In this document: one piece after another, positions 1 to 43,336 of the stretch
How positions within the stretch are numbered: position 1 is the first letter of the stretch
How the letters are laid out: the number at the start of each line of letters is the position of its first letter
From: Actinomycetota bacterium
GTDB lineage: Bacteria; Actinomycetota; Actinomycetes; Actinomycetales; Microbacteriaceae
Assembly: GCA_040390225.1 (NCBI GenBank)
Contig: JAZJYU010000061.1
Location: 4,104 to 47,439 of the forward strand
DNA length: 43,336 nucleotides
Direction: 5' to 3'
Position numbers and translations under genes: made by a program
The notes under the pieces: model-generated
The model's database searches: none
What the model was told of the DNA's origin: nothing
The model's input: only the letters and a program-made list of their open reading frames with translations

Positions 1-712
1 GGCACGACGATGCCGCCGATGGAGACCTTGCCTGTGATCTGGCCGGTGGCGGTGTCGGGGCGACCGGGCCGCCGGGTATGGATGCCGCGCTGCCGGCGAT
101 GCTGTGCACCGTCTGGAACCCGTTGAAGTTCTGGATCACACCTCCGGCGATCAGGATGATCGCGGCGATGATCGACATCGGCAGGAGCAGGCGCAGCGCC
201 GAGCGGGTGATATCGACCCAGAAGTTACCGACCGTGCCCGTCTTGCGATAGGCGAGGCCGCGAACGAGCGCGATCGCGACCGCGATGCCGACGGCGACGG
301 AGAGGAAGTTCTGCACCACCAGTCCGCCGAGTTGCACCGCATAGCCCATGGTCACGTCGGGCGAGTACGACTGCCAGTTCGTGTTGGTGATGAAGGACGC
401 AGCGGTGTTGAACGAGAGACCTTCCGGTATCGCCGGGAACCCGAGGGCGTACGGCAGCACTGCCTGCAGGCGCTGAATCGCGTAGAGCAGGAGCACGCCC
501 ACCATCGAGAAGATCAGCACGCTGCGCAAGTACAGGCGCCAGGTCTGCTCCGAGCTCGAATCGACGCCGATGACGCGATAGAAGCCGCGCTCGACCTTGA
601 GGTCTTTCGACGGCGAGAACATGTGTGCCATGTAGTCGCCGAGCGGACGGTACACGACCGCGAGGAGTACGAAGAGGGTCAGGATCTGCAGGATCCCGAA
701 AAGTACGGTCAT
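1..712 (-). CDS. kdpA: Potassium-transporting ATPase subunit A, 5' part; homology holds from 712 down to ~59
   Basis: Manual translation from ATG 712: MTVLFGILQILTLFVLLAVVYRPLGDYM...EQTWRLYLRSVL...SFNTAASFITNTNWQSYS...QNFLSVAVGIAVAIALVRG...GNFWVD...GGVIQNF...IPGGPVA, all KdpA hallmarks. ATG overlaps the kdpF stop (TGATG). Absent from the ORF track because it runs off the window. Confidence 0.95.
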   Translation of the reverse strand, partial: MTVLFGILQILTLFVLLAVVYRPLGDYMAHMFSPSKDLKVERGFYRVIGVDSSSEQTWRLYLRSVLIFSMVGVLLLYAIQRLQAVLPYALGFPAIPEGLSFNTAASFITNTNWQSYSPDVTMGYAVQLGGLVVQNFLSVAVGIAVAIALVRGLAYRKTGTVGNFWVDITRSALRLLLPMSIIAAIILIAGGVIQNFNGFQTVHSIAGSAASIPGGPVAPTPPPARSQARSPSAASSC

Positions 713-801
713 CAGAATCGCTCCGGTTTCAGAAGGGCGATTACGAGGTAGACGAGCGCGGCAACGGCCAGGACCGCAGCGACGATGGTGAAGACGATCA
801 C
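712..801 (-). CDS. kdpF: K+-transporting ATPase subunit F (29 aa)
   Basis: GTG start, MIVFTIVAAVLAVAALVYLVIALLKPERF; YL..AL..PE.F KdpF motif directly upstream of kdpA. Confidence 0.93.
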   Translation of the reverse strand: MIVFTIVAAVLAVAALVYLVIALLKPERF

Positions 802-881
802 AGTTTCTCTACCCCCCAGGCGACGACGCCGATCACCGCGAACACGGCGATGACGACGAGGACATACACAACGTCGAGCAC
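798..881 (-). CDS. 27-aa single-TM peptide upstream of kdpF
   Basis: GGAG RBS then GTG: MLDVVYVLVVIAVFAVIGVVAWGVEKL; stop overlaps the kdpF start (GTGA). Confidence 0.8.
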   Translation of the reverse strand: MLDVVYVLVVIAVFAVIGVVAWGVEKL

Positions 882-984
882 AGGTAGCTCCATTCAGATG
901 TTGATCGCGGGACTCCCGATCGAGCCCGATGCCGTGAGGCACAGCAGATGAGTAGACACCCTCCGCCCTGTCGGCTCCGGGCTA

Positions 985-1033
985 CTCACGAAATCCTTAC
1001 GCCGGAAAGCGAAACCCTAACGGCATGCTTACG
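985..1033 (-). promoter_or_regulatory. Phased direct-repeat array upstream of the kdp operon (putative KdpE site)
   Basis: + strand CTCACG 985, CTTACG 996, CTAACG 1017, CTTACG 1028; spacing 11/21/11, typical of OmpR-family tandem binding. Confidence 0.7.
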
Positions 1034-1094
1034 TCGCCTTCCGCCGCCATCAGGGTCACCCGTCATGGTCCCCGGCTGAACGAGTGGAACTGTC

Positions 1095-1697
1095 CTAATC
1101 CCGCCTCGACGAAGCCCTGAGACCCGCCGTCAACTCCTCGGCCAACTCGCCGCGAAGGGGTTCGAGCGCGCGGTAGAGCGCAGCGCAGTCGAGGTCGTAT
1201 TCCGCGTCGGCGAGCGCTCCGAATGCGAGCCGACGATCGATGCGCGCGAGCACAGCGAGGGCAGAGTGCATGGCATCGACGTTTCCGAAGGCCCGTTCCT
1301 GCCCACCGGCGTGCACGGTCAGCACGGCAATTCTGAGCGACGCCGCTCGCTCCCTGCGAGTCGATGCGGCGCCGATCAACGCCCCGAGACCATACACGGC
1401 GACCCCGATGTAGCACGCTGCGGCCAGCGAGACGAAAAAGCTCAGCGCCACCAGCGTGGCCAGGGCGAACCCGATCCCCACGACGGGCCAATACCGATAT
1501 GCGATGAGCGCGCGTCTCTTGCTCGCATCCGTACCGGGCGGGAAGAGGATGAGGCTCTGGTAGATGTTCGACGAAGAGCCGATGGCGACCGTCTGCGAGT
1601 AGCCCCAGCGGTGCTTTCCCTCGAGCCGGCCGATCGCGCGCATCAGCGCACGCTCGAGCGCTGCGAACCTGGGCAGCGTGATCGCCGAATCAGCCAT
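1095..1697 (-). CDS. Two-TM membrane protein, DUF6611-like
   Basis: 200 aa; HRWG...LILFPPGT...RR.L..YR.WP followed by two hydrophobic helices; family recalled, not searched. Confidence 0.65.
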   Translation of the reverse strand: MADSAITLPRFAALERALMRAIGRLEGKHRWGYSQTVAIGSSSNIYQSLILFPPGTDASKRRALIAYRYWPVVGIGFALATLVALSFFVSLAAACYIGVAVYGLGALIGAASTRRERAASLRIAVLTVHAGGQERAFGNVDAMHSALAVLARIDRRLAFGALADAEYDLDCAALYRALEPLRGELAEELTAGLRASSRRD

Positions 1698-1737
1698 GCA
1701 CCCGGTCTACGCCCGCAACCGCGCCTCTCGGCCGGGA

Positions 1738-1787
1738 CTAACGCATTGCACGCGGCGGGAGCGCCGAAACCTAACGTTTCGCACACA
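1738..1787 (-). promoter_or_regulatory. Phased repeat array (putative KdpE-type site)
   Basis: CTAACG 1738, CACGCG 1749, CTAACG 1771, CACACA 1782 (11/22/11); first repeat 41 nt from ATG 1697. Confidence 0.5.
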
Positions 1788-1795
1788 CTCCGGCG

Positions 1796-2314
1796 CTATG
1801 ACGCGCCGGAGATGCGAATGTCGTGAAGCACGGTGATCCCGACGCAGGGGAACAGGATCAGGTCGCCGACGGCGATGTCGGCGGGAAGGTTCCGCACGAC
1901 ATAGCTCAGCGCGTCGGGCAGCGGTCCGCCGACGAGCATTTCGAAGCGAGAGCACTCCGAAGCGCGCCCTATCAACCGAGCCTCGGTGAAGATCGGGCGA
2001 CACCCGCCAAGCTCCGCATCGATCGTCACGTGGACGGCCCCCTCCGTGCTCAGCGTCACCGCCAGAACGCGCGTGACGATCAGTGAGCCGACTCGCCAGT
2101 CACCGAGCGGCTGTGGCGGAACGGGCGCGGGGTCGCAGTTGTGAACACAGGGCGTGCCGGCCCAGTCGACCAGGCACCGCATCGAGATTCCCGCGACGAC
2201 GACATCCGAATCGTTCGTGCTGACATGAGGGGGCCATGGCGCCCCGAGGCCGTCGGGGGGATCGTCGTGCGGGCGGGAGGCTGACTCAGTGCGATGCACG
2301 GTGGTGGTTGACAT
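1796..2314 (-). CDS. LysA (DAP decarboxylase)-derived short protein lacking the PLP barrel, paralogue 1
   Basis: 172 aa; WPPH...DVVVAGISM..LVDWAGTPC (LysA N-terminal like) joined to VTIDA...ARLIGRAS...LPADIAVGDLILFP (LysA C-terminal beta-domain like). Confidence 0.7.
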   Translation of the reverse strand: MSTTTVHRTESASRPHDDPPDGLGAPWPPHVSTNDSDVVVAGISMRCLVDWAGTPCVHNCDPAPVPPQPLGDWRVGSLIVTRVLAVTLSTEGAVHVTIDAELGGCRPIFTEARLIGRASECSRFEMLVGGPLPDALSYVVRNLPADIAVGDLILFPCVGITVLHDIRISGAS

Positions 2315-2354
2315 GCCATCGGTCTACGCGATCGCAGCCTGCTCGCCGGCCGGT

Positions 2355-2467
2355 CTAACGAAGCCCACACGGTTTCGTACCGATTCCGAACGGTTTCCGT
2401 GCGCGACGGAGGTCGCAGTGCGAGCACTTCGTGAAGATTTGCCGCAATCGTGTAGGGATTCCGTCAG
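2355..2467. promoter_or_regulatory. Two back-to-back phased repeat arrays in the divergent promoter
   Basis: Leftward: CTAACG 2355, CACACG 2366, CGAACG 2387, CGTGCG 2398. Rightward: TGCGAG 2419, CGTGAA 2430, TGTAGG 2451, CGTCAG 2462. Both 11/21/11. Confidence 0.55.
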
Positions 2468-2539
2468 AATCGGACCGTCACGTCGCGATGAGACCCACAC
2501 TCGAGCAATGCGTGTCTCCCTCGGTCGATCGCGGCGGCG

Positions 2540-3061
2540 ATGACCCTCACCACGATTCTTCCTTCGCTGCGGCGAAGCATTCCGGATCCACTGGATCCGG
2601 ACCAATGGCCCGAGGGCACGGTCGCGACGACGACCGACCTCATCGTCGCCGGCCTCTCCCTTACTCATGTCGCCGAAGTGAGCGGTACGCCCTGCTCTGT
2701 CTCGGGCTGCTCCGTTGCTCCCGGAACTCATGGGCGCCCTTCGACGACGCACCACACCTCGGTCACCCTCGTGACGGTGACCTCCTGTGACGTCGGCCCG
2801 GCAGGCGAGCTCAGCATCGGGGTCGACGGCGGACCGGACTGTGCCACGCAGATCTGGCCCGCGGCCCGGCTGGTCGGGCGCGCCTCGGTGTGCCATGTGC
2901 GGCCGGTGGCGTTCGGTCTACCGGCGGGCCCTGGCCGGGTGGGCCTCACAGTCCTGCTTCCCGGAGACATCCGGGTGGGCGACCTGCTCGCCATCCCCTC
3001 CCGGCCGATCCGCGTCGCGGCGACGGGTGATGGCCCTGGATGGCTGGAAGACCTGGAGTAG
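2540..3061 (+). CDS. LysA-derived short protein lacking the PLP barrel, paralogue 2
   Basis: 173 aa; MTLTTILPSLRRSIPDPLDPDQWP...DLIVAGLSLTHVAEVSGTPC...GVDGG...ARLVGRAS...LPGDIRVGDLLAIP. Confidence 0.75.
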   Translation: MTLTTILPSLRRSIPDPLDPDQWPEGTVATTTDLIVAGLSLTHVAEVSGTPCSVSGCSVAPGTHGRPSTTHHTSVTLVTVTSCDVGPAGELSIGVDGGPDCATQIWPAARLVGRASVCHVRPVAFGLPAGPGRVGLTVLLPGDIRVGDLLAIPSRPIRVAATGDGPGWLEDLE

Positions 3062-3078
3062 CGAAGAACCGCTCAGCG

Positions 3079-4131
3079 CTACAGCCACTTCCTTCTCCGG
3101 AAGAGCACGAACAGCGCAACGGCTGTGCCTGCCATGACGGCAAGCGCGAGTGGGTAGCCGAACGCCCAGTGCGTCTCCGGCATGACATCGAAATTCATCC
3201 CGTAGATCGTGCCGATAATGGTCGGCGGAAACATGATGGCCGCCCAGGCCGAGATCTTCTTCAGCCCCTCGTTCTGCGCGATATTCACTTCTGTGAGCCG
3301 TTTCGTCTCTTCATTCTGCGCGAGGCTCGCCTCGGACAGCACGCGCATCGCGTCGTTCTGACGCTGGGTCACCGCTGTCGCGTGGATCTCCAGCGCGCTC
3401 TGCGTCACGGTGCGAAGCGAGTCGGCGCGGCTGCTCACCCGCGAGATGCGATCACGCAGGGCGTCCAGGTCTGCGCGGAGCGGAACTGCGACGTGATACT
3501 TCTCTGCTCCGCGGCGCAGGCGGTCGAGCATGTCGTTGAGGGGATGCACCGCGCGCTGGAACGAGACGACCGTGTTCATCGCGCGGAAGATCTCCCGGAC
3601 GAGGGCTGGATCGTCGTCGAACAGGCGATCCTCCAACTCGTCGACGGCGATCTCGAGCCGGGTGATCGCGGGCCGATAATCCCGCACGACGGCGTCGAGG
3701 ATCGCATAGAGGATGGCCTCGGGCCCCAGAGACAATCGGTCAGGCGAAGATTCGAGCCGGGACCTCAGCTCCCCCAGTTCGGGAGAACTGCTCTTGCGAA
3801 CGCTCAGCAGAAAACCCTGTCCGACGACGATGTCAAGCTCACCGAACTCGACCTCGCCGCTCTCGCTCGACAGCACCGCCGTTCGCACCACGACGAACAA
3901 ATTCGTTCCGGAGCGTTCCAGCCGTGAGCGACGGTGGTCAACCATCACCTCGTCGCGAATCGACGGATGGACTGCGAATCGCTCCGCGACCTCGAGGAAC
4001 TCTGCGGCGGTTGGCTTGTACAGGCCCGTCCATGTGACGATCTTCTCCCGGAGCGCAGGAAGGCTGGGCAGCGGGGCCTGCGGCGCGGAACGACGGCCTG
4101 CGACGTAGGTCGCGGTGTCCACGAGGGGCAT
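3079..4131 (-). CDS. corA: CorA-family Mg2+/Co2+ transporter
   Basis: 350 aa; C-terminal PPTIIGTIYGMNFDVMPETHWAFGY with GMN signature and two TM helices; AGGAGG RBS. Confidence 0.93.
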   Translation of the reverse strand: MPLVDTATYVAGRRSAPQAPLPSLPALREKIVTWTGLYKPTAAEFLEVAERFAVHPSIRDEVMVDHRRSRLERSGTNLFVVVRTAVLSSESGEVEFGELDIVVGQGFLLSVRKSSSPELGELRSRLESSPDRLSLGPEAILYAILDAVVRDYRPAITRLEIAVDELEDRLFDDDPALVREIFRAMNTVVSFQRAVHPLNDMLDRLRRGAEKYHVAVPLRADLDALRDRISRVSSRADSLRTVTQSALEIHATAVTQRQNDAMRVLSEASLAQNEETKRLTEVNIAQNEGLKKISAWAAIMFPPTIIGTIYGMNFDVMPETHWAFGYPLALAVMAGTAVALFVLFRRRKWL

Positions 4132-4179
4132 GGGGTTCCTCCTGCATCGCGCTAGCCGGTCTGGGCGGCACAGCTCACG

Positions 4180-4228
4180 CTAACGCGACCCCAGAACCCG
4201 AACCGCTGTCCTTTACGGATCCAATACG
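4180..4228 (-). promoter_or_regulatory. Partial phased repeat array upstream of corA
   Basis: CTAACG 4180, TTTACG 4212, AATACG 4223 (32/11 spacing; second position degenerate). Confidence 0.45.
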
Positions 4229-4384
4229 GAATTCACGGCTTGGCCAGGTGAGAGCTGATCGCTCGCTTCCCGAGTCGACCGCTGAGCCGAAGCCCTACCG
4301 ACAGTGGCCACAGCGTTCTGACGAATGACTCCGTTCTGCGGAGCAGGCCTTCTCTTTCACGGCTTTTCGCCCGAGGATCGGGGC

Positions 4385-4918
4385 ATGCGAAAAGTCGTCG
4401 TCTACGAACTGATGTCCCTCGATGGAGTCGCCGAGGATCCGGACGGTTTCATCGCCGAGTGGGACGACGTGATGGATCACAACCTGGCTGATGTGATCGG
4501 GCGGCAGGACGCCGTCATCCTGGGTCGTCGCAGTTACGACGAGTGGTCCCGGTTCTGGCCGAGCAGCGACATCCAGCCGTTCGCGCGGTTCATCAATACG
4601 ACCGCGAAGTATGTTGCGACATCCACACCTCTCGGCACGACGTGGCAGAACGCGATCGCGATCGATGGCGGACTCGTCGATTTCGTGGGCGCCCTGAAAG
4701 CCCGGCCAGGCGGAGACATCGGGGTGCACGCGAGCATCTCGGTCGCCCGCACGCTGCTGACGGCCGGCCTGGTCGACGAACTCAGGCTTGTGGTCGCGCC
4801 GGCGATCATCGGAACCGGGAGCCGTCTTCTGGATGGAGTGCCCGCCATGAACTTCGAGCTCGCAGGCAGTGCGATCTCCCCGACCGGCTGCCTGCTGCTG
4901 GACTACCGCGCTAGATGA
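4385..4918 (+). CDS. Dihydrofolate reductase family / RibD C-terminal domain protein
   Basis: MRKVVVYELMSLDG...ILGRRSY...GLVDELRLVVAPAIIGTGSRL; start reassigned to ATG 4385. Confidence 0.88.
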   Translation: MRKVVVYELMSLDGVAEDPDGFIAEWDDVMDHNLADVIGRQDAVILGRRSYDEWSRFWPSSDIQPFARFINTTAKYVATSTPLGTTWQNAIAIDGGLVDFVGALKARPGGDIGVHASISVARTLLTAGLVDELRLVVAPAIIGTGSRLLDGVPAMNFELAGSAISPTGCLLLDYRAR

Positions 4919-4933
4919 GCACGGCTGAGCCGA

Positions 4934-4975
4934 GTGACTTTGGTCCCGATGAACCAGTGGCACATGAGTCAAACT
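4934..4975 (+). promoter_or_regulatory. DosR-type box with -10 element
   Basis: GTGACTTTGGTCCC 4934-4947; CAAACT 22 nt downstream. Confidence 0.6.
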
Positions 4976-5126
4976 CTTGTTTATCGGAGGGAATCGGATG
5001 CGCGATACGGGGGTATTCCGCGCAACACACAAGTGGGGACCGGGTCGGGGGTGACTCGGTCTCCACCGTGCCGGATCGAATCCGAAGGACACCGTTGAAC
5101 CTGGTCGGGATGGCCCCTGGATAGAC

Positions 5127-5140
5127 GGGACCAAGGTCCT
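5127..5140. promoter_or_regulatory. DosR-type box
   Basis: GGGACCAAGGTCCT palindrome; -10 candidates on both sides (GAGGCT on + at 5163, CAGGTT on - at 5103-5098). Confidence 0.65.
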
Positions 5141-5282
5141 TATGATCCACTGGCACATAGACGAGGCTCTGCTGCATCGGATCATGTCCGAGTGCGAGAT
5201 ATGGGGGTATCCCGCACTGCATACGCATGGAGGCCGGGTCTCGGGTGACCTGGCCTCCATTTCGTTTCGCCTCTGGCCTTGC

Positions 5283-5324
5283 GGGACCTTCGGCCCAATC
5301 CGCGCAGCGCACAGCGCCCACACT
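5283..5324 (+). promoter_or_regulatory. DosR-type box with -10, leaderless ADH promoter
   Basis: GGGACCTTCGGCCC 5283-5296; CACACT 5319-5324; ATG 6 nt later. Confidence 0.75.
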
Positions 5325-5330
5325 GGGCCC

Positions 5331-6365
5331 ATGAGAGCACTTCAGTATCGTCAGGTAGGTTCCGCCCCCGAGGTCGTCGAGATCGACACCCCGGAACCCG
5401 GCCCGGGCCAGGTGCGGCTGAAGGTCACCGCCGCGGGCCTCTGTCATTCCGACTCGTTCATCATGGGGCTGCCCGCCGAGCAGTACATCTACGGACTTCC
5501 GCTGACTCTCGGCCACGAAGGCGCAGGCATCGTCGACAAGCTCGGCGACGGAGTCACCGGAGTGGCCGTGGGCGACGCCGTCGCGGTCTATGGACCGTGG
5601 GGATGCGGTCGTTGCCACGCCTGCTCGGAGGGCCGCGAGAACTACTGCACCAACGCAGCCGCTCTCGGCATCGTGCCACCCGGACTCGGTGCGCCGGGCG
5701 CGATGGCCGACTACCTGATCGTCGACGACCCGCGACACCTCGTGCCGCTTGGCGACCTCGACCCCGTCGAAACCGTCTCCCTGACAGACGCCGGCCTCAC
5801 GCCCTACCACGCGATCAAGTCCAGCCTCGCGCATCTCTACCCGGGGTCGACGGCCGTCGTGATCGGCTCGGGCGGGCTCGGCCATGTCGCCATCCAGATC
5901 CTGAAAGCGATCAGCTCCGCCACCGTGATCGTCATCGACGTCGACGAGAAGAAGCTGGCTCTGGCGAAGCAGGTGGGCGCCGACCAGACGATCGTCTCCG
6001 GTCCGGATGCCGCCGCCGCGATCCGAACCGCAACCGGCGGCATCGGAGCACAGGCCGTGTTCGACTTCGTCGGAGCGCAGCCCACCCTTGACATCGCCCG
6101 GGAATCCGTAGCCGTCGACGGCATCATCCAGGTCGTCGGAATCGGCGGCGGAATCCTGCCGACCGGCTTCTTCTCGACCCCCTTCGGGGCTGCGGTGCAG
6201 GCACCGTACTGGGGTTCGCGCTCCGAGTTGATCGAGGTGCTCGACCTCGCCCGGCGCGGTCTGGTGAAAGTGCACGTCGAGCGATTCACACTCGACCAGG
6301 CTCCCGAGGCGTATGACCGGCTGCACGCGGGTACGATCTCCGGTCGCGCCGTCGTCGTGCCGTGA
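5331..6365 (+). CDS. Zn-dependent NAD(P) alcohol dehydrogenase (Rhodococcus ADH-A / phenylacetaldehyde reductase type)
   Basis: MRALQY...GLCHSD...GHEGAG...CGRCHAC..G.ENYC...GSGGLG...PYWGSRSEL; start reassigned to 5331. Confidence 0.92.
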   Translation: MRALQYRQVGSAPEVVEIDTPEPGPGQVRLKVTAAGLCHSDSFIMGLPAEQYIYGLPLTLGHEGAGIVDKLGDGVTGVAVGDAVAVYGPWGCGRCHACSEGRENYCTNAAALGIVPPGLGAPGAMADYLIVDDPRHLVPLGDLDPVETVSLTDAGLTPYHAIKSSLAHLYPGSTAVVIGSGGLGHVAIQILKAISSATVIVIDVDEKKLALAKQVGADQTIVSGPDAAAAIRTATGGIGAQAVFDFVGAQPTLDIARESVAVDGIIQVVGIGGGILPTGFFSTPFGAAVQAPYWGSRSELIEVLDLARRGLVKVHVERFTLDQAPEAYDRLHAGTISGRAVVVP

Positions 6366-6766
6366 GCGGACTGCTTCTTGTCGCCGTCATCCTGATCACG
6401 GCTGCGCTCCTCTTCTATACGACCGGCGTCTGGGCCGAACGCGTCAAGGGAACGCTGCGACCGTGGCATTCCGTGATGTTCGCACTGGGGTTCGCCAGCG
6501 ACCTGAGCGGCACCCTCGTGATGACTCGCATAGCGAGCACGCAGGCGGCCGGAACGTCATCGCTCGGGTCTGCCCTGACCGTCGTGATGGCGATCACCGG
6601 AACCGCGGCACTGGTGCTGATGGGGGTGCACCTCATCGCCGCGATCGTCGTTCTCGCGCGGTCACGTGCGCCGGAGCTGGCCTGGTTCCACCGCGCGTCC
6701 ATCGTCGTCTGGAGCATCTGGCTCGTGCCCTTCATCGCCGGGGCCGTGTCGGCGAACGTGCACTGA
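6362..6766 (+). CDS. HsmA-family 4-TM membrane protein
   Basis: ITAALLFYTTGVWAE...L.PWH..MF..GF..D..GT..M...ITG..A..LM..H pattern matches HsmA/TIGR03987 as recalled; GTGA overlap with ADH. Confidence 0.75.
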   Translation: MSGLLLVAVILITAALLFYTTGVWAERVKGTLRPWHSVMFALGFASDLSGTLVMTRIASTQAAGTSSLGSALTVVMAITGTAALVLMGVHLIAAIVVLARSRAPELAWFHRASIVVWSIWLVPFIAGAVSANVH

Positions 6767-7824
6767 TGCCCGCGAAGCACCCGCGACCGCGGTTCCCGAC
6801 CTGGGCGCGGGTGCTGCTCTCGACGGTCGCCCTGGGGCTGGCGGTATGGTTCGTCATCCTGCCGCAGTTCGCCGACGCGGCCGCCACTCTGCACACGCTC
6901 GAGCGCATCTCGATCCCGCTCCTGGTACTCGCGGTGGTCTGCGAGCTCGGATCACTCCTCTCGTACACGGCGCTCACCCGCACGGTGTTCGGCAAGACCC
7001 ACCCGCCCTTCTTCACACTTTTCAGGCTCGACCTCGTAGACCTCGGCATCAACCACGTCGTACCCGGAGGCGCACCCATCGCCATGGGAGTGCGCGTGAG
7101 TCTGTTCCGGTCGGTGGGCGTTCGGGGAGCGGTGGGGATGTCGGTCACGACGATCGAGATCGTCGTCGCCAACCTCATGCTCGGCGCGTTGCTCGGTCTC
7201 GGCGTCGCGCTGTCACTCGGCGTGCTCACCGGATCGGTGTGGCTCCTTGTCGCCGCGGCCGTTGTGATCGGGCTGGTGATCGCCACGATCCTTGCCACCT
7301 GGAGGCTGGTCTTTCACACCGAGAGTTCCGTTCGTGCCGTGCTGTCGGTCGTGTCGCACGTGCGTTTCATCAGTACTGAGAGCGTTGAGATGTTCCTGCG
7401 AACGATGGCACGGCAGTTGCATGGGCTGCTCACCCGGCGATCCAAGCGCGTGAGGGCGATCATCTTCTCCGCGCTCAACTGGATCCTCGACGCCGCGGTG
7501 CTATGGATCATGCTGAGCGCCTTCGGCACCCCACCGCCGATCGGCGGTGTGATCACGGTGTACGCCGCCGGCGTTCTCGTCTCCATGCTGCCGATCACTC
7601 CGGGTGGACTCGGTGTGGTCGAGGGCTTCATGGTTCCCGCGCTGGTCCTGCTGGGAACCGTCCACTCGACCGCTCTCATCGCGGTGCTCGCATGGCGCCT
7701 GCTCGAATACTGGCTGCCCCTTCCGCTCGCGGGACTCTCGTGGATCTCGCTCCTGGTCGACAGACGCCGGGACCAAAGGCCCGTCGCGAGCGCGGCACCT
7801 GCTCCAGCATCGAGCCATGGATAA
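6766..7824 (+). CDS. Lysylphosphatidylglycerol synthase TM-domain (YbhN/UPF0104 flippase-like) protein
   Basis: Multi-TM; INHVVPGG and LPITPGGLGVVEG...AVLAWRLLEYWLP motifs; ATG 6766 overlaps the upstream TGA. Confidence 0.85.
   Translation: MPAKHPRPRFPTWARVLLSTVALGLAVWFVILPQFADAAATLHTLERISIPLLVLAVVCELGSLLSYTALTRTVFGKTHPPFFTLFRLDLVDLGINHVVPGGAPIAMGVRVSLFRSVGVRGAVGMSVTTIEIVVANLMLGALLGLGVALSLGVLTGSVWLLVAAAVVIGLVIATILATWRLVFHTESSVRAVLSVVSHVRFISTESVEMFLRTMARQLHGLLTRRSKRVRAIIFSALNWILDAAVLWIMLSAFGTPPPIGGVITVYAAGVLVSMLPITPGGLGVVEGFMVPALVLLGTVHSTALIAVLAWRLLEYWLPLPLAGLSWISLLVDRRRDQRPVASAAPAPASSHG
7769..7810 (+). promoter_or_regulatory. DosR-type box with -10 inside the 3' end of the upstream gene, leaderless arc promoter
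   Basis: GGGACCAAAGGCCC 7769-7782; CAGCAT 7805-7810; ATG 7817. Confidence 0.65.
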
Positions 7825-9205
7825 GACCACAGACATCGCCCCTCGCAAGAAGGCGACGCCCGGCAGGCTCGGCCTGCCCACCGCATCCGCGCTCGTCATC
7901 GGATCGGTCATCGGTACCGGAGTGTTCGGTATCCCGTCCGCCCTCGCCATGTTCGGCCCCATCAGCCTCGTCGCCTTCGTGCTGGTCACTATCGGAGCAC
8001 TGGCGCTCGCGATCGTGTTCGGCTGGCTGGCCCAGCGCATCCCCGGATCCGGTGGCCCGTACCTCTACGCACGGGATGCGTTCGGGGACTTCGCCGGCTT
8101 CCTCAACAGCTGGTCGTACTGGGTGACGGCCTGGGCGGGCAATGCGGCGATCGTCGTCGCGCTCACCGGCTACGTGGAAGTGTTCGTGAATAAGGACCAC
8201 AACATCTGGTGGTCGATCGTGATCGCCGTGATCGGACTGTGGATCCCGGTGCTGATCAACGTCGTCGGCATCCGCACCCTCGGTGCGGCTCAGGCGATCT
8301 TCACGGTGCTGAAGGTCATCCCGCTCGTGCTCATCGCCGTCGTCGGGTTGTTCTTCATCAATCCGGCCAACTTCGGTGCGTTCAATTCGTCGGGCACCAA
8401 CGCCTGGAGCGCCATCGCCGGTGCGGGCGCGATCGTTCTGTTCGCCTACCTGGGCATCGAGACCGCGTCCGTGGCCGCCGGCCGCGTGCGCAATCCGGAG
8501 AAGAACGTGCGCAGGGCGACCGTCTGGGGCACCGTGATCTGTGGTGTCATCTACGTTCTCGGCACTCTGGCCGTGTTCGGCACAGTGAGCAACAAGGCGC
8601 TTCGCACCTCGACGGCGCCGTTCAGCGATGCCGCCAACGCGATCTTCGGAGGCACCTGGGGAGGCGACCTCATCGCGATCGCCGCCATCGTCTCCGGACT
8701 CGGCTGCCTCGTCGGCTGGACCTTCATCGTGGGCGAGATGCCGTTCGCGGCCGCGAAGGATGGGATGTTCCCGAAGGTCTTCGCTCGTGAGACCCGTGGC
8801 CTGCCGATCGTCGGCATCCTCGCGTCGACCATCTTCGCCACCCTGCTCACCGTGCTCGCGTACACGAACTTCTCGAACGTGTTCACGACGGTGCTGCTGC
8901 TGACCGTGTTCACCTCGGTGATCCCGTACATGTTCTCGGCGGGTGCGCAGGTGTTCTGGCTGGTCACCCATCGCCGCACCATGGCATGGGGGCCGTTCGC
9001 GAAGGACCTGTCCATCTCCATCGTCGCTCTCGCGTTCACGTTCTGGGCTCTCGCGGGCAGCGGCGCGCAGGCCTGCTATTACGGCGTGTTCTGCTTCCTG
9101 CTCGGTGTGCCGCTCTACATCTGGTTGCGCGCGTCGAAGAAGAAGGACCCGCTGGACGAACCGGCCGCCACTGCTCCGGCGCCGGAACTGGAAAGGGCAT
9201 CATGA
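7817..9205 (+). CDS. APC-family amino acid permease, probable arginine/ornithine antiporter (ArcD/PotE-like)
   Basis: [26 protein letters not shown] motifs; about 12 TM; first gene of the arc operon. Confidence 0.88.
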
Positions 9206-10476
9206 CCACCGCCACTGCCTCGGCCGGTCCACTGGACGAACCGACCGCCGCGGCCGATCTCGGGGTTCACTCCGAGGTCGGGCGCCTGCGCAAGGTGATC
9301 GTGCATCGGCCGGGACTCGAGCTCGCGCGGTTGACACCGCAGAACCGCGAGGAACTGCTCTTCGATGACGTTCTCTGGCCATCGAAGGCACGCTCCGAGC
9401 ACGACGGCTTCGCCGATGCGATGGAGTCTCGCGGAATCGAGGTGTTCCACTTCGACACGCTTCTCTCCGAGACACTGGAGCAGGCCCCGGCCCGTGACTT
9501 CGTGCTCGACCGGCTCTGCACGACCGACGTGTTCGGGCCGTCTTTCGCACCGTACCTGCGTCACGCTCTCGCTGAGCAGGAGTCGGCGCGTCTCGCCGAG
9601 TTGCTGATCGGCGGCATTCTGCCATCGGATATCGCAACACCGGCGAGCGCGAGCCTCTTCGCGGATGCGCTTGGGCCGGACGGATTCCTCGTTCCGCCCG
9701 TGCCGAATTCACTCTTCCCTCGCGACAGTTCGGCCTGGATCTACGGCGGTGTCAACGTCAACGTCATGGCCAAGCCGGCGCGGGCACGCGAGACCGACCA
9801 TGTGCGGGCGATCTACCGGTTCCACCCGATGTTCGCGGACGCTCAGTTCGCGCAGTTCAACACGGACGAGACACGGCGTCGCTCCACGATCGAGGGCGGC
9901 GATGTGCACGTGCTCGGTCATGGGGCAGTGCTGGTCGGGATGGGCGAACGCACCACTCCGATGGCGGTCGAACTGCTCGCCAAGGAATTGTTCGCCACCG
10001 GTTGGGCCACGTCGGTGATCGCCATCGCGCTGCCGAAATCGCACTCGATGATGCACCTCGATACCCTCATGACCATGGTCGATCACCGCACTTTCGTGCT
10101 GTACCCGAACGTGGCGCCGAAATCGTTGCACGCGTGGAGGATCACGCCGTCGGGTGACAGCGATCGGCCGTTACGGGTCGATGCCGAACGGCCCCTGATG
10201 GCTCTGATCGGTGAAGCGCTCGACCGGTCGGACATCCGTGTGCTGTCCGCCGACGAGGACAGCCGGGCCGCCGAGCGCGAACAGTGGGATGACGCAAACA
10301 ACTACCTGGCACTCGAGCCTGGCGTCGTCGTCGGCTACGACCGCAACGTCACGACGAACACGATGCTGCGCAGAAACGGCATCGAGGTGATCACCGTTCC
10401 CGGCAGCGAGCTCGGACGCGGTCGCGGTGGCTCACGCTGCATGTCCTGCCCCATCCTGCGCGACCCGGCGGAGTGA
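9202..10476 (+). CDS. arcA: Arginine deiminase
   Basis: [54 protein letters not shown] (catalytic Cys). Confidence 0.97.
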
Positions 10477-11513
10477 TCGATATGACCTTGCTCACCGAAC
10501 CGGCGACCGGCATCCGGCACCTGCTGCGCGACACCGACCTCACGAAGGCCGAATATCTGCGCCTGCTCGACGACGCCGCGGCTCTCAAGCGGGAGCGCGC
10601 AACGGGGACCATCAGTCCCCGGCTCACGGGACGCGATGTCGCGGTCATCTTCGAGAAGCCCTCCACCCGCACGCGGAGCGCCTTCGAGGTCGCGCTGCAC
10701 GACGAAGGCGCCGGCTGCACCTACATGGATTCGGCGAGCAGCCACCTCGGCACGGCGGAGTCCTTCGAGGACACCGCCAAGGTTCTGAGCCGCTTCTACG
10801 ACGGCATCGCCTATCGCGGGTTCGCGCAGTCCGCCGTCGAGGAGCTCGCGCAGCACGCGTCGATTCCGGTCTGGAACGCGCTCACCGACGAATGGCATCC
10901 CACCCAGGCGCTCGCCGACATGCTCACGATGCGTGAGACGGCAGGCAAGCGGCTCGAAGACGTGGTCGTGTGCTTCACGGGCGACGGCCGCAACAATGTC
11001 GCCCGCAGCCTCATGACCTCGGCGGCGATCCTGGGCATGGACATGCGGATCGCAGCACCTGCCGCGCTCCAACCGCCGCCGTCGGTGATGACCTACGTGC
11101 GGGCGATCGCAACGCACTCCGGCGGCTCGATACTCATCACCGACGACGTCGAAGCGGCCGTGCCTCGCGCGGACTTCATTTATACGGATGTCTGGGTGAG
11201 CATGGGCGAGTCAGACGAGCTGTGGGACGAGCGGGTGCCGCTGCTGAAGCCGTACCGCGTCGACTCCGAGTTGATGGCGCTGACCGGGAACCACCAGGTG
11301 AAGTTCCTGCACTGCCTGCCTAGCATCCATGACCGAACCACCGAACTCGGCGCGAAGGTCTTCGAGCGCTACGGCCTGGAGGGCGCCGAGGTGAGCAACG
11401 AGGTCTTCACCTCGAACGCGTCGAGGGTCTTCGAGCAGGCGGAGAATCGCATGCACACAATCAAAGCCGTCATGCTCGCATCACTGAATTCCACCGACTC
11501 CGCGGAGAGCTAG
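10473..11513 (+). CDS. arcB: Ornithine carbamoyltransferase (catabolic context)
   Basis: [44 protein letters not shown]; start may be ATG 10482. Confidence 0.95.
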
Positions 11514-12424
11514 TGCGCATCGTGATCGCTCTCGGGGGCAATGCGCTGCTCAAGCGCGGCGAACGACCGGATGCCTCCATCCAGCTCGCCCACCTCGACT
11601 CGGTCGCGCCGGCGATCGCCCGGCTGGCTGCGGACCACGACGTCATCATCGTGCACGGGAATGGGCCACAGGTCGGGTTGCTCGCGAACGAGAGCGCGGC
11701 CGATCCGGCCCTGAGATCGCCGTATCCACTGGCGGACCTGGTCGCCGAGACGCAGGGCCTGATCGGCTCGTGGATCCAGCGCTCGCTCACGCATGCCGGG
11801 TTGACCAGGGACGTCATCGTGCTCGTCTCGAGAACCCTGGTGAACCACGACGACCCCGCCTTCCACAGGCCGGCGAAGTTCATCGGCCCGATGCTCGACG
11901 CCGACCAGGCGAGACGGGCGAGGGCGCAGGGACGCACGATCGCAATGGACGGCGAATCGTGGCGACAGGTCGTTCCCTCCCCAACGCCCGTGAGAGTGCT
12001 CGAAACCGCACGAGCGTCGCAACTGCTCGACGCCGGCTGCACCGTCGTGCTCGCCGGCGGCGGCGGAATCCCCGTCGACCAGCACGGTGACGCGATCGAC
12101 GCCGTGGTCGACAAGGATCTGACCGCAGCCAGGATCGCCGTCGATCTCGAAGCGGAGCTGCTTGTGATCCTCACCGACGTGGACGGCGTGATGCGCGACT
12201 TCGGCACGTCAGGGCAGACGTTGATCCGCGCAACCACGTCCAAGGAGCTCTCCTCTCAGCAGTTCGCCGACGGGTCCATGGGTCCCAAGGTTCGTGCGGT
12301 CAGCCAGTTCACTTCGGCCACGGGCCGCCGGTCGGCAATCGGCCGACTCGATGAGCTCACCGGAATCATCGTGGGGACCGCGGGCACCCAGGTGCACGCT
12401 GAAGCCGTGACGGCGGCGACATGA
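11513..12424 (+). CDS. arcC: Carbamate kinase
   Basis: IVIALGGNAL, HGNGPQVG, KFIGP, GGGGIPV, AVVDKD, GSMGPKV. Confidence 0.95.
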   Translation: MRIVIALGGNALLKRGERPDASIQLAHLDSVAPAIARLAADHDVIIVHGNGPQVGLLANESAADPALRSPYPLADLVAETQGLIGSWIQRSLTHAGLTRDVIVLVSRTLVNHDDPAFHRPAKFIGPMLDADQARRARAQGRTIAMDGESWRQVVPSPTPVRVLETARASQLLDAGCTVVLAGGGGIPVDQHGDAIDAVVDKDLTAARIAVDLEAELLVILTDVDGVMRDFGTSGQTLIRATTSKELSSQQFADGSMGPKVRAVSQFTSATGRRSAIGRLDELTGIIVGTAGTQVHAEAVTAAT

Positions 12425-13224
12425 GCAATCACCTCCCGCACCCGGGCCGCGCGCCCTCCCTTCATATCGCCAGCGACAACGGCAGTGGACCGGCTGTGCT
12501 GCTCGTTCACGGCATCGCGTCGTCGGCGACGACCTTCGATCCGGTGCTTCCGCTTCTCGGCGGGCATCGCGCGATCGCCGTCGACCTGCTCGGTTTCGGG
12601 CGCTCGCCTGCCCCGCTGAACTCGGACTACACGATCGACGACCACGTCGCCTTCCTCGAGCGCACGATCGAGGATGTGCGCGTCGAGGGTCCGATCGTCG
12701 TTGTCGGTCACTCGATGGGCTCGCTGATCGTTGCCAGGCTCGCGGCAAGGAACCCGTCGCTCGTGCACGGCGTCGTACTGGTCAGCCCGCCGGTCTACCT
12801 GCCTCCGGAGATCCTCTCCAATCGGACCGACCGTGCGACCATGGGGCTCTACCTGCGCATCTACGAGTTTCTGGGGAACAATCGCGATTTCAGCGTCAGC
12901 GCTGCGCAGGCGATAGCGCAGTTTCTCCCACGGGAGGGATTGCTTCATCTGGACGAACACGACTGGCGGCCGTTCGCACTGTCTCTGCGGCACTGCATCG
13001 AGAGCCAGACGACCATCGATGACATCTCCAATATCACGGCGCCGATCGAGGTCATCTATGGCGCCCTCGACCCCTTGATGTTGCGCGAGGGGCTCCACAT
13101 CGTGAGCCGCATGCGCAATGTGCATACCGAGAAGATCTCCGGCGCCGATCACATCGTGCGCGAGCGACTCGCAAGGGCGATCGCTGACGCGGTGAACCGG
13201 GTGTCGTCACCCGTGGGACCTTAG
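12421..13224 (+). CDS. Alpha/beta-fold hydrolase
   Basis: LVHGI, DLLGFGRS, GHSMG nucleophile elbow, G..D and GADH; ATGA overlap with arcC. Confidence 0.88.
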   Translation: MSNHLPHPGRAPSLHIASDNGSGPAVLLVHGIASSATTFDPVLPLLGGHRAIAVDLLGFGRSPAPLNSDYTIDDHVAFLERTIEDVRVEGPIVVVGHSMGSLIVARLAARNPSLVHGVVLVSPPVYLPPEILSNRTDRATMGLYLRIYEFLGNNRDFSVSAAQAIAQFLPREGLLHLDEHDWRPFALSLRHCIESQTTIDDISNITAPIEVIYGALDPLMLREGLHIVSRMRNVHTEKISGADHIVRERLARAIADAVNRVSSPVGP

Positions 13225-13256
13225 TCCCGAGACGCACCGAGACCCGGGTCGATGAT
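13215..13256 (+). promoter_or_regulatory. DosR-type box with -10 element
   Basis: GGGACCTTAGTCCC 13215-13228 (near-perfect palindrome); GATGAT 22 nt downstream. Confidence 0.7.
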
Positions 13257-13262
13257 CGGGGG

Positions 13263-13381
13263 AACGCTCGTGGCCGATTCCCTTTCCGGCGCGCCCGAGC
13301 CGGGCATCCCGCCGACCTGCGCCTGTACCCGAACGGCGCTGGGGTGTCGGGTCGGGGAGCTCCCCCCAGAGCTCCCCGACC
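13263..13381 (+). ncRNA. Candidate ~120-nt DosR-dependent sRNA
   Basis: Has its own box and -10; no credible ORF; ends in a perfect 13-bp stem; the downstream gene has a separate promoter. Confidence 0.45.
13350..13381 (+). terminator. Perfect 13-bp hairpin with CCCCCA loop
   Basis: GGTCGGGGAGCTC-CCCCCA-GAGCTCCCCGACC; no U tail. Confidence 0.6.
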
Positions 13382-13392
13382 ACAATCTCGCC

Positions 13393-13434
13393 GGGCCTTT
13401 CGACCCTATTCGGCCTTCGGCGCGGGCGCACTAT
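13393..13434 (+). promoter_or_regulatory. DosR-type box with -10, leaderless BON gene promoter
   Basis: GGGCCTTTCGACCC 13393-13406; CACTAT 13429-13434; ATG 13442. Confidence 0.65.
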
Positions 13435-13441
13435 CGATGTC

Positions 13442-14119
13442 ATGGACACAGCACACACAACGCAGGCACGAAGTGACACCGACATCCAGCATGACGTGCT
13501 CGATGAACTCGACTGGACCCCCGATGTCAATCCGGCGCACATCGGCGTATCGGTCAACAACGGGGTCGTCACCCTTTCCGGCGAGGTCAGCACCTTCGCG
13601 GAACGCGTCGCCGCAAAGGACGCGGCCGTCAGCGTGCGCGGCGTCACCGGACTGGCCGACGAACTTGAAGTCGAGACCGTGGCAGCGTACAAGCACACCG
13701 ATACGCAGATCGCGGAGGCGATCGTGTCTGCGCTTCGGCTCCGCACCGACATTCCCCGTGACACGATCACCTGCGAGGTTTCGGCCGGGTTCGTGACGCT
13801 CAACGGCCAGGTGGCCTGGAATTTCCAGCGCGACGCCGCCCGCCACGAGGCCTCTCGGATCGTGGGAGTGCGGCTGGTGACGAACAAGATCACCCTCAGC
13901 CCACGCGCATCCGCGAGCGACACGGCCGAGCGAATCCGCAAGGCCCTCGTGCGCAGTGCTCAGGTCGACGCGGACGGGATCGTCGTGCACGTCGACGGAA
14001 GCGCTGTGAGGCTGACCGGGTACGTTCGCTCCTGGGCGGAACGCCAGCAGGCGGCGACCGCAGCCTGGGCATCGCCGAATGTCACGACAGTGGACAACGA
14101 CCTGGCTGTGAAGGCCTGA
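13442..14119 (+). CDS. Triple BON-domain (OsmY-like) protein
   Basis: Three repeats of D..I...V...L...I.V.V..G.VTL.G.V...A..V.GV..V.N.L. Confidence 0.92.
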   Translation: MDTAHTTQARSDTDIQHDVLDELDWTPDVNPAHIGVSVNNGVVTLSGEVSTFAERVAAKDAAVSVRGVTGLADELEVETVAAYKHTDTQIAEAIVSALRLRTDIPRDTITCEVSAGFVTLNGQVAWNFQRDAARHEASRIVGVRLVTNKITLSPRASASDTAERIRKALVRSAQVDADGIVVHVDGSAVRLTGYVRSWAERQQAATAAWASPNVTTVDNDLAVKA

Positions 14120-14125
14120 TCCCCT

Positions 14126-15193
14126 GTGCGGTTGGAGACGCCGGTGACCGGCGAGCCGAGGCGGGGAGCAGGGAGCGACGCTGACTCCCCGTCCACCATG
14201 CGCGCCTGGCGGTGCGATGAGGTCGCGGGCGACCTCCGGCTCTCGAGAATGAAACGACCGGTTCCCGCCGCAAACGAGATACTCGTCAGGGTGCTCGCCT
14301 GCGGCGTCTGTCGCACCGATCTTCACGTCGTGGACCGTGATCTCCCCGTGCACCGTGACCGGATCGTACCAGGTCACCAGGTGGTGGGCGACGTCGTGCA
14401 ACTCGGATCGGATGTGACATCGTTCACGATCGGCGACCGGGTGGGCATCGCCTGGCTGCGTGAAACCTGCGGACAGTGCGCCTGGTGCCGCAGTGGCCGC
14501 GAGAACCTCTGCCCCGACTCCCGCTTCACCGGCTGGGATGCCGATGGCGGCTATGCGCAGTACGCGACAGTGCGGGCGGACTACGCATACGGGTTGCCGC
14601 ACGACGTGTCCCCCGAGGCGATCGCTCCGCTTCTTTGCAGTGGCATCATCGGCGCGAGGGCCCTCGCCCGGGCATCCCTTCCCGTTGGCGGCAAACTCGG
14701 CATCTATGGCTATGGAGCGAGCGCGCACCTCACAGCTCAGGTCGCGACCGCGCAGGGCGCCCGCATCTTCGTGATGACGCGTGGCGAAGAGAACCAGGCG
14801 CTCGCTCGCAGTCTCGGCGTGGAGTTCGTCGGTGGCGAGCAGGCCTCACCACCCGAGCCGCTCGATTCGGCGATCGTGTTCGCGCCGGCGGGCGAGCTCG
14901 TCCCGGTCGCGTTGCGCGCAACGGCCCGTGGGGGAACCGTCACCCTCGCAGGAATACACATGTCGGAGATTCCCGCGATGGACTACGACACGACCCTGTT
15001 CGGCGAGCGCGACCTGAGGTCGGTGACCGCGAATACGCGCGAGGACGGCCGAACCTTCCTCGCCCTCGCCCACTCCCTCGACCTGACGACCAAGGTGACG
15101 ACCTACCCTTTCGCCGCCGTCGGACGTGCCCTCAATGACCTCCGCGCGGGGCGGGCATCGGGTTCGCTGTGCATCACCTTCGCCGACGCCTGA
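14126..15193 (+). CDS. Zinc-binding alcohol dehydrogenase family protein
   Basis: ACGVCRTDLH, PGHQVVG, CGQCAWC..G.ENLC, APLLCSG, GIYGYGASAH; start may be ATG 14198. Confidence 0.92.
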   Translation: MRLETPVTGEPRRGAGSDADSPSTMRAWRCDEVAGDLRLSRMKRPVPAANEILVRVLACGVCRTDLHVVDRDLPVHRDRIVPGHQVVGDVVQLGSDVTSFTIGDRVGIAWLRETCGQCAWCRSGRENLCPDSRFTGWDADGGYAQYATVRADYAYGLPHDVSPEAIAPLLCSGIIGARALARASLPVGGKLGIYGYGASAHLTAQVATAQGARIFVMTRGEENQALARSLGVEFVGGEQASPPEPLDSAIVFAPAGELVPVALRATARGGTVTLAGIHMSEIPAMDYDTTLFGERDLRSVTANTREDGRTFLALAHSLDLTTKVTTYPFAAVGRALNDLRAGRASGSLCITFADA

Positions 15194-15195
15194 GC

Positions 15196-15237
15196 AGGAC
15201 TTTCGGCCCGATTCGGGTGGTGCAGCGTGCCTAGCGT
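15196..15237 (+). promoter_or_regulatory. DosR-type box with -10 element
   Basis: AGGACTTTCGGCCC 15196-15209; TAGCGT 15232-15237. Confidence 0.75.
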
Positions 15238-15278
15238 TGAGAACGACCGGAGTCCGTCCGCCTGAGAAGGAGAAACCC

Positions 15279-15743
15279 ATGTCCCCCAAAGTCATCGTCG
15301 TCGGCGTCGATGGGTCCGAGACCTCACTCGCCGCGCTGCGCGAGGCCGCCTCATACGCGAAGCTGATGAGTGCGTCACTGCGCTGTGTCACCACCTGGAA
15401 CTTCCCCGCGTTCGAAGAGGCCGTCGGCGCTTATGACCCCGAGCAGGACGCCAAGGAGATCGGTCGCGAGGCGACACGAGCCGTCTTCGGGGAGGTGGTT
15501 CCGCCGTGGGTCACGGTAGTCGCCAAACTCGGCCCGGCCGGCCCCGCGCTGGTCGATGAGAGCGAGAACGCCTCGCTGCTCGTGGTCGGCACGCGCGGTC
15601 ATGGTGCGGTCGGGCGGCTGCTGCTCGGGTCCGTCAGCACGCACTGTGCCGAGCGCTCGAAGTGCCCGGTGCTGGTCGTACCCGGCAACGCGAGCGACGC
15701 GTCGAGTGTCAGCGATCCGCTGCCGGCTGCTGCCCGAGCTTGA
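15279..15743 (+). CDS. Universal stress protein (single domain)
   Basis: IVVGVDGS...LLVVGTRGHG...LLGSVS...CPVLVVP; AAGGAG RBS before ATG 15279. Confidence 0.93.
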   Translation: MSPKVIVVGVDGSETSLAALREAASYAKLMSASLRCVTTWNFPAFEEAVGAYDPEQDAKEIGREATRAVFGEVVPPWVTVVAKLGPAGPALVDESENASLLVVGTRGHGAVGRLLLGSVSTHCAERSKCPVLVVPGNASDASSVSDPLPAAARA

Positions 15744-16359
15744 GAATGGCGGCCTGAGTCCTGCGTTGCAGCCCGAGCTTGCTGAGAAGGCCAGACACGT
15801 AATTCTTCACCGTCTTTTCGGCAAGTTCGAGTTGCTCACCGATCTGCCGGTTGGTCAGCCCGTCGGCGATCAGGGCCAGGATCTGACTCTCTCGTGTGCT
15901 GAGTGAACCCAGCCTCGGGTCGGCCGCCGAGTCGTTCTCCATTTTGGTGACGACGAGCCGGGCGAGGCTCGGGTCGAGTAGCGACTTGCCCGACGCCACC
16001 TTGCGCAGCGCTTCGAGCAGGCCGCTGCCGCGGATGTCCTTCAGCACGTAGCCCGATGCGCCGGCGATCACCGCCGAGGAGATGGCCTCGTCATCGTCGT
16101 AGCCGGTGAGCATCAGGCAGCGGATGTCTGGATTGCTGGAGCGGATGTCGCGACAGACGTCGATGCCGCTCCCGTCAGGCAAGCGCACGTCGAGCAGCGC
16201 GATGTCGGGTGTCGTTGCGGCGATACGGCCCCGCGCCTGCGCGGCCGTCGATGCTTCACCGACCACCTCGATGTCGCGCTCCGCGTTCAGGAGTTCGGCG
16301 ATTCCTCGCCGCACGATCTCGTGATCGTCGACGAGGAATACGCGAATCATGTCAGGCAT
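15709..16359 (-). CDS. devR: NarL/LuxR-family response regulator, DosR/DevR-like
   Basis: IRVFLVDDHEIVRRG, LLDVRLPDGSG, GLTNRQIGEQLELAEKTVKNYVSGLLSKLGLQRRTQAA (DevR HTH signature). Confidence 0.9.
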   Translation of the reverse strand: MPDMIRVFLVDDHEIVRRGIAELLNAERDIEVVGEASTAAQARGRIAATTPDIALLDVRLPDGSGIDVCRDIRSSNPDIRCLMLTGYDDDEAISSAVIAGASGYVLKDIRGSGLLEALRKVASGKSLLDPSLARLVVTKMENDSAADPRLGSLSTRESQILALIADGLTNRQIGEQLELAEKTVKNYVSGLLSKLGLQRRTQAAILKLGQQPAADR

Positions 16360-18064
16360 GGGCTTTCTCTTCTTCTGCCGTGAAGGGCACGGTCCAGGTC
16401 AGCGTCGTTCCGGTGTCGCCCGATTCGACCGTCAATGTGCCACCTCGCGCTTCGGCACGAGTCTGCAGATTCGCCACGCCGCTGCGCCGTGTCGACCCCT
16501 GCATCCCGCGCCCGTTGTCGCCGATGACCACCACGACGTCACCCGCGATAGCTTCCACGCGCACGGTGCACCGGGTCGCCCGAGCATGCTTGGCCACGTT
16601 CGTCACGGACTCGCGCACGACGGCGAAGACATCGTCGGCGAGCGAGTCGACGATCACCAGATCAACCGGGCCGGCGAAGGCTATCGACGGCGGCCCGTCC
16701 AGCCCCGCGGCCAGTTCGTTGCCGAGATCGATGAGGCGGTGCCGGATGGTGTCGCGATTCGCGGCGGTCGCCGACGAGAGCGTGAAGATCGCCGTGCGGA
16801 TCTGCAGGATCGCGTCATCCAGATTGCCGACAGACTTCATCAGGCGTGCCGATAACCCCGGATCGGACACCGAGCTCGCAAGGCTTTGAAGCTCCAGCCC
16901 GGTGCCGAACAGCTGCTGGATCACGTGGTCGTGCAGGTCGCGGGCGATGCGCCCGCGATCCTCGAGCAACGACATCTGCTCCTGCGCTGTGCGCGCCTTC
17001 ATCAGCTCGAGAGCGACACTGCCCTGTCCGGCGAAATCGGCCACCATCTCGAGGTCGGCGAGATCGAAGGGATGCCCGTCTTCAAAACGGCTCACCATCA
17101 GCACCGCCTCCACCGTGTCGGCCGACACCATCGGAAGGCCGATGACCGGCCCGAATCGCAGGCTGCCCTGCAGCTGCACGGAACTCGCCGAACCGTCGTT
17201 GACCAGTAACGGCTGGCGCCCCTCGAACACCCGGCCGGCGAGCGTATCGCCTGCCGGGTATGACATTCCGACCAACTGCTCGGCCCCTGCTCCCTGCGCG
17301 AGGGTCACGGTGACCTCGTCACCGGCCGCGTTGAGCGCGGAGAGATGCACGATGTCGGCTTCGGCGAGTTGAAGCACCCGACTCAGGAGAATGGCAAGCG
17401 AGCTTTCACGGTCGGTCGAGAGCATCGCCGAGGTGACTTCGGCGGACGCCGCCGCCCAGGCCTGCCTTCGCTTGGTCTCCGCGAACAGCCGGGCGTTCTC
17501 GATGGCGAAACCCGCGGTGGCCGCGAGGTATCCGACGAGCTGTTCGTCCTCCGCGCTGAAGGTCCCCTTCTCTTGATTGCTGAGATAGAGATTGCCGAAG
17601 ACACGATCACGGATGCGCACCGGTACGCCGAGGAAACTGTCCATCGGCGGATGGTGGGCCGGGAATCCGGCAGACCTCGAGTCGTCGCTGATGTGCTCGA
17701 GCCTGATCGGATGCGGGTCGTCGATGAGGGCGCCGAGCAGGCCGTGCCCCTCGGGGAGGTGGCCGATCGCCTCGACCTCGCCTTCCGGCATCCCGACGTG
17801 GATGAACTGCTCCAGCCCGCCCGAGGGCGACACCACACCGAGCGCTCCGTACTGGGCGCCGACCAGCTCGACCGCGGCTTCGACGATCTTGCGGAGCACG
17901 TCGGCCAGATCGAGGGACTCGACGACGGCCTGATTCGCGCGGAGAAGCGCTCTCAGCCGGCCCTGGGTGGCCATGACGTCCTGCGCCTGTTCAACCAGAT
18001 CGGCCAGGGTTCGGTCGAGTTGCGCACGTGGCGCATCGGGAAAGGAAAGCATGTCGTCTGACAC
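16352..18064 (-). CDS. devS: Tandem-GAF histidine kinase, DosS/DevS-like heme gas sensor
   Basis: GAF-A with IGHLPEGHGLLG and GFPAHHPPMDSFLGVP; H-box EDRGRIARDLHDHVIQ; N-box ESVTNVAKHA; DNGRG; GTG 18064 after AGGAG. Confidence 0.88.
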   Translation of the reverse strand: MSDDMLSFPDAPRAQLDRTLADLVEQAQDVMATQGRLRALLRANQAVVESLDLADVLRKIVEAAVELVGAQYGALGVVSPSGGLEQFIHVGMPEGEVEAIGHLPEGHGLLGALIDDPHPIRLEHISDDSRSAGFPAHHPPMDSFLGVPVRIRDRVFGNLYLSNQEKGTFSAEDEQLVGYLAATAGFAIENARLFAETKRRQAWAAASAEVTSAMLSTDRESSLAILLSRVLQLAEADIVHLSALNAAGDEVTVTLAQGAGAEQLVGMSYPAGDTLAGRVFEGRQPLLVNDGSASSVQLQGSLRFGPVIGLPMVSADTVEAVLMVSRFEDGHPFDLADLEMVADFAGQGSVALELMKARTAQEQMSLLEDRGRIARDLHDHVIQQLFGTGLELQSLASSVSDPGLSARLMKSVGNLDDAILQIRTAIFTLSSATAANRDTIRHRLIDLGNELAAGLDGPPSIAFAGPVDLVIVDSLADDVFAVVRESVTNVAKHARATRCTVRVEAIAGDVVVVIGDNGRGMQGSTRRSGVANLQTRAEARGGTLTVESGDTGTTLTWTVPFTAEEEKAHA

Positions 18065-18157
18065 TGCGGGCTCCTGGTTGCTAAGACGATGCTGCGCGGA
18101 CCAGTGCCCTGATCCGACGCTCGCAATGCTACCTCTCGCGCGCCGGATTGCTCGGGG

Positions 18158-18199
18158 AGGACCTTGGTCCCGGTCGTTCGCGGTCGTGCACGAAATGCT
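18158..18199. promoter_or_regulatory. DosR-type box in the devS / usp-cyd divergent region
   Basis: AGGACCTTGGTCCC 18158-18171; AATGCT 22 nt downstream on +. Confidence 0.75.
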
Positions 18200-18227
18200 G
18201 GTATTCGGCAAGCGAGGAGAAAAGGAC

Positions 18228-19085
18228 ATGACCGACGCGATCATCGTGGGGGTGGACGGCTCGACCGCATCGACATCCGCGATCAAGTGGGCCGCGGAGC
18301 GCGCCCGCGACCGTGGACTCCCACTCGAGGTGGTGTACATCGTCGACGACTACTGGGGAAGCATGGGCGAGCGCGAGCTCGGCGAGCTGCACCCGGACAT
18401 CGCCGGCGTGGTCGACGATGCCGCTGCTGTCGCGCGCACGATCGCACCCGACACTCTCATCTCGGCACGTGTGCACACCGGCGACCCGATGGTCGAATTG
18501 GCCGAGGCATCCCGCACTGCGGCGATGATCGTCGTCGGCACCCACAAGACCGGCTTCTTCCACGGCCGCGCGTTCGGCTCCCGCAGCCTGCAACTGGCGG
18601 CGATGGCCTGGTGCCCGGTCGCCGTGATCCCCGGCTTCACGTCCGCGCTTCGCAAATCCATCGTCGTCGGCGTCGACGACTCCGCCGCATCGGCAGCCGC
18701 GATCGACTTCGCCGCGGAAGAATCCATCGCCACGAGCGAACCGCTCGTGTTCGTGCACGGCACGGAGGAGCCCGCGCGGGACCCCGCCAGACGAACGACG
18801 ACCCTGACCCAGTCGCTGACCAGGGCAGCGATGGTGCGGGCGAAGGCGGTGGGCGTCACCGAGTTGGTGCGTGCGCGGGAGATCGCGCGGCCGGCGGCCG
18901 AGGCTCTCATCGACGCGGCCCTCCAGGCGAATCTGCTCGTCATCGGCACGTCGCGGCGTCGCGGAATCGAGCAGTCCGCGCTCGGCCCGGTCGCGCACGA
19001 CGTGCTGATGAACATCACCGGTCCGACCGTCGTCGTACACGGCGACATGAACCCGTCAACCACCCAACCCCGGAGCACTCTGTGA
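18228..19085 (+). CDS. Tandem-domain universal stress protein
   Basis: Two IVVGVD...G motifs; GAGGAG RBS; stop overlaps the cydA start (GTGA). Confidence 0.92.
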   Translation: MTDAIIVGVDGSTASTSAIKWAAERARDRGLPLEVVYIVDDYWGSMGERELGELHPDIAGVVDDAAAVARTIAPDTLISARVHTGDPMVELAEASRTAAMIVVGTHKTGFFHGRAFGSRSLQLAAMAWCPVAVIPGFTSALRKSIVVGVDDSAASAAAIDFAAEESIATSEPLVFVHGTEEPARDPARRTTTLTQSLTRAAMVRAKAVGVTELVRAREIARPAAEALIDAALQANLLVIGTSRRRGIEQSALGPVAHDVLMNITGPTVVVHGDMNPSTTQPRSTL

Positions 19086-20491
19086 ACAGCATCCTCAGTC
19101 CGCTCGTCCTGTCCCAGTGGCAGTTCGGTCTCACCACCATCTATCACTTCCTGTTCGTCCCACTGACGATCGGGATGGCGACCATCACGGCGGTGTTCCA
19201 GTCGGCGTGGGTGCGCACCTCGAAGCCGAAGTACCTGCAACTGACCAGATTCTTCGGCAAGCTCTTTCTCATCAACTTCGCGATGGGCGTGGTCACCGGC
19301 ATCGTGCAGGAGTTCCAGTTCGGAATGAACTGGTCCACCTACTCGCGATTCGTCGGCGACGTTTTCGGTGCACCGCTCGCCATCGAGGGCCTGCTCGCGT
19401 TCTTCCTCGAGGCGACGTTCATCGGCCTGTGGATCTTCGGGTGGGACAAACTGCCGAAGAAGGTTCACCTCGCAACGATCTGGCTCACCGCGGCCGGAAG
19501 CATTCTGTCGGCGTACTTCATCATCGCGGCGAACGCGTTCATGCAGCATCCGGTTGGCTACGTACTGAACGCCACCCGCGGTCGCGCCGAACTGACCGAC
19601 ATCTGGGCCGTTCTGACGAACAAGGTCGCCCTCGCCGCGTTCCCCCACACGATCGTCGGCGCGTTCATGGTGTCCGCGGCACTCGTGATCTGCGTCGCCG
19701 CCTGGCACCTGGCTCGCAAGCGCAACGTCGAAACCATGAAGCCGGCACTCAAGTTCGGGCTCTGGACGATGGTGGGTTCCGGAATACTCTCCGTCTTCAC
19801 CGGCGACCAGTTGGGGCTTGTCATGGAGTCGACCCAGCCGATGAAGATGGCCGCTGCGGAAGCCCTGTATCACACGGCGAGCGGCGCTGACGCGTCGTTC
19901 TCGATCTTCACCCTCGGCACCCCTGATGGGGTGAGCGAGCTGTTCTCGATTCGCATCCCCTACCTGCTGTCCTTTCTTTCGACGCACACGCTCAACGGCA
20001 CCGTGCAGGGCATCAATGAATTGCAGGCGCAGTACACCGCGCTGTACGGCCCCGGGAACTATTCGCCCATCATCTGGGTGACCTATTGGGCCTTCCGCTG
20101 GATGATCGGGCTCGGACTCCTCGCGGCGATCATCGCCGTGGTGGGTCTGTGGTTCACCCGGAAGGGCCGGGACCCCAAGCGCTGGATGTACCGCATCGCC
20201 ATCTGGGCGTTCCCGCTGCCCCTCGCCGCCATGATCGTCGGCTGGATCTTCACCGAGATGGGCAGGCAGCCCTGGATCGTGTTCAGCCTGCTGAAGACGT
20301 CTGCGGCGGTATCGCCGAACATCACCGGCCTCGAAGTGCTCATCTCCATCGTCGCCTTCACCCTCGTCTACGGCGCGCTCGCGGTGGTCGAATTCCGGCT
20401 CATGAAGCGCACGGCACAGGCCGGACCTGATGCCATCACCCCCGCGGATGAGAACGCCGACCGCGCCTCAGATCCCGTCACCGTCTACTAG
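19082..20491 (+). CDS. cydA: Cytochrome bd oxidase subunit I
   Basis: WQFGLTTIYHFLFVP, GIVQEFQFGMNW, QPMKMAAAE, GWIFTEMGRQPW. Confidence 0.97.
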   Translation: MNSILSPLVLSQWQFGLTTIYHFLFVPLTIGMATITAVFQSAWVRTSKPKYLQLTRFFGKLFLINFAMGVVTGIVQEFQFGMNWSTYSRFVGDVFGAPLAIEGLLAFFLEATFIGLWIFGWDKLPKKVHLATIWLTAAGSILSAYFIIAANAFMQHPVGYVLNATRGRAELTDIWAVLTNKVALAAFPHTIVGAFMVSAALVICVAAWHLARKRNVETMKPALKFGLWTMVGSGILSVFTGDQLGLVMESTQPMKMAAAEALYHTASGADASFSIFTLGTPDGVSELFSIRIPYLLSFLSTHTLNGTVQGINELQAQYTALYGPGNYSPIIWVTYWAFRWMIGLGLLAAIIAVVGLWFTRKGRDPKRWMYRIAIWAFPLPLAAMIVGWIFTEMGRQPWIVFSLLKTSAAVSPNITGLEVLISIVAFTLVYGALAVVEFRLMKRTAQAGPDAITPADENADRASDPVTVY

Positions 20492-20502
20492 GAGCAACGA
20501 CC

Positions 20503-21519
20503 ATGTTTCTGCCCACCCTCTGGTTCTGGATCGTCGGATTCCTCTTCATCGGATACTTCGTGCTCGATGGCTTCGACTTCGGCGTCGGCATGTCGCTGCC
20601 GTTCCTCGGACGTGACGAGACGGACCGTCGCGTGATGATCAACTCGATCGGCCCGGTCTGGGACCTCAACGAGACCTGGCTCATCGTCGCAGGCGCGTGC
20701 CTGTTCGCTGCGTTTCCCGAGTGGTACGCGACGTTGTTCAGCGGGTTCTATCTGCCGCTGCTGCTCATCCTGCTGGCACTGATCGTTCGTGGCGTGTCGT
20801 TCGAATACCGCCATCATCGACCCGAATCGCGCTGGAAGAAGTGGTTCGACGGCATGATCATCGCCGGGTCCGCTCTGCCCGCGCTCCTGTGGGGTGTTGC
20901 CTTCGCGAACATCGTCGAGGGCGTGCCTCTGGATTCGCACCACAACTTCACGGGCACGGTATTCGACCTGCTGAACCCGTACGCGCTGCTCGGCGGGGTG
21001 ACCACGCTGATGCTGTTCTTCACCCACGGCGTCGTGTATCTGACCCTCAAGACGGACGGCGATCTCCGCGTGCGGGCGCGCGCACTCGCCCTCCGCTCAG
21101 GCACGGTGACCATCGTGGTCGCCGCTGCCTTCCTGCTCTGGACGAACGCGGACCACGGCACGGTGCTGTCCTGGGTTTTCGCAACGGTGGCGGCTCTGGC
21201 GCTCGTCGGGTCGTACATGGCGAACCTCAGGTGGCGGGAGCGCACCGCCTTCTGGCTCATGGCCGTGACCATCGCCACCGCGGTCGGCAGCCTGTTCCTC
21301 GGCCTGTATCCGAATGTCATGCCCGCCAGCAACGACGTGGCGAACAGCCTCACCGTCGTGAACGCATCGAGCACGCCGTACACCCTGACGGTCATGAGCT
21401 GGGTCGCCGTCGTGATGCTTCCGCTGGTGCTCGGGTACCAGATCTGGACCTACTGGATGCTGCGCAAGCGGATCACCCGGGAGTCCATCCCGCAACCGGT
21501 CCCGACTCTCGTCGACTGA
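20503..21519 (+). CDS. cydB: Cytochrome bd oxidase subunit II
   Basis: LDGFDFGVG, IGPVWDLNETWL, FAAFPEWY, RGVSFEYR. Confidence 0.97.
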   Translation: MFLPTLWFWIVGFLFIGYFVLDGFDFGVGMSLPFLGRDETDRRVMINSIGPVWDLNETWLIVAGACLFAAFPEWYATLFSGFYLPLLLILLALIVRGVSFEYRHHRPESRWKKWFDGMIIAGSALPALLWGVAFANIVEGVPLDSHHNFTGTVFDLLNPYALLGGVTTLMLFFTHGVVYLTLKTDGDLRVRARALALRSGTVTIVVAAAFLLWTNADHGTVLSWVFATVAALALVGSYMANLRWRERTAFWLMAVTIATAVGSLFLGLYPNVMPASNDVANSLTVVNASSTPYTLTVMSWVAVVMLPLVLGYQIWTYWMLRKRITRESIPQPVPTLVD

Positions 21520-21522
21520 CTT

Positions 21523-23139
21523 GTGAAACCCCTCGACCCACGTCTGCTGCGCTACGCGCGGTCGTCAGCGACATTCCTCGTTCTGGCTACCGTGCTGGGC
21601 CTGATCCGCACCGCGTGCACGATCGCGTTCTGCTGGCTGCTTGCCCAGGGGATCAGCGACGCCGTGCGCGGCCGGCCGCTGGTGTCGACGATCGCGCTGC
21701 TCGTCGTGGTCGTCGCGGTGCGTGCCGGTGCGGTCTGGGCGACGGATGCCGCGGCGGCGGCCGGCGCTGCGAAGGTCAAGTCTCAGCTCCGCCGGCGCTT
21801 CATGACGGCGATCGCCGCCCTCGGACCGTCATGGCTCGGTCGTCGCAACCGCGCCGAGGTGGCCACCACCGCCGTCGACGGGCTCGAGGCGCTTGACGGG
21901 TATTTCGCCCTCTTCCTGCCGCAACTGGTGCTGACGGTGGTCTCCACGCCGCTGATCGTCGTGATGATGTTCACTCAGGATGCGCTGAGCGGCATCATCG
22001 TGATCGCGACGCTTCCGCTCATCCCGGTCTTCATGATCCTCATCGGCTGGGCGACGCAGGCGGCGCAGCAGCGTCAGTGGACCACCCTCACCCACCTTTC
22101 CGGCCGCTTCCTCGACGTGGTCAACGGCCTGGCGACCCTGAAGATCTTCGGGCGCGAAAAGCGGCAGGAATCCCGGCTCGCCGCCGTCACCGAGGACTAC
22201 CGTTCGGCGACCATGAAGGTTCTGCGACTCTCGTTCCTCAGCGGCTTCGCACTCGAGCTCATCGCGACGCTCTCGGTCGCCCTCGTCGCTGTGTCGATCG
22301 GGCTCCGTCTGGTCAACGGTTCGCTCGGATTGGAGGTCGGCCTGTTCGTGCTGTTGCTGGCGCCGGAGGCGTTCCTTCCCGTCCGTCTGGTGGGCGCCAA
22401 CTACCATGCGGCGGCCGACGGGGTCGCTGCGGCAACCGACGTCTTCGCGATACTGGATGAAGCGCAGGGCGATCAGCGATCAGCGCCGATCACCTCGTCC
22501 GCCCGGCTTCACGAGGTCGAGGTGGTCGTCGACGACCTCACCGTGCTTCTTTCCGAACGCACGGTGCTTGACCACCTCTCGTTCACCGCACGACCCTTCG
22601 AGCTGACCGTGCTCGCCGGCCCGAGCGGAGCGGGCAAGTCGACCGTGCTCGCCGCCATGCTCGGGTTCGCCGGGTATGACGGCGCGGTGACCGGCGGAGG
22701 GCGCGCCCTGACCCGCGACGCAATCGCGTGGTCGCGCCAGCGCCCGGTGCTGGTGACCGGCAGTGTCGCCGACAACGTGGCGCTCGGCGACCCGGCACGG
22801 GACGCGCTGATGATTCTCCGCGCGCTCGACCTTGCCGGTGCGGCGGATCTCGACCCGGCGCGCCGCCTCGACGCACGTGCCGAGGGTCTCTCCGGTGGTC
22901 AGGCGGAACGCGTTTCCATCGCCCGGGCGATCTACCGCTGCCTCACTCGCGACTGCCCGGTCATCCTGCTCGACGAACCGTCGGCGGCGCTGGACTCCGC
23001 TACGGAGGCGCGGCTGGTCGAGGGGTTGAGGCAGCTCGCGGCCGAGGGCAGAACCGTCATCGTCACCAGCCATCGCTCGGCTGTCATCGGCGCGGCCGAC
23101 TCGGTCATCGAACTGAAGGAGCGAGCGGATGTCCGCTGA
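21523..23139 (+). CDS. cydD: Thiol/heme ABC exporter CydD
   Basis: MKPLDPRL, YFALFLPQL, TMKVLRLSFLSGFALE, LLLAPEAFLP; Walker A GPSGAGKST; LSGGQ. Confidence 0.93.
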   Translation: MKPLDPRLLRYARSSATFLVLATVLGLIRTACTIAFCWLLAQGISDAVRGRPLVSTIALLVVVVAVRAGAVWATDAAAAAGAAKVKSQLRRRFMTAIAALGPSWLGRRNRAEVATTAVDGLEALDGYFALFLPQLVLTVVSTPLIVVMMFTQDALSGIIVIATLPLIPVFMILIGWATQAAQQRQWTTLTHLSGRFLDVVNGLATLKIFGREKRQESRLAAVTEDYRSATMKVLRLSFLSGFALELIATLSVALVAVSIGLRLVNGSLGLEVGLFVLLLAPEAFLPVRLVGANYHAAADGVAAATDVFAILDEAQGDQRSAPITSSARLHEVEVVVDDLTVLLSERTVLDHLSFTARPFELTVLAGPSGAGKSTVLAAMLGFAGYDGAVTGGGRALTRDAIAWSRQRPVLVTGSVADNVALGDPARDALMILRALDLAGAADLDPARRLDARAEGLSGGQAERVSIARAIYRCLTRDCPVILLDEPSAALDSATEARLVEGLRQLAAEGRTVIVTSHRSAVIGAADSVIELKERADVR

Positions 23140-24790
23140 AGAACGGGCGGTGCTGCGGCTCGCGCAACCACCGCTTCTCCGGTTCCTGCCGGGCCTCGGG
23201 CTCGGGCTCCTGTCGGCGTTGTGCTCGGTCGCGCTGCTGGCGACGTCGGCCTGGCTTATCACCCGGGCATCAGAGCATCCCCCGATCCTGTACCTGTCGG
23301 CGGCGATCGTCGGGGTCAGGGCCTTCGCGCTGGGCCGCGCCGGCTTCCGCTACGCGGAGCGTCTCGCCAGCCACAGCGCCGCATTCCGGCAGCTCGGCCA
23401 GCTGCGCGTCGGCGTCTACACGAAACTCGAACCACTGCTCCCCGACGGACTCGGAACAGGAACGCGGGGCGATCTGATGACGCGCATGGTCGCCGACGTC
23501 GACCGCCTGCCCGACCTTCCACTGCGCGTCGTCCAGCCGATCGTCGTGGCTGTCGTCACCGCCGCCGTCAGCGTGGTCGGGGTCACGATCCTGCTGCCGG
23601 CCGCCGGCCTCGCACTTCTCATCTCGCTGGTACTGGGATTCGTGATCGCAACGCTCGTGCATTCGGCGGTGTCCTCCCGCGCCGAGCGCGCCATCGCCCC
23701 GCTTCGCGGGCGGCTCGCAGACCTGATCCTCGAGACGGTGTCGTCGCTCGACGTGCTCATCGCCTTCGACGCGATCGGCGAACGGCTCGACGCGATCGAC
23801 GCCGCCGACCGTGCTGTCACGGGCGCGACGCGGCGACGTGCCCTCGGCGCCGGGGCGACATCCGCAGCGCTGGCCGGCCTCTCCGGACTGGCGACGGTCA
23901 TCGCACTCTGGATCGCCATCCCCGCGGCGGCCTCCGGCGCGATCGCGGCCCCGACGCTCGCGGTGATCGCACTGATTCCGCTTGCCGTGTTCGATGTGAT
24001 GGGCGGCGCACCGCTGGCCGTCTCAGCGTGGCGGCAGGTGCGGGTCAGCGCTCAGCGCGTCGCCGATGTCGCCGAACATGCCCCGGTGAGCCGGCCGGTC
24101 GTGACCACGTCTGCTCCGGCACGCGGTCATCACCCCGTCGTCGAGCTGCGGGACGTCGCGGTGCGCTGGCCAGGTGCCCGGCACGACACCGTGCGCGGGT
24201 TCTCACTCGCTCTCGAAGCCGGTGATCGGGTGCACATCGCGGGCACCACCGGCGCCGGCAAGACGACGCTCGCGCACGCTCTGGTCGGGTTCCTGCCGTA
24301 TCGGGGAAGCTACACGATACTCGGCAACGAGGTCGCCGGCCTGCCCGAGAACGACGTGCGCCGGGTAGTCGGACTGTGCGAGCAATCGCCGTACCTGTTC
24401 GACTCCGACCTCAGGCAGAACCTTCTGCTCGCCCGCGACACCGCGACCGACGCCGAGCTGCTGGTCATGCTCGACCGGGTCGGGCTGGCCGAGTGGGCGG
24501 ACTCGCGGAATGGTCTCGACACGATGCTCGGTGACGGTGGCAGCCTCGTCTCCGGCGGTCAGGCGCAGCGGATCGCGCTCGCCCGTGCACTCCTTGCCGA
24601 TTTCCCGGTGGTGGTGTTCGACGAGCCGACGGCCAACGTCGAAGAAGAGCTCGCCGGCCAGCTGATGTCGGACATCCTGTCGACCGTCGCGGACGACGAC
24701 CGTGTGGTCATCGTGATCAGTCATACCGCGATCGACCCGGCCCTCGTCACCCGGACTGTGCAGTTGACACCAGCGACCATCACCGCCTGA
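23129..24790 (+). CDS. cydC: Thiol/heme ABC exporter CydC
   Basis: LLATSAWLITRAS, GVRAFALGRAGFRYAERLASH; Walker A GTTGAGKTT; VSGGQ. Confidence 0.93.
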   Translation: MSAEERAVLRLAQPPLLRFLPGLGLGLLSALCSVALLATSAWLITRASEHPPILYLSAAIVGVRAFALGRAGFRYAERLASHSAAFRQLGQLRVGVYTKLEPLLPDGLGTGTRGDLMTRMVADVDRLPDLPLRVVQPIVVAVVTAAVSVVGVTILLPAAGLALLISLVLGFVIATLVHSAVSSRAERAIAPLRGRLADLILETVSSLDVLIAFDAIGERLDAIDAADRAVTGATRRRALGAGATSAALAGLSGLATVIALWIAIPAAASGAIAAPTLAVIALIPLAVFDVMGGAPLAVSAWRQVRVSAQRVADVAEHAPVSRPVVTTSAPARGHHPVVELRDVAVRWPGARHDTVRGFSLALEAGDRVHIAGTTGAGKTTLAHALVGFLPYRGSYTILGNEVAGLPENDVRRVVGLCEQSPYLFDSDLRQNLLLARDTATDAELLVMLDRVGLAEWADSRNGLDTMLGDGGSLVSGGQAQRIALARALLADFPVVVFDEPTANVEEELAGQLMSDILSTVADDDRVVIVISHTAIDPALVTRTVQLTPATITA

Positions 24791-24859
24791 CTGCCCCGAC
24801 CGCGATCAACGGCCGGCGGTGTGTGCTCGGTCACGAACCCGAACGGTACCGAGCACACG

Positions 24860-24891
24860 AAAAGGCCCGCGGCACGAAGCCGCGGGCCTTT
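24860..24891. terminator. Bidirectional intrinsic terminator between convergent cydC and ALDH
   Basis: AAAGGCCCGCGGC-ACGAA-GCCGCGGGCCTTT, with T-runs on both strands. Confidence 0.85.
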
Positions 24892-24905
24892 CTCGTTGGC
24901 TGGCG

Positions 24906-26498
24906 TCAGATGAAGAAGCCGAGGGGCTTCGGGTCGTGGTTGTCGAGCACGCTCTTGACCTCCTGGTAGTTCTTCAGGGTCTGCTGGTCGGTCTCGCGAC
25001 CGTAGCCGGACTGCTTGTATCCACCGAAACCGGCGCCCGCCGGGTACTGGTGGTAGGTGTTCACCCACACCCGCCCCGCGCGAATCTGCTGGCTCGCCTC
25101 GAAGGTGACGTCGGCGTCCCGGCTCCACACGCCCGAACCGAGACCGTAGATCGTGTCGTTGGCTATGTCGATCGCCTGGCCGAAACTGTCGAAGGATGCG
25201 ACGGTCACGACCGGCCCGAAGATCTCCTCCTGGAAGACCCGCATGTCGTTGGTTCCCTCGAACACGGTCGGCTGCACGAAGTAGCCGCCCTCGAGGTCTC
25301 CGGACATGTCCGCCTTCGCGCCACCGGCGAGAACCTTCGCGCCCTCCTCGGGTCCGAGCTTCAGATAGCCGGAGATCTTGTCCAGCTGCTCCTTGCTGTT
25401 CTGCGGGCCCATCTCGGTCAGCGTGTCGAGCGGGTTGCCGACGATGATGCGCTTGACACGGGCGAGCGCGTCATCGAGGAAGCCACCCTTGATCAGGTCG
25501 CTCTGCAGCAGCGCGCGCGACGGGCAGGAACAGACCTCGCCCTTGTTGAGGGCGAACATCGTGAAGCCCTCGATCGCCTTGCGGTAGAAGTCATCCTTCT
25601 GCTCGGCGACGTCCTTGAAGAAGATGTTCGGCGACTTGCCGCCCAGCTCCATCGTGGTCGGAATGATGTTCTTCTGCGCGTACGACATGATCTCGCGGCC
25701 GGTCGCCGTCGACCCGGTGAACGCCACCTTGCCGATGCCGTCGTGCTCGACCAGCGGGCGGCCGAGGGCCGATCCACTGCCGTTGACGATGTTGACCACG
25801 CCGGCGGGAAGGATGTCCTGGATCAGTTCCATGACGTAGAGGATCGAGATCGGGGTGGCACTCGCCGGCTTCAGCACGACGGTGTTGCCCGCGGCGAGCG
25901 CGGGAGCGAGCTTCCAGGCGGCCATGAGCAGCGGGAAGTTCCACGGGATGATCTGGGCCACGACACCGATCGGCTCATAGAAGTGATACGAGACCAGGTC
26001 GTTGGTCAGCTTCTTGATCGTCCCCTCCTGGGTGCGGATCGCGGCGGCGAAGTACCGGAAATGGTCGATCACGAGCGGGATGTCGGCCCCGAGCGTCTCG
26101 CGTACCGGCTTGCCGTTCTCCCACGACTCGAGCACCGCGATCTGCTCGAGGTGCGCCTGGAGGCGGTCGGCGATGGCGATCAGCGTGGCGGCACGGTCCG
26201 TCGTCGAGGTCGCGGCCCAGGCCGGGAAGGCCCGGGTGGCGGCGGCGACCGCGAGGTCGATGTCTTCGACGGTGGAGCGCGCGTACTCGGCGATGGGAAG
26301 TGCGGTTGCGGGTGCGAGGTCTTCGGCATATCCACCCTTGACCGGCTTCACCCACTCGCCTCCGATGAAGTTGTCATACCTCGTCTTCAGTTGCACGATG
26401 CTCCCGGTGGTTCCGGGGCGCGCGTAGACGGTGTGAACCGGACCCGCGGTGACGAGATCCTCTGTCGGCCGGGTGGCCGGTTCCACGATGGTGGTCAT
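24906..26498 (-). CDS. NAD-dependent aldehyde dehydrogenase (AldA/AldB acetaldehyde type)
   Basis: RYDNFIGGEW, IIPWNFPLLMAAWK, FTGST, MELGGKSP, GEVCSCP, EEIFGPV, FGGYKQSG; AAGGA RBS before ATG 26498. Confidence 0.94.
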   Translation of the reverse strand: MTTIVEPATRPTEDLVTAGPVHTVYARPGTTGSIVQLKTRYDNFIGGEWVKPVKGGYAEDLAPATALPIAEYARSTVEDIDLAVAAATRAFPAWAATSTTDRAATLIAIADRLQAHLEQIAVLESWENGKPVRETLGADIPLVIDHFRYFAAAIRTQEGTIKKLTNDLVSYHFYEPIGVVAQIIPWNFPLLMAAWKLAPALAAGNTVVLKPASATPISILYVMELIQDILPAGVVNIVNGSGSALGRPLVEHDGIGKVAFTGSTATGREIMSYAQKNIIPTTMELGGKSPNIFFKDVAEQKDDFYRKAIEGFTMFALNKGEVCSCPSRALLQSDLIKGGFLDDALARVKRIIVGNPLDTLTEMGPQNSKEQLDKISGYLKLGPEEGAKVLAGGAKADMSGDLEGGYFVQPTVFEGTNDMRVFQEEIFGPVVTVASFDSFGQAIDIANDTIYGLGSGVWSRDADVTFEASQQIRAGRVWVNTYHQYPAGAGFGGYKQSGYGRETDQQTLKNYQEVKSVLDNHDPKPLGFFI

Positions 26499-26536
26499 TT
26501 CCTTCTTCTTTCCCTTTATCTTTGGCGACCTGAGGG

Positions 26537-27958
26537 TCAGGCCGTCACGTATTCCTTGACCGCGGCGATCACGTCGTCGATGCCCTTCTTCGCATCCGCG
26601 AAGAACATGCCGGTCTTCGGGTCCGCGAACAGCGGGTTCGCGATGCCGGCGTAGCCCGGACTCATGGACCGCTTCAGCACGACGACCGACTTGGCGTGGT
26701 CCACGTTCAGGATCGGCATTCCCGACACCGGGTTGCCTGGCACACGGGCGTCGGGGTTGCACACGTCGTTCGCACCGATCACCAGCGCGATATCGCAGGT
26801 ATCGAACGCCGCGTTCGCCTCATCGAGCTGCAGCATCTGCGAGTAGGGCACGTTGGCCTCGGCGAGCAGCACGTTCATGTGCCCGGGCATCCGGCCGGCG
26901 ACCGGGTGAATGGCGTACTTGACGTCGATTCCGTGGTCGGTGAGGAGCTTTGCGAGGTCGGCGACATCGTGCTGGGCCTGCGCGGCAGCCAGCCCGTACC
27001 CGGGGACGATCATCACGTGCTGGGCGTAGGCGAGCTGGATCGCGACGTCGTCGGCTGTCACCTGCCGGATGTTGGTGAGGTCGGCGCTCACACCTGCCGC
27101 AGCCGTCTTCGAGTCGCCGGTGCCGAATCCGCCGAGCACGATACTGCCCACGGAACGGTTCATGGCCTTGGCCATCTGGAGCGTGAGAATCGTGCCGGCC
27201 GCACCCACGAGCGCGCCGGCGATGATCATCGCCTGGTTGTCGATTGCGAAGCCCGCCATGGCGACCGCGAGTCCGGTGAACGCGTTGAGCAGCGACACGA
27301 TCACCGGCGCATCCGCACCGCCGATCGGGAGCACCATCAGTACGCCGACGACAAGTGCCGCGGCGAGCACGACCACCAGAAGGAGGAGATTCTGGGGATA
27401 GAGCACGGAGAGCACGGCCGCACCGAGCGCGAGCACCACGGCGAGCACGTTGACGACCCGCGCTCCCGGGAAGCTGATCGGCCTGCCCGGGATCACTCCC
27501 TGGAGCTTGCCCGCAGCGATGAGCGACCCTGAGAACGTGATGGAACCGATGAGCACGTCGAGCGCGATCGGGATGGTCGCCGTCAGCGGCAGCGTCGCCC
27601 CGGTGAGATGGATGACGAAGTCTGCGAACGCGACGGCCGCGGCGGCCCCACCGCCCACCGCGTTGAACAGACTCACCAGCTGCGGGATGTCGGTCATCTT
27701 GACCGTGCGCGCGCGAACCACCCCGAACAGCCCGCCGCCGATGAGGCCGAGCACCAGCGCGATCCAGCCCCACACGGTTCCACCCGCGGTGGCCAGGCAG
27801 AACACGACGGTCGAGACGACGGCGATCGTCATGCCGCCGGCGGAGACGAGATTGCCCCGCCGGGCCGACGATGGCGAACGCATCAGGTGGAGTCCCACCA
27901 CGAAGAGGGCCGCGGCCACGAGGTAGAGCGCGCCGATCGTGAATTCGAGGCCGGTCAT
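26537..27958 (-). CDS. pntB: NAD(P) transhydrogenase subunit beta
   Basis: VKMTDIPQLV, PIGGADAPV, KAMNRS, VPGYGLAAAQAQH, HPVAGRMPGHMNVLLAEA, GANDVCNP, GMPIL. Confidence 0.96.
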   Translation of the reverse strand: MTGLEFTIGALYLVAAALFVVGLHLMRSPSSARRGNLVSAGGMTIAVVSTVVFCLATAGGTVWGWIALVLGLIGGGLFGVVRARTVKMTDIPQLVSLFNAVGGGAAAAVAFADFVIHLTGATLPLTATIPIALDVLIGSITFSGSLIAAGKLQGVIPGRPISFPGARVVNVLAVVLALGAAVLSVLYPQNLLLLVVVLAAALVVGVLMVLPIGGADAPVIVSLLNAFTGLAVAMAGFAIDNQAMIIAGALVGAAGTILTLQMAKAMNRSVGSIVLGGFGTGDSKTAAAGVSADLTNIRQVTADDVAIQLAYAQHVMIVPGYGLAAAQAQHDVADLAKLLTDHGIDVKYAIHPVAGRMPGHMNVLLAEANVPYSQMLQLDEANAAFDTCDIALVIGANDVCNPDARVPGNPVSGMPILNVDHAKSVVVLKRSMSPGYAGIANPLFADPKTGMFFADAKKGIDDVIAAVKEYVTA

Positions 27959-28275
27959 GATCCGCTCACCTTCTGTTGCTCCGCCTTCGCGGGAACGGGC
28001 TTCTTGAACATCTGCAGCATCCGGTCGGTGACGACGTAACCGCCGAACACGTTCGCCGCAGCGAGCGCGGCGGCGACGAAGGTGAGCACATAGTCGACGG
28101 GGCTGTTCGCGACGGACGCGATGATGATCGCACCGGCCACGACGACGCCATGGATCGCGTTCGCGCCGGACATCATCGGGGTGTGCAGGGTCGACGGGAT
28201 CTTGCTGATGACCTCGAACCCGACCAGGAGGCTGAGCACGAAGATCGCCAGGTTGCTGAAGAGGGTTTCGATCAT
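27955..28275 (-). CDS. pntAB: NAD(P) transhydrogenase subunit alpha part 2
   Basis: LHTPMMSGANAIHG, NVFGGYVVTDRMLQMF. Confidence 0.95.
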   Translation of the reverse strand: MIETLFSNLAIFVLSLLVGFEVISKIPSTLHTPMMSGANAIHGVVVAGAIIIASVANSPVDYVLTFVAAALAAANVFGGYVVTDRMLQMFKKPVPAKAEQQKVSGS

Positions 28276-29438
28276 GATGCCTTCTCTTTTGCTTCGGTGA
28301 GTCCCAGCGCGGCTCGAACCGCCTCGTTGGCGATCGCGCCATCGTGCGCAACGACTATCGCCGAGTGGATCTCGTCGGCGGGGTCGATGACGATGCCGTC
28401 CTGCGGCGCCAGCGAACTGAGGGCCGCCGCGACATTGCGCCCGTACATCTGCGACGCCGACGCGGGCAGGTCGGCGGCGAGTTCTCCCGCACCCACCACG
28501 ATCACTCCCTCCGGAGTGACGATTGTGCTGAGTTCGACCGACCCCGCCACGTTCCCGCCCTGAGAACTCGACCCGAGGTCGACGCAGACCGAACCGGGTC
28601 TGAGCGAGTGCAGCGTGTCTGCGCTGACCAGTACTGGCGGGGTCTTGCCAGGGACCTTGGCGGTGGTGATGATGATGTCGAAATTCACGAGCGCCGCCGA
28701 CAGTTCCGCCTGTTGCTGCTTCTGTTCTTCGGCTGTCATCGCACGCGCGTATCCGCCGGCACTGGCCCCCTCGCTGACCGAGGAGGTGAGGAACTGCGCA
28801 CCGAGCGACTCGACCTCGCCACGGGAGGCGGCGCGTACGTCGTACCCGGTCACGACCGCCCCGAGGCGCTTGAGCGTTGCGATCGCCTGCAGCCCGGCGA
28901 CGCCGGTGCCGATGACGATGGCGGCCGCAGGCTTCGCCGTTCCGGATGCGGTGATCATCATCGGCAGGTAACGCCCGAACGCGTCGGCTGCGACGATTCC
29001 CGCCCGATACCCGGCCGCGCTCGCTTGCGAGCTGAGCGCGTCCATCGACTGCGCGCGGCTCAGCGTTCGCGGGAGCAGTTCGAAGGCGACCACGGTGACC
29101 CCCGCATCCGCGAGTTCACCGATGGCGTGAAGGTTGTTGAACGGGTCGAGCAGCCCGATGAGCACCTGGCCGGAGCGCAGGCGCTTCAGCACCGCTGCAT
29201 CCGGAAAGCGTACGGCCGCGATCACGTCGCACTGGCTGAGCACCTCGGCGCGTGTCGCGATTCGCGCCCCGGCGGCCGTGTACTTCGCGTCCGGGAAGCT
29301 CGCGGCCACGCCGGCGGCGGCTTCGACGATAACGTTGCGCCCGTCTTTTACCAGTCGGGCTGTCGCCTCGGGATCGAGGGCGACACGCTTCTCACCGAGC
29401 GCGGTTTCGTGCAGAACACCGATGGTCAACGACGTCAT
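28272..29438 (-). CDS. pntAA: NAD(P) transhydrogenase subunit alpha part 1
   Basis: E...GEKRVAL.P, RAQSMDALSSQ, GTGVAGLQAIAT, GGYAR; ATG 29438. Confidence 0.95.
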   Translation of the reverse strand: MTSLTIGVLHETALGEKRVALDPEATARLVKDGRNVIVEAAAGVAASFPDAKYTAAGARIATRAEVLSQCDVIAAVRFPDAAVLKRLRSGQVLIGLLDPFNNLHAIGELADAGVTVVAFELLPRTLSRAQSMDALSSQASAAGYRAGIVAADAFGRYLPMMITASGTAKPAAAIVIGTGVAGLQAIATLKRLGAVVTGYDVRAASRGEVESLGAQFLTSSVSEGASAGGYARAMTAEEQKQQQAELSAALVNFDIIITTAKVPGKTPPVLVSADTLHSLRPGSVCVDLGSSSQGGNVAGSVELSTIVTPEGVIVVGAGELAADLPASASQMYGRNVAAALSSLAPQDGIVIDPADEIHSAIVVAHDGAIANEAVRAALGLTEAKEKAS

Positions 29439-29872
29439 CGCGCGATCTCCGCCGTGACATGGCGATTCAGCCGACGGCCCGAGATCGTGCTCGGCACGAT
29501 CGTCACATAGACGAAGGGCTTGGTCGGGTGCCACTCGGGCAGCGGCCGTCGATCAGCGGCGTCGATGTCGTCCGGCGTGGTCAGCACGATGGCCCTGCCT
29601 TTCACCGTCACGCTCCACGCAGCGTCTCCGACGCGGGAGTCCACCTCGAAGACGACCGAGTCGTTCTTCAGCAACTCGTGCAGCTTGGTGCCGGACGCCG
29701 TCCTGAACAGCACCGTGGACCCGTCGGCGTGGTAGTCGACCGGGAAGATCTCCGGCTGGCTGTCAACACTCACGCCGAGCCTTCCGAGGGAGGTACCGTC
29801 GAGCAGGGCCCAGCACTCGGTGTCGGACAGTTCAGCAACCGGCCCCTGGGGGGACCACTCATCCGTGGACAT
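29435..29872 (-). CDS. Pyridoxamine 5'-phosphate oxidase-like FMN-binding split-barrel protein
   Basis: ELSDTECWALL....LGRLGV....PEIFPVDY, FRTASGTKL, VFEVD, WSVTVKG, ISGRR. Confidence 0.88.
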   Translation of the reverse strand: MSTDEWSPQGPVAELSDTECWALLDGTSLGRLGVSVDSQPEIFPVDYHADGSTVLFRTASGTKLHELLKNDSVVFEVDSRVGDAAWSVTVKGRAIVLTTPDDIDAADRRPLPEWHPTKPFVYVTIVPSTISGRRLNRHVTAEIAR

Positions 29873-30630
29873 CAGATCGCCGACCAACCACCGTCGACGG
29901 GCAGGATCGCGCCGTTCACGTTGCTCGCCTCGTCGCTCGCGAGCCAGGTGATCGATGCGGCCAGCTCTTCCGCCTCGGCGAATCGCGGGATCGAACCCAT
30001 CAGCGGCCCCAGTCGCTCCTGTGCCCATGCCGACTTGAACGGCGCCTCGATGTTGGTCTTCACCGCACCCGGTGCGACTGCGTTCGCGCGGATGCCCTTC
30101 GGGCCGTAGAGCACGGCCATGCTCTGAGTCATGCCGTTCACCGCATGCTTCGAGGCCGCGTATGCGACCCCGGACGCCGAGGCGTGCAAGCTGGCCTCAG
30201 ACGAGACGTTCACAATCGATCCGTGGCCCGCCTCGATCATGCCGGGCAGTACGGCACGACACAGCCGCATGATCGCGGTGACGTTCACGGCGAACACGCG
30301 CTCCCAGGTCTCGTCGGTGACCTCGGCCATCGGCAGGAACGCATCCATGATTCCGGCGACGTTGGCCAGCACGTCGACGACCGGCCCGGCCGCGGTCACC
30401 ACGGCCTTCGTGGTCTGCTCTGCCGAGATGTCGCCGGCGACGGTGATCAGGTCGAGGTCGGGAAACTCCGTCGTGAGCTGGTCGAGCCGCTCCTGGAACA
30501 CGTCGGTTGCGACGACCTTCGCCCCCTCGCGTGCGAACCGGATCGCCGTCGCCCGCCCGATTCCCGAACCGGCCCCGGTGACGATGGCCACCTTCCCGGT
30601 GAATCGTCCCTCGAAAACGGTGTCGGCCAT
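29872..30630 (-). CDS. SDR-family oxidoreductase
   Basis: [17 protein letters not shown] catalytic motif, ANAVAPG, VDGG. Confidence 0.93.
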
Positions 30631-30677
30631 GGGAACTCCTTAAGTCATGGCCCGTGTACTTTTCGGACCCTGACTCA

Positions 30678-30719
30678 ACTGTCCGTCTGCCGTCAGGACG
30701 GAAGCGGGACTTTCGTCCC
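30678..30719 (-). promoter_or_regulatory. DosR-type box with -10 for the SDR-pnt-ALDH operon
   Basis: GGGACTTTCGTCCC 30706-30719; GACAGT on - strand 22 nt away; overlaps the 3' end of the P-type ATPase. Confidence 0.7.
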
Positions 30720-33191
30720 CCGACGTCCGCGCCGTCGGGTCTCATCGGGATCGAACCCGCTCCACGGGCGTCGCTTGAGGGTCTCGGTCGCCACGAGGTA
30801 CACGAGGGCGGTGGCGAGAACGCTCACGAGGATCAGGGGCGATGGGGCGGCGAAGCCGAAGAATCCGGCGAACGGCAGGAAGGGCAGAGCGAACGTGACC
30901 ACGGCGATCGTGATGGTCGCCGCGAGAAAGAGCGCGTCCGGACGGCTGCGCAGAAAGAACCGTCCGGTACGCAGCGACACCAGCACCACCATCTGGGTGA
31001 GCGCGGACTCGATGAACCACGCGCTCTGGAAGACACCCTCAGGGGCGTGGAACACCCAGCTCAGGATGGCGAAGGTGGTCAGGTCGAAAACGGTGCTCAG
31101 CGCACCGAAGAGCACCATGAACCGCTGGATGGACCCCAGCCTCCAGTGCCCGGGACGCACCAGGCGTTCGGGGTCGACACGGTCGCGCGCGACGAGGGTA
31201 TTCGGCAGGTCGGCGAGGAAGTTCAGCAGCAGGATCTGCCCAGGCAGCATGGGAAGGAACGGCAGCAACGCAGACGCGATCACCATGCTGAGCACGTTGC
31301 CGAAGTTGGAACTCGACGCGAACCGCACGTATTTCAGCGTGTTCGCGAATGTCTTGCGGCCGAGCTTCACCCCGGTTGCGACGACACCGAGGCTCTTCTC
31401 CAGCAATACGATCGCCGCCGCCTCCTTGGCGACGTCTGATGCGGTATCCACCGAGATTCCGACATCCGCCGCATGCAGGGCTGGGCTGTCGTTGATGCCG
31501 TCGCCCAGGAATCCGACCGTCTGGTGGCCCGCTTTCAGGGCAACCACGATCTCCTCCTTGTGCCGCGGTTCGACCTCGGCGAACACATCGCTCACGGCCA
31601 CCGCGTGTCGTAGCGCCGCCGGGCTCATCGTGTCGATGTCCACCCCCGTGACCACACGTGTCGTGCGCAGTCCGATGCGTTTGGCGAGAGCCGTGGCGAC
31701 GAGTGCGTTGTCCCCGGTCACCATGACGACCCGCACGCCGAGACGGTCCAGGTCGGCGACGTCGCCCGTCACGTCGTCTTTCAGCTCGTCCCGGAAGACG
31801 AGGAGTCCCACCAGGGTGAGGTCCTTCTCGTAGGTCGCGTCGACCACGGCGCCCGCCGGAAGGCTGCGAGTGGCCACCGCGAGCACCCGGTACCCCTTGG
31901 CGCTCAGCGTGCGATAGAGGCGTCGGGCCGATTCCAGCGCGGCGGGGGAGCGATCGCCGGACACCTTCGTGCAGCAGGCGAGCAGCGGCTCGAAGGCGCC
32001 CTTCGAGATGAGGGTCAGGCGGCCATCGAGCTGCAGCGCGATCGACAGCCGCTTGCGCGTGAAGTCGTACGGGACCTCGCCGACGGCCACCTCATCCGAG
32101 GGCTTATCGGCCCGGAGCACGGCATCGTCGAGCGAGTTCTTGTAGCCCCGCTGCAATCCGGCGTTGAGCGCTGCCAGTTTGAGCACGTCGGCGCTCGTGG
32201 CCCCATCCGGGGCGAGCGCCGAGTGCAGTTCGACCGCGCCGGAGGTGAGTGTTCCGGTCTTGTCTGTGCACAGGACGGTGAGGGAACCCAGGTCCTCGAT
32301 GACGTCGAGCCGTTTGACGATCACCTTCTCTTTGGCGAGAGAGCGCGCACCGACGGACAGGCTCACAGAGACGATCACGGGCAGCATCTGGGGTGTGACC
32401 CCCACAGCGAGCGCGAGCGAGAACAGCAGCGCATCCACGAGGGGCCGGCCGAGCACGATGTTGATGACGAAGACCGCTATCGTCAGTACGATCATCACGC
32501 GGAGAAGCAGCAGTCCGAATCTGCTGATGCCATGTTCGAACGCGGTCGGCAGCGCCTTCGTGCCGAGGCGAGCGGCGACCGCTCCGAACTGGGTACGGTC
32601 CCCCGTGACGACGACCAGCGCGCTTCCTGTTCCGCTCACCACATGGGTGCCCTTGAAGACGCAGTTGGCGCGAAGTGCGAGTGGGGTGGATTCCGAGAGC
32701 TCCGCCGCGGCATCCTTCTCGCTCGGCAGCGACTCTCCGGTGAGGGCCGACTCGTCGACGGTGAGCTCATGCGCGTCGAGCAGCCGGCAGTCGCCCGGCA
32801 CGACATCGCCCGCCGCCAGCCGGATCACATCGCCGGGCAATACCTCAGCCAGCGGAAGGGTCATCTCCTTTCCGTCCCGGGTGAGGTCGATCGTGGCCGT
32901 CACCTGGGCGAGAAGCAGCTCGACATCCTTCGAAGCCCGGTACTCCTGAACGAACCCGAGCAAAGCGCTCGCGACCACGATCACCGCCACGATCGAGGCA
33001 TCCGTCACGTCGCCGACGGCCGCCGCGACGACCGCTGCCATGACCAGGATCAGGGTCACCGGCGACAGGAACTGCCTGATGAAGATCCGCCACCCTGGCG
33101 TTCTCTTCCTGAGCGGATCGGTCTGCACCGGCGCCTCGACCAGCGAGCTCCGGAGTTCGGCTACGGATGCCGTCCAGAGGGTGACGCTCAC
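30693..33191 (-). CDS. MgtA-like P-type ATPase
   Basis: [40 protein letters not shown]; TM4 reads TPQMLP; GTG 33191 overlaps the xfp stop. Confidence 0.88.
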
Positions 33192-35602
33192 GACCGAGCA
33201 GGCCCAGTCGGAACAGTAAGCCACTCCCAGCCCCGGACATCCGGGGAGTCCTCCCCGTGCTCGTAGGCGTATGCCCGATGACGCGATCGCTCCGCGTCGA
33301 GACGCTGGCTCACCATCGCGTAGGCCTGGTCGGTCGACTCGACGTGGCGGATCACATCCATCGCCAGCCGGAACCGGTCAAGGTCGTTCAGCATGACCAT
33401 GTCGAACGGCGTCGTCGTCGTGCCCTTCTCGTTGAAGCCGCGAACATGCAGGTTCGCGTGGTTGTGTCGACGATAGGTCAGCTGGTGCACGAGTGCAGGA
33501 TAGCCGTGGAAGGCGAAGATCACCGGCTTATCCTTCGTGAAGATCGAGTCGAAGTCGTCGTCGGACATCCCGTGCGGATGCTGGCTCGGGTGCTGCAGCC
33601 GCATCAGGTCGACCACGTTGACGAAGCGGATGCGGAGCGCCGGCACCTGCCCGGCCAGAAGTCGCACAGCAGCAAGCGCTTCGAGGGTCGGTACGTCGCC
33701 CGCCGCCGCCACGACCACATCGACCTCCTCACCCTCCTTCTCGGTACCGGCCCAGTCCCAGATGCTGATTCCGCGTGCTCCGTGTTCGCGCGCTTCCTCG
33801 ATCGAGAGAAAGGTGGGGGCCGGCTGCTTTCCGGCGACGATCACGTTGACATAGTCACGGCTCGCCAGACAGTGCTCAGCAGTGACCAGCAGGGTGTTGG
33901 CATCCGGTGGCAGGTACACCCGCACCACGGATGCACTCTTGTTCACGACGTGATTGAGAAAGCCGGGATCCTGATGTGAGAACCCGTTGTGGTCCTGGCG
34001 CCACACGTGTGAGCTCAGCAGGTAGGTGAGGGACGCGATAGGGCGTCGCCACGGTATCCGCGCGCTCGACTCGAGCCACTTGGCATGCTGGTTGAACATC
34101 GAGTCGACCACGTGGATGAACGCTTCGTACGAGTTCATCAGGCCGTGGCGCCCGGTGAGCAGATACCCCTCGAGCAGACCCTCGACCAGGTTCTCGTTGA
34201 GCACCTCGATGACCTTGCCCTCGGCGGCCAGATGTTCGTCGGTGGCGACCACGCTCCCCTGCCACTGCTTCGCCGTGACCTCGTACACCGCGTCGAGCCG
34301 ATTCGACGCGGTTTCGTCCGGCCCGAACACCCGGAAGTCGCGTGGGTTGGCGCGCATCACATCCGCGAGCCAGTGGCCGAGAACCCGTGTCGCCTCCACC
34401 GATTCGCCGCCCGGCTCCACCGCACGCGAGTCGACGGGCGGAAGCTCGAGTGCGCGCAGGACGAGCCCGCCGTTCGACTGTGGAATCGCGCTCATGCGCT
34501 TGTCTCCGCGCGGACGCACCTGCTCGAGCACTTCCGAGGGCCGGCCCTTGGCGTCGAAGAGCTGGTGGGGCCGGTAGCTGCGCATCCAGCCTTCGAGCAG
34601 TGCCAGGTGGGCCGGGTTCTCGCGAACCTCCGCCAGCGGGATCTGGTGCGCCCGCCAGGTTCCCTCCACCGGTACCCCGTCTACGAATCTCGGTCCGGTC
34701 CACCCTTTGGGCGTTCGCAGAATGATCATGGGCCACGCCGGACGCTGCGTCGAGTGCTCGAATCGGGCCGCGTGCTGGATCCGCTTGATGTCGGCCATCG
34801 CCCGCTCGAGCGTCGATGCCATCTGCCCGTGCACCACCATGGGGTCTTCGCCGTCGAAGCCGCCCGACACGATCCGTGGTGAGTAGCCGTACCCGCGAAG
34901 CAGGGCGAGCAGTTCGTCCTCGGGGATGCGGGCGAGGATCGACGGGTTGGCGATCTTGTACCCGTTGAGATTGAGAATCGGGAGCACCGCCCCGTCGGTC
35001 GCGGGGTTCAGGAACTTGTTCAGGTGCCAACTCGACGCGAGCGTGCCCGTCTCCGCCTCGCCATCCCCGATGACGCAGGCGACGATGAGGCTCGGGTCGT
35101 CGAGGGCCGCGCCATAGGCGTGCACGAGCGAGTAGCCGAGTTCGCCGCCCTCATGGATCGATCCCGGCGTGTCGGGCGATGCGTGCGAGGGGATGCCCCC
35201 CGGGAAGGAGAACTGGCGCACCAGCGCCTCGAGGCCCGCGGCATCCTGAGTCACCCGTGGAAAGAGTTCCGAGTATGTGCCGTCCAGCCAGGCGTTGGCG
35301 ACCACCGCCGGTCCCCCGTGACCGGGACCTGCCACATAGAGAACGTTGAGATCGTGTTCGATGATCACCCGGTTCAGGTGCGCGTAGACCAGGTTCAACG
35401 CGGGCGAGGTGCCCCAGTGGCCCAAGAGCCTCGGCTTGATCTGGTCGGCGCTCAATCCCTCCGCGAGAAGCGCATTGCGCATGAGGTAGATCTGACCGAC
35501 CGTCAGATAGTTCGCCGCTCGCCACCATGCGTCGACCGCGTACAACGGAAAACTCTCTCGTGTGGCGAGTTGCTGGTGGTCGTGGGCGGGCACACTCTGC
35601 AT
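33188..35602 (-). CDS. xfp: Xylulose-5-phosphate/fructose-6-phosphate phosphoketolase
   Basis: [58 protein letters not shown]; GAGGAG RBS before ATG 35602. Confidence 0.96.
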
Positions 35603-35624
35603 CGTCTTCTCCTCTGTCATTCGC

Positions 35625-35694
35625 ACGGTACGAGCTAGCGTCCCCTGCGAGCGGGACGTTGGTCCCTCCATTGGTACTCCGCGGCCTTCAGGCT
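35625..35694. promoter_or_regulatory. Single DosR-type box serving two divergent promoters (xfp and usp)
   Basis: GGGACGTTGGTCCC 35653-35666; TACCGT on - (35630-35625) and CAGGCT on + (35689-35694), both 22 nt away. Confidence 0.75.
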
Positions 35695-35735
35695 ATGCAC
35701 GTACGTGCAGATCGCGAAGAGTGTGGAGACCGAAC

Positions 35736-36587
35736 GTGACAGAAGGAATCGTCGTCGGAGTGGACGGAAGCTCCGCCAGCGATGCGGCCGTCGACTGGGC
35801 GATCGACTGGGCCGCGCGGACCGGAGCCGCGCTCCGCCTCACCGCTGTGGTGGATGCGAGCTGGGCCGGCTTGAAGTCGACGGGATTCTCGACCGCATAC
35901 ACCGACATTCTCGAAGTCGCTCTTACGCATGCCGCGGAACGGAGCTCGACAGCGCACCCGACCACCTCGCTGCGGTTCGGCGGCGTCGTCGAGGAGCTCA
36001 TCGTCGAATCTCACGGCGCAGACCTACTCGTCATCGGAACGAACAAGACGAGCAGGCTGGCGGGCGTCATCCACGGGACGACGCCGCTCAAGCTGGCCGA
36101 CGCGATCTACCGCCCGATGGTGGTGGTCCCACCCTGGTGGAGTCAGAACGACGGACCGGTGATCGTCGGGCTCGATTCAGCCACGGACCACGAGGCTCTG
36201 CGATTCGCGGCGGTGGCGGCGGAGGCGTTCGACGTCCCCCTCGTATTGCTCCACAGCTGGCAGACACCGCCCCTGCTGATCGCGGACGTGCTCGCCTATC
36301 GCGAAGTCACCGACTCCATGAAGCAGACCGGAAGCGAGCTGCTCGACGAAACGGAGTCGACGCTGTCCGCCCTCCATCCCTCACTCACGATCGTGAAGAA
36401 GCTGGCCGCCGGCGAACCGGCGGAAGTACTGGTCCAGTCCGCGGAAGACGCCCGGATGGTGGTGCTCGGAAGCCATCAGCGGCACGCGCTCAACGGTCTT
36501 CTGCTCGGGTCCGTCGGCCACGACCTTCTGATGAACATGCCATGCCCCGTCGCGATCGTTCCTCCGTCGACTGCGGTGGATCAGTGA
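35736..36587 (+). CDS. Tandem-domain universal stress protein
   Basis: IVVGVDGS...VIVGLD...LLLGSVGHDLL.N.PCPVAIVP; GTG 35736. Confidence 0.92.
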   Translation: MTEGIVVGVDGSSASDAAVDWAIDWAARTGAALRLTAVVDASWAGLKSTGFSTAYTDILEVALTHAAERSSTAHPTTSLRFGGVVEELIVESHGADLLVIGTNKTSRLAGVIHGTTPLKLADAIYRPMVVVPPWWSQNDGPVIVGLDSATDHEALRFAAVAAEAFDVPLVLLHSWQTPPLLIADVLAYREVTDSMKQTGSELLDETESTLSALHPSLTIVKKLAAGEPAEVLVQSAEDARMVVLGSHQRHALNGLLLGSVGHDLLMNMPCPVAIVPPSTAVDQ

Positions 36588-36853
36588 TGCCGGCCCATCC
36601 GATCTTCGTGAATCCGACCCGGCACTGGCTGCTGGTGCACGATGGCACCACCCACCAACTCGAGTGGGATGACGGCGAACGCCTTCTCGCTCTTACCGCG
36701 GACGTCAGGGGTGGCGGTCTCGCACCGCGTCCATTCAGTTTCACCCCGCGCGGGTCCGTCGACGGTCAGACGGTCACCGTGTTTGTCGACGTGACCTCGT
36801 CGCTGGAACTCCTGACGCAGTACGACGCAGCGGAATCGCACTGGTTCGGATGA
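36587..36853 (+). CDS. 88-aa hypothetical protein
   Basis: MPAHPIFVNPTRHWLLVHDG...AESHWFG; TGATG coupling to the USP; fills the gap up to the next DosR box. Confidence 0.65.
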   Translation: MPAHPIFVNPTRHWLLVHDGTTHQLEWDDGERLLALTADVRGGGLAPRPFSFTPRGSVDGQTVTVFVDVTSSLELLTQYDAAESHWFG

Positions 36854-36857
36854 CGGG

Positions 36858-36900
36858 GGGACGAAAGTCCTGCGGCCGGACTCGGCGCGCTCGATAGGTT
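36858..36900 (+). promoter_or_regulatory. DosR-type box with -10 element
   Basis: GGGACGAAAGTCCT 36858-36871; TAGGTT 36895-36900. Confidence 0.7.
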
Positions 36901-36934
36901 GTGGTCCTCCGCACCATAAAGAAAAGGGGGCACC

Positions 36935-37384
36935 ATGGGCGACCTGGTCACCACACTTCACGTCGTCGCCGCCGTCTTCATCGTCGGCCCGATGGCGATA
37001 CTGCCGATGATCGGACTGCAGTCGATCCGCACGGGCAATGCACCGACCCTGCTGCGGCTCGCGAAATCCACGAACCTGTTCGCGCTGCTCTCCATCATCG
37101 TGTTCCTACTCGGCTTCGGAGCACTCGCCGTCGCCGATGCGAAGGAGCGCTGGTCGATCACGACACCGTGGATCATGACGTCGATCATCCTGTACCTGGT
37201 GGCTGCGTCACTCAGCCTCTTCGTCACCGCACCGGTGATGCGGGCGAAGGCGCACTCCCTCGAGCAAGAGCCTGACACGGGAGTCGCGCACGGCGCTCGT
37301 GCCTACCGCATGATCGCTGCCGGCTCGGGACTCTCGTCGCTGGCTCTCGTCGCAGTGGTCGTGCTCATGGTGTGGAAGCCATGA
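36935..37384 (+). CDS. 4-TM membrane protein, DUF2269-like
   Basis: LHVVAAVFIVGP...PWI...VVVLMVWKP C-terminus; family recalled, not searched. Confidence 0.7.
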   Translation: MGDLVTTLHVVAAVFIVGPMAILPMIGLQSIRTGNAPTLLRLAKSTNLFALLSIIVFLLGFGALAVADAKERWSITTPWIMTSIILYLVAASLSLFVTAPVMRAKAHSLEQEPDTGVAHGARAYRMIAAGSGLSSLALVAVVVLMVWKP

Positions 37385-37388
37385 CGCA

Positions 37389-38513
37389 TCAGCCGATGAC
37401 GTCCGCCACCTGACGAACGATCTCCAGCTCCTCATCCGTGGGAATCACGAGCACCGCGACCGTCGAGTCGCTTGACGAGATCGCGCGGCGGTTCTGATCG
37501 ACTGCGGCGTTCGCTTCGGGATCGATGTGAACTCCGAGAAAGCCGAAGGTCTCCAGGGCACCGGATCGGATGAGAGCGCTGTTCTCCCCCACGCCACCGG
37601 TGAAGACGATCGCGTCGACGCCACCCATGATCGCCGCATACGCGCCGATGTAATGGCGAAGGCGATGCACATACACCTCGATGGCCAATGCCGCGTGCGC
37701 TGACCCCCGCTCGCTCGCGCTGACGGTTTCGCGAAGGTCGCCGTGCCCCGCCAGACCGAGCAGCCCGCTGCGGCGATTGAGCAGGTCATCGATGTCGTCG
37801 ACGCTCATGCCGGCGACTCGGGACAGGTAGGGGATGACCGCGGGATCGATGTCGCCGGAGCGAGTGCCCATGACGAGGCCTTCCAATGGGGTGAGTCCCA
37901 TCGACGTGTCCACGGAGACACCGCCGGCGATCGCCGCGGCCGACGCGCCGTTCCCGAGGTGCAGCACGACCAGCCGCAGTTCATCGAGTGGGCGACCGAG
38001 AAAGTCCGCGGCGACCCGTGACACGAATCGGTACGACGTTCCGTGAAACCCGTATCTGCGCACTCCGAAGCGCTGAGCGACATGCGTGTCGATCGCGTAG
38101 GTGTAGGCGGCGGGCGGGAGCGTGGCGTGGAACGCGGTGTCGAAGACGGCGACCTGCGGAATGCCCGGCAACGCCGCGCGGGCCGCCTGGATTCCCTCCA
38201 GTCCGGCGGGGTTGTGGAGCGGTGCCAGGGGCACCAGCTGCTGCACCGCGGCGATCACAGCGTCATCGATCAGCACGGCCTCTGAGAAGCGCATGCCGCC
38301 GTGCACGATCCGGTGCCCTACGGCGTCGATGCGACCGGCCGGCAGCTCGGCGAGGATGACCGCGATGGCCGCCGCGTGGTCCGGCGTTGCCGAGCCCGTT
38401 TCGCCGATCTGGTCGACGGCGCCGGCAGCGACGCGCGTGCCTCTGTCGGCATCGATCACCGCCCACTTCACCGACGACGAACCGGAGTTGAGCACGAGCA
38501 CGGTGGTCGTCAC
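37389..38513 (-). CDS. ackA: Acetate kinase
   Basis: VLVLNSGSSSVK, GHRIVHGG, LAPLHNP, VFDTAFH, YGFHGTS, HLGNGAS, GTRSGD, FTGGVGEN, PTDEE. Confidence 0.96.
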   Translation of the reverse strand: MTTTVLVLNSGSSSVKWAVIDADRGTRVAAGAVDQIGETGSATPDHAAAIAVILAELPAGRIDAVGHRIVHGGMRFSEAVLIDDAVIAAVQQLVPLAPLHNPAGLEGIQAARAALPGIPQVAVFDTAFHATLPPAAYTYAIDTHVAQRFGVRRYGFHGTSYRFVSRVAADFLGRPLDELRLVVLHLGNGASAAAIAGGVSVDTSMGLTPLEGLVMGTRSGDIDPAVIPYLSRVAGMSVDDIDDLLNRRSGLLGLAGHGDLRETVSASERGSAHAALAIEVYVHRLRHYIGAYAAIMGGVDAIVFTGGVGENSALIRSGALETFGFLGVHIDPEANAAVDQNRRAISSSDSTVAVLVIPTDEELEIVRQVADVIG

Positions 38514-40609
38514 GCGACGCCGCCGGTCGCCTGAACAGCGGTGATGGCGATGGTGTTGACGATGTCGCGCACCAGAGCGCCACGAGACAGGTCGTTGACC
38601 GGCTTAGCCAGTCCCTGCAGAATCGGCCCGATGGCGAGCGCGTTGGCGCTGCGCTGCACCGCTTTGTACGTGTTGTTGCCGGTGTTCAGGTCGGGGAACA
38701 CGAACACGGTCGCATGACCTGCCACGTCGGATTCGGGCATCTTCGAGGCACCGACCGTCGGGTCGATGGCCGCGTCGTACTGGATCGGGCCGGCCACCGG
38801 AAGATCCGGTCGGCGTTCTCGTACGAGCTGGGTCGCCACGCGTACGGCATCGACGTCCGCGCCCGAACCCGATTCGCCGGTTGAGTAGCTCAGCATCGCG
38901 ATCCTCGGTTCGATGCCGAACGTTCGCGCGGTCGTCGCCGACGCGATCGCGATGTCAGCCAGCTCGGCGGACCCGGGCTCAGGCACGATCGCGCAGTCGC
39001 CGTAGACGAGCACGCGGTCGGCGAGCGACATGAAGAACACACTCGAGACGAGGGAGAACCCGGGAGCCGTCTTCACGATCTCGAAGGCGGGCCGGATCGT
39101 GTGCGCGGTCGAATGGCGTGCGCCGGACACCATCCCCCCGGCCAGCCCGAGATGCACCATCATCGTCGCGAAGTACGACACGTCCTGCACGACTGTATCG
39201 GCCTGCTCTCGAGTCACCCCCTTATGAGCGCGAAGCGCGGCATACTCGTCGGCGAAGCGCCCGACCAGCTCCGGATCGTGCGGAGACACCATGCGGATAC
39301 CGGAAAGGTCGATGCCCAGCTCTGTCGCGCGAGCGAGGATGGCCGGCCGATCTCCGAGAATGATCAGCTCGGCGATCTTCCGCGAAGAGACTATCGCTGC
39401 AGCGCGCAGCACCCGATCGTCGTCGCCCTCGGCCAGCACGATGGTCGCCGGCTTCGCCCGGGCCCGTTCCCAGATCGAGTGCTCGAATCGCTCCGGCGTC
39501 ATGGCGGCCGGCGGAAGCGACTGGGCACGCACCATGATTTCGCCTGCATCGACATTCGCGTCGAACATGTCGAGGGCTCGCCGGTACTTCGCGGGTGAAT
39601 CGGCTGCGAGCAGGCTTCGCACCGAGTGGATGCGCGTGGCCGAATCGAAGGTGCCGAGGTCGGTGGCGGCGATCGGCAGGTCCGTGCCGAGCCCGTCGAT
39701 CACGCGCCGGATGCTGTCCGCGAGCGCGAACGGGCCGTTGAGCACGATCCCCGCCAGTGACGGGAAGGTGTCGGAGAGGTGGGCGGCGAGCGTGCCGATC
39801 AGTACGCCGGGCCGGTCCGCCGGAATGACGACGACCGCCCCCTCGATCAGGCGGTCGAGCACGTGCTCCAGCGACATCCCGGCGACCACGGTTCCGAGCA
39901 CGGGTTCGTCGAGCAGTCGCGCATCGCCCGATTGGAGCGTGGCGCGCGCGCCGACGAGAACGGCCCCGAGCAGGGGTGCCATGAACTCGGGATCCTCGGG
40001 AATCGCCCAGGTCGCGATGCCGGTCGCTGAAGACACCGTGTCCCGGGTCTGCTGCACCTGGTCCGCGACGGCGCGCGTGACGACGATGGCCGCTACCGAC
40101 GCGAACTGGGCGGCGAGTTCGTGCGAGGCGACCCCCGCCACCTCCGCGATCTCCGCCGGCGTTCTGGGGTTCTCGGTTCCGCTCGCCCGCCCCGCGAGCA
40201 CCAGCACGACGGGCGCTGCCAGGGCGGCAGCGATTCTGCTGTTCACGGCGAGCTCTGCCGGTGTCGCGACGTCGGTGTAGTCCGACCCGATCACGACCAC
40301 CGCATCGCACCGCGAACTCACTTCGCTGAAACGCTCGAGGATCACCGCGATCGTGTCGTCTGGCCGGGCATGGATGTCCGCGTAGGTCGCGCCCGTGCAG
40401 GTCTCGCTGTCCAGTCCCGCCGTCGAGTGGTCGAGAAGCATCTCGAGTACGTAGTCGCCGGCCCCTGTCGAGCGGGATATCGGGCGAAACACTCCAACAC
40501 GTGCGTGCCGTGACTTCAATGCCTCCAGCAGTCCGAGCGCGACCGTGGATTTTCCCGTGCCGCCCTCCGCCGACGTGACATAGAAGGTCGAGCATTCTGG
40601 GGAGTCCAT
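38510..40609 (-). CDS. pta: Phosphate acetyltransferase, long form (P-loop + DRTGG + PTA)
   Basis: TGKSTVALG, RVGVFRP, SSVFFM, YGDCA, GPIQYDAA, FPDLNTGNNTYKAVQR, GPILQGLAKPVNDLSRG. Confidence 0.96.
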   Translation of the reverse strand: MDSPECSTFYVTSAEGGTGKSTVALGLLEALKSRHARVGVFRPISRSTGAGDYVLEMLLDHSTAGLDSETCTGATYADIHARPDDTIAVILERFSEVSSRCDAVVVIGSDYTDVATPAELAVNSRIAAALAAPVVLVLAGRASGTENPRTPAEIAEVAGVASHELAAQFASVAAIVVTRAVADQVQQTRDTVSSATGIATWAIPEDPEFMAPLLGAVLVGARATLQSGDARLLDEPVLGTVVAGMSLEHVLDRLIEGAVVVIPADRPGVLIGTLAAHLSDTFPSLAGIVLNGPFALADSIRRVIDGLGTDLPIAATDLGTFDSATRIHSVRSLLAADSPAKYRRALDMFDANVDAGEIMVRAQSLPPAAMTPERFEHSIWERARAKPATIVLAEGDDDRVLRAAAIVSSRKIAELIILGDRPAILARATELGIDLSGIRMVSPHDPELVGRFADEYAALRAHKGVTREQADTVVQDVSYFATMMVHLGLAGGMVSGARHSTAHTIRPAFEIVKTAPGFSLVSSVFFMSLADRVLVYGDCAIVPEPGSAELADIAIASATTARTFGIEPRIAMLSYSTGESGSGADVDAVRVATQLVRERRPDLPVAGPIQYDAAIDPTVGASKMPESDVAGHATVFVFPDLNTGNNTYKAVQRSANALAIGPILQGLAKPVNDLSRGALVRDIVNTIAITAVQATGGVA

Positions 40610-40662
40610 GGTGCCTTTCGATTCGCCAGGTCCATCATCCTCCCGCGGCGGGCAAGAGAAGG

Positions 40663-41115
40663 TCAGCGCACGCTGTCGCGTCCGACCCGTCGCGCTTGCA
40701 GCTGGTCGGCGAGCGCCTCCAGGGCCGGCAGGGCAACGATCAGCGCCTGCTGCAGGTCGTCCGGCAATTGCATGACGCTCTCGGAGACGACTTTGGCCCT
40801 CTCGAGCCGGATCCTGTCGTTGGCCTCACGGCCGTCGGCCGTGACCTCGACGTTGGCCGATCGCAGGTCATCGGCGTTCGGCACCCGGCGGATGAGCCTC
40901 GCATCGTCGAGCTTGCCGACGATGCGCGAGACCATCGTCGGGTTGAGTCCCTCGAGCGCGGTGAGGTCCGGCAGCCCGATCGGACCGCGGAATGCGATGA
41001 CCGCCAGCGCCGACGCCTCGGTCGGAGTGAGGCCCTCGCCCGCAGCCGACGCGTTGAGCTGACGTGAGAGCTTCGCGATCACTCCGCGCAGCCGCGAACC
41101 CGCTTCGGTATCCAT
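40663..41115 (-). CDS. MarR-family transcriptional regulator
   Basis: LTPTEASAL...L...EGL..TMVSRIV.KL....LIRR.P..DDLR....T..G winged HTH; start probably ATG 41115. Confidence 0.9.
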   Translation of the reverse strand: MDTEAGSRLRGVIAKLSRQLNASAAGEGLTPTEASALAVIAFRGPIGLPDLTALEGLNPTMVSRIVGKLDDARLIRRVPNADDLRSANVEVTADGREANDRIRLERAKVVSESVMQLPDDLQQALIVALPALEALADQLQARRVGRDSVR

Positions 41116-41136
41116 GACCCCAGTCTGCCTGACGAT

Positions 41137-41168
41137 CAATTACCTGCTTATCGGCAAGCAAAGTATTG
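41137..41168. promoter_or_regulatory. AT-rich imperfect palindrome, putative MarR operator
   Basis: CAATTACCTGCTT-ATCGGC-AAGCAAAGTATTG between divergent marR and MFS genes. Confidence 0.55.
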
Positions 41169-41175
41169 TTGACCT

Positions 41176-42600
41176 GTGACGACACGCGAATTGGCCGGCG
41201 ACACGGATACCCGGTCGGACGACAGGGGATTGCCGCGTCGTCACGCCGTGTTCGCGATCTGCGCCATGGCGATGTTCATGGCCTCCATCGACCAGACGAT
41301 CGTCTCAACCGCGCTATCGAGCATCCAGAATGATCTTCATTCCGGGCTCCAGTGGGGTGCGTGGACGATTACGATCTACTCGCTCGGCCAGGTGCTGGTC
41401 ATGCCGATCGCGGGAAAGCTCAGCGACCATTTCGGCCGCAAGCGCATCTTCATCATCGCCATCATCCTGTTCACGGCATCCTCGCTGCTCTGCGGGCTGT
41501 CGGTCAACATCTACATGCTGGTCGCGCTCCGCGGGCTACAGGCGATCGGGGGCGGGGCGTTCATGCCATCCGCCAACGGACTGATCGCCGATCACTTCGG
41601 GCGCAGCCGTGACCGCGCGCTCGGAATGATCGCGGCCACCTTCCCCACCGGCGCCCTGATCGGGCCGATCCTCGGTGGCGTGATCGTCACCTATTGGTCG
41701 TGGCGGTTCGTCTTCCTGGTGAACGTGCCGATCGGAATCATCCTGCTTGTGCTCGGGGTCGTCATCTTCCCGCGCAGCGCACCGCGGGTCGCTGACTCGG
41801 CGAACCGGCTCGACCTGCACGGTGTACTGCTGCTCGGCGCCTTCATCCTCTCGGGAATGATCGGCATCACCTCGCTCGGCGGCAGCGACGCGACGGTGCT
41901 GAGCCCCGCCTTCTACCTCCCCGTTGCGGCATCGGTCGTTGCGCTCGTGCTCTTCGTGAGACATGCGAAACTGGCGCCGAACCCCTTCATCGCGCTCGAC
42001 CTTCTCGTCGGCAAGACGTTCGGCGCGATCAATGGGCTGAACTTTCTGTTCGGCGCCGGAGCATTCGGATTCGGTGCGCTGGTGCCGATCTATGCCCACG
42101 AGCGCTACGGCATACCGATCCTCGAGGCCGGCACGCTGCTCACCGCCCGAGCCGTCGGAATGATCCTCGTGACCAGCGCCACCGTCTTCGCCCTGCGCCG
42201 AATCGGCTACCGCATCCCGATGTTCGCCGGCTTCAGCATCGTCGTCGTCGGAATGGTGCTGCTGGCGGTCGTGCCGCCCACCGGGGTAACCCCATACCTC
42301 TGGCTCTCCATCGGGGGCTGCGTCACCGGACTCGGTATGGGCATGACGATCCCCGCGGCGAACAACGCGGCGCTCATGCTCTCGCCGAGCCGCATCTCGT
42401 CGATAGCGGGTCTACGCGGGATGTTCCGGCAGTCGGGAGGAATCGTCGCGGTGTCGATCGCCACGACCGTCGCCGCCCGGACTGGAGACGAAGGGGAGAC
42501 GCTCGGCACGGTGTTCCTCGTCTTCGCGGTGATTCTCTTTCTTGCCATCCCGGCCATCTTCGCCGTTCCACGCGTCAAGTACCGGGCGATGACCCTGTAG
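41176..42600 (+). CDS. DHA2-type (14-TM) MFS efflux transporter
   Basis: DQTIVSTAL, GKLSDHFGRKR (motif A), GPILGG, WRFVFLVNVPIG. Confidence 0.92.
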   Translation: MTTRELAGDTDTRSDDRGLPRRHAVFAICAMAMFMASIDQTIVSTALSSIQNDLHSGLQWGAWTITIYSLGQVLVMPIAGKLSDHFGRKRIFIIAIILFTASSLLCGLSVNIYMLVALRGLQAIGGGAFMPSANGLIADHFGRSRDRALGMIAATFPTGALIGPILGGVIVTYWSWRFVFLVNVPIGIILLVLGVVIFPRSAPRVADSANRLDLHGVLLLGAFILSGMIGITSLGGSDATVLSPAFYLPVAASVVALVLFVRHAKLAPNPFIALDLLVGKTFGAINGLNFLFGAGAFGFGALVPIYAHERYGIPILEAGTLLTARAVGMILVTSATVFALRRIGYRIPMFAGFSIVVVGMVLLAVVPPTGVTPYLWLSIGGCVTGLGMGMTIPAANNAALMLSPSRISSIAGLRGMFRQSGGIVAVSIATTVAARTGDEGETLGTVFLVFAVILFLAIPAIFAVPRVKYRAMTL

Positions 42601-42779
42601 ACCTGCCGCATCGCCCCATCGGCGAGGGTGCCGTCGTTGCCCGATGAGCTCCGGAATCAGACGTCGTGTCGTCGTGCTGTCCGTGTATTATGACCGAGCC
42701 GTCATCCACCGGACCGTTGACTCGATCCACCCTTCCCAGGGTCTGAGCGCACGCGGCGAACCCGAAAGATCTGTGCTCC

Positions 42780-43336
42780 ATGCCCTCGTTGCTCACGATG
42801 AACATCGTCGATGGTTCAGTGCTGCTCGACCTGGTTGCGGTGAGCCTGCTGGCGCTGGTCTACCTCATGCTGCGCTATCGACCAGGGGTCGACTTGAGCG
42901 GCCGACCGCGCTGGCGACGATGGGGTTTCGTGGCTTCTACTGCGGCGGCCTGCGGGGCACTGCTCGGCGTTCTCATCATCATCGTGTTCGAGCAGGTGTT
43001 GAACGCGTTCGGCGTTCCGCTGGAGTGGGACATCCGGGGCTGGTTCATCGGCGCCGTCTCGGCGATGGCCGTCGCCGTGGCCAATCTCTGGAAGTCCCGG
43101 TGGTGGCGAAAGACCATCGCCGGCCTCGGCGTCGTCATCTTCGCGCTCACTGCGAGCGTCGCCATCAACGCGAGCTACGGGTTCAACGCGACCGTCGCGT
43201 CCCTGCGCAACGTCGACGTCGGCCAGACGGTCCAATCGAGCTTCTCCGCCCCCACGCTGTTCCTGATCGCTAACGACCTCGCCAAGATGGAAATTTCCGC
43301 GATGGTTTCCGAGGCTGACATTGGCGGCGTGGAGGA
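42780..43336 (+). CDS. Partial multi-TM membrane protein (N-terminus like actinobacterial membrane esterases); last ~130 nt appear foreign
   Basis: Manual translation MPSLLTMNIVDGSVLL...NLWKSRWWRKTIAGLGVVIFALTASVAINASYGFNATVASL, open to the window end; not in the ORF track. Confidence 0.6.
   Translation, partial: MPSLLTMNIVDGSVLLDLVAVSLLALVYLMLRYRPGVDLSGRPRWRRWGFVASTAAACGALLGVLIIIVFEQVLNAFGVPLEWDIRGWFIGAVSAMAVAVANLWKSRWWRKTIAGLGVVIFALTASVAINASYGFNATVASLRNVDVGQTVQSSFSAPTLFLIANDLAKMEISAMVSEADIGGVE

Follow-up and report, generated by a model that had tools for sequence, protein, structure and literature searches.

A conserved four-site array at kdpF, DUF6611 and barrel-less LysA promoters: a probable extension of the KdpE regulon

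Genes and promoters at the locus

The window considered here is the whole stretch of 43,336 nucleotides that was analyzed, part of a contig from a member of the Microbacteriaceae. It opens within kdpA, and the features of concern are as follows.

1..712, minus strand: 5' part of kdpA (kdpB, kdpC and the start of kdpD lie beyond the window)
712..801, minus strand: kdpF (Pfam PF09604, E 3.5e-08)
798..893, minus strand: hydrophobic 31-aa ORF overlapping the start of kdpF, without Pfam or NCBIfam match
951..956, minus strand: predicted kdp -10 element TCTACT, in the same register as at the other promoters; predicted start near 944
985..1033, minus strand: kdp four-hexamer array, the strongest in the genome
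1095..1697, minus strand: DUF6611 gene, 200 aa (PF20315, E 2.5e-24), predicted leaderless
1704..1709, minus strand: predicted DUF6611 -10 element TAGACC
1738..1787, minus strand: DUF6611 four-hexamer array, 11/22/11
1796..2314, minus strand: barrel-less LysA protein 1, 172 aa, predicted leaderless
2321..2326, minus strand: predicted -10 element TAGACC of barrel-less LysA 1
2355..2403, minus strand: four-hexamer array of barrel-less LysA 1
2419..2467, plus strand: barrel-less LysA 2 four-hexamer array, back to back with that of barrel-less LysA 1
2496..2501, plus strand: predicted -10 element CACACT of barrel-less LysA 2
2508..2543, plus strand: leader ORF of 11 codons, its stop codon TGA sharing bases with ATG 2540 (ATGA)
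2540..3061, plus strand: barrel-less LysA protein 2, 173 aa
3079..4131, minus strand: corA-family gene, 350 aa, with GMN motif and long branch; a doubtful member of the regulon
4177..4228, minus strand: incomplete corA array, with a single good pair at 4228-4212 and a putative -10 element TAGCGT (4182-4177)

A full array consists of four hexamers spaced 11/21-22/11, with the start codon 41 nt past the last of them and a -10-like element in between. The initial annotation had placed such repeats upstream of five adjacent transcription units; the repeats are real, and every coordinate given for them was correct. Read on the sense strand, the kdp array (1033-985) is CGTAAG/CGTTAG/CGTAAG/CGTGAG, spaced 11/21/11, and the DUF6611 array (1787-1738) is TGTGTG/CGTTAG/CGCGTG/CGTTAG, spaced 11/22/11. 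The first barrel-less LysA gene has CGCACG/CGTTCG/CGTGTG/CGTTAG (2403-2355), the second has TGCGAG/CGTGAA/TGTAGG/CGTCAG (2419-2467), and corA has CGTATT/CGTAAA/TTCTGG/CGTTAG (4228-4180), with hexamer 3 missing. Direct repeats of 6 bp, 11 bp apart, thus occur as two pairs at four promoters of the window and as one pair at corA. The orientation of the array does flip with the direction of the gene.

The ATGs at 1697, 2314 and 2508 are each the 41st base past the proximal hexamer, as had been claimed, but the one at 2508 is not the start of the second LysA-like gene, since it is out of frame with that ORF. It opens instead the 11-codon leader ORF, whose stop codon overlaps the true start at 2540, an architecture repeated in 11 of 12 comparable homologues.

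Could the promoters simply be duplicated DNA? Their inter-motif spacers have just 4 to 11 of 27 bases in common, and they are therefore not copies of one DNA segment; a repeat finder shows only the common -10/ATG stretch at 1695 and 2312. No riboswitch or known RNA was matched by an Rfam search of positions 700-5400. A scan for the Sigma-70 consensus gave no sites, but such a scan is uninformative for these promoters.

The array in the genome and in relatives

A matrix was trained on 58 promoters from other genomes, with loci of the genome itself kept out of training. Also excluded were six DUF6611 loci, downstream tandem genes, a spurious row (L046), and rows L199 and L241, which come from unpublished genomes (G454 and G622) and on which no claim is based. 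Over 5.93 million positions, the kdp array ranks first with 45.6 bits, followed by a DUF6611 paralogue on contig C184 (35.2), LysA-like 2 (32.5), LysA-like 1 (31.1) and DUF6611 (26.9), while the best unrelated site in the genome has 16.3. With -10 columns added to the matrix, the five sites score 36-50 bits and the maxima of three shuffled genomes 15.4-18.8. A second matrix, trained solely on 20 kdp promoters of relatives, gives the identical top five at 24-47 bits, the best unrelated site scoring 13.1. By either matrix the genome has only five strong sites, and all of them belong to the kdp locus. One of these lies beyond the window, at the second DUF6611 gene directly behind kdpE.

Of the five adjacent units first put forward as a regulon, kdp, DUF6611 and both LysA-like genes are supported, and corA, whose site is partial, weak and sporadic, is doubtful. 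That site scores 13.2 bits with the 58-promoter model and 5.1 with the kdp-only model. If it is shifted by 32 nt, so as to combine the single pair (4228-4212) with the -10 element TAGCGT, it reaches 17.9 bits and rank 6, with the next unrelated sites at 17.6 and 17.4. Among the 30 closest CorA homologues, two have a strong array and four are above background. The search took in 80 of 99 intended genomes; one corA lies behind a barrel-less lysA, and one CorA-like gene has a 39-bit array. No single array-bearing CorA clade was found; strong arrays are scattered over the tree. The protein has the domain (PF01544, E 3.7e-53) and the GMN motif of CorA Mg2+ channels and falls below the TIGR00383 cut-off. 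The induced genes listed for M. abscessus do not include its corA (PMC12689514), which is not necessarily an orthologue of the corA in the window. It is conceivable, if somewhat doubtful, that corA is a weak recruit to the regulon.

A lack of conservation in orthologues had been named at the outset as evidence that would count against a regulon; the arrays proved to be conserved in many soil-dwelling relatives. By the kdp-only model, 33 of 34 regions upstream of barrel-less LysA genes exceed the 99th percentile of background, as do 24 of 30 upstream of DUF6611 genes (all 30 loci scored), and five of the six DUF6611 misses sit behind a barrel-less LysA gene. With the target-trained model, 20 of 20 kdp promoters from the family have sense-strand scores of 20-44 bits; in kdp upstream regions taken class-wide, 16 of 30 score at least 15 bits and 14 fall below. 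The start codon, ATG or GTG, is at +41 in 33 of the 58 promoters and at +42 in 15. Arrays are also kept by gene copies that share a contig with kdpA but lie 0.2-2.8 Mb away from it, which argues for control in trans.

The accessory genes keep company with kdp. To the extent that counts over related, hence non-independent, genomes can be compared, kdpA is found in 212 of 400 genomes from the family; among those with barrel-less LysA it is found in 63 of 64, and among those with DUF6611 in 55 of 56. The sole kdp-less genome with DUF6611 (G120) lacks both KdpD, which was searched for in five kdpA- genomes, and the array.

The case for KdpE

The kdpDE genes lie outside the window, as the initial annotation had said, and kdpD begins directly after kdpC. 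The genome holds KdpD and KdpE, the latter with its recognition helix conserved, the equivalent of R193 included; its best NCBIfam match is KdpE, below the curated cut-off. In M. smegmatis, the reported KdpE site of 22 bp is CGTAAA-N5-CATCAA (PMC5401905), and in a contig with the exact 22-mer this coincides with hexamers 3-4 of the model, the proximal pair. The available text of Ali et al. describes one 22-bp footprint, not four half-sites, and proposes a SigF promoter (PMC5401905). The start they mapped is about 37 nt past the footprint, not 41, if the 22-mer contig shares the layout of M. smegmatis. The half-sites reported for E. coli KdpE, TTTATA/TTTACA (PMC3264566), read on the opposite strand as TGTAAA/TATAAA, matching the array half-site.

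Sequence evidence supports the control of kdpFABC, DUF6611 and both LysA-like genes by a single regulator, which is most likely KdpE. The notion of a K+-stress regulon including uncharacterized proteins gains support for DUF6611 and the two LysA-like genes from ranking and conservation. I propose that the conserved four-site signal, putatively bound by phosphorylated KdpE as two dimers, activates kdpFABC, two genes for DUF6611 membrane proteins and two barrel-less LysA genes, and I hold this to be very probable.

An alternative view is that another OmpR-family regulator (MtrA, RegX3, or one of the PhoP or GlnR type) binds the arrays and controls kdp as well. Direct repeats at 11 bp are common to OmpR-family proteins, GlnR is reported on four head-to-tail sites (PMC10235972), and there are about ten other OmpR-like genes in the genome. 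But a global regulator such as GlnR, MtrA or PhoP would not be expected to have just five strong sites, all at kdp, and the array agrees with the KdpE site proven in mycobacteria. Then there is the distribution of a strict form of the array pattern, which is present in 139 of 212 kdpA+ genomes (missed in 73) and in only 37 of 188 that lack kdpA, close to what the reversed pattern gives as a control (about 90 of 400 genomes, counted by eye). One kdp-less genome, G148, does have a fair array (21.6 bits, start codon at +42, ahead of an ABC-transporter gene), but none of seven other kdpA- matches exceeds 12.5 bits on rescoring. A regulator other than a KdpE is quite improbable.

It is a different matter which KdpE is meant. 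A second KdpD/KdpE pair, on contig C64, has a nearly identical recognition helix, and the cognate regulator is therefore ambiguous. This orphan pair, near which there is no scored array, might be what chiefly activates the accessory genes, perhaps in response to another signal. The accessory promoters fit a model built from kdp promoters only, however, the DUF6611 paralogue lies directly behind the first kdpE, and the second kdpD is interrupted by assembly gaps, so that I find a main role for the second pair hard indeed to credit.

The promoters would work in the following way. When potassium is low, phosphorylated KdpE would bind the four half-sites as two dimers. If +1 is the base 41 nt past the last repeat, the TAGACC-like element would occupy -12 to -7 and the half-sites would lie at about -89, -78, -57 and -46, placing KdpE just upstream of the expected -35 position. 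Transcripts would be mostly leaderless, and where the gene starts later, the short leader ORF may pass the ribosome on via the ATGA overlap.

The accessory proteins

Profile comparison matches the short LysA proteins to LysA residues about 7-47 and 316-408, leaving out about 48-315. The beta-sandwich domain of fold type III is present (profile E 2.6e-10; Foldseek E 1.1e-04; Atlas TM 0.68-0.71), and in this beta-domain fold the short proteins resemble LysA (PDB 1HKV/2O0T, 5X7M). They differ from it in what has gone: none of the 37 examined has the PLP barrel, the PLP lysine motif or the HCE cysteine. Since the whole PLP barrel is lacking, they are not decarboxylases, and they are predicted to be non-catalytic. 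Unable to bind PLP, they would act through contacts with other proteins. An NCBIfam search of the two ORFs gave no match, nor did a single-sequence PDB search of a short LysA protein, though a profile search did find LysA.

Are such genes, then, mere relics, decaying under a duplicated kdp promoter without selection for function? All their catalytic residues are lost and their occurrence is patchy (64 of 400 genomes). A fused double protein (P0021), once considered as evidence of a heterodimer, looks like a frameshifted tandem. But the family, to which 291 clusters were matched, is stable in length (at most 240 aa in 148 of the best 150 representatives) and has invariant residues and a confident predicted fold (pLDDT 87). 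Moreover, it is the motif positions of the promoters that are conserved and not the spacers, and copies distant from kdp have kept their arrays. Decay is scarcely believable as an explanation.

DUF6611 protein has a central hydrophobic helical hairpin in the predicted model. Foldseek found no match to its fold, the best VIA-align match (Z 7.4) is on the helical hairpin only, and matches in the Atlas are limited to DUF6611. The literature search returned no papers on it.

An intact second lysA

In Mycobacteriaceae, which belong to another order, an intact second lysA has the array directly upstream in 9 of 11 cases, about 500 nt upstream in one and not at all in one. Regions of the housekeeping lysA have no array in two sets (0 of 28 and 0 of 22, with one locus in common). 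One array-bearing second copy (L181) scores 423 bits against TIGR01048 (cut-off 297.9), with PLP lysine and HCE motif present. The best tree derives the short LysA proteins from this second LysA (SH-aLRT 97), and an AU test allows grouping with housekeeping LysA (p 0.22). Descent from an intact, array-controlled second lysA of the Mycobacteriaceae type is most likely, as far as sequences tell. Under K+ shortage that intact enzyme would raise lysine, a cation.

M. abscessus offers a view of expression (PMC12689514). In K+-depleted dormant cells the second lysA, MAB_1156c, changes by log2FC +6.53, about 90-fold, and in PBS-starved cells by +1.61, while the housekeeping gene MAB_1434 falls (-1.04 and -1.93) and kdpA goes up in the first (+3.52) and down in the second (-2.26). 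These cells had been dormant for 41 days, the comparison included no kdpE mutant, and at least 12 other genes show fold changes like that of MAB_1156c upon K+ depletion (PMC12689514). An mfd neighbor, sought as a tie between MAB_1156c and the array-bearing clade, is not among the ORFs listed at two second-lysA loci. A search of plasmids for the second lysA gave no mycobacterial copy, and a supplement on M. marinum has no lysA entry.

One may imagine an old circuit from potassium to lysine, run by KdpE. In mycobacteria and relatives KdpE would induce an intact second diaminopimelate decarboxylase. In Microbacteriaceae the gene would have been cut down, and its barrel-less product may dock as a pseudo-enzyme on housekeeping LysA or on the DUF6611 membrane protein, so retuning lysine/DAP flux when K+ is scarce. 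I offer this as speculation, on the whole unlikely. The eukaryotic antizyme inhibitor is a dead homologue of ornithine decarboxylase, a non-catalytic fold-type-III relative used for regulation. The likeness to the short LysA proteins extends no further than that: antizyme inhibitor retains the barrel, whereas they lack it, and the comparison is one of analogy only. If the circuit were real, it would be a bacterial counterpart of this type of control.

Comparison with known systems

The KdpE regulator and the Kdp pump are textbook matters, and no new kind of system is claimed. What is apparently not previously described is a conserved extension of the KdpE regulon: the extension, the four-site array and the short LysA family were absent from the literature searched, which mostly did not include subscription papers. 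KdpE is treated as having nearly a single target in E. coli, and its site in mycobacteria was described as bearing no likeness to other KdpE sites. One actinobacterial promoter model, with two repeat pairs and fixed -10 and start, reconciles the two and predicts direct KdpE targets from sequence. DUF6611 gains a physiological condition, a sizeable family of barrel-less LysA proteins is defined, and the retention of a second lysA by many mycobacteria finds a possible explanation.

In E. coli, too, a pair of 6-bp direct repeats separated by 5 bp lies upstream of kdpF, but the available portions of the sources report KdpE as a single-target regulator with one half-site pair (PMC3264566, PMC5934670). 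The array here comprises two pairs at a distance of 32-33 bp, which read the other way with respect to transcription, and it occurs at five promoters at least. The M. smegmatis kdpF site, CGTAAA-N5-CATCAA, is a sense-strand pair (PMC5401905) that coincides with the proximal pair of the array. That account, in its available text, sees one A-rich site without repeat structure or likeness to the E. coli site and names no further KdpE target (PMC5401905), whereas the reading here is of an array of four sites and a -10 element resembling TANNNT, in place of a SigF promoter. Broader gene sets dependent on kdpDE or K+ are reported in M. tuberculosis, with no binding sites given in the parts available (PMC12210973, PMC6375644), and additional KdpE ChIP peaks in Caulobacter, with a different motif in the accessible text (10.1101/2023.07.05.547876).

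The structure that comes closest to the mechanism proposed here is the actinobacterial GlnR activation complex, in which four OmpR-family protomers are reported head to tail on two boxes beside the polymerase (PMC10235972). GlnR differs, according to the available part of that report, in the sequence of its half-sites, in its global nitrogen regulon, and in an even six-base spacing without the gap of 21-22 bp (PMC10235972).

A Four-Unit Array at Five Promoters

The array, four CGTWAG-type hexamers spaced 11/21-22/11, lies where the initial annotation had placed it, upstream of kdp, a DUF6611 gene, two genes for short LysA-like proteins without the PLP barrel (LysA-like-1 on the minus strand, LysA-like-2 on the plus) and, partially, corA. 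A plain consensus scan scored kdp at 23 of 24, a site on contig C184 of the same genome at 21, LysA-like-1 at 19, DUF6611 at 18, corA at 17 and LysA-like-2 at 16. To avoid circularity, score matrices were trained on other genomes. A matrix from 58 homologue promoters, run over 5.93 million positions, gives its five highest scores (26.9-45.6 bits) to kdp, the C184 site, the two LysA-like promoters and DUF6611; the best unrelated site reaches 16.3 bits. A matrix from 20 kdp promoters only puts the same five on top (24.2-47.2 bits; best unrelated, 13.1). Spacer bases show no relatedness from promoter to promoter.

The C184 site is upstream of a second DUF6611 gene, directly behind kdpE. This gene, with its full array (locus L006, 14100-14785), overlaps the end of kdpE and is followed by a kinase-like ORF (13249-13965).

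Promoter Anatomy

In the consensus, GGATTC-like linkers join CGTnAG units; the units form two pairs, with 32-33 bp from the start of one pair to the start of the other, and a GCGTAGAC-like block stands 26-34 nt past the last unit. ATG or GTG stands at +41 in 33 of the 58 promoters and at +42 in 15. If the start site is taken as +41, then TAGACC, TCTACT or CACACT would occupy -12 to -7, and the half-sites would fall at about -89, -78, -57, and -46. Among the 33 barrel-less LysA promoters, 16 have an in-frame start at +40 to +43, 11 have a leader ORF, 11-48 codons long, with its stop overlapping the gene start (ATGA/GTGA), one has a start in another frame, and five lack a start codon at that position. 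The leader ORFs, to whose overlapping-stop type the ATG at window position 2508 belongs, are not conserved in sequence.

The Array Travels with kdp

Among 400 genomes of the family, kdpA occurs in 212, barrel-less LysA in 64, and DUF6611 over the cut-off in 56. The kdpA genomes hold 63 of the 64 and 55 of the 56, counts from kin that are not independent and were put to no statistical test. The kdp-only model exceeds the 99th background percentile in 33 of 34 barrel-less LysA regions (three are marginal, at 2.1-4.2 bits, one of these being the region that falls short) and in 24 of 30 DUF6611 regions, five of the six misses being located behind a barrel-less LysA gene. Copies 0.2-2.8 Mb distant from kdpA retain their arrays.

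A strict pattern has a match in 139/212 genomes with kdpA but in only 37/188 without it. When eight matches from the latter were rescored, seven loci came to 12.5 bits or less. The unexplained exception is genome G148, without kdpA or KdpD, where a 21.6-bit array precedes an ABC-transporter ATPase gene with its start at +42 (L131, 146-1195). The DUF6611 gene of kdp-less genome G120 has no array upstream. Across the class, 16 of the 30 regions upstream of kdp score at least 15 bits, mostly with CGTCAA units.

Three further loci were seen. In G090 an AraC-family regulator behind kdpE has a 44-bit array (L128, 144-1227) and is a further candidate target. In G158 a 41.6-bit array, remote from kdpA, stands ahead of a protein of 134 aa that has no match in NCBIfam (L130, 2319-2807). 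In G547 multiple arrays lie next to kdpA, where a fragmented second-lysA copy is divergent from the pump (L210, 14492-17850).

Barrel-Less LysA and a Second LysA

The profile of 37 short homologues matches LysA at residues ~7-47 and 316-408 and nowhere between, and the structural model of the short protein (pLDDT 87) matches the LysA beta-domain. The PLP-lysine and HCE motifs are missing in all 37. The family has 291 matching representative clusters; among the best 150, 148 do not exceed 240 aa. Match 148, a protein of 444 aa, lacks the PLP lysine. Used as query, it led to a second lysA that is intact and belongs to another order; this gene (L181) carries the same array, its ATG is at +41, and the relatives that have names are proteins of Mycolicibacterium and Mycobacterium. 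In the family sampled around L181, the array is directly upstream of 9 of 11 second-lysA genes (13.4-22.7 bits), about 500 nt upstream of one, and absent from one. Housekeeping lysA regions have it in 0 of 28 (maximum score 1.5) and 0 of 22 (maximum -0.3).

An N-terminal TL..LPS motif is found in 6/6 second LysA proteins, 22/37 short proteins, and 0/49 other LysA. In trees, which involve long branches, the short proteins group with degenerate forms and second LysA, an arrangement whose alternative is not rejected by the AU test (p 0.22).

In K+-depleted dormant cells of M. abscessus, RNA of a second lysA, MAB_1156c, rises by a log2FC of +6.53 (padj 5e-164) and that of kdpA by +3.52, while housekeeping MAB_1434 falls (-1.04); the respective values in PBS-starved cells are +1.61, -2.26, and -1.93 (PMC12689514). 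In the main text of that paper, neither lysA nor diaminopimelate leads to MAB_1156c. The rise of MAB_1156c is consistent with the array prediction, with dormancy as a confounder.

DUF6611 and corA

DUF6611 is a 200-aa protein, modeled as a small beta-sheet, a hydrophobic helical hairpin and C-terminal helices. Structural searches gave no informative match and a literature search no papers. Its gene is often behind kdpE, opposite kdpF, or behind barrel-less lysA, and my guess is that the protein has an accessory role at the membrane under K+ stress.

The corA array, read in the register first assigned to it, scores 13.2 bits with the 58-promoter matrix and 5.1 with the kdp-only one. Shifted by 32 nt, the site offers a single good pair, TAGCGT, and a leader of 40 nt that has a ribosome-binding site; it then ranks sixth in the genome, scarcely above chance sites. 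The 30 closest CorA homologues include two with a strong array and four above background. Another corA is located behind barrel-less lysA, and a single CorA-like gene carries an array of 39 bits. Array-bearing corA genes form no clade, and the window protein sits on a long branch. Repeated recruitment of corA to the array is plausible; that the window corA belongs to the regulon is possible, if somewhat doubtful.

The kdp Locus and Its Setting

The genome is 2.98 Mb, 66% GC, and the window is part of its contig C61; named homologous loci come from Conyzicola, Agromyces, and Arthrobacter, which makes Microbacteriaceae the likely family. The window starts within kdpA, upstream of which are kdpF and a 31-aa hydrophobic ORF. 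Beyond kdpA, C61 continues with kdpB, kdpC and KdpD profile positions 1-91, and the remainder of kdpD, with kdpE, is at the end of C184. The complementary KdpD parts suggest that the two contigs join. A run of N that splits kdpA just before the window (L001, ~4090-4103) is an assembly gap and does not imply a real frameshift. A second kdpD/kdpE pair is on contig C64 (L007, 7472-10753), an orphan with no scored array and with assembly gaps interrupting kdpD2. Other features of the window are:

798-893: the 31-aa ORF, coupled to kdpF, without family match; small ORFs like it stand ahead of kdpF in metagenome contig L178 as well as in relatives
4936-5260: two similar stretches with hairpins and without Rfam match, flanked by the RibD_C gene on one side and a gene for an alcohol dehydrogenase on the other
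7604-12424: an amino-acid permease ORF, no array found upstream, then ORFs that I take to be arginine deiminase, ornithine carbamoyltransferase, and carbamate kinase
13442-40609: presumably a hypoxia/fermentation cluster (DosR-like regulator, cytochrome bd, transhydrogenase, phosphoketolase, acetate kinase)

KdpE as the Probable Regulator

I propose that KdpE, whose recognition helix is kept in both copies encoded by this genome, quite likely controls kdp, the two DUF6611 genes and the two barrel-less lysA genes. No description of this regulon was found in the literature searched, to which supplements and subscription articles could add.

The KdpE site reported for M. smegmatis is a CGTAAA-N5-CATCAA pair (PMC5401905). 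Metagenome contig L178 contains the exact M. smegmatis 22-mer, on hexamers 3-4 of the model, and a weaker pair 32 bp upstream of it (16.2 bits). Counting against the proposal, the M. smegmatis study describes one site and proposes SigF, and the start given there would be about 4 nt off the one predicted here. The E. coli half-sites, TTTATA/TTTACA on the kdpF sense strand (PMC3264566), resemble the actinobacterial unit in reverse complement, so that relative to transcription they run the opposite way. For E. coli, the literature describes KdpE as a single-target regulator (PMC5934670). The nearest mechanical model for the array is activation by four protomers of GlnR (PMC10235972).

Follow-up and report, generated by a model that had tools for sequence, protein, structure and literature searches.

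The question raised by this locus is what a two-component pair of the DosS/DosT-DosR type may control in a member of the Microbacteriaceae, in whose genome 29 contiguous genes, with functions in arginine breakdown, phosphoketolase, transhydrogenase, cytochrome bd and stress proteins, are packed around such a pair (Table 1; the window denotes the whole 43,336-nt stretch that was analysed). A first-pass annotation had described 11 palindromes around a devS/devR-like pair and had read them as a self-contained island for an active anaerobic energy programme. The observation was borne out in its coordinates, enrichment and gene identities; of the interpretation, the boxes at every transcription unit, the true DevR/DosT-type pair and the presence, behind boxes kept in relatives, of ATP-yielding, redox and bd genes have stood, whereas self-containment and foreign origin have not, and the word anaerobic is an overstatement. 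Because a DosR-type box precedes each operon around the sensor pair, we surmise that the pair likely induces a metabolism for survival at low oxygen. Judged from sequence, the block is probably the clustered core of a DosR-type regulon, whose operons the pair would activate at low O2 for survival rather than for anaerobic growth.

The assignment of the pair to the DevR/DosT type rests on the best structural match of the regulator, the domain order of the kinase and the retained haem residues. The regulator is of NarL type; its Asp57 and Lys107 align with Asp54 and Lys104 of DevR, and the recognition helix is identical in the printed alignment. The GAF-A domain of the sensor matches DosT/DevS, with the equivalents of the haem His149 and the distal Tyr171 kept, and a Gly occupies the position of DosS Glu87, as in DosT.

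All 11 palindromic 14-mers were found where they had been placed. A palindromic matrix trained on DNA upstream of dosS in relatives (site in 50 of 77 regions; window DNA excluded) returned exactly these boxes in the window at a score of at least 10, against 0.97 expected from the rest of the genome (p 1.7e-8); the scan against shuffled background that had been proposed as a check gave a mean of 1.6 sites and a maximum of 6 over 200 shuffles, and the motif is enriched. A published DosR consensus (given in the legend of Table S6 of PMC2947987, with one N restricted to D in our analysis) is matched exactly by 6 of the 11 vs. 0.11 expected, and 0 of 100 shuffles reached 6; the same box is bound in vitro by both OsdR and DevR (PMC5069765). 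Of 30 runs of an unseeded motif sampler, only 3 recovered the box. Every unit is boxed; the boxes at 4934, 5127 and 13215 head no protein gene.

Each of the 11 boxes has an N-A-N-N-N-T hexamer at 22-23 nt (0.11, or 11%, at control offsets); in relatives, 218 of 303 sites show this spacing too. Box centres lie 41.5-42.5 nt ahead of three ATGs (adh1, arcD and BON), in agreement with the primary site of tgs1 at -42.5 (PMC3177182). Of 255 predicted promoters that have an ORF, a set including a few loci of this genome itself, 60 have the start codon exactly at the predicted +1. Secondary tandem boxes are essential at M. tuberculosis DosR promoters (PMC3177182), whereas none was detected here by the matrix, for which published secondary sites are too degenerate, all scores within 70 nt of the window boxes being below 0; paired boxes 24-26 nt apart occur in some relatives. 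Autoregulation of dosSR is doubtful, because only 4 of 88 homologues carry, on the dosS side, a hexamer at the canonical distance.

Table 1. Boxes, genes and candidate RNA units of the locus (window coordinates)
Feature	Position	Strand	Remarks
Box 1	4934..4947	+	Score 17.5; hexamer 4970-4975; heads non-coding unit 1
Candidate small RNA, copy 1	4982..5070	+	G-loop hairpin and 14-bp terminal hairpin; fold z -3.25; start predicted from box spacing
Box 2	5127..5140	+	Score 14.8; hexamer 5163-5168; heads non-coding unit 2
Candidate small RNA, copy 2	5175..5268	+	Terminator-like hairpin 5227-5260 with T-rich tail (terminator scan); fold z -3.94
Box 3	5283..5296	+	Centre 41.5 nt upstream of adh1 ATG; predicted leaderless
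adh1, Zn-dependent secondary alcohol dehydrogenase, ADH-A-like	5331..6365	+	PDB 2xaa, E 7e-148
HsmA family protein	6362..6766	+	TIGR03987 above cut-off
Lysyl-PG synthase TM/flippase-like protein	6766..7824	+	PF03706, TIGR00374
Box 4	7769..7782	+	Centre 41.5 nt upstream of arcD ATG; predicted leaderless; within 3' end of preceding gene
arcD-arcA-arcB-arcC	7817..12424	+	Pfam/NCBIfam; overlapping stops/starts
Alpha/beta hydrolase	12421..13224	+	PF00561
Box 5	13215..13228	+	Score 18.8; heads ~120-nt non-coding stretch; within 3' end of preceding gene
Structured non-coding unit	13263..13385	+	Ends in perfect 13-bp hairpin 13350-13381; fold z -3.93
Box 6	13393..13406	+	Centre 42.5 nt upstream of BON ATG
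BON-domain protein and Zn-ADH (TIGR02822 family)	13442..15193	+	Pfam/NCBIfam
Box 7	15196..15209	+	Score 11.0; precedes usp1
Universal stress protein 1 (usp1)	15279..15743	+	PF00582
DosR/DevR-type response regulator	15709..16359	-	Best PDB match DevR 3c3w, 232.7 bits; next 138.7
DosS/DosT-type sensor kinase	16352..18052	-	GAF-GAF-HisKA_3-HATPase
Box 8	18158..18171	+	Between dosS and usp2-cydABDC; canonical-spacing hexamer only on usp2 side
usp2-cydA-cydB-cydD-cydC	18228..24790	+	Pfam/NCBIfam
sdr, FMN-binding (PNPOx-like), pntA1, pntA2, pntB, ExaC-like aldehyde dehydrogenase	24906..30630	-	Pfam/NCBIfam
xfp (phosphoketolase), then MgtA-type Mg2+ P-type ATPase	30693..35620	-	NF003619, TIGR01524 above cut-off
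Box 9	30706..30719	-	Score 16.0; precedes sdr-pnt operon; within 3' end of mgtA
Box 10	35653..35666	divergent	Score 19.1, genome's best site; hexamers on both sides (xfp, usp3)
Universal stress protein 3 (usp3) and 88-aa protein without family assignment	35736..36853	+	
Box 11	36858..36871	+	Score 10.7
DUF2269 membrane protein	36935..37384	+	PF10027
pta-ackA	37389..40609	-	Adjoins block, unboxed; best matrix score 6.6

The gene names first given were all confirmed by Pfam/NCBIfam, with the P-type ATPase now specified as the Mg2+ MgtA type, the aldehyde dehydrogenase as ExaC-like (non-acylating) and the arc operon as complete, its products being, in order, an antiporter, arginine deiminase, ornithine carbamoyltransferase and carbamate kinase. 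No cytochrome bd genes other than those behind usp2 were found in the genome. Three USPs and a flavin-binding protein of PF12900 stand beside the regulator, as expected of typical regulon members. Since alcohol dehydrogenases, USPs, FMN-binding proteins and P-type ATPases are ordinary in published DosR/OsdR regulons, only arcDABC, cydABDC and pntAB are unusual targets; the ADHs and the P-type ATPase had been counted as unusual as well. By established chemistry the ExaC-like enzyme produces NADH rather than removing it, which counts against the explanation preferred here.

In sequence comparisons the box is conserved in relatives before arcD, xfp, pntA and cydAB, with counts that, because relatives share ancestry, are not independent events: all 6 arcD orthologues, drawn from five genera, have it upstream, vs. 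none of 10 distant homologues and 0.1% of random windows; it precedes xfp in 11 of 12 members of one phosphoketolase clade vs. 3 of 24, pntA1 in 7 of 9 and adh1 homologues in 11 of 13. It is absent at arcD in 2 of 3 arcD-arcA operons outside the family, and under a stricter box-plus-hexamer filter only 3 of 9 pntA1 and 8 of 44 xfp rows pass. The pta-ackA genes are unboxed in relatives too (0 of 3 and 0 of 7). Box counts at usp2 and dosS are circular, as the region between these two genes supplied the training DNA of the matrix. The synteny comparison that had been suggested showed the dosSR-usp-cydABDC core to be common to the genus, where 20 of 24 genomes carry dosS and 26 of 31 carry cydA; window-type cydA lies at most ~4 kb from dosS in 14 of the 15 genomes where both were found, and among 80 related loci usp2 occurs in 53 and a PNPOx-like gene in 40.

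The hairpin units behind the boxes at 4934 and 5127 were absent from the first-pass annotation. They are paralogous, ~90 nt long and candidates for DosR-induced small RNAs; the unit at 13263-13385 is a candidate small RNA or a long leader of BON. Neither the tandem pair nor this unit gave a gathering-score match among Rfam 15 covariance models (the best E values, 1.2 and 0.045, fall far short of the cut-offs). The chance is just short of even that the tandem stretch (4934-5268) holds instead relics of a promoter-leader-terminator duplication, or genes for 18-residue peptides: no boxed homologue was found in 140 genomes by covariance model, 300 by BLAST or metagenomes by pattern, the box-to-hexamer spacer is conserved to the same degree as the RNA part, an 18-codon frame is kept in both copies, and the minus strand of copy 2 folds well also (z -6.0). 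Functional small RNAs are favoured by the 14-pair terminal stem, in which, between the copies, both bases have changed in 2 pairs and one base in 3, with pairing retained throughout, by codon differences that mostly change the amino acid, and by retention of box, hexamer and spacing in both copies.

Could the palindromes be chance in GC-rich DNA, or sites of another regulator of Rex or FNR type? The bare core with 2 mismatches is indeed common (36 in the window, 1599 elsewhere in the genome), and cydABDC of S. coelicolor is Rex-controlled (PMC2799521); but the excess over expectation, the exact consensus matches and the hexamer spacing here and in relatives make this reading almost negligible, and Rex and FNR patterns match no promoter of the block, the latter giving one intragenic 1-mismatch match, at chance level. 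The first interpretation, a self-contained island giving true anaerobic energy metabolism, draws on the contiguity of the 29 genes, on arc, xfp, pnt, cyd and pta-ackA being single copy in the genome, on 8 of the 23 sites scoring at least 14 falling within a window that is 1.5% of the genome, and on the patchiness of window-type arcA (2 of 32 genus and 7 of 301 family genomes). Against it, the block is not self-contained because the other 15 strong sites lie on other contigs, 10 with the hexamer and adhP among the boxed genes, and about half of the regulon lies there; nor is it a foreign island, because composition is typical (percentiles 0.30-0.70 across four 8-kb blocks), a tRNA gene is absent and the core is genus-wide. 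Horizontal acquisition was accordingly rejected as a candidate, with no atypical composition, tRNA anchor or mobility genes, or absence from close kin found; only the arc cassette is patchy. As to anaerobic metabolism, ATP-yielding genes do stand behind boxes, but cytochrome bd consumes oxygen, ackA, the ATP step of the phosphoketolase route, is unboxed, and LDH, PFL, AdhE, NiFe hydrogenase, NarG and a DmpF-type acylating dehydrogenase were not found in the 94.6% complete genome. Besides AdhP, the genome has alanine dehydrogenase, acetolactate decarboxylase and 2-oxoacid decarboxylase, which could feed NADH sinks but are unboxed; we hold this interpretation to be very improbable.

Rather unlikely, though less so, is that the same regulator and boxes serve mainly acid/ion stress protection in hypoxia, through proton-consuming arginine deiminase and glutamate decarboxylase, Mg2+ uptake and membrane modification. 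Boxes do precede a glutamate decarboxylase gene (C184; score 11.7, with hexamer) and a Na+/H+ exchanger gene (C83; score 12.3, hexamer at 24), MgtA and the lysyl-PG-synthase-TM protein are within boxed operons, and ammonia from arginine deiminase has been discussed for acid tolerance of R. equi (PMC2947987). Yet carbamate kinase, the ATP step, is retained in 5 of 6 boxed arc operons of relatives as well as in the window, and neither cydABDC nor pntAB nor xfp acts directly on pH. The acid/ion and energy purposes are not mutually exclusive.

Clustered DosR regulons are known from M. smegmatis and S. coelicolor, and xfp lies beside devR in M. massiliense (PMC2799521, PMC5069765, PMC4263727). The OsdK/OsdR regulon of S. 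coelicolor (SCO0167-0219; PMC5069765) shares a DevR orthologue, the same 16-bp palindrome, boxes densest round the regulator with further sites elsewhere, USPs, Zn-ADHs and a PNPOx-like protein; its energy module, however, is nitrate reductase 2, whose NarG was not found in our genome, and the main text of that paper contains no occurrence of arginine, phosphoketolase or cytochrome. The DevR clusters of M. smegmatis (msmeg_3926-3955, 5241-5246; PMC2799521, bioRxiv 10.1101/2023.09.11.557286) are hypoxia-induced, include a P-type ATPase and give an obligately aerobic organism an active fermentative function, but the electron sink there is the hydrogenase Hyh plus triacylglycerol, whereas no hydrogenase was found here; cytochrome bd is induced separately by a regulator stated to be unknown (PMC2799521) and counted apart from DosR-regulated proteins (PMC8125079), whereas here cydABDC stands behind a box. 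With the dormancy regulon of M. tuberculosis (PMC3177182, PMC4082495) the locus shares sensor architecture, haem residues, regulator, box and the -42 primary site; that regulon includes the small RNA DrrS (PMC5360333), and ours candidate small RNAs. The usp-xfp-devR-kinase locus of M. massiliense, proposed to aid hypoxic survival, has phosphoketolase, ADH and USPs beside devR in ~18 genes; the block as listed in PMC4263727 is without arc, cyd and pnt, and no box analysis is reported in the part of that source consulted. The lxa locus of Burkholderia cenocepacia (PMC3721108), a low-oxygen cluster of 50 genes with USPs, phospholipid-binding proteins, a Zn-ADH, acetate kinase and a P-type ATPase, is also no genomic island, has its motif at 17 intergenic points and at outside loci, and aids anoxic survival, not growth, but is proteobacterial, with an FNR/Anr-like motif and without a DosR pair. 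The Anr regulon of Pseudomonas aeruginosa (PMC12491237, a review) appears, by analogy, to work alike in a different family, with oxygen-controlled arcDABC and an acetate route for survival, but it has the Fe-S sensor Anr, dispersed genes, directly activated ackA-pta, and LdhA. Our literature search found no report of arcDABC, cydABDC or pntAB behind a DosR-type box; the wiring is likely new, the kind of hypoxia regulon already known.

In the DosR-type survival scheme that we prefer, the kinase would be activated once the GAF-A haem loses O2, or binds NO or CO, and would phosphorylate DosR, which, on one strong box centred ~42 nt upstream of the start, would recruit RNA polymerase, often to leaderless mRNAs. 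Cytochrome bd would then scavenge trace O2, arcDABC would convert arginine to ATP and ammonia, and Xfp would form acetyl phosphate, from which the adjoining unboxed AckA could yield acetate and ATP, with PntAB, the alcohol dehydrogenases and AdhP, encoded on another contig, buffering the NAD(P)H pool; it would thus resemble the arginine/acetate survival programme of Pseudomonas Anr, wired through DosR. More speculatively, and with clearly less than even confidence, we postulate that DosR of the Microbacteriaceae is an FNR/Anr-like master switch of low-oxygen bioenergetics that has repeatedly captured cytochrome bd and transhydrogenase, along with a dedicated clade of phosphoketolases and an arcDABC cassette that is mobile and takes its own box with it, acting through single boxes at a constant distance from mostly leaderless starts, and that here might also drive a duplicated and so far undescribed ~90-nt small RNA.

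The novelty is limited by the clustered DosR regulons with fermentative genes already published. In this locus a DosR-type box precedes the genes of both cytochrome bd and the arginine deiminase pathway, the tandem units would add a second kind to the small RNAs controlled by DosR, and the constant box-hexamer spacing offers a rule for predicting, throughout the family, where DosR-type promoters start and in which direction they run. The locus provides testable promoter coordinates for how a supposedly aerobic family may make ATP once O2 runs out, without hydrogenase or nitrate reductase.

We regard as real the predicted core of a DosR-type regulon in the window, with a target set that is both distinctive and conserved. 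All 11 palindromes described in the first-pass annotation were found at its coordinates. To avoid circularity, the motif was learnt from relatives, using the 260 nt upstream of the sensor kinase gene dosS in 77 related loci. Three of 30 unseeded sampling runs recovered the box, at the highest information score, and the others mostly settled at the beginning of the usp2 coding sequence; a refined palindromic matrix was built on 50 of the 77 regions. Exactly these 11 sites scored at least 10 in the window, vs. 0.97 predicted from the remaining genome and no more than 6 such sites in shuffles, and six of the 11 match the published consensus exactly (0.11 expected). Rex- and FNR-type patterns were rejected as the identity of the sites, having no match at the promoters of the block.

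The geometry between box and promoter provides a test independent of the box score: a hexamer (N-A-N-N-N-T) starts 22-23 nt from the box edge at 11/11 window boxes, vs. 0.11 at control offsets. Among relatives, 218 of 303 sites carried the hexamer, which peaked at an offset of 23 nt (in 166 of 606 directions vs. 1-5% at other offsets), with the start codon falling exactly at the predicted +1 in 60 of 255 box-hexamer promoters with a downstream ORF, a set that includes a few loci of the source genome. The distance from box centre to ATG is 41.5 nt for adh1 and arcD and 42.5 nt for BON, similar to the primary DosR site at -42.5 of M. tuberculosis tgs1, as given in the portion of PMC3177182 covered here; the matrix detected no secondary boxes near those of the window. 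On the dosS side of the box, neither the window nor 84 of 88 homologues has the hexamer at canonical spacing, and dosSR autoregulation is therefore unsupported.

The dosR product has DevR as its best match among solved structures (232.7 bits, the next being 138.7). The kinase comprises two GAF domains, the first of which (GAF-A) resembles those of DosT and DevS, retaining the haem histidine and the distal tyrosine, with glycine at the position of DosS Glu87, as in DosT; its closest named relatives are from Microbacteriaceae, several labelled Lacisediminihabitans, and the family placement was inferred from these names. The gene list of the first-pass annotation was borne out by Pfam and NCBIfam. 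The 29 genes of the block fall into ten predicted transcription units, with ends that overlap or nearly touch (see table). The source genome (2.98 Mb, 206 contigs, 94.6% complete, 66% GC; window at C61:4104-47439) holds no second copy of arc, xfp, pnt, cyd, pta or ackA in its assembly, and no named family was found for the 88-residue product of orf88. Toward the left edge, two divergent paralogous genes encode ~172-residue proteins that are 29% identical (E 2e-13) and match nothing in Pfam or NCBIfam; they lie between corA and kdpABC, the latter just left of the window.

Features of the window and of other contigs (window coordinates unless a contig is named)
Feature	Position
DosR-type boxes	4934, 5127, 5283, 7769, 13215, 13393, 15196, 18158, 30706, 35653, 36858
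dosS	16352..18052 (-)
dosR	15709..16359 (-)
29-gene block	5331-37384
Unit adh1-hsmA-flippase-like	
Unit arcD-arcA-arcB-arcC-hydrolase	
Unit BON-adh2	
Unit usp1	
Unit dosS-dosR	
Unit usp2-cydABDC	
Unit sdr-PNPOx-like-pntA1-pntA2-pntB-aldh	
Unit xfp-mgtA	
Unit usp3-orf88	
Unit DUF2269	
pta-ackA, next after the block	37389-40609
Paralogous ~172-residue proteins	1796-2314 (-), 2540-3061 (+)
MarR regulator and DHA2-family MFS efflux gene, right edge; unboxed, outside the regulon	40663-42600
Off-window box-hexamer promoters	C12, C16, C42, C60, C76, C83, C86, C160, C184
Boxed adhP and 2OG-Fe dioxygenase	C12
Boxed small protein and cytochrome b-like operon	C16
Boxed SHOCT protein	C42
Boxed cytochrome c oxidase subunit IV	C60
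Boxed flavodoxin and PNPOx-like	C86
Boxed D-2-hydroxyacid dehydrogenase	C160
Boxed heavy-metal ATPase, ferric-reductase-like protein and glutamate decarboxylase	C184
Gene for a pSAM2-type replication initiator, and Nramp transporter gene divided between two ORFs, adjoining the boxed gadB region	C184 (L213) 765-1826, 5053-6388
Structured non-coding element divergent from the maltokinase gene	C21 ~11465-11575, minus strand (L181, L217)

The targets were followed through relatives in counts whose rows have common ancestry and do not represent independent events. Few genomes carry arcA (2 of 32 in the genus, 27 of 301 in the family), and in 7 of the 27, including the source genome, the genes are at least 54% identical. 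A box with hexamer precedes arcD in 6 of 6 related arcD genes from five genera (0.1% of random windows) vs. 0 of 10 distant homologues found next to arcA of the other type, the homologues being drawn from 11 of 20 distant arcA loci; outside the family, a close arcD occurs in 9 of 350 genomes only and is unboxed in two of three arcD-arcA operons. For xfp, 11 of 12 members of the window clade (SH-aLRT 99 in a quick tree) are boxed vs. 3 of 24 in the sister group. Boxes were also seen at pntA1 (7 of 9 rows, three with hexamer) and adh1 homologues (11 of 13), and cydA of the window type lies within ~4 kb of dosS, behind usp2 or its own box, in 14 of the 15 genomes where both were found. No own box was found in relatives' rows for mgtA (0/19), aldh (0/5), ackA (0/7) or pta (0/3). 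Within 10 kb of dosS, 80 named loci contained usp2 (53), PNPOx-like (40), mgtA (20), xfp (17), cydA (12), pntB (7), ackA (5) and arcA (0). These counts indicate that the modules recur, with the source genome harboring the fullest set among those examined.

The genus carries two xfp types (78-84% vs. ~63% identity) and two cydA types (79-88% vs. ~45-60%) in same-genus loci L133-L162 and L252-L281, the window containing the DosR-linked type of each. Genes for cydA of other types have boxes of their own at three further loci (L022, L046, L086), which suggests that recruitment happened more than once.

The locus had also been presented as a self-contained island for an active anaerobic programme, a description that did not hold. 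Other contigs hold 15 of the 23 sites scoring at least 14, and the hexamer accompanies 10 of these 15; among the off-window targets are adhP, glutamate decarboxylase, a heavy-metal ATPase and flavodoxin. A foreign origin is contradicted by a tetranucleotide distance at the 30th-70th percentile (arc operon 43rd), by the lack of a tRNA gene and by a core that is genus-wide. As to anaerobic metabolism, LDH, AdhE-length Fe-ADH, PFL, NiFe hydrogenase, NarG and a DmpF-type dehydrogenase were not found in the 94.6% complete genome, nor was any match to PF00056, and hence neither L-LDH nor NAD-malate dehydrogenase. The genome encodes an aa3 oxidase, and also alanine dehydrogenase, acetolactate decarboxylase and an indolepyruvate-decarboxylase-like enzyme, these last three unboxed.

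Overlooked in the first-pass annotation, boxes 4934 and 5127 head two tandem non-coding units 193-194 nt apart, each comprising box, hexamer, G-loop hairpin and 14-pair terminal hairpin; a third stretch of structured non-coding DNA follows box 13215. The tandem units share 94 of 139 aligned letters, with a similarity score of 41, whereas none of the remaining 65 pairs of post-box segments scores above 5. We consider the tandem units candidates for small RNAs induced by DosR, about as likely as a relic of duplication. A published DosR-regulated small RNA is DrrS (PMC5360333, covered in part). Between copies, the terminal stem has two pairs changed on both sides, three on one side and none broken, the plus-strand folds have z of -3.25 and -3.94, and a terminator-like run closes copy 2. 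In the G-loop hairpin, two-sided changes were rejected, the changes being one-sided in a common register. An 18-codon frame is retained in both copies, with most changes altering the residue. BLAST in 300 family genomes gave short chance matches only; a covariance model of the units (R1) gave weak matches in 15 of 140 genomes, with an upstream box in 0 of 14 matches examined; and two patterns searched in metagenomes gave 0 and 1 matches, the one being unrelated.

The element on C21, a long hairpin tipped by a G-loop, appears to be an RNA that has not been described. It is genus-wide, with 16 same-genus copies (L164, L165, L168, L173, L175, L177, L178, L180, L182-184, L188-192) and two-sided changes at 11 of 29 predicted pairs in 17 sequences; Rfam had no family match for it or for the window. 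Its tip hairpin resembles that of the tandem units, which were kept out of its family because its covariance model (R2) matches only this shared hairpin (E 0.32 and 4.9).

Published systems, as described in the portions of the papers covered here, share parts of this arrangement. OsdR binds the same site, and its regulon, which includes USPs, Zn-ADHs and a PNPOx protein, is clustered near the regulator (PMC5069765); in M. smegmatis, DevR genes form clusters that contain hydrogenase and a P-type ATPase, and bd is reported to be under an unknown regulator (PMC2799521; PMC8125079; bioRxiv 2023.09.11.557286, 2026.10.24.761498); and xfp adjoins devR in M. massiliense (PMC4263727). Burkholderia lxa is closest in layout (PMC3721108) and Pseudomonas Anr in logic (PMC12491237). 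Among boxes predicted in R. equi, none is at cyd, xfp or arc genes; cytochrome c oxidase subunit IV is boxed there as on C60 (PMC2947987 Table S6). The main text of the M. avium regulon paper does not mention arginine, phosphoketolase, cytochrome or transhydrogenase (PMC11876180). Searches of the literature outside subscription papers yielded no account of arcDABC, cydABDC or pntAB behind DosR boxes, or of such a regulon in Microbacteriaceae.

Acid protection stays a live rival for the role of the regulon, given that gadB and ion transport genes are boxed. For the oxygen-linked role, we surmise that low O2 would free the haem, with the kinase phosphorylating DosR, which would activate from a single box near -42. 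Cytochrome bd may then consume trace O2, the arginine deiminase route may yield one ATP per arginine without redox cost, sugar phosphates may be converted to ATP via Xfp and the neighboring AckA, and PntAB and the dehydrogenases may shift or spend reductant. Such a mechanism fits survival of this organism in microoxic to anoxic spells.

Follow-up and report, generated by a model that had tools for sequence, protein, structure and literature searches.

The most similar described system is DrrS (MTS1338) of Mycobacterium tuberculosis, a highly structured RNA of roughly 110-120 nt that begins with a 5' stem-loop, lacks a 3' U tract and is transcribed from a promoter of the DosR type, in which a single site covers the -35 region, 34 bp upstream of the start (PMC5360333). 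According to the same report, DrrS is absent even from M. smegmatis, and an RNA of this type would lose stability with three unpaired bases at its 5' end (PMC5360333, section 12). Our literature search on the conservation of DrrS found nothing. Among Gram-positive bacteria of high GC content, the 6C RNA (B11) possesses C-rich loops able to pair with G-rich ribosome-binding sites without a chaperone (PMC6486639). The small RNAs DapZ, MicL, MicX and ArgX, which have measured ends and targets, have their promoters within the final codons of the gene upstream (PMC9438474). The OsdR regulon of Streptomyces coelicolor is controlled by a regulator of the same family as DosR and shares a similar palindrome, AGGGCCGATCGGCCCT, and usp genes located near the two-component system; the term 'small RNA' is absent from the main text of that paper (PMC5069765). 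A DosR-controlled sRNA in Microbacteriaceae was not found in the literature accessible to our search, which excluded most subscription journals and does not prove absence.

The window analyzed here, a stretch of 43,336 nucleotides, belongs to the 2.98-Mb genome (66% GC) of a freshwater actinobacterium, known from a metagenome only, in the genus Lacisediminihabitans (Microbacteriaceae). It corresponded to a hypoxia island encoding an amino-acid antiporter, arcA, arcB, arcC, an alpha/beta hydrolase and a BON protein, along with alcohol dehydrogenases, Usp, cytochrome bd, phosphoketolase and ackA/pta. Sequence comparison identified a DosR/DevR-like response regulator (positions 15709-16359, minus strand), adjoined by an ORF with the GAF-GAF-HisKA_3 domains of a DosS-like kinase (16352-18340, minus strand). 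The best match of the regulator among solved structures was DevR/DosR (PDB 3c3w, E 2.9e-68; the next was 1.8e-39), and by this comparison it is a DevR/DosR orthologue, the genome thus encoding a cognate DosR/DosS pair. A DosR-type regulator was also present in 25 of the 31 other genomes of the genus. The hydrolase gene (12421..13224, plus strand) is, by gene order, the last of the antiporter-arcA-arcB-arcC run; the run, spanning 7769-13224, carries a leaderless DosR-type promoter with its box at 7769, and within the family the hydrolase usually occurs in other gene contexts. Elsewhere in the island, back-to-back hairpins at 24852-24902, one of them a 13-bp stem flanked by A/T runs, look like a bidirectional terminator separating cydC from an aldehyde dehydrogenase gene that converges on it. 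A short hydrophobic ORF with a Shine-Dalgarno site was also observed behind near-perfect DosR-type boxes, conserved across the genus (loci L159, L166, L180, L181, L186, L196, L201, L211, L223, L237 and L245, and C16:9843 on the minus strand of G000).

The DosR-type box GGGACCTTAGTCCC at 13215-13228 on the plus strand showed no mismatch to GGGAC-N4-GTCCC and was followed, at +22, by the -10 element GATGAT (13251-13256). It was one of three perfect boxes in the window and four in the whole genome, where 27 boxes had at most one mismatch, nine of them on the contig of the window. Among the 13 window boxes with NANNNT at +22 or +23, 11 used +22, including this one, and the probability of finding NANNNT at one fixed offset by chance is about 0.03 at 66% GC by our own arithmetic. 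The combination of box, N22/23 and NANNNT gave 183 matches in 32 genomes of the genus, as against 11 for the reversed control. The candidate promoter therefore consists of a DosR-type palindrome and a -10 element at the fixed spacing of the regulon, and its -10 context resembles the ATGATC element of the DosR-regulated Rv1733c as given in Table 2 of PMC5360333. As leaderless genes behind the DosR-type promoters of the window begin at +33 to +38, the transcript start was predicted near A13263. The box, the GATGAT element and the start near 13263 that the initial annotation had named were all recovered at these positions with the regulon spacing kept, with the correction that the box overlaps the TAG stop codon of the upstream hydrolase gene. 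A promoter in the opposite orientation was rejected, as no -10 element was found on the minus strand. No start codon was present at the predicted start and no usable ORF followed, in agreement with the earlier statement that this promoter has no protein target. By our estimate, a transcript is probably made from it.

The predicted RNA, about 120 nt on the plus strand (13263..13385, the start deduced from promoter spacing and the 3' end from the last hairpin), contained no ORF and folded into three hairpins. The first, H1 (13266..13300), exposes an accessible loop region, AUUCCCUUUC at 13277-13286, resembling an anti-Shine-Dalgarno sequence. The second, H2 (13303..13348), has an apical ACCCGA(A) loop at 13327-13333 and G.U pairs on the plus strand, and the third, H3 (13350..13381), is a perfect 13-bp stem with a CCCCCA loop at 13363-13368 and no U tract. 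The annotation had placed this stem some 120 nt after the start; it begins 87 nt and ends 118 nt past the predicted start. All the loops were C-rich and predicted to be unpaired, and the G.U pairs favored the plus strand. The segment 13263-13390 was more stable than all of 200 shuffled sequences (0/200, z -3.9), and it ranked first by folding z among 292 regions downstream of DosR promoters, drawn from the window genome and fetched loci of relatives and folded with 25 shuffles each. Of 49 further regions, only one fell below z -2, and this was the already counted Lacisediminihabitans profunda unit described below. Nearly all of the folding signal was attributable to H3, as the same segment without it folded ordinarily (z -0.4), and H3 alone is not unusual, since the genome contains 55 perfect stems of at least 13 bp. 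H3 does not have the form of a canonical intrinsic terminator, a hairpin followed by a U tract. It was nevertheless the only perfect stem of at least 9 bp within 260 nt past the hydrolase stop, and therefore probably also ends the arc-operon transcript. H3 is thus the likely 3' end, as predicted from sequence and fold, of both the candidate RNA and the arc-operon transcript, and for this reason an sRNA and an operon end are not mutually exclusive descriptions of the locus.

The initial annotation had proposed an analogue of DrrS, and the proposal fits as a functional comparison only, in terms of control and size. The candidate likewise has a single DosR-type site over the -35 region, 34 nt from the box end to the predicted start, about the same length, a highly structured fold with a 5' stem-loop and no 3' U tract. 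It differs from DrrS in its perfect 13-bp 3' hairpin and in the promoter overlapping an upstream stop codon, and its predicted 5' stem starts at base 4 from a deduced start, in contrast to the stem from the first base in DrrS. The two conserved C-rich loops of 6C RNA were also not reproduced; the candidate has only one loop with a long C run, its promoter is of the DosR type, and the Rfam covariance model of 6C RNA gave no match even at E 10. In common with DapZ, MicL, MicX and ArgX, the candidate promoter overlaps the coding sequence upstream of it at the 3' end, so that the RNA would share the 3' end of an mRNA. We give about an even chance to the reading that the locus specifies a DosR-driven sRNA, with its promoter over the last hydrolase codons and a 3' hairpin held in common with the arc operon. 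What makes a new small regulatory RNA likely is that a promoter of the low-oxygen type leads into about 120 bases that fold and carry no ORF.

Searches for relatives of the candidate were largely negative. No gathering-score match to Rfam was found anywhere in the window; relaxing the threshold to E 10 yielded nothing beyond weak matches to hairpins, far under the cut-off, and at E up to 1 nothing was found for loci L284, L199 and L244. The candidate region gave blastn matches in five of 60 other genomes, of which only that in G015 was real, comprising the BON promoter and start; another (L007) was rejected as it sits in ORF-like sequence. A one-sequence covariance model of the candidate (R2) detected no homologue in 79 genomes, in nearly all of which just 42 candidates were scored, and nothing in 0.39, 0.08 and 0.88 Mb of fetched loci. 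With no homologue by blastn in the 60 genomes or by covariance model in the 79, the covariation in relatives that the annotation had looked to is not available for the RNA itself. A promoter scan of G015, the closest island-bearing relative, detected no comparable structured ORF-less unit.

Screening of 291 promoter-like sites identified a recurrent type of unit in the genus. In G024 and G005, genomes of two other species of the genus, an ORF-less DosR promoter precedes an RNA of about 105 nt, followed by a second box; the RNA consists of a 5' hairpin, a long stem with an ACCCGAA loop and a C-rich 3' element, in this order. G018 carries a decayed copy at the same place, with the promoter lost. 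When 185,579 genomes were scanned for a box, a -10 and KACCCGAACR, 15 hits were returned, of which three were in the genus, namely the two training sequences (G024 and G005) and a new locus in L. profunda, which was also found by the G024/G005 covariance model (E 0.005). The other 12 read as coding sequence or the start of a gene, with no ORF-less unit of this kind, and were rejected. The L. profunda unit (L284:1347-1585, the same locus as L302) comprises an ORF-less DosR-type promoter and a 190-nt RNA (z -7.3) with two tandem ACCCGAA-loop stems; it lies outside the DosR island of a cultured strain and has no Rfam match. No same-strand ORF of at least 100 aa is located right behind it, which, with the different gene context, fits a stand-alone gene. 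Looser promoter-plus-loop patterns matched in nine of 400 genomes of the family and added a few hits from 24 further genomes of the genus. Folding of 13 new loci from these matches brought up no sequence that looked like an additional member, and L319/L323 proved to be a leaderless gene start. Loci L305-L307, from three genomes of one other genus, contain a conserved multi-hairpin intergenic stretch, where the promoter match looks accidental. Two further ORF-less DosR-type promoters on minus strands were noted, one in G004 (L113:19252) with a 14-bp hairpin at +49, a spacing resembling that of the tandem units described below, and one in G003 (L137:18080) with a 14-bp hairpin at +95 and a C-rich loop.

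The candidate shows the same order of elements, with an ORF-less DosR promoter ahead of a 5' hairpin, then the stem with the ACCCGAA loop and finally a C-rich element at the 3' side. Its alignment with the G024/G005 RNA was colinear (p 0.004-0.016 against shuffles and GC-matched genome, uncorrected, for a pair chosen by eye from 44 ORF-less sites), and that with the L. profunda RNA was not significant (p 0.14-0.22). The covariance model of the G024/G005 RNA missed the candidate, and the family HMM placed it third among the non-training regions with E 2.4. The loop itself is frequent in this genome, where ACCCGAA/TTCGGGT is the commonest 7-nt loop, occurring in six of 290 hairpins with loops of this length against about 0.06 expected. 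These hairpins, enriched about 100-fold, are intergenic, lie in both orientations and have unrelated stems, and five of the six have no box nearby (sites of such hairpins are on contigs C14, C83, C103, C110, C196 and C206 of G000 and in loci L070, L137, L285 and L286). The loop was also seen behind ispG in two relatives. The enrichment could reflect a terminator signature, a dispersed palindrome or a protein site. Since the loop is so common in intergenic hairpins of this genome, the resemblance is only suggestive of kinship between the candidate and the G024, G005 and L. profunda RNAs.

Two tandem units upstream in the window provided a second type of ORF-less DosR output. The unit u1 (4934..5066, plus strand) has a DosR-type box at 4934, the -10 element CAAACT and a predicted three-hairpin RNA of about 85-90 nt with G-rich loops; its tandem homologue u2 (5127..5268, plus strand) has a box at 5127, the -10 element GAGGCT, three hairpins and a U-rich tail, with an RNA of about 90 nt. 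Both -10 elements lie at +22 and neither unit holds a long ORF; each contains an 18-codon frame, in which the changes between the copies are mostly non-synonymous. On the plus strand 56/57 cells were paired. Of 29 pairs, seven were changed on one side by way of G.U, two were changed on both sides and one was broken. The covariation is good but does not amount to formal evidence, because there are only two sequences, the structure was derived from them and the shuffle control was not significant (133/500). This pattern suggests that RNAs from DosR promoters are under structural selection in this island, and u1 and u2 are arguably better-supported RNA candidates than the RNA starting at 13263. 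Both DNA runs, contigs from one study in which the candidate stretch showed no differences and one of which may be the source of the window, carried the u1-u2 tandem in one piece. The hairpin at 5033, credited in the annotation with a similar C5 loop on its minus strand, belongs to u1 as its 3' hairpin. That parallel fails because the loops of u1 and u2 are G-rich on the plus strand; at two positions where the plus strand forms G.U pairs, the minus-strand stem has A.C mismatches. No sign of homology between the candidate and u1 or u2 emerged from comparison, and this relation was rejected. A covariance model of u1/u2 (R1, with an imperfect automatic structure) gave two weak hits in 79 genomes, and their DNA matched in none of 31 genomes of the genus, with no convincing homologue elsewhere.

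Against the sRNA reading, the locus may instead be an operon end behind a promoter remaining from a lost DosR-controlled gene, in which case H2 and H3 would be no more than 3' hairpins of the arc transcript without function in trans. We consider this possible but less than probable. It agrees with a shuffled island, in which a box follows the gene in none of 29 hydrolase homologue loci and the spacer of the candidate is missing from all 18 BON homologue loci, as well as with the missing homologue, the dependence of the folding signal on H3 among 55 similar stems, the appearance of ACCCGAA-loop hairpins behind unrelated genes, and the decay of the related unit in G018 together with its promoter. 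On the other hand, no gene remnant is recognizable behind the 13215 promoter, and a box that is one of only four perfect ones in the genome argues against decay. The maintenance of equivalent ORF-less units across species and contexts, and the structure-preserving changes between u1 and u2, also speak for the sRNA.

The gene that follows has a promoter of its own. The separate box and -10 that the annotation had assigned to it were found at 13393-13406 and 13429-13434 (CACTAT), and the box was also present upstream of the G015 orthologue. The product, encoded at 13442..14119 on the plus strand, has three BON domains, and the gene is leaderless from the ATG at 13442 with no Shine-Dalgarno site (-3.2 kcal/mol). 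The 13215 promoter with its RNA could be viewed as serving the BON-adh-usp operon, as a promoter further upstream with a structured leader, and would boost or tune the downstream genes in cis by read-through or by transcription across the second box. The layout of box, RNA, box and gene does recur in G024, in G005 and in u1-u2-adh, in three loci of the genus (L160, L200 and L234) a gene that has a second promoter-like element is preceded, at about 130 nt, by a DosR promoter, and H3 lacks the U tract. Such a role is nonetheless unlikely, because a read-through leader would be translated poorly ahead of a gene that is leaderless, has its own promoter and lacks a Shine-Dalgarno site, and no ORF of at least 100 aa on the same strand directly follows the L. 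profunda unit. Eight of the 18 BON homologue loci show two boxes, the distal one usually serving a divergent gene, and a metagenome scan based on BON gave six loci with 39-54% identity.

The abundance of the ACCCGAA loop, intergenic and in both orientations, raises a further interpretation, that the stem is a dispersed palindrome or a protein-binding hairpin, in which case any RNA produced would serve as a decoy and not as an antisense regulator. RNAs that sequester proteins are known to repeat one loop, and the L. profunda RNA has the ACCCGAA loop twice. In the candidate there is only one copy, and a weaker one, the copies across the genome have stems of unrelated sequence, and no binding protein was identified, which makes this explanation very unlikely for the locus. 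Finally, translation of a small protein from the frame that stays open throughout the spacer (13252-13476, 74 codons), or from the GTG at 13270, is extremely improbable, as the ATG lies inside the -10 element with no Shine-Dalgarno-like sequence ahead, the frame overlaps the BON promoter and start, its composition (GC3 0.73 and GC2 0.63, as against 0.81-0.84 and 0.44-0.50 in the neighbors) is non-coding, and tblastn against the fetched loci gave nothing better than E 0.024.

Returning to the DosR-driven sRNA, the following course can be proposed. At low oxygen, phosphorylated DosR would activate the 13215 promoter from the single site over the -35 region, giving a non-coding RNA of about 120 nt from 13263 to around 13385. 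H3 would set its 3' end, either by terminating transcription in spite of the missing U tract or by blocking trimming from the 3' side, and would also end the arc-operon mRNA. Hfq, which is used by enterobacterial 3'-end sRNAs, is not expected in actinobacteria. By analogy with 6C RNA, the unpaired C-rich loops would base-pair with G-rich ribosome-binding sites (PMC6486639). The seed would lie in the H1 loop (UUCCCUUUC) more than in the CCCCCA loop, since the C5 loop requires a G run and cannot pair with the canonical GGAGG; G5 occurs within 22 nt in 79 of 2609 crude gene starts. The H1 loop is predicted to open cheaply (1.3 kcal/mol), and the whole H1 site at about 10.5 kcal/mol.

The best predicted target among the 2609 crude gene starts was a site at rpsB (-29.1 kcal/mol, with 16 of 17 bases paired), for a seed that was lengthened after the hit had been seen. 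The site is a lead only, because nine of 60 shuffled seeds equaled it and the pairing was not kept in three relatives. None of the predicted targets beat its control. Complementarity was also found inside the island, as the H1 region 13277-13286 can form nine perfect pairs plus four with the 5' part of u1 (4988-4996), and by complementarity the G runs found in loops of u1 and u2 could pair with the CCCCCA loop. Cofolding with the candidate, run with no control alongside, gave a gain of about 11 kcal/mol for u1 and about 2 kcal/mol for u2.

Taken jointly, these features could be read as a so far undescribed RNA layer in the DosR regulon of the genus. It would comprise a family of C-loop sRNAs (the candidate and those of L. 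profunda, G024 and G005), with u1 and u2 as co-induced G-loop sponges in this genome, and a shutdown of rpsB in which H1 covers the ribosome-binding site and helps to stop ribosome synthesis on entering dormancy. As a joint whole, this scheme is decidedly doubtful. If instead the promoter is a remnant, the locus reduces to an operon end of the ordinary kind, within a hypoxia island that has been shuffled. Should these RNAs be produced, DosR outputs with no ORF would have arisen on more than one occasion in actinobacteria. L. profunda, a cultured freshwater type strain, contains the strongest relative and would provide a harmless system for asking what dormancy-induced sRNAs do.
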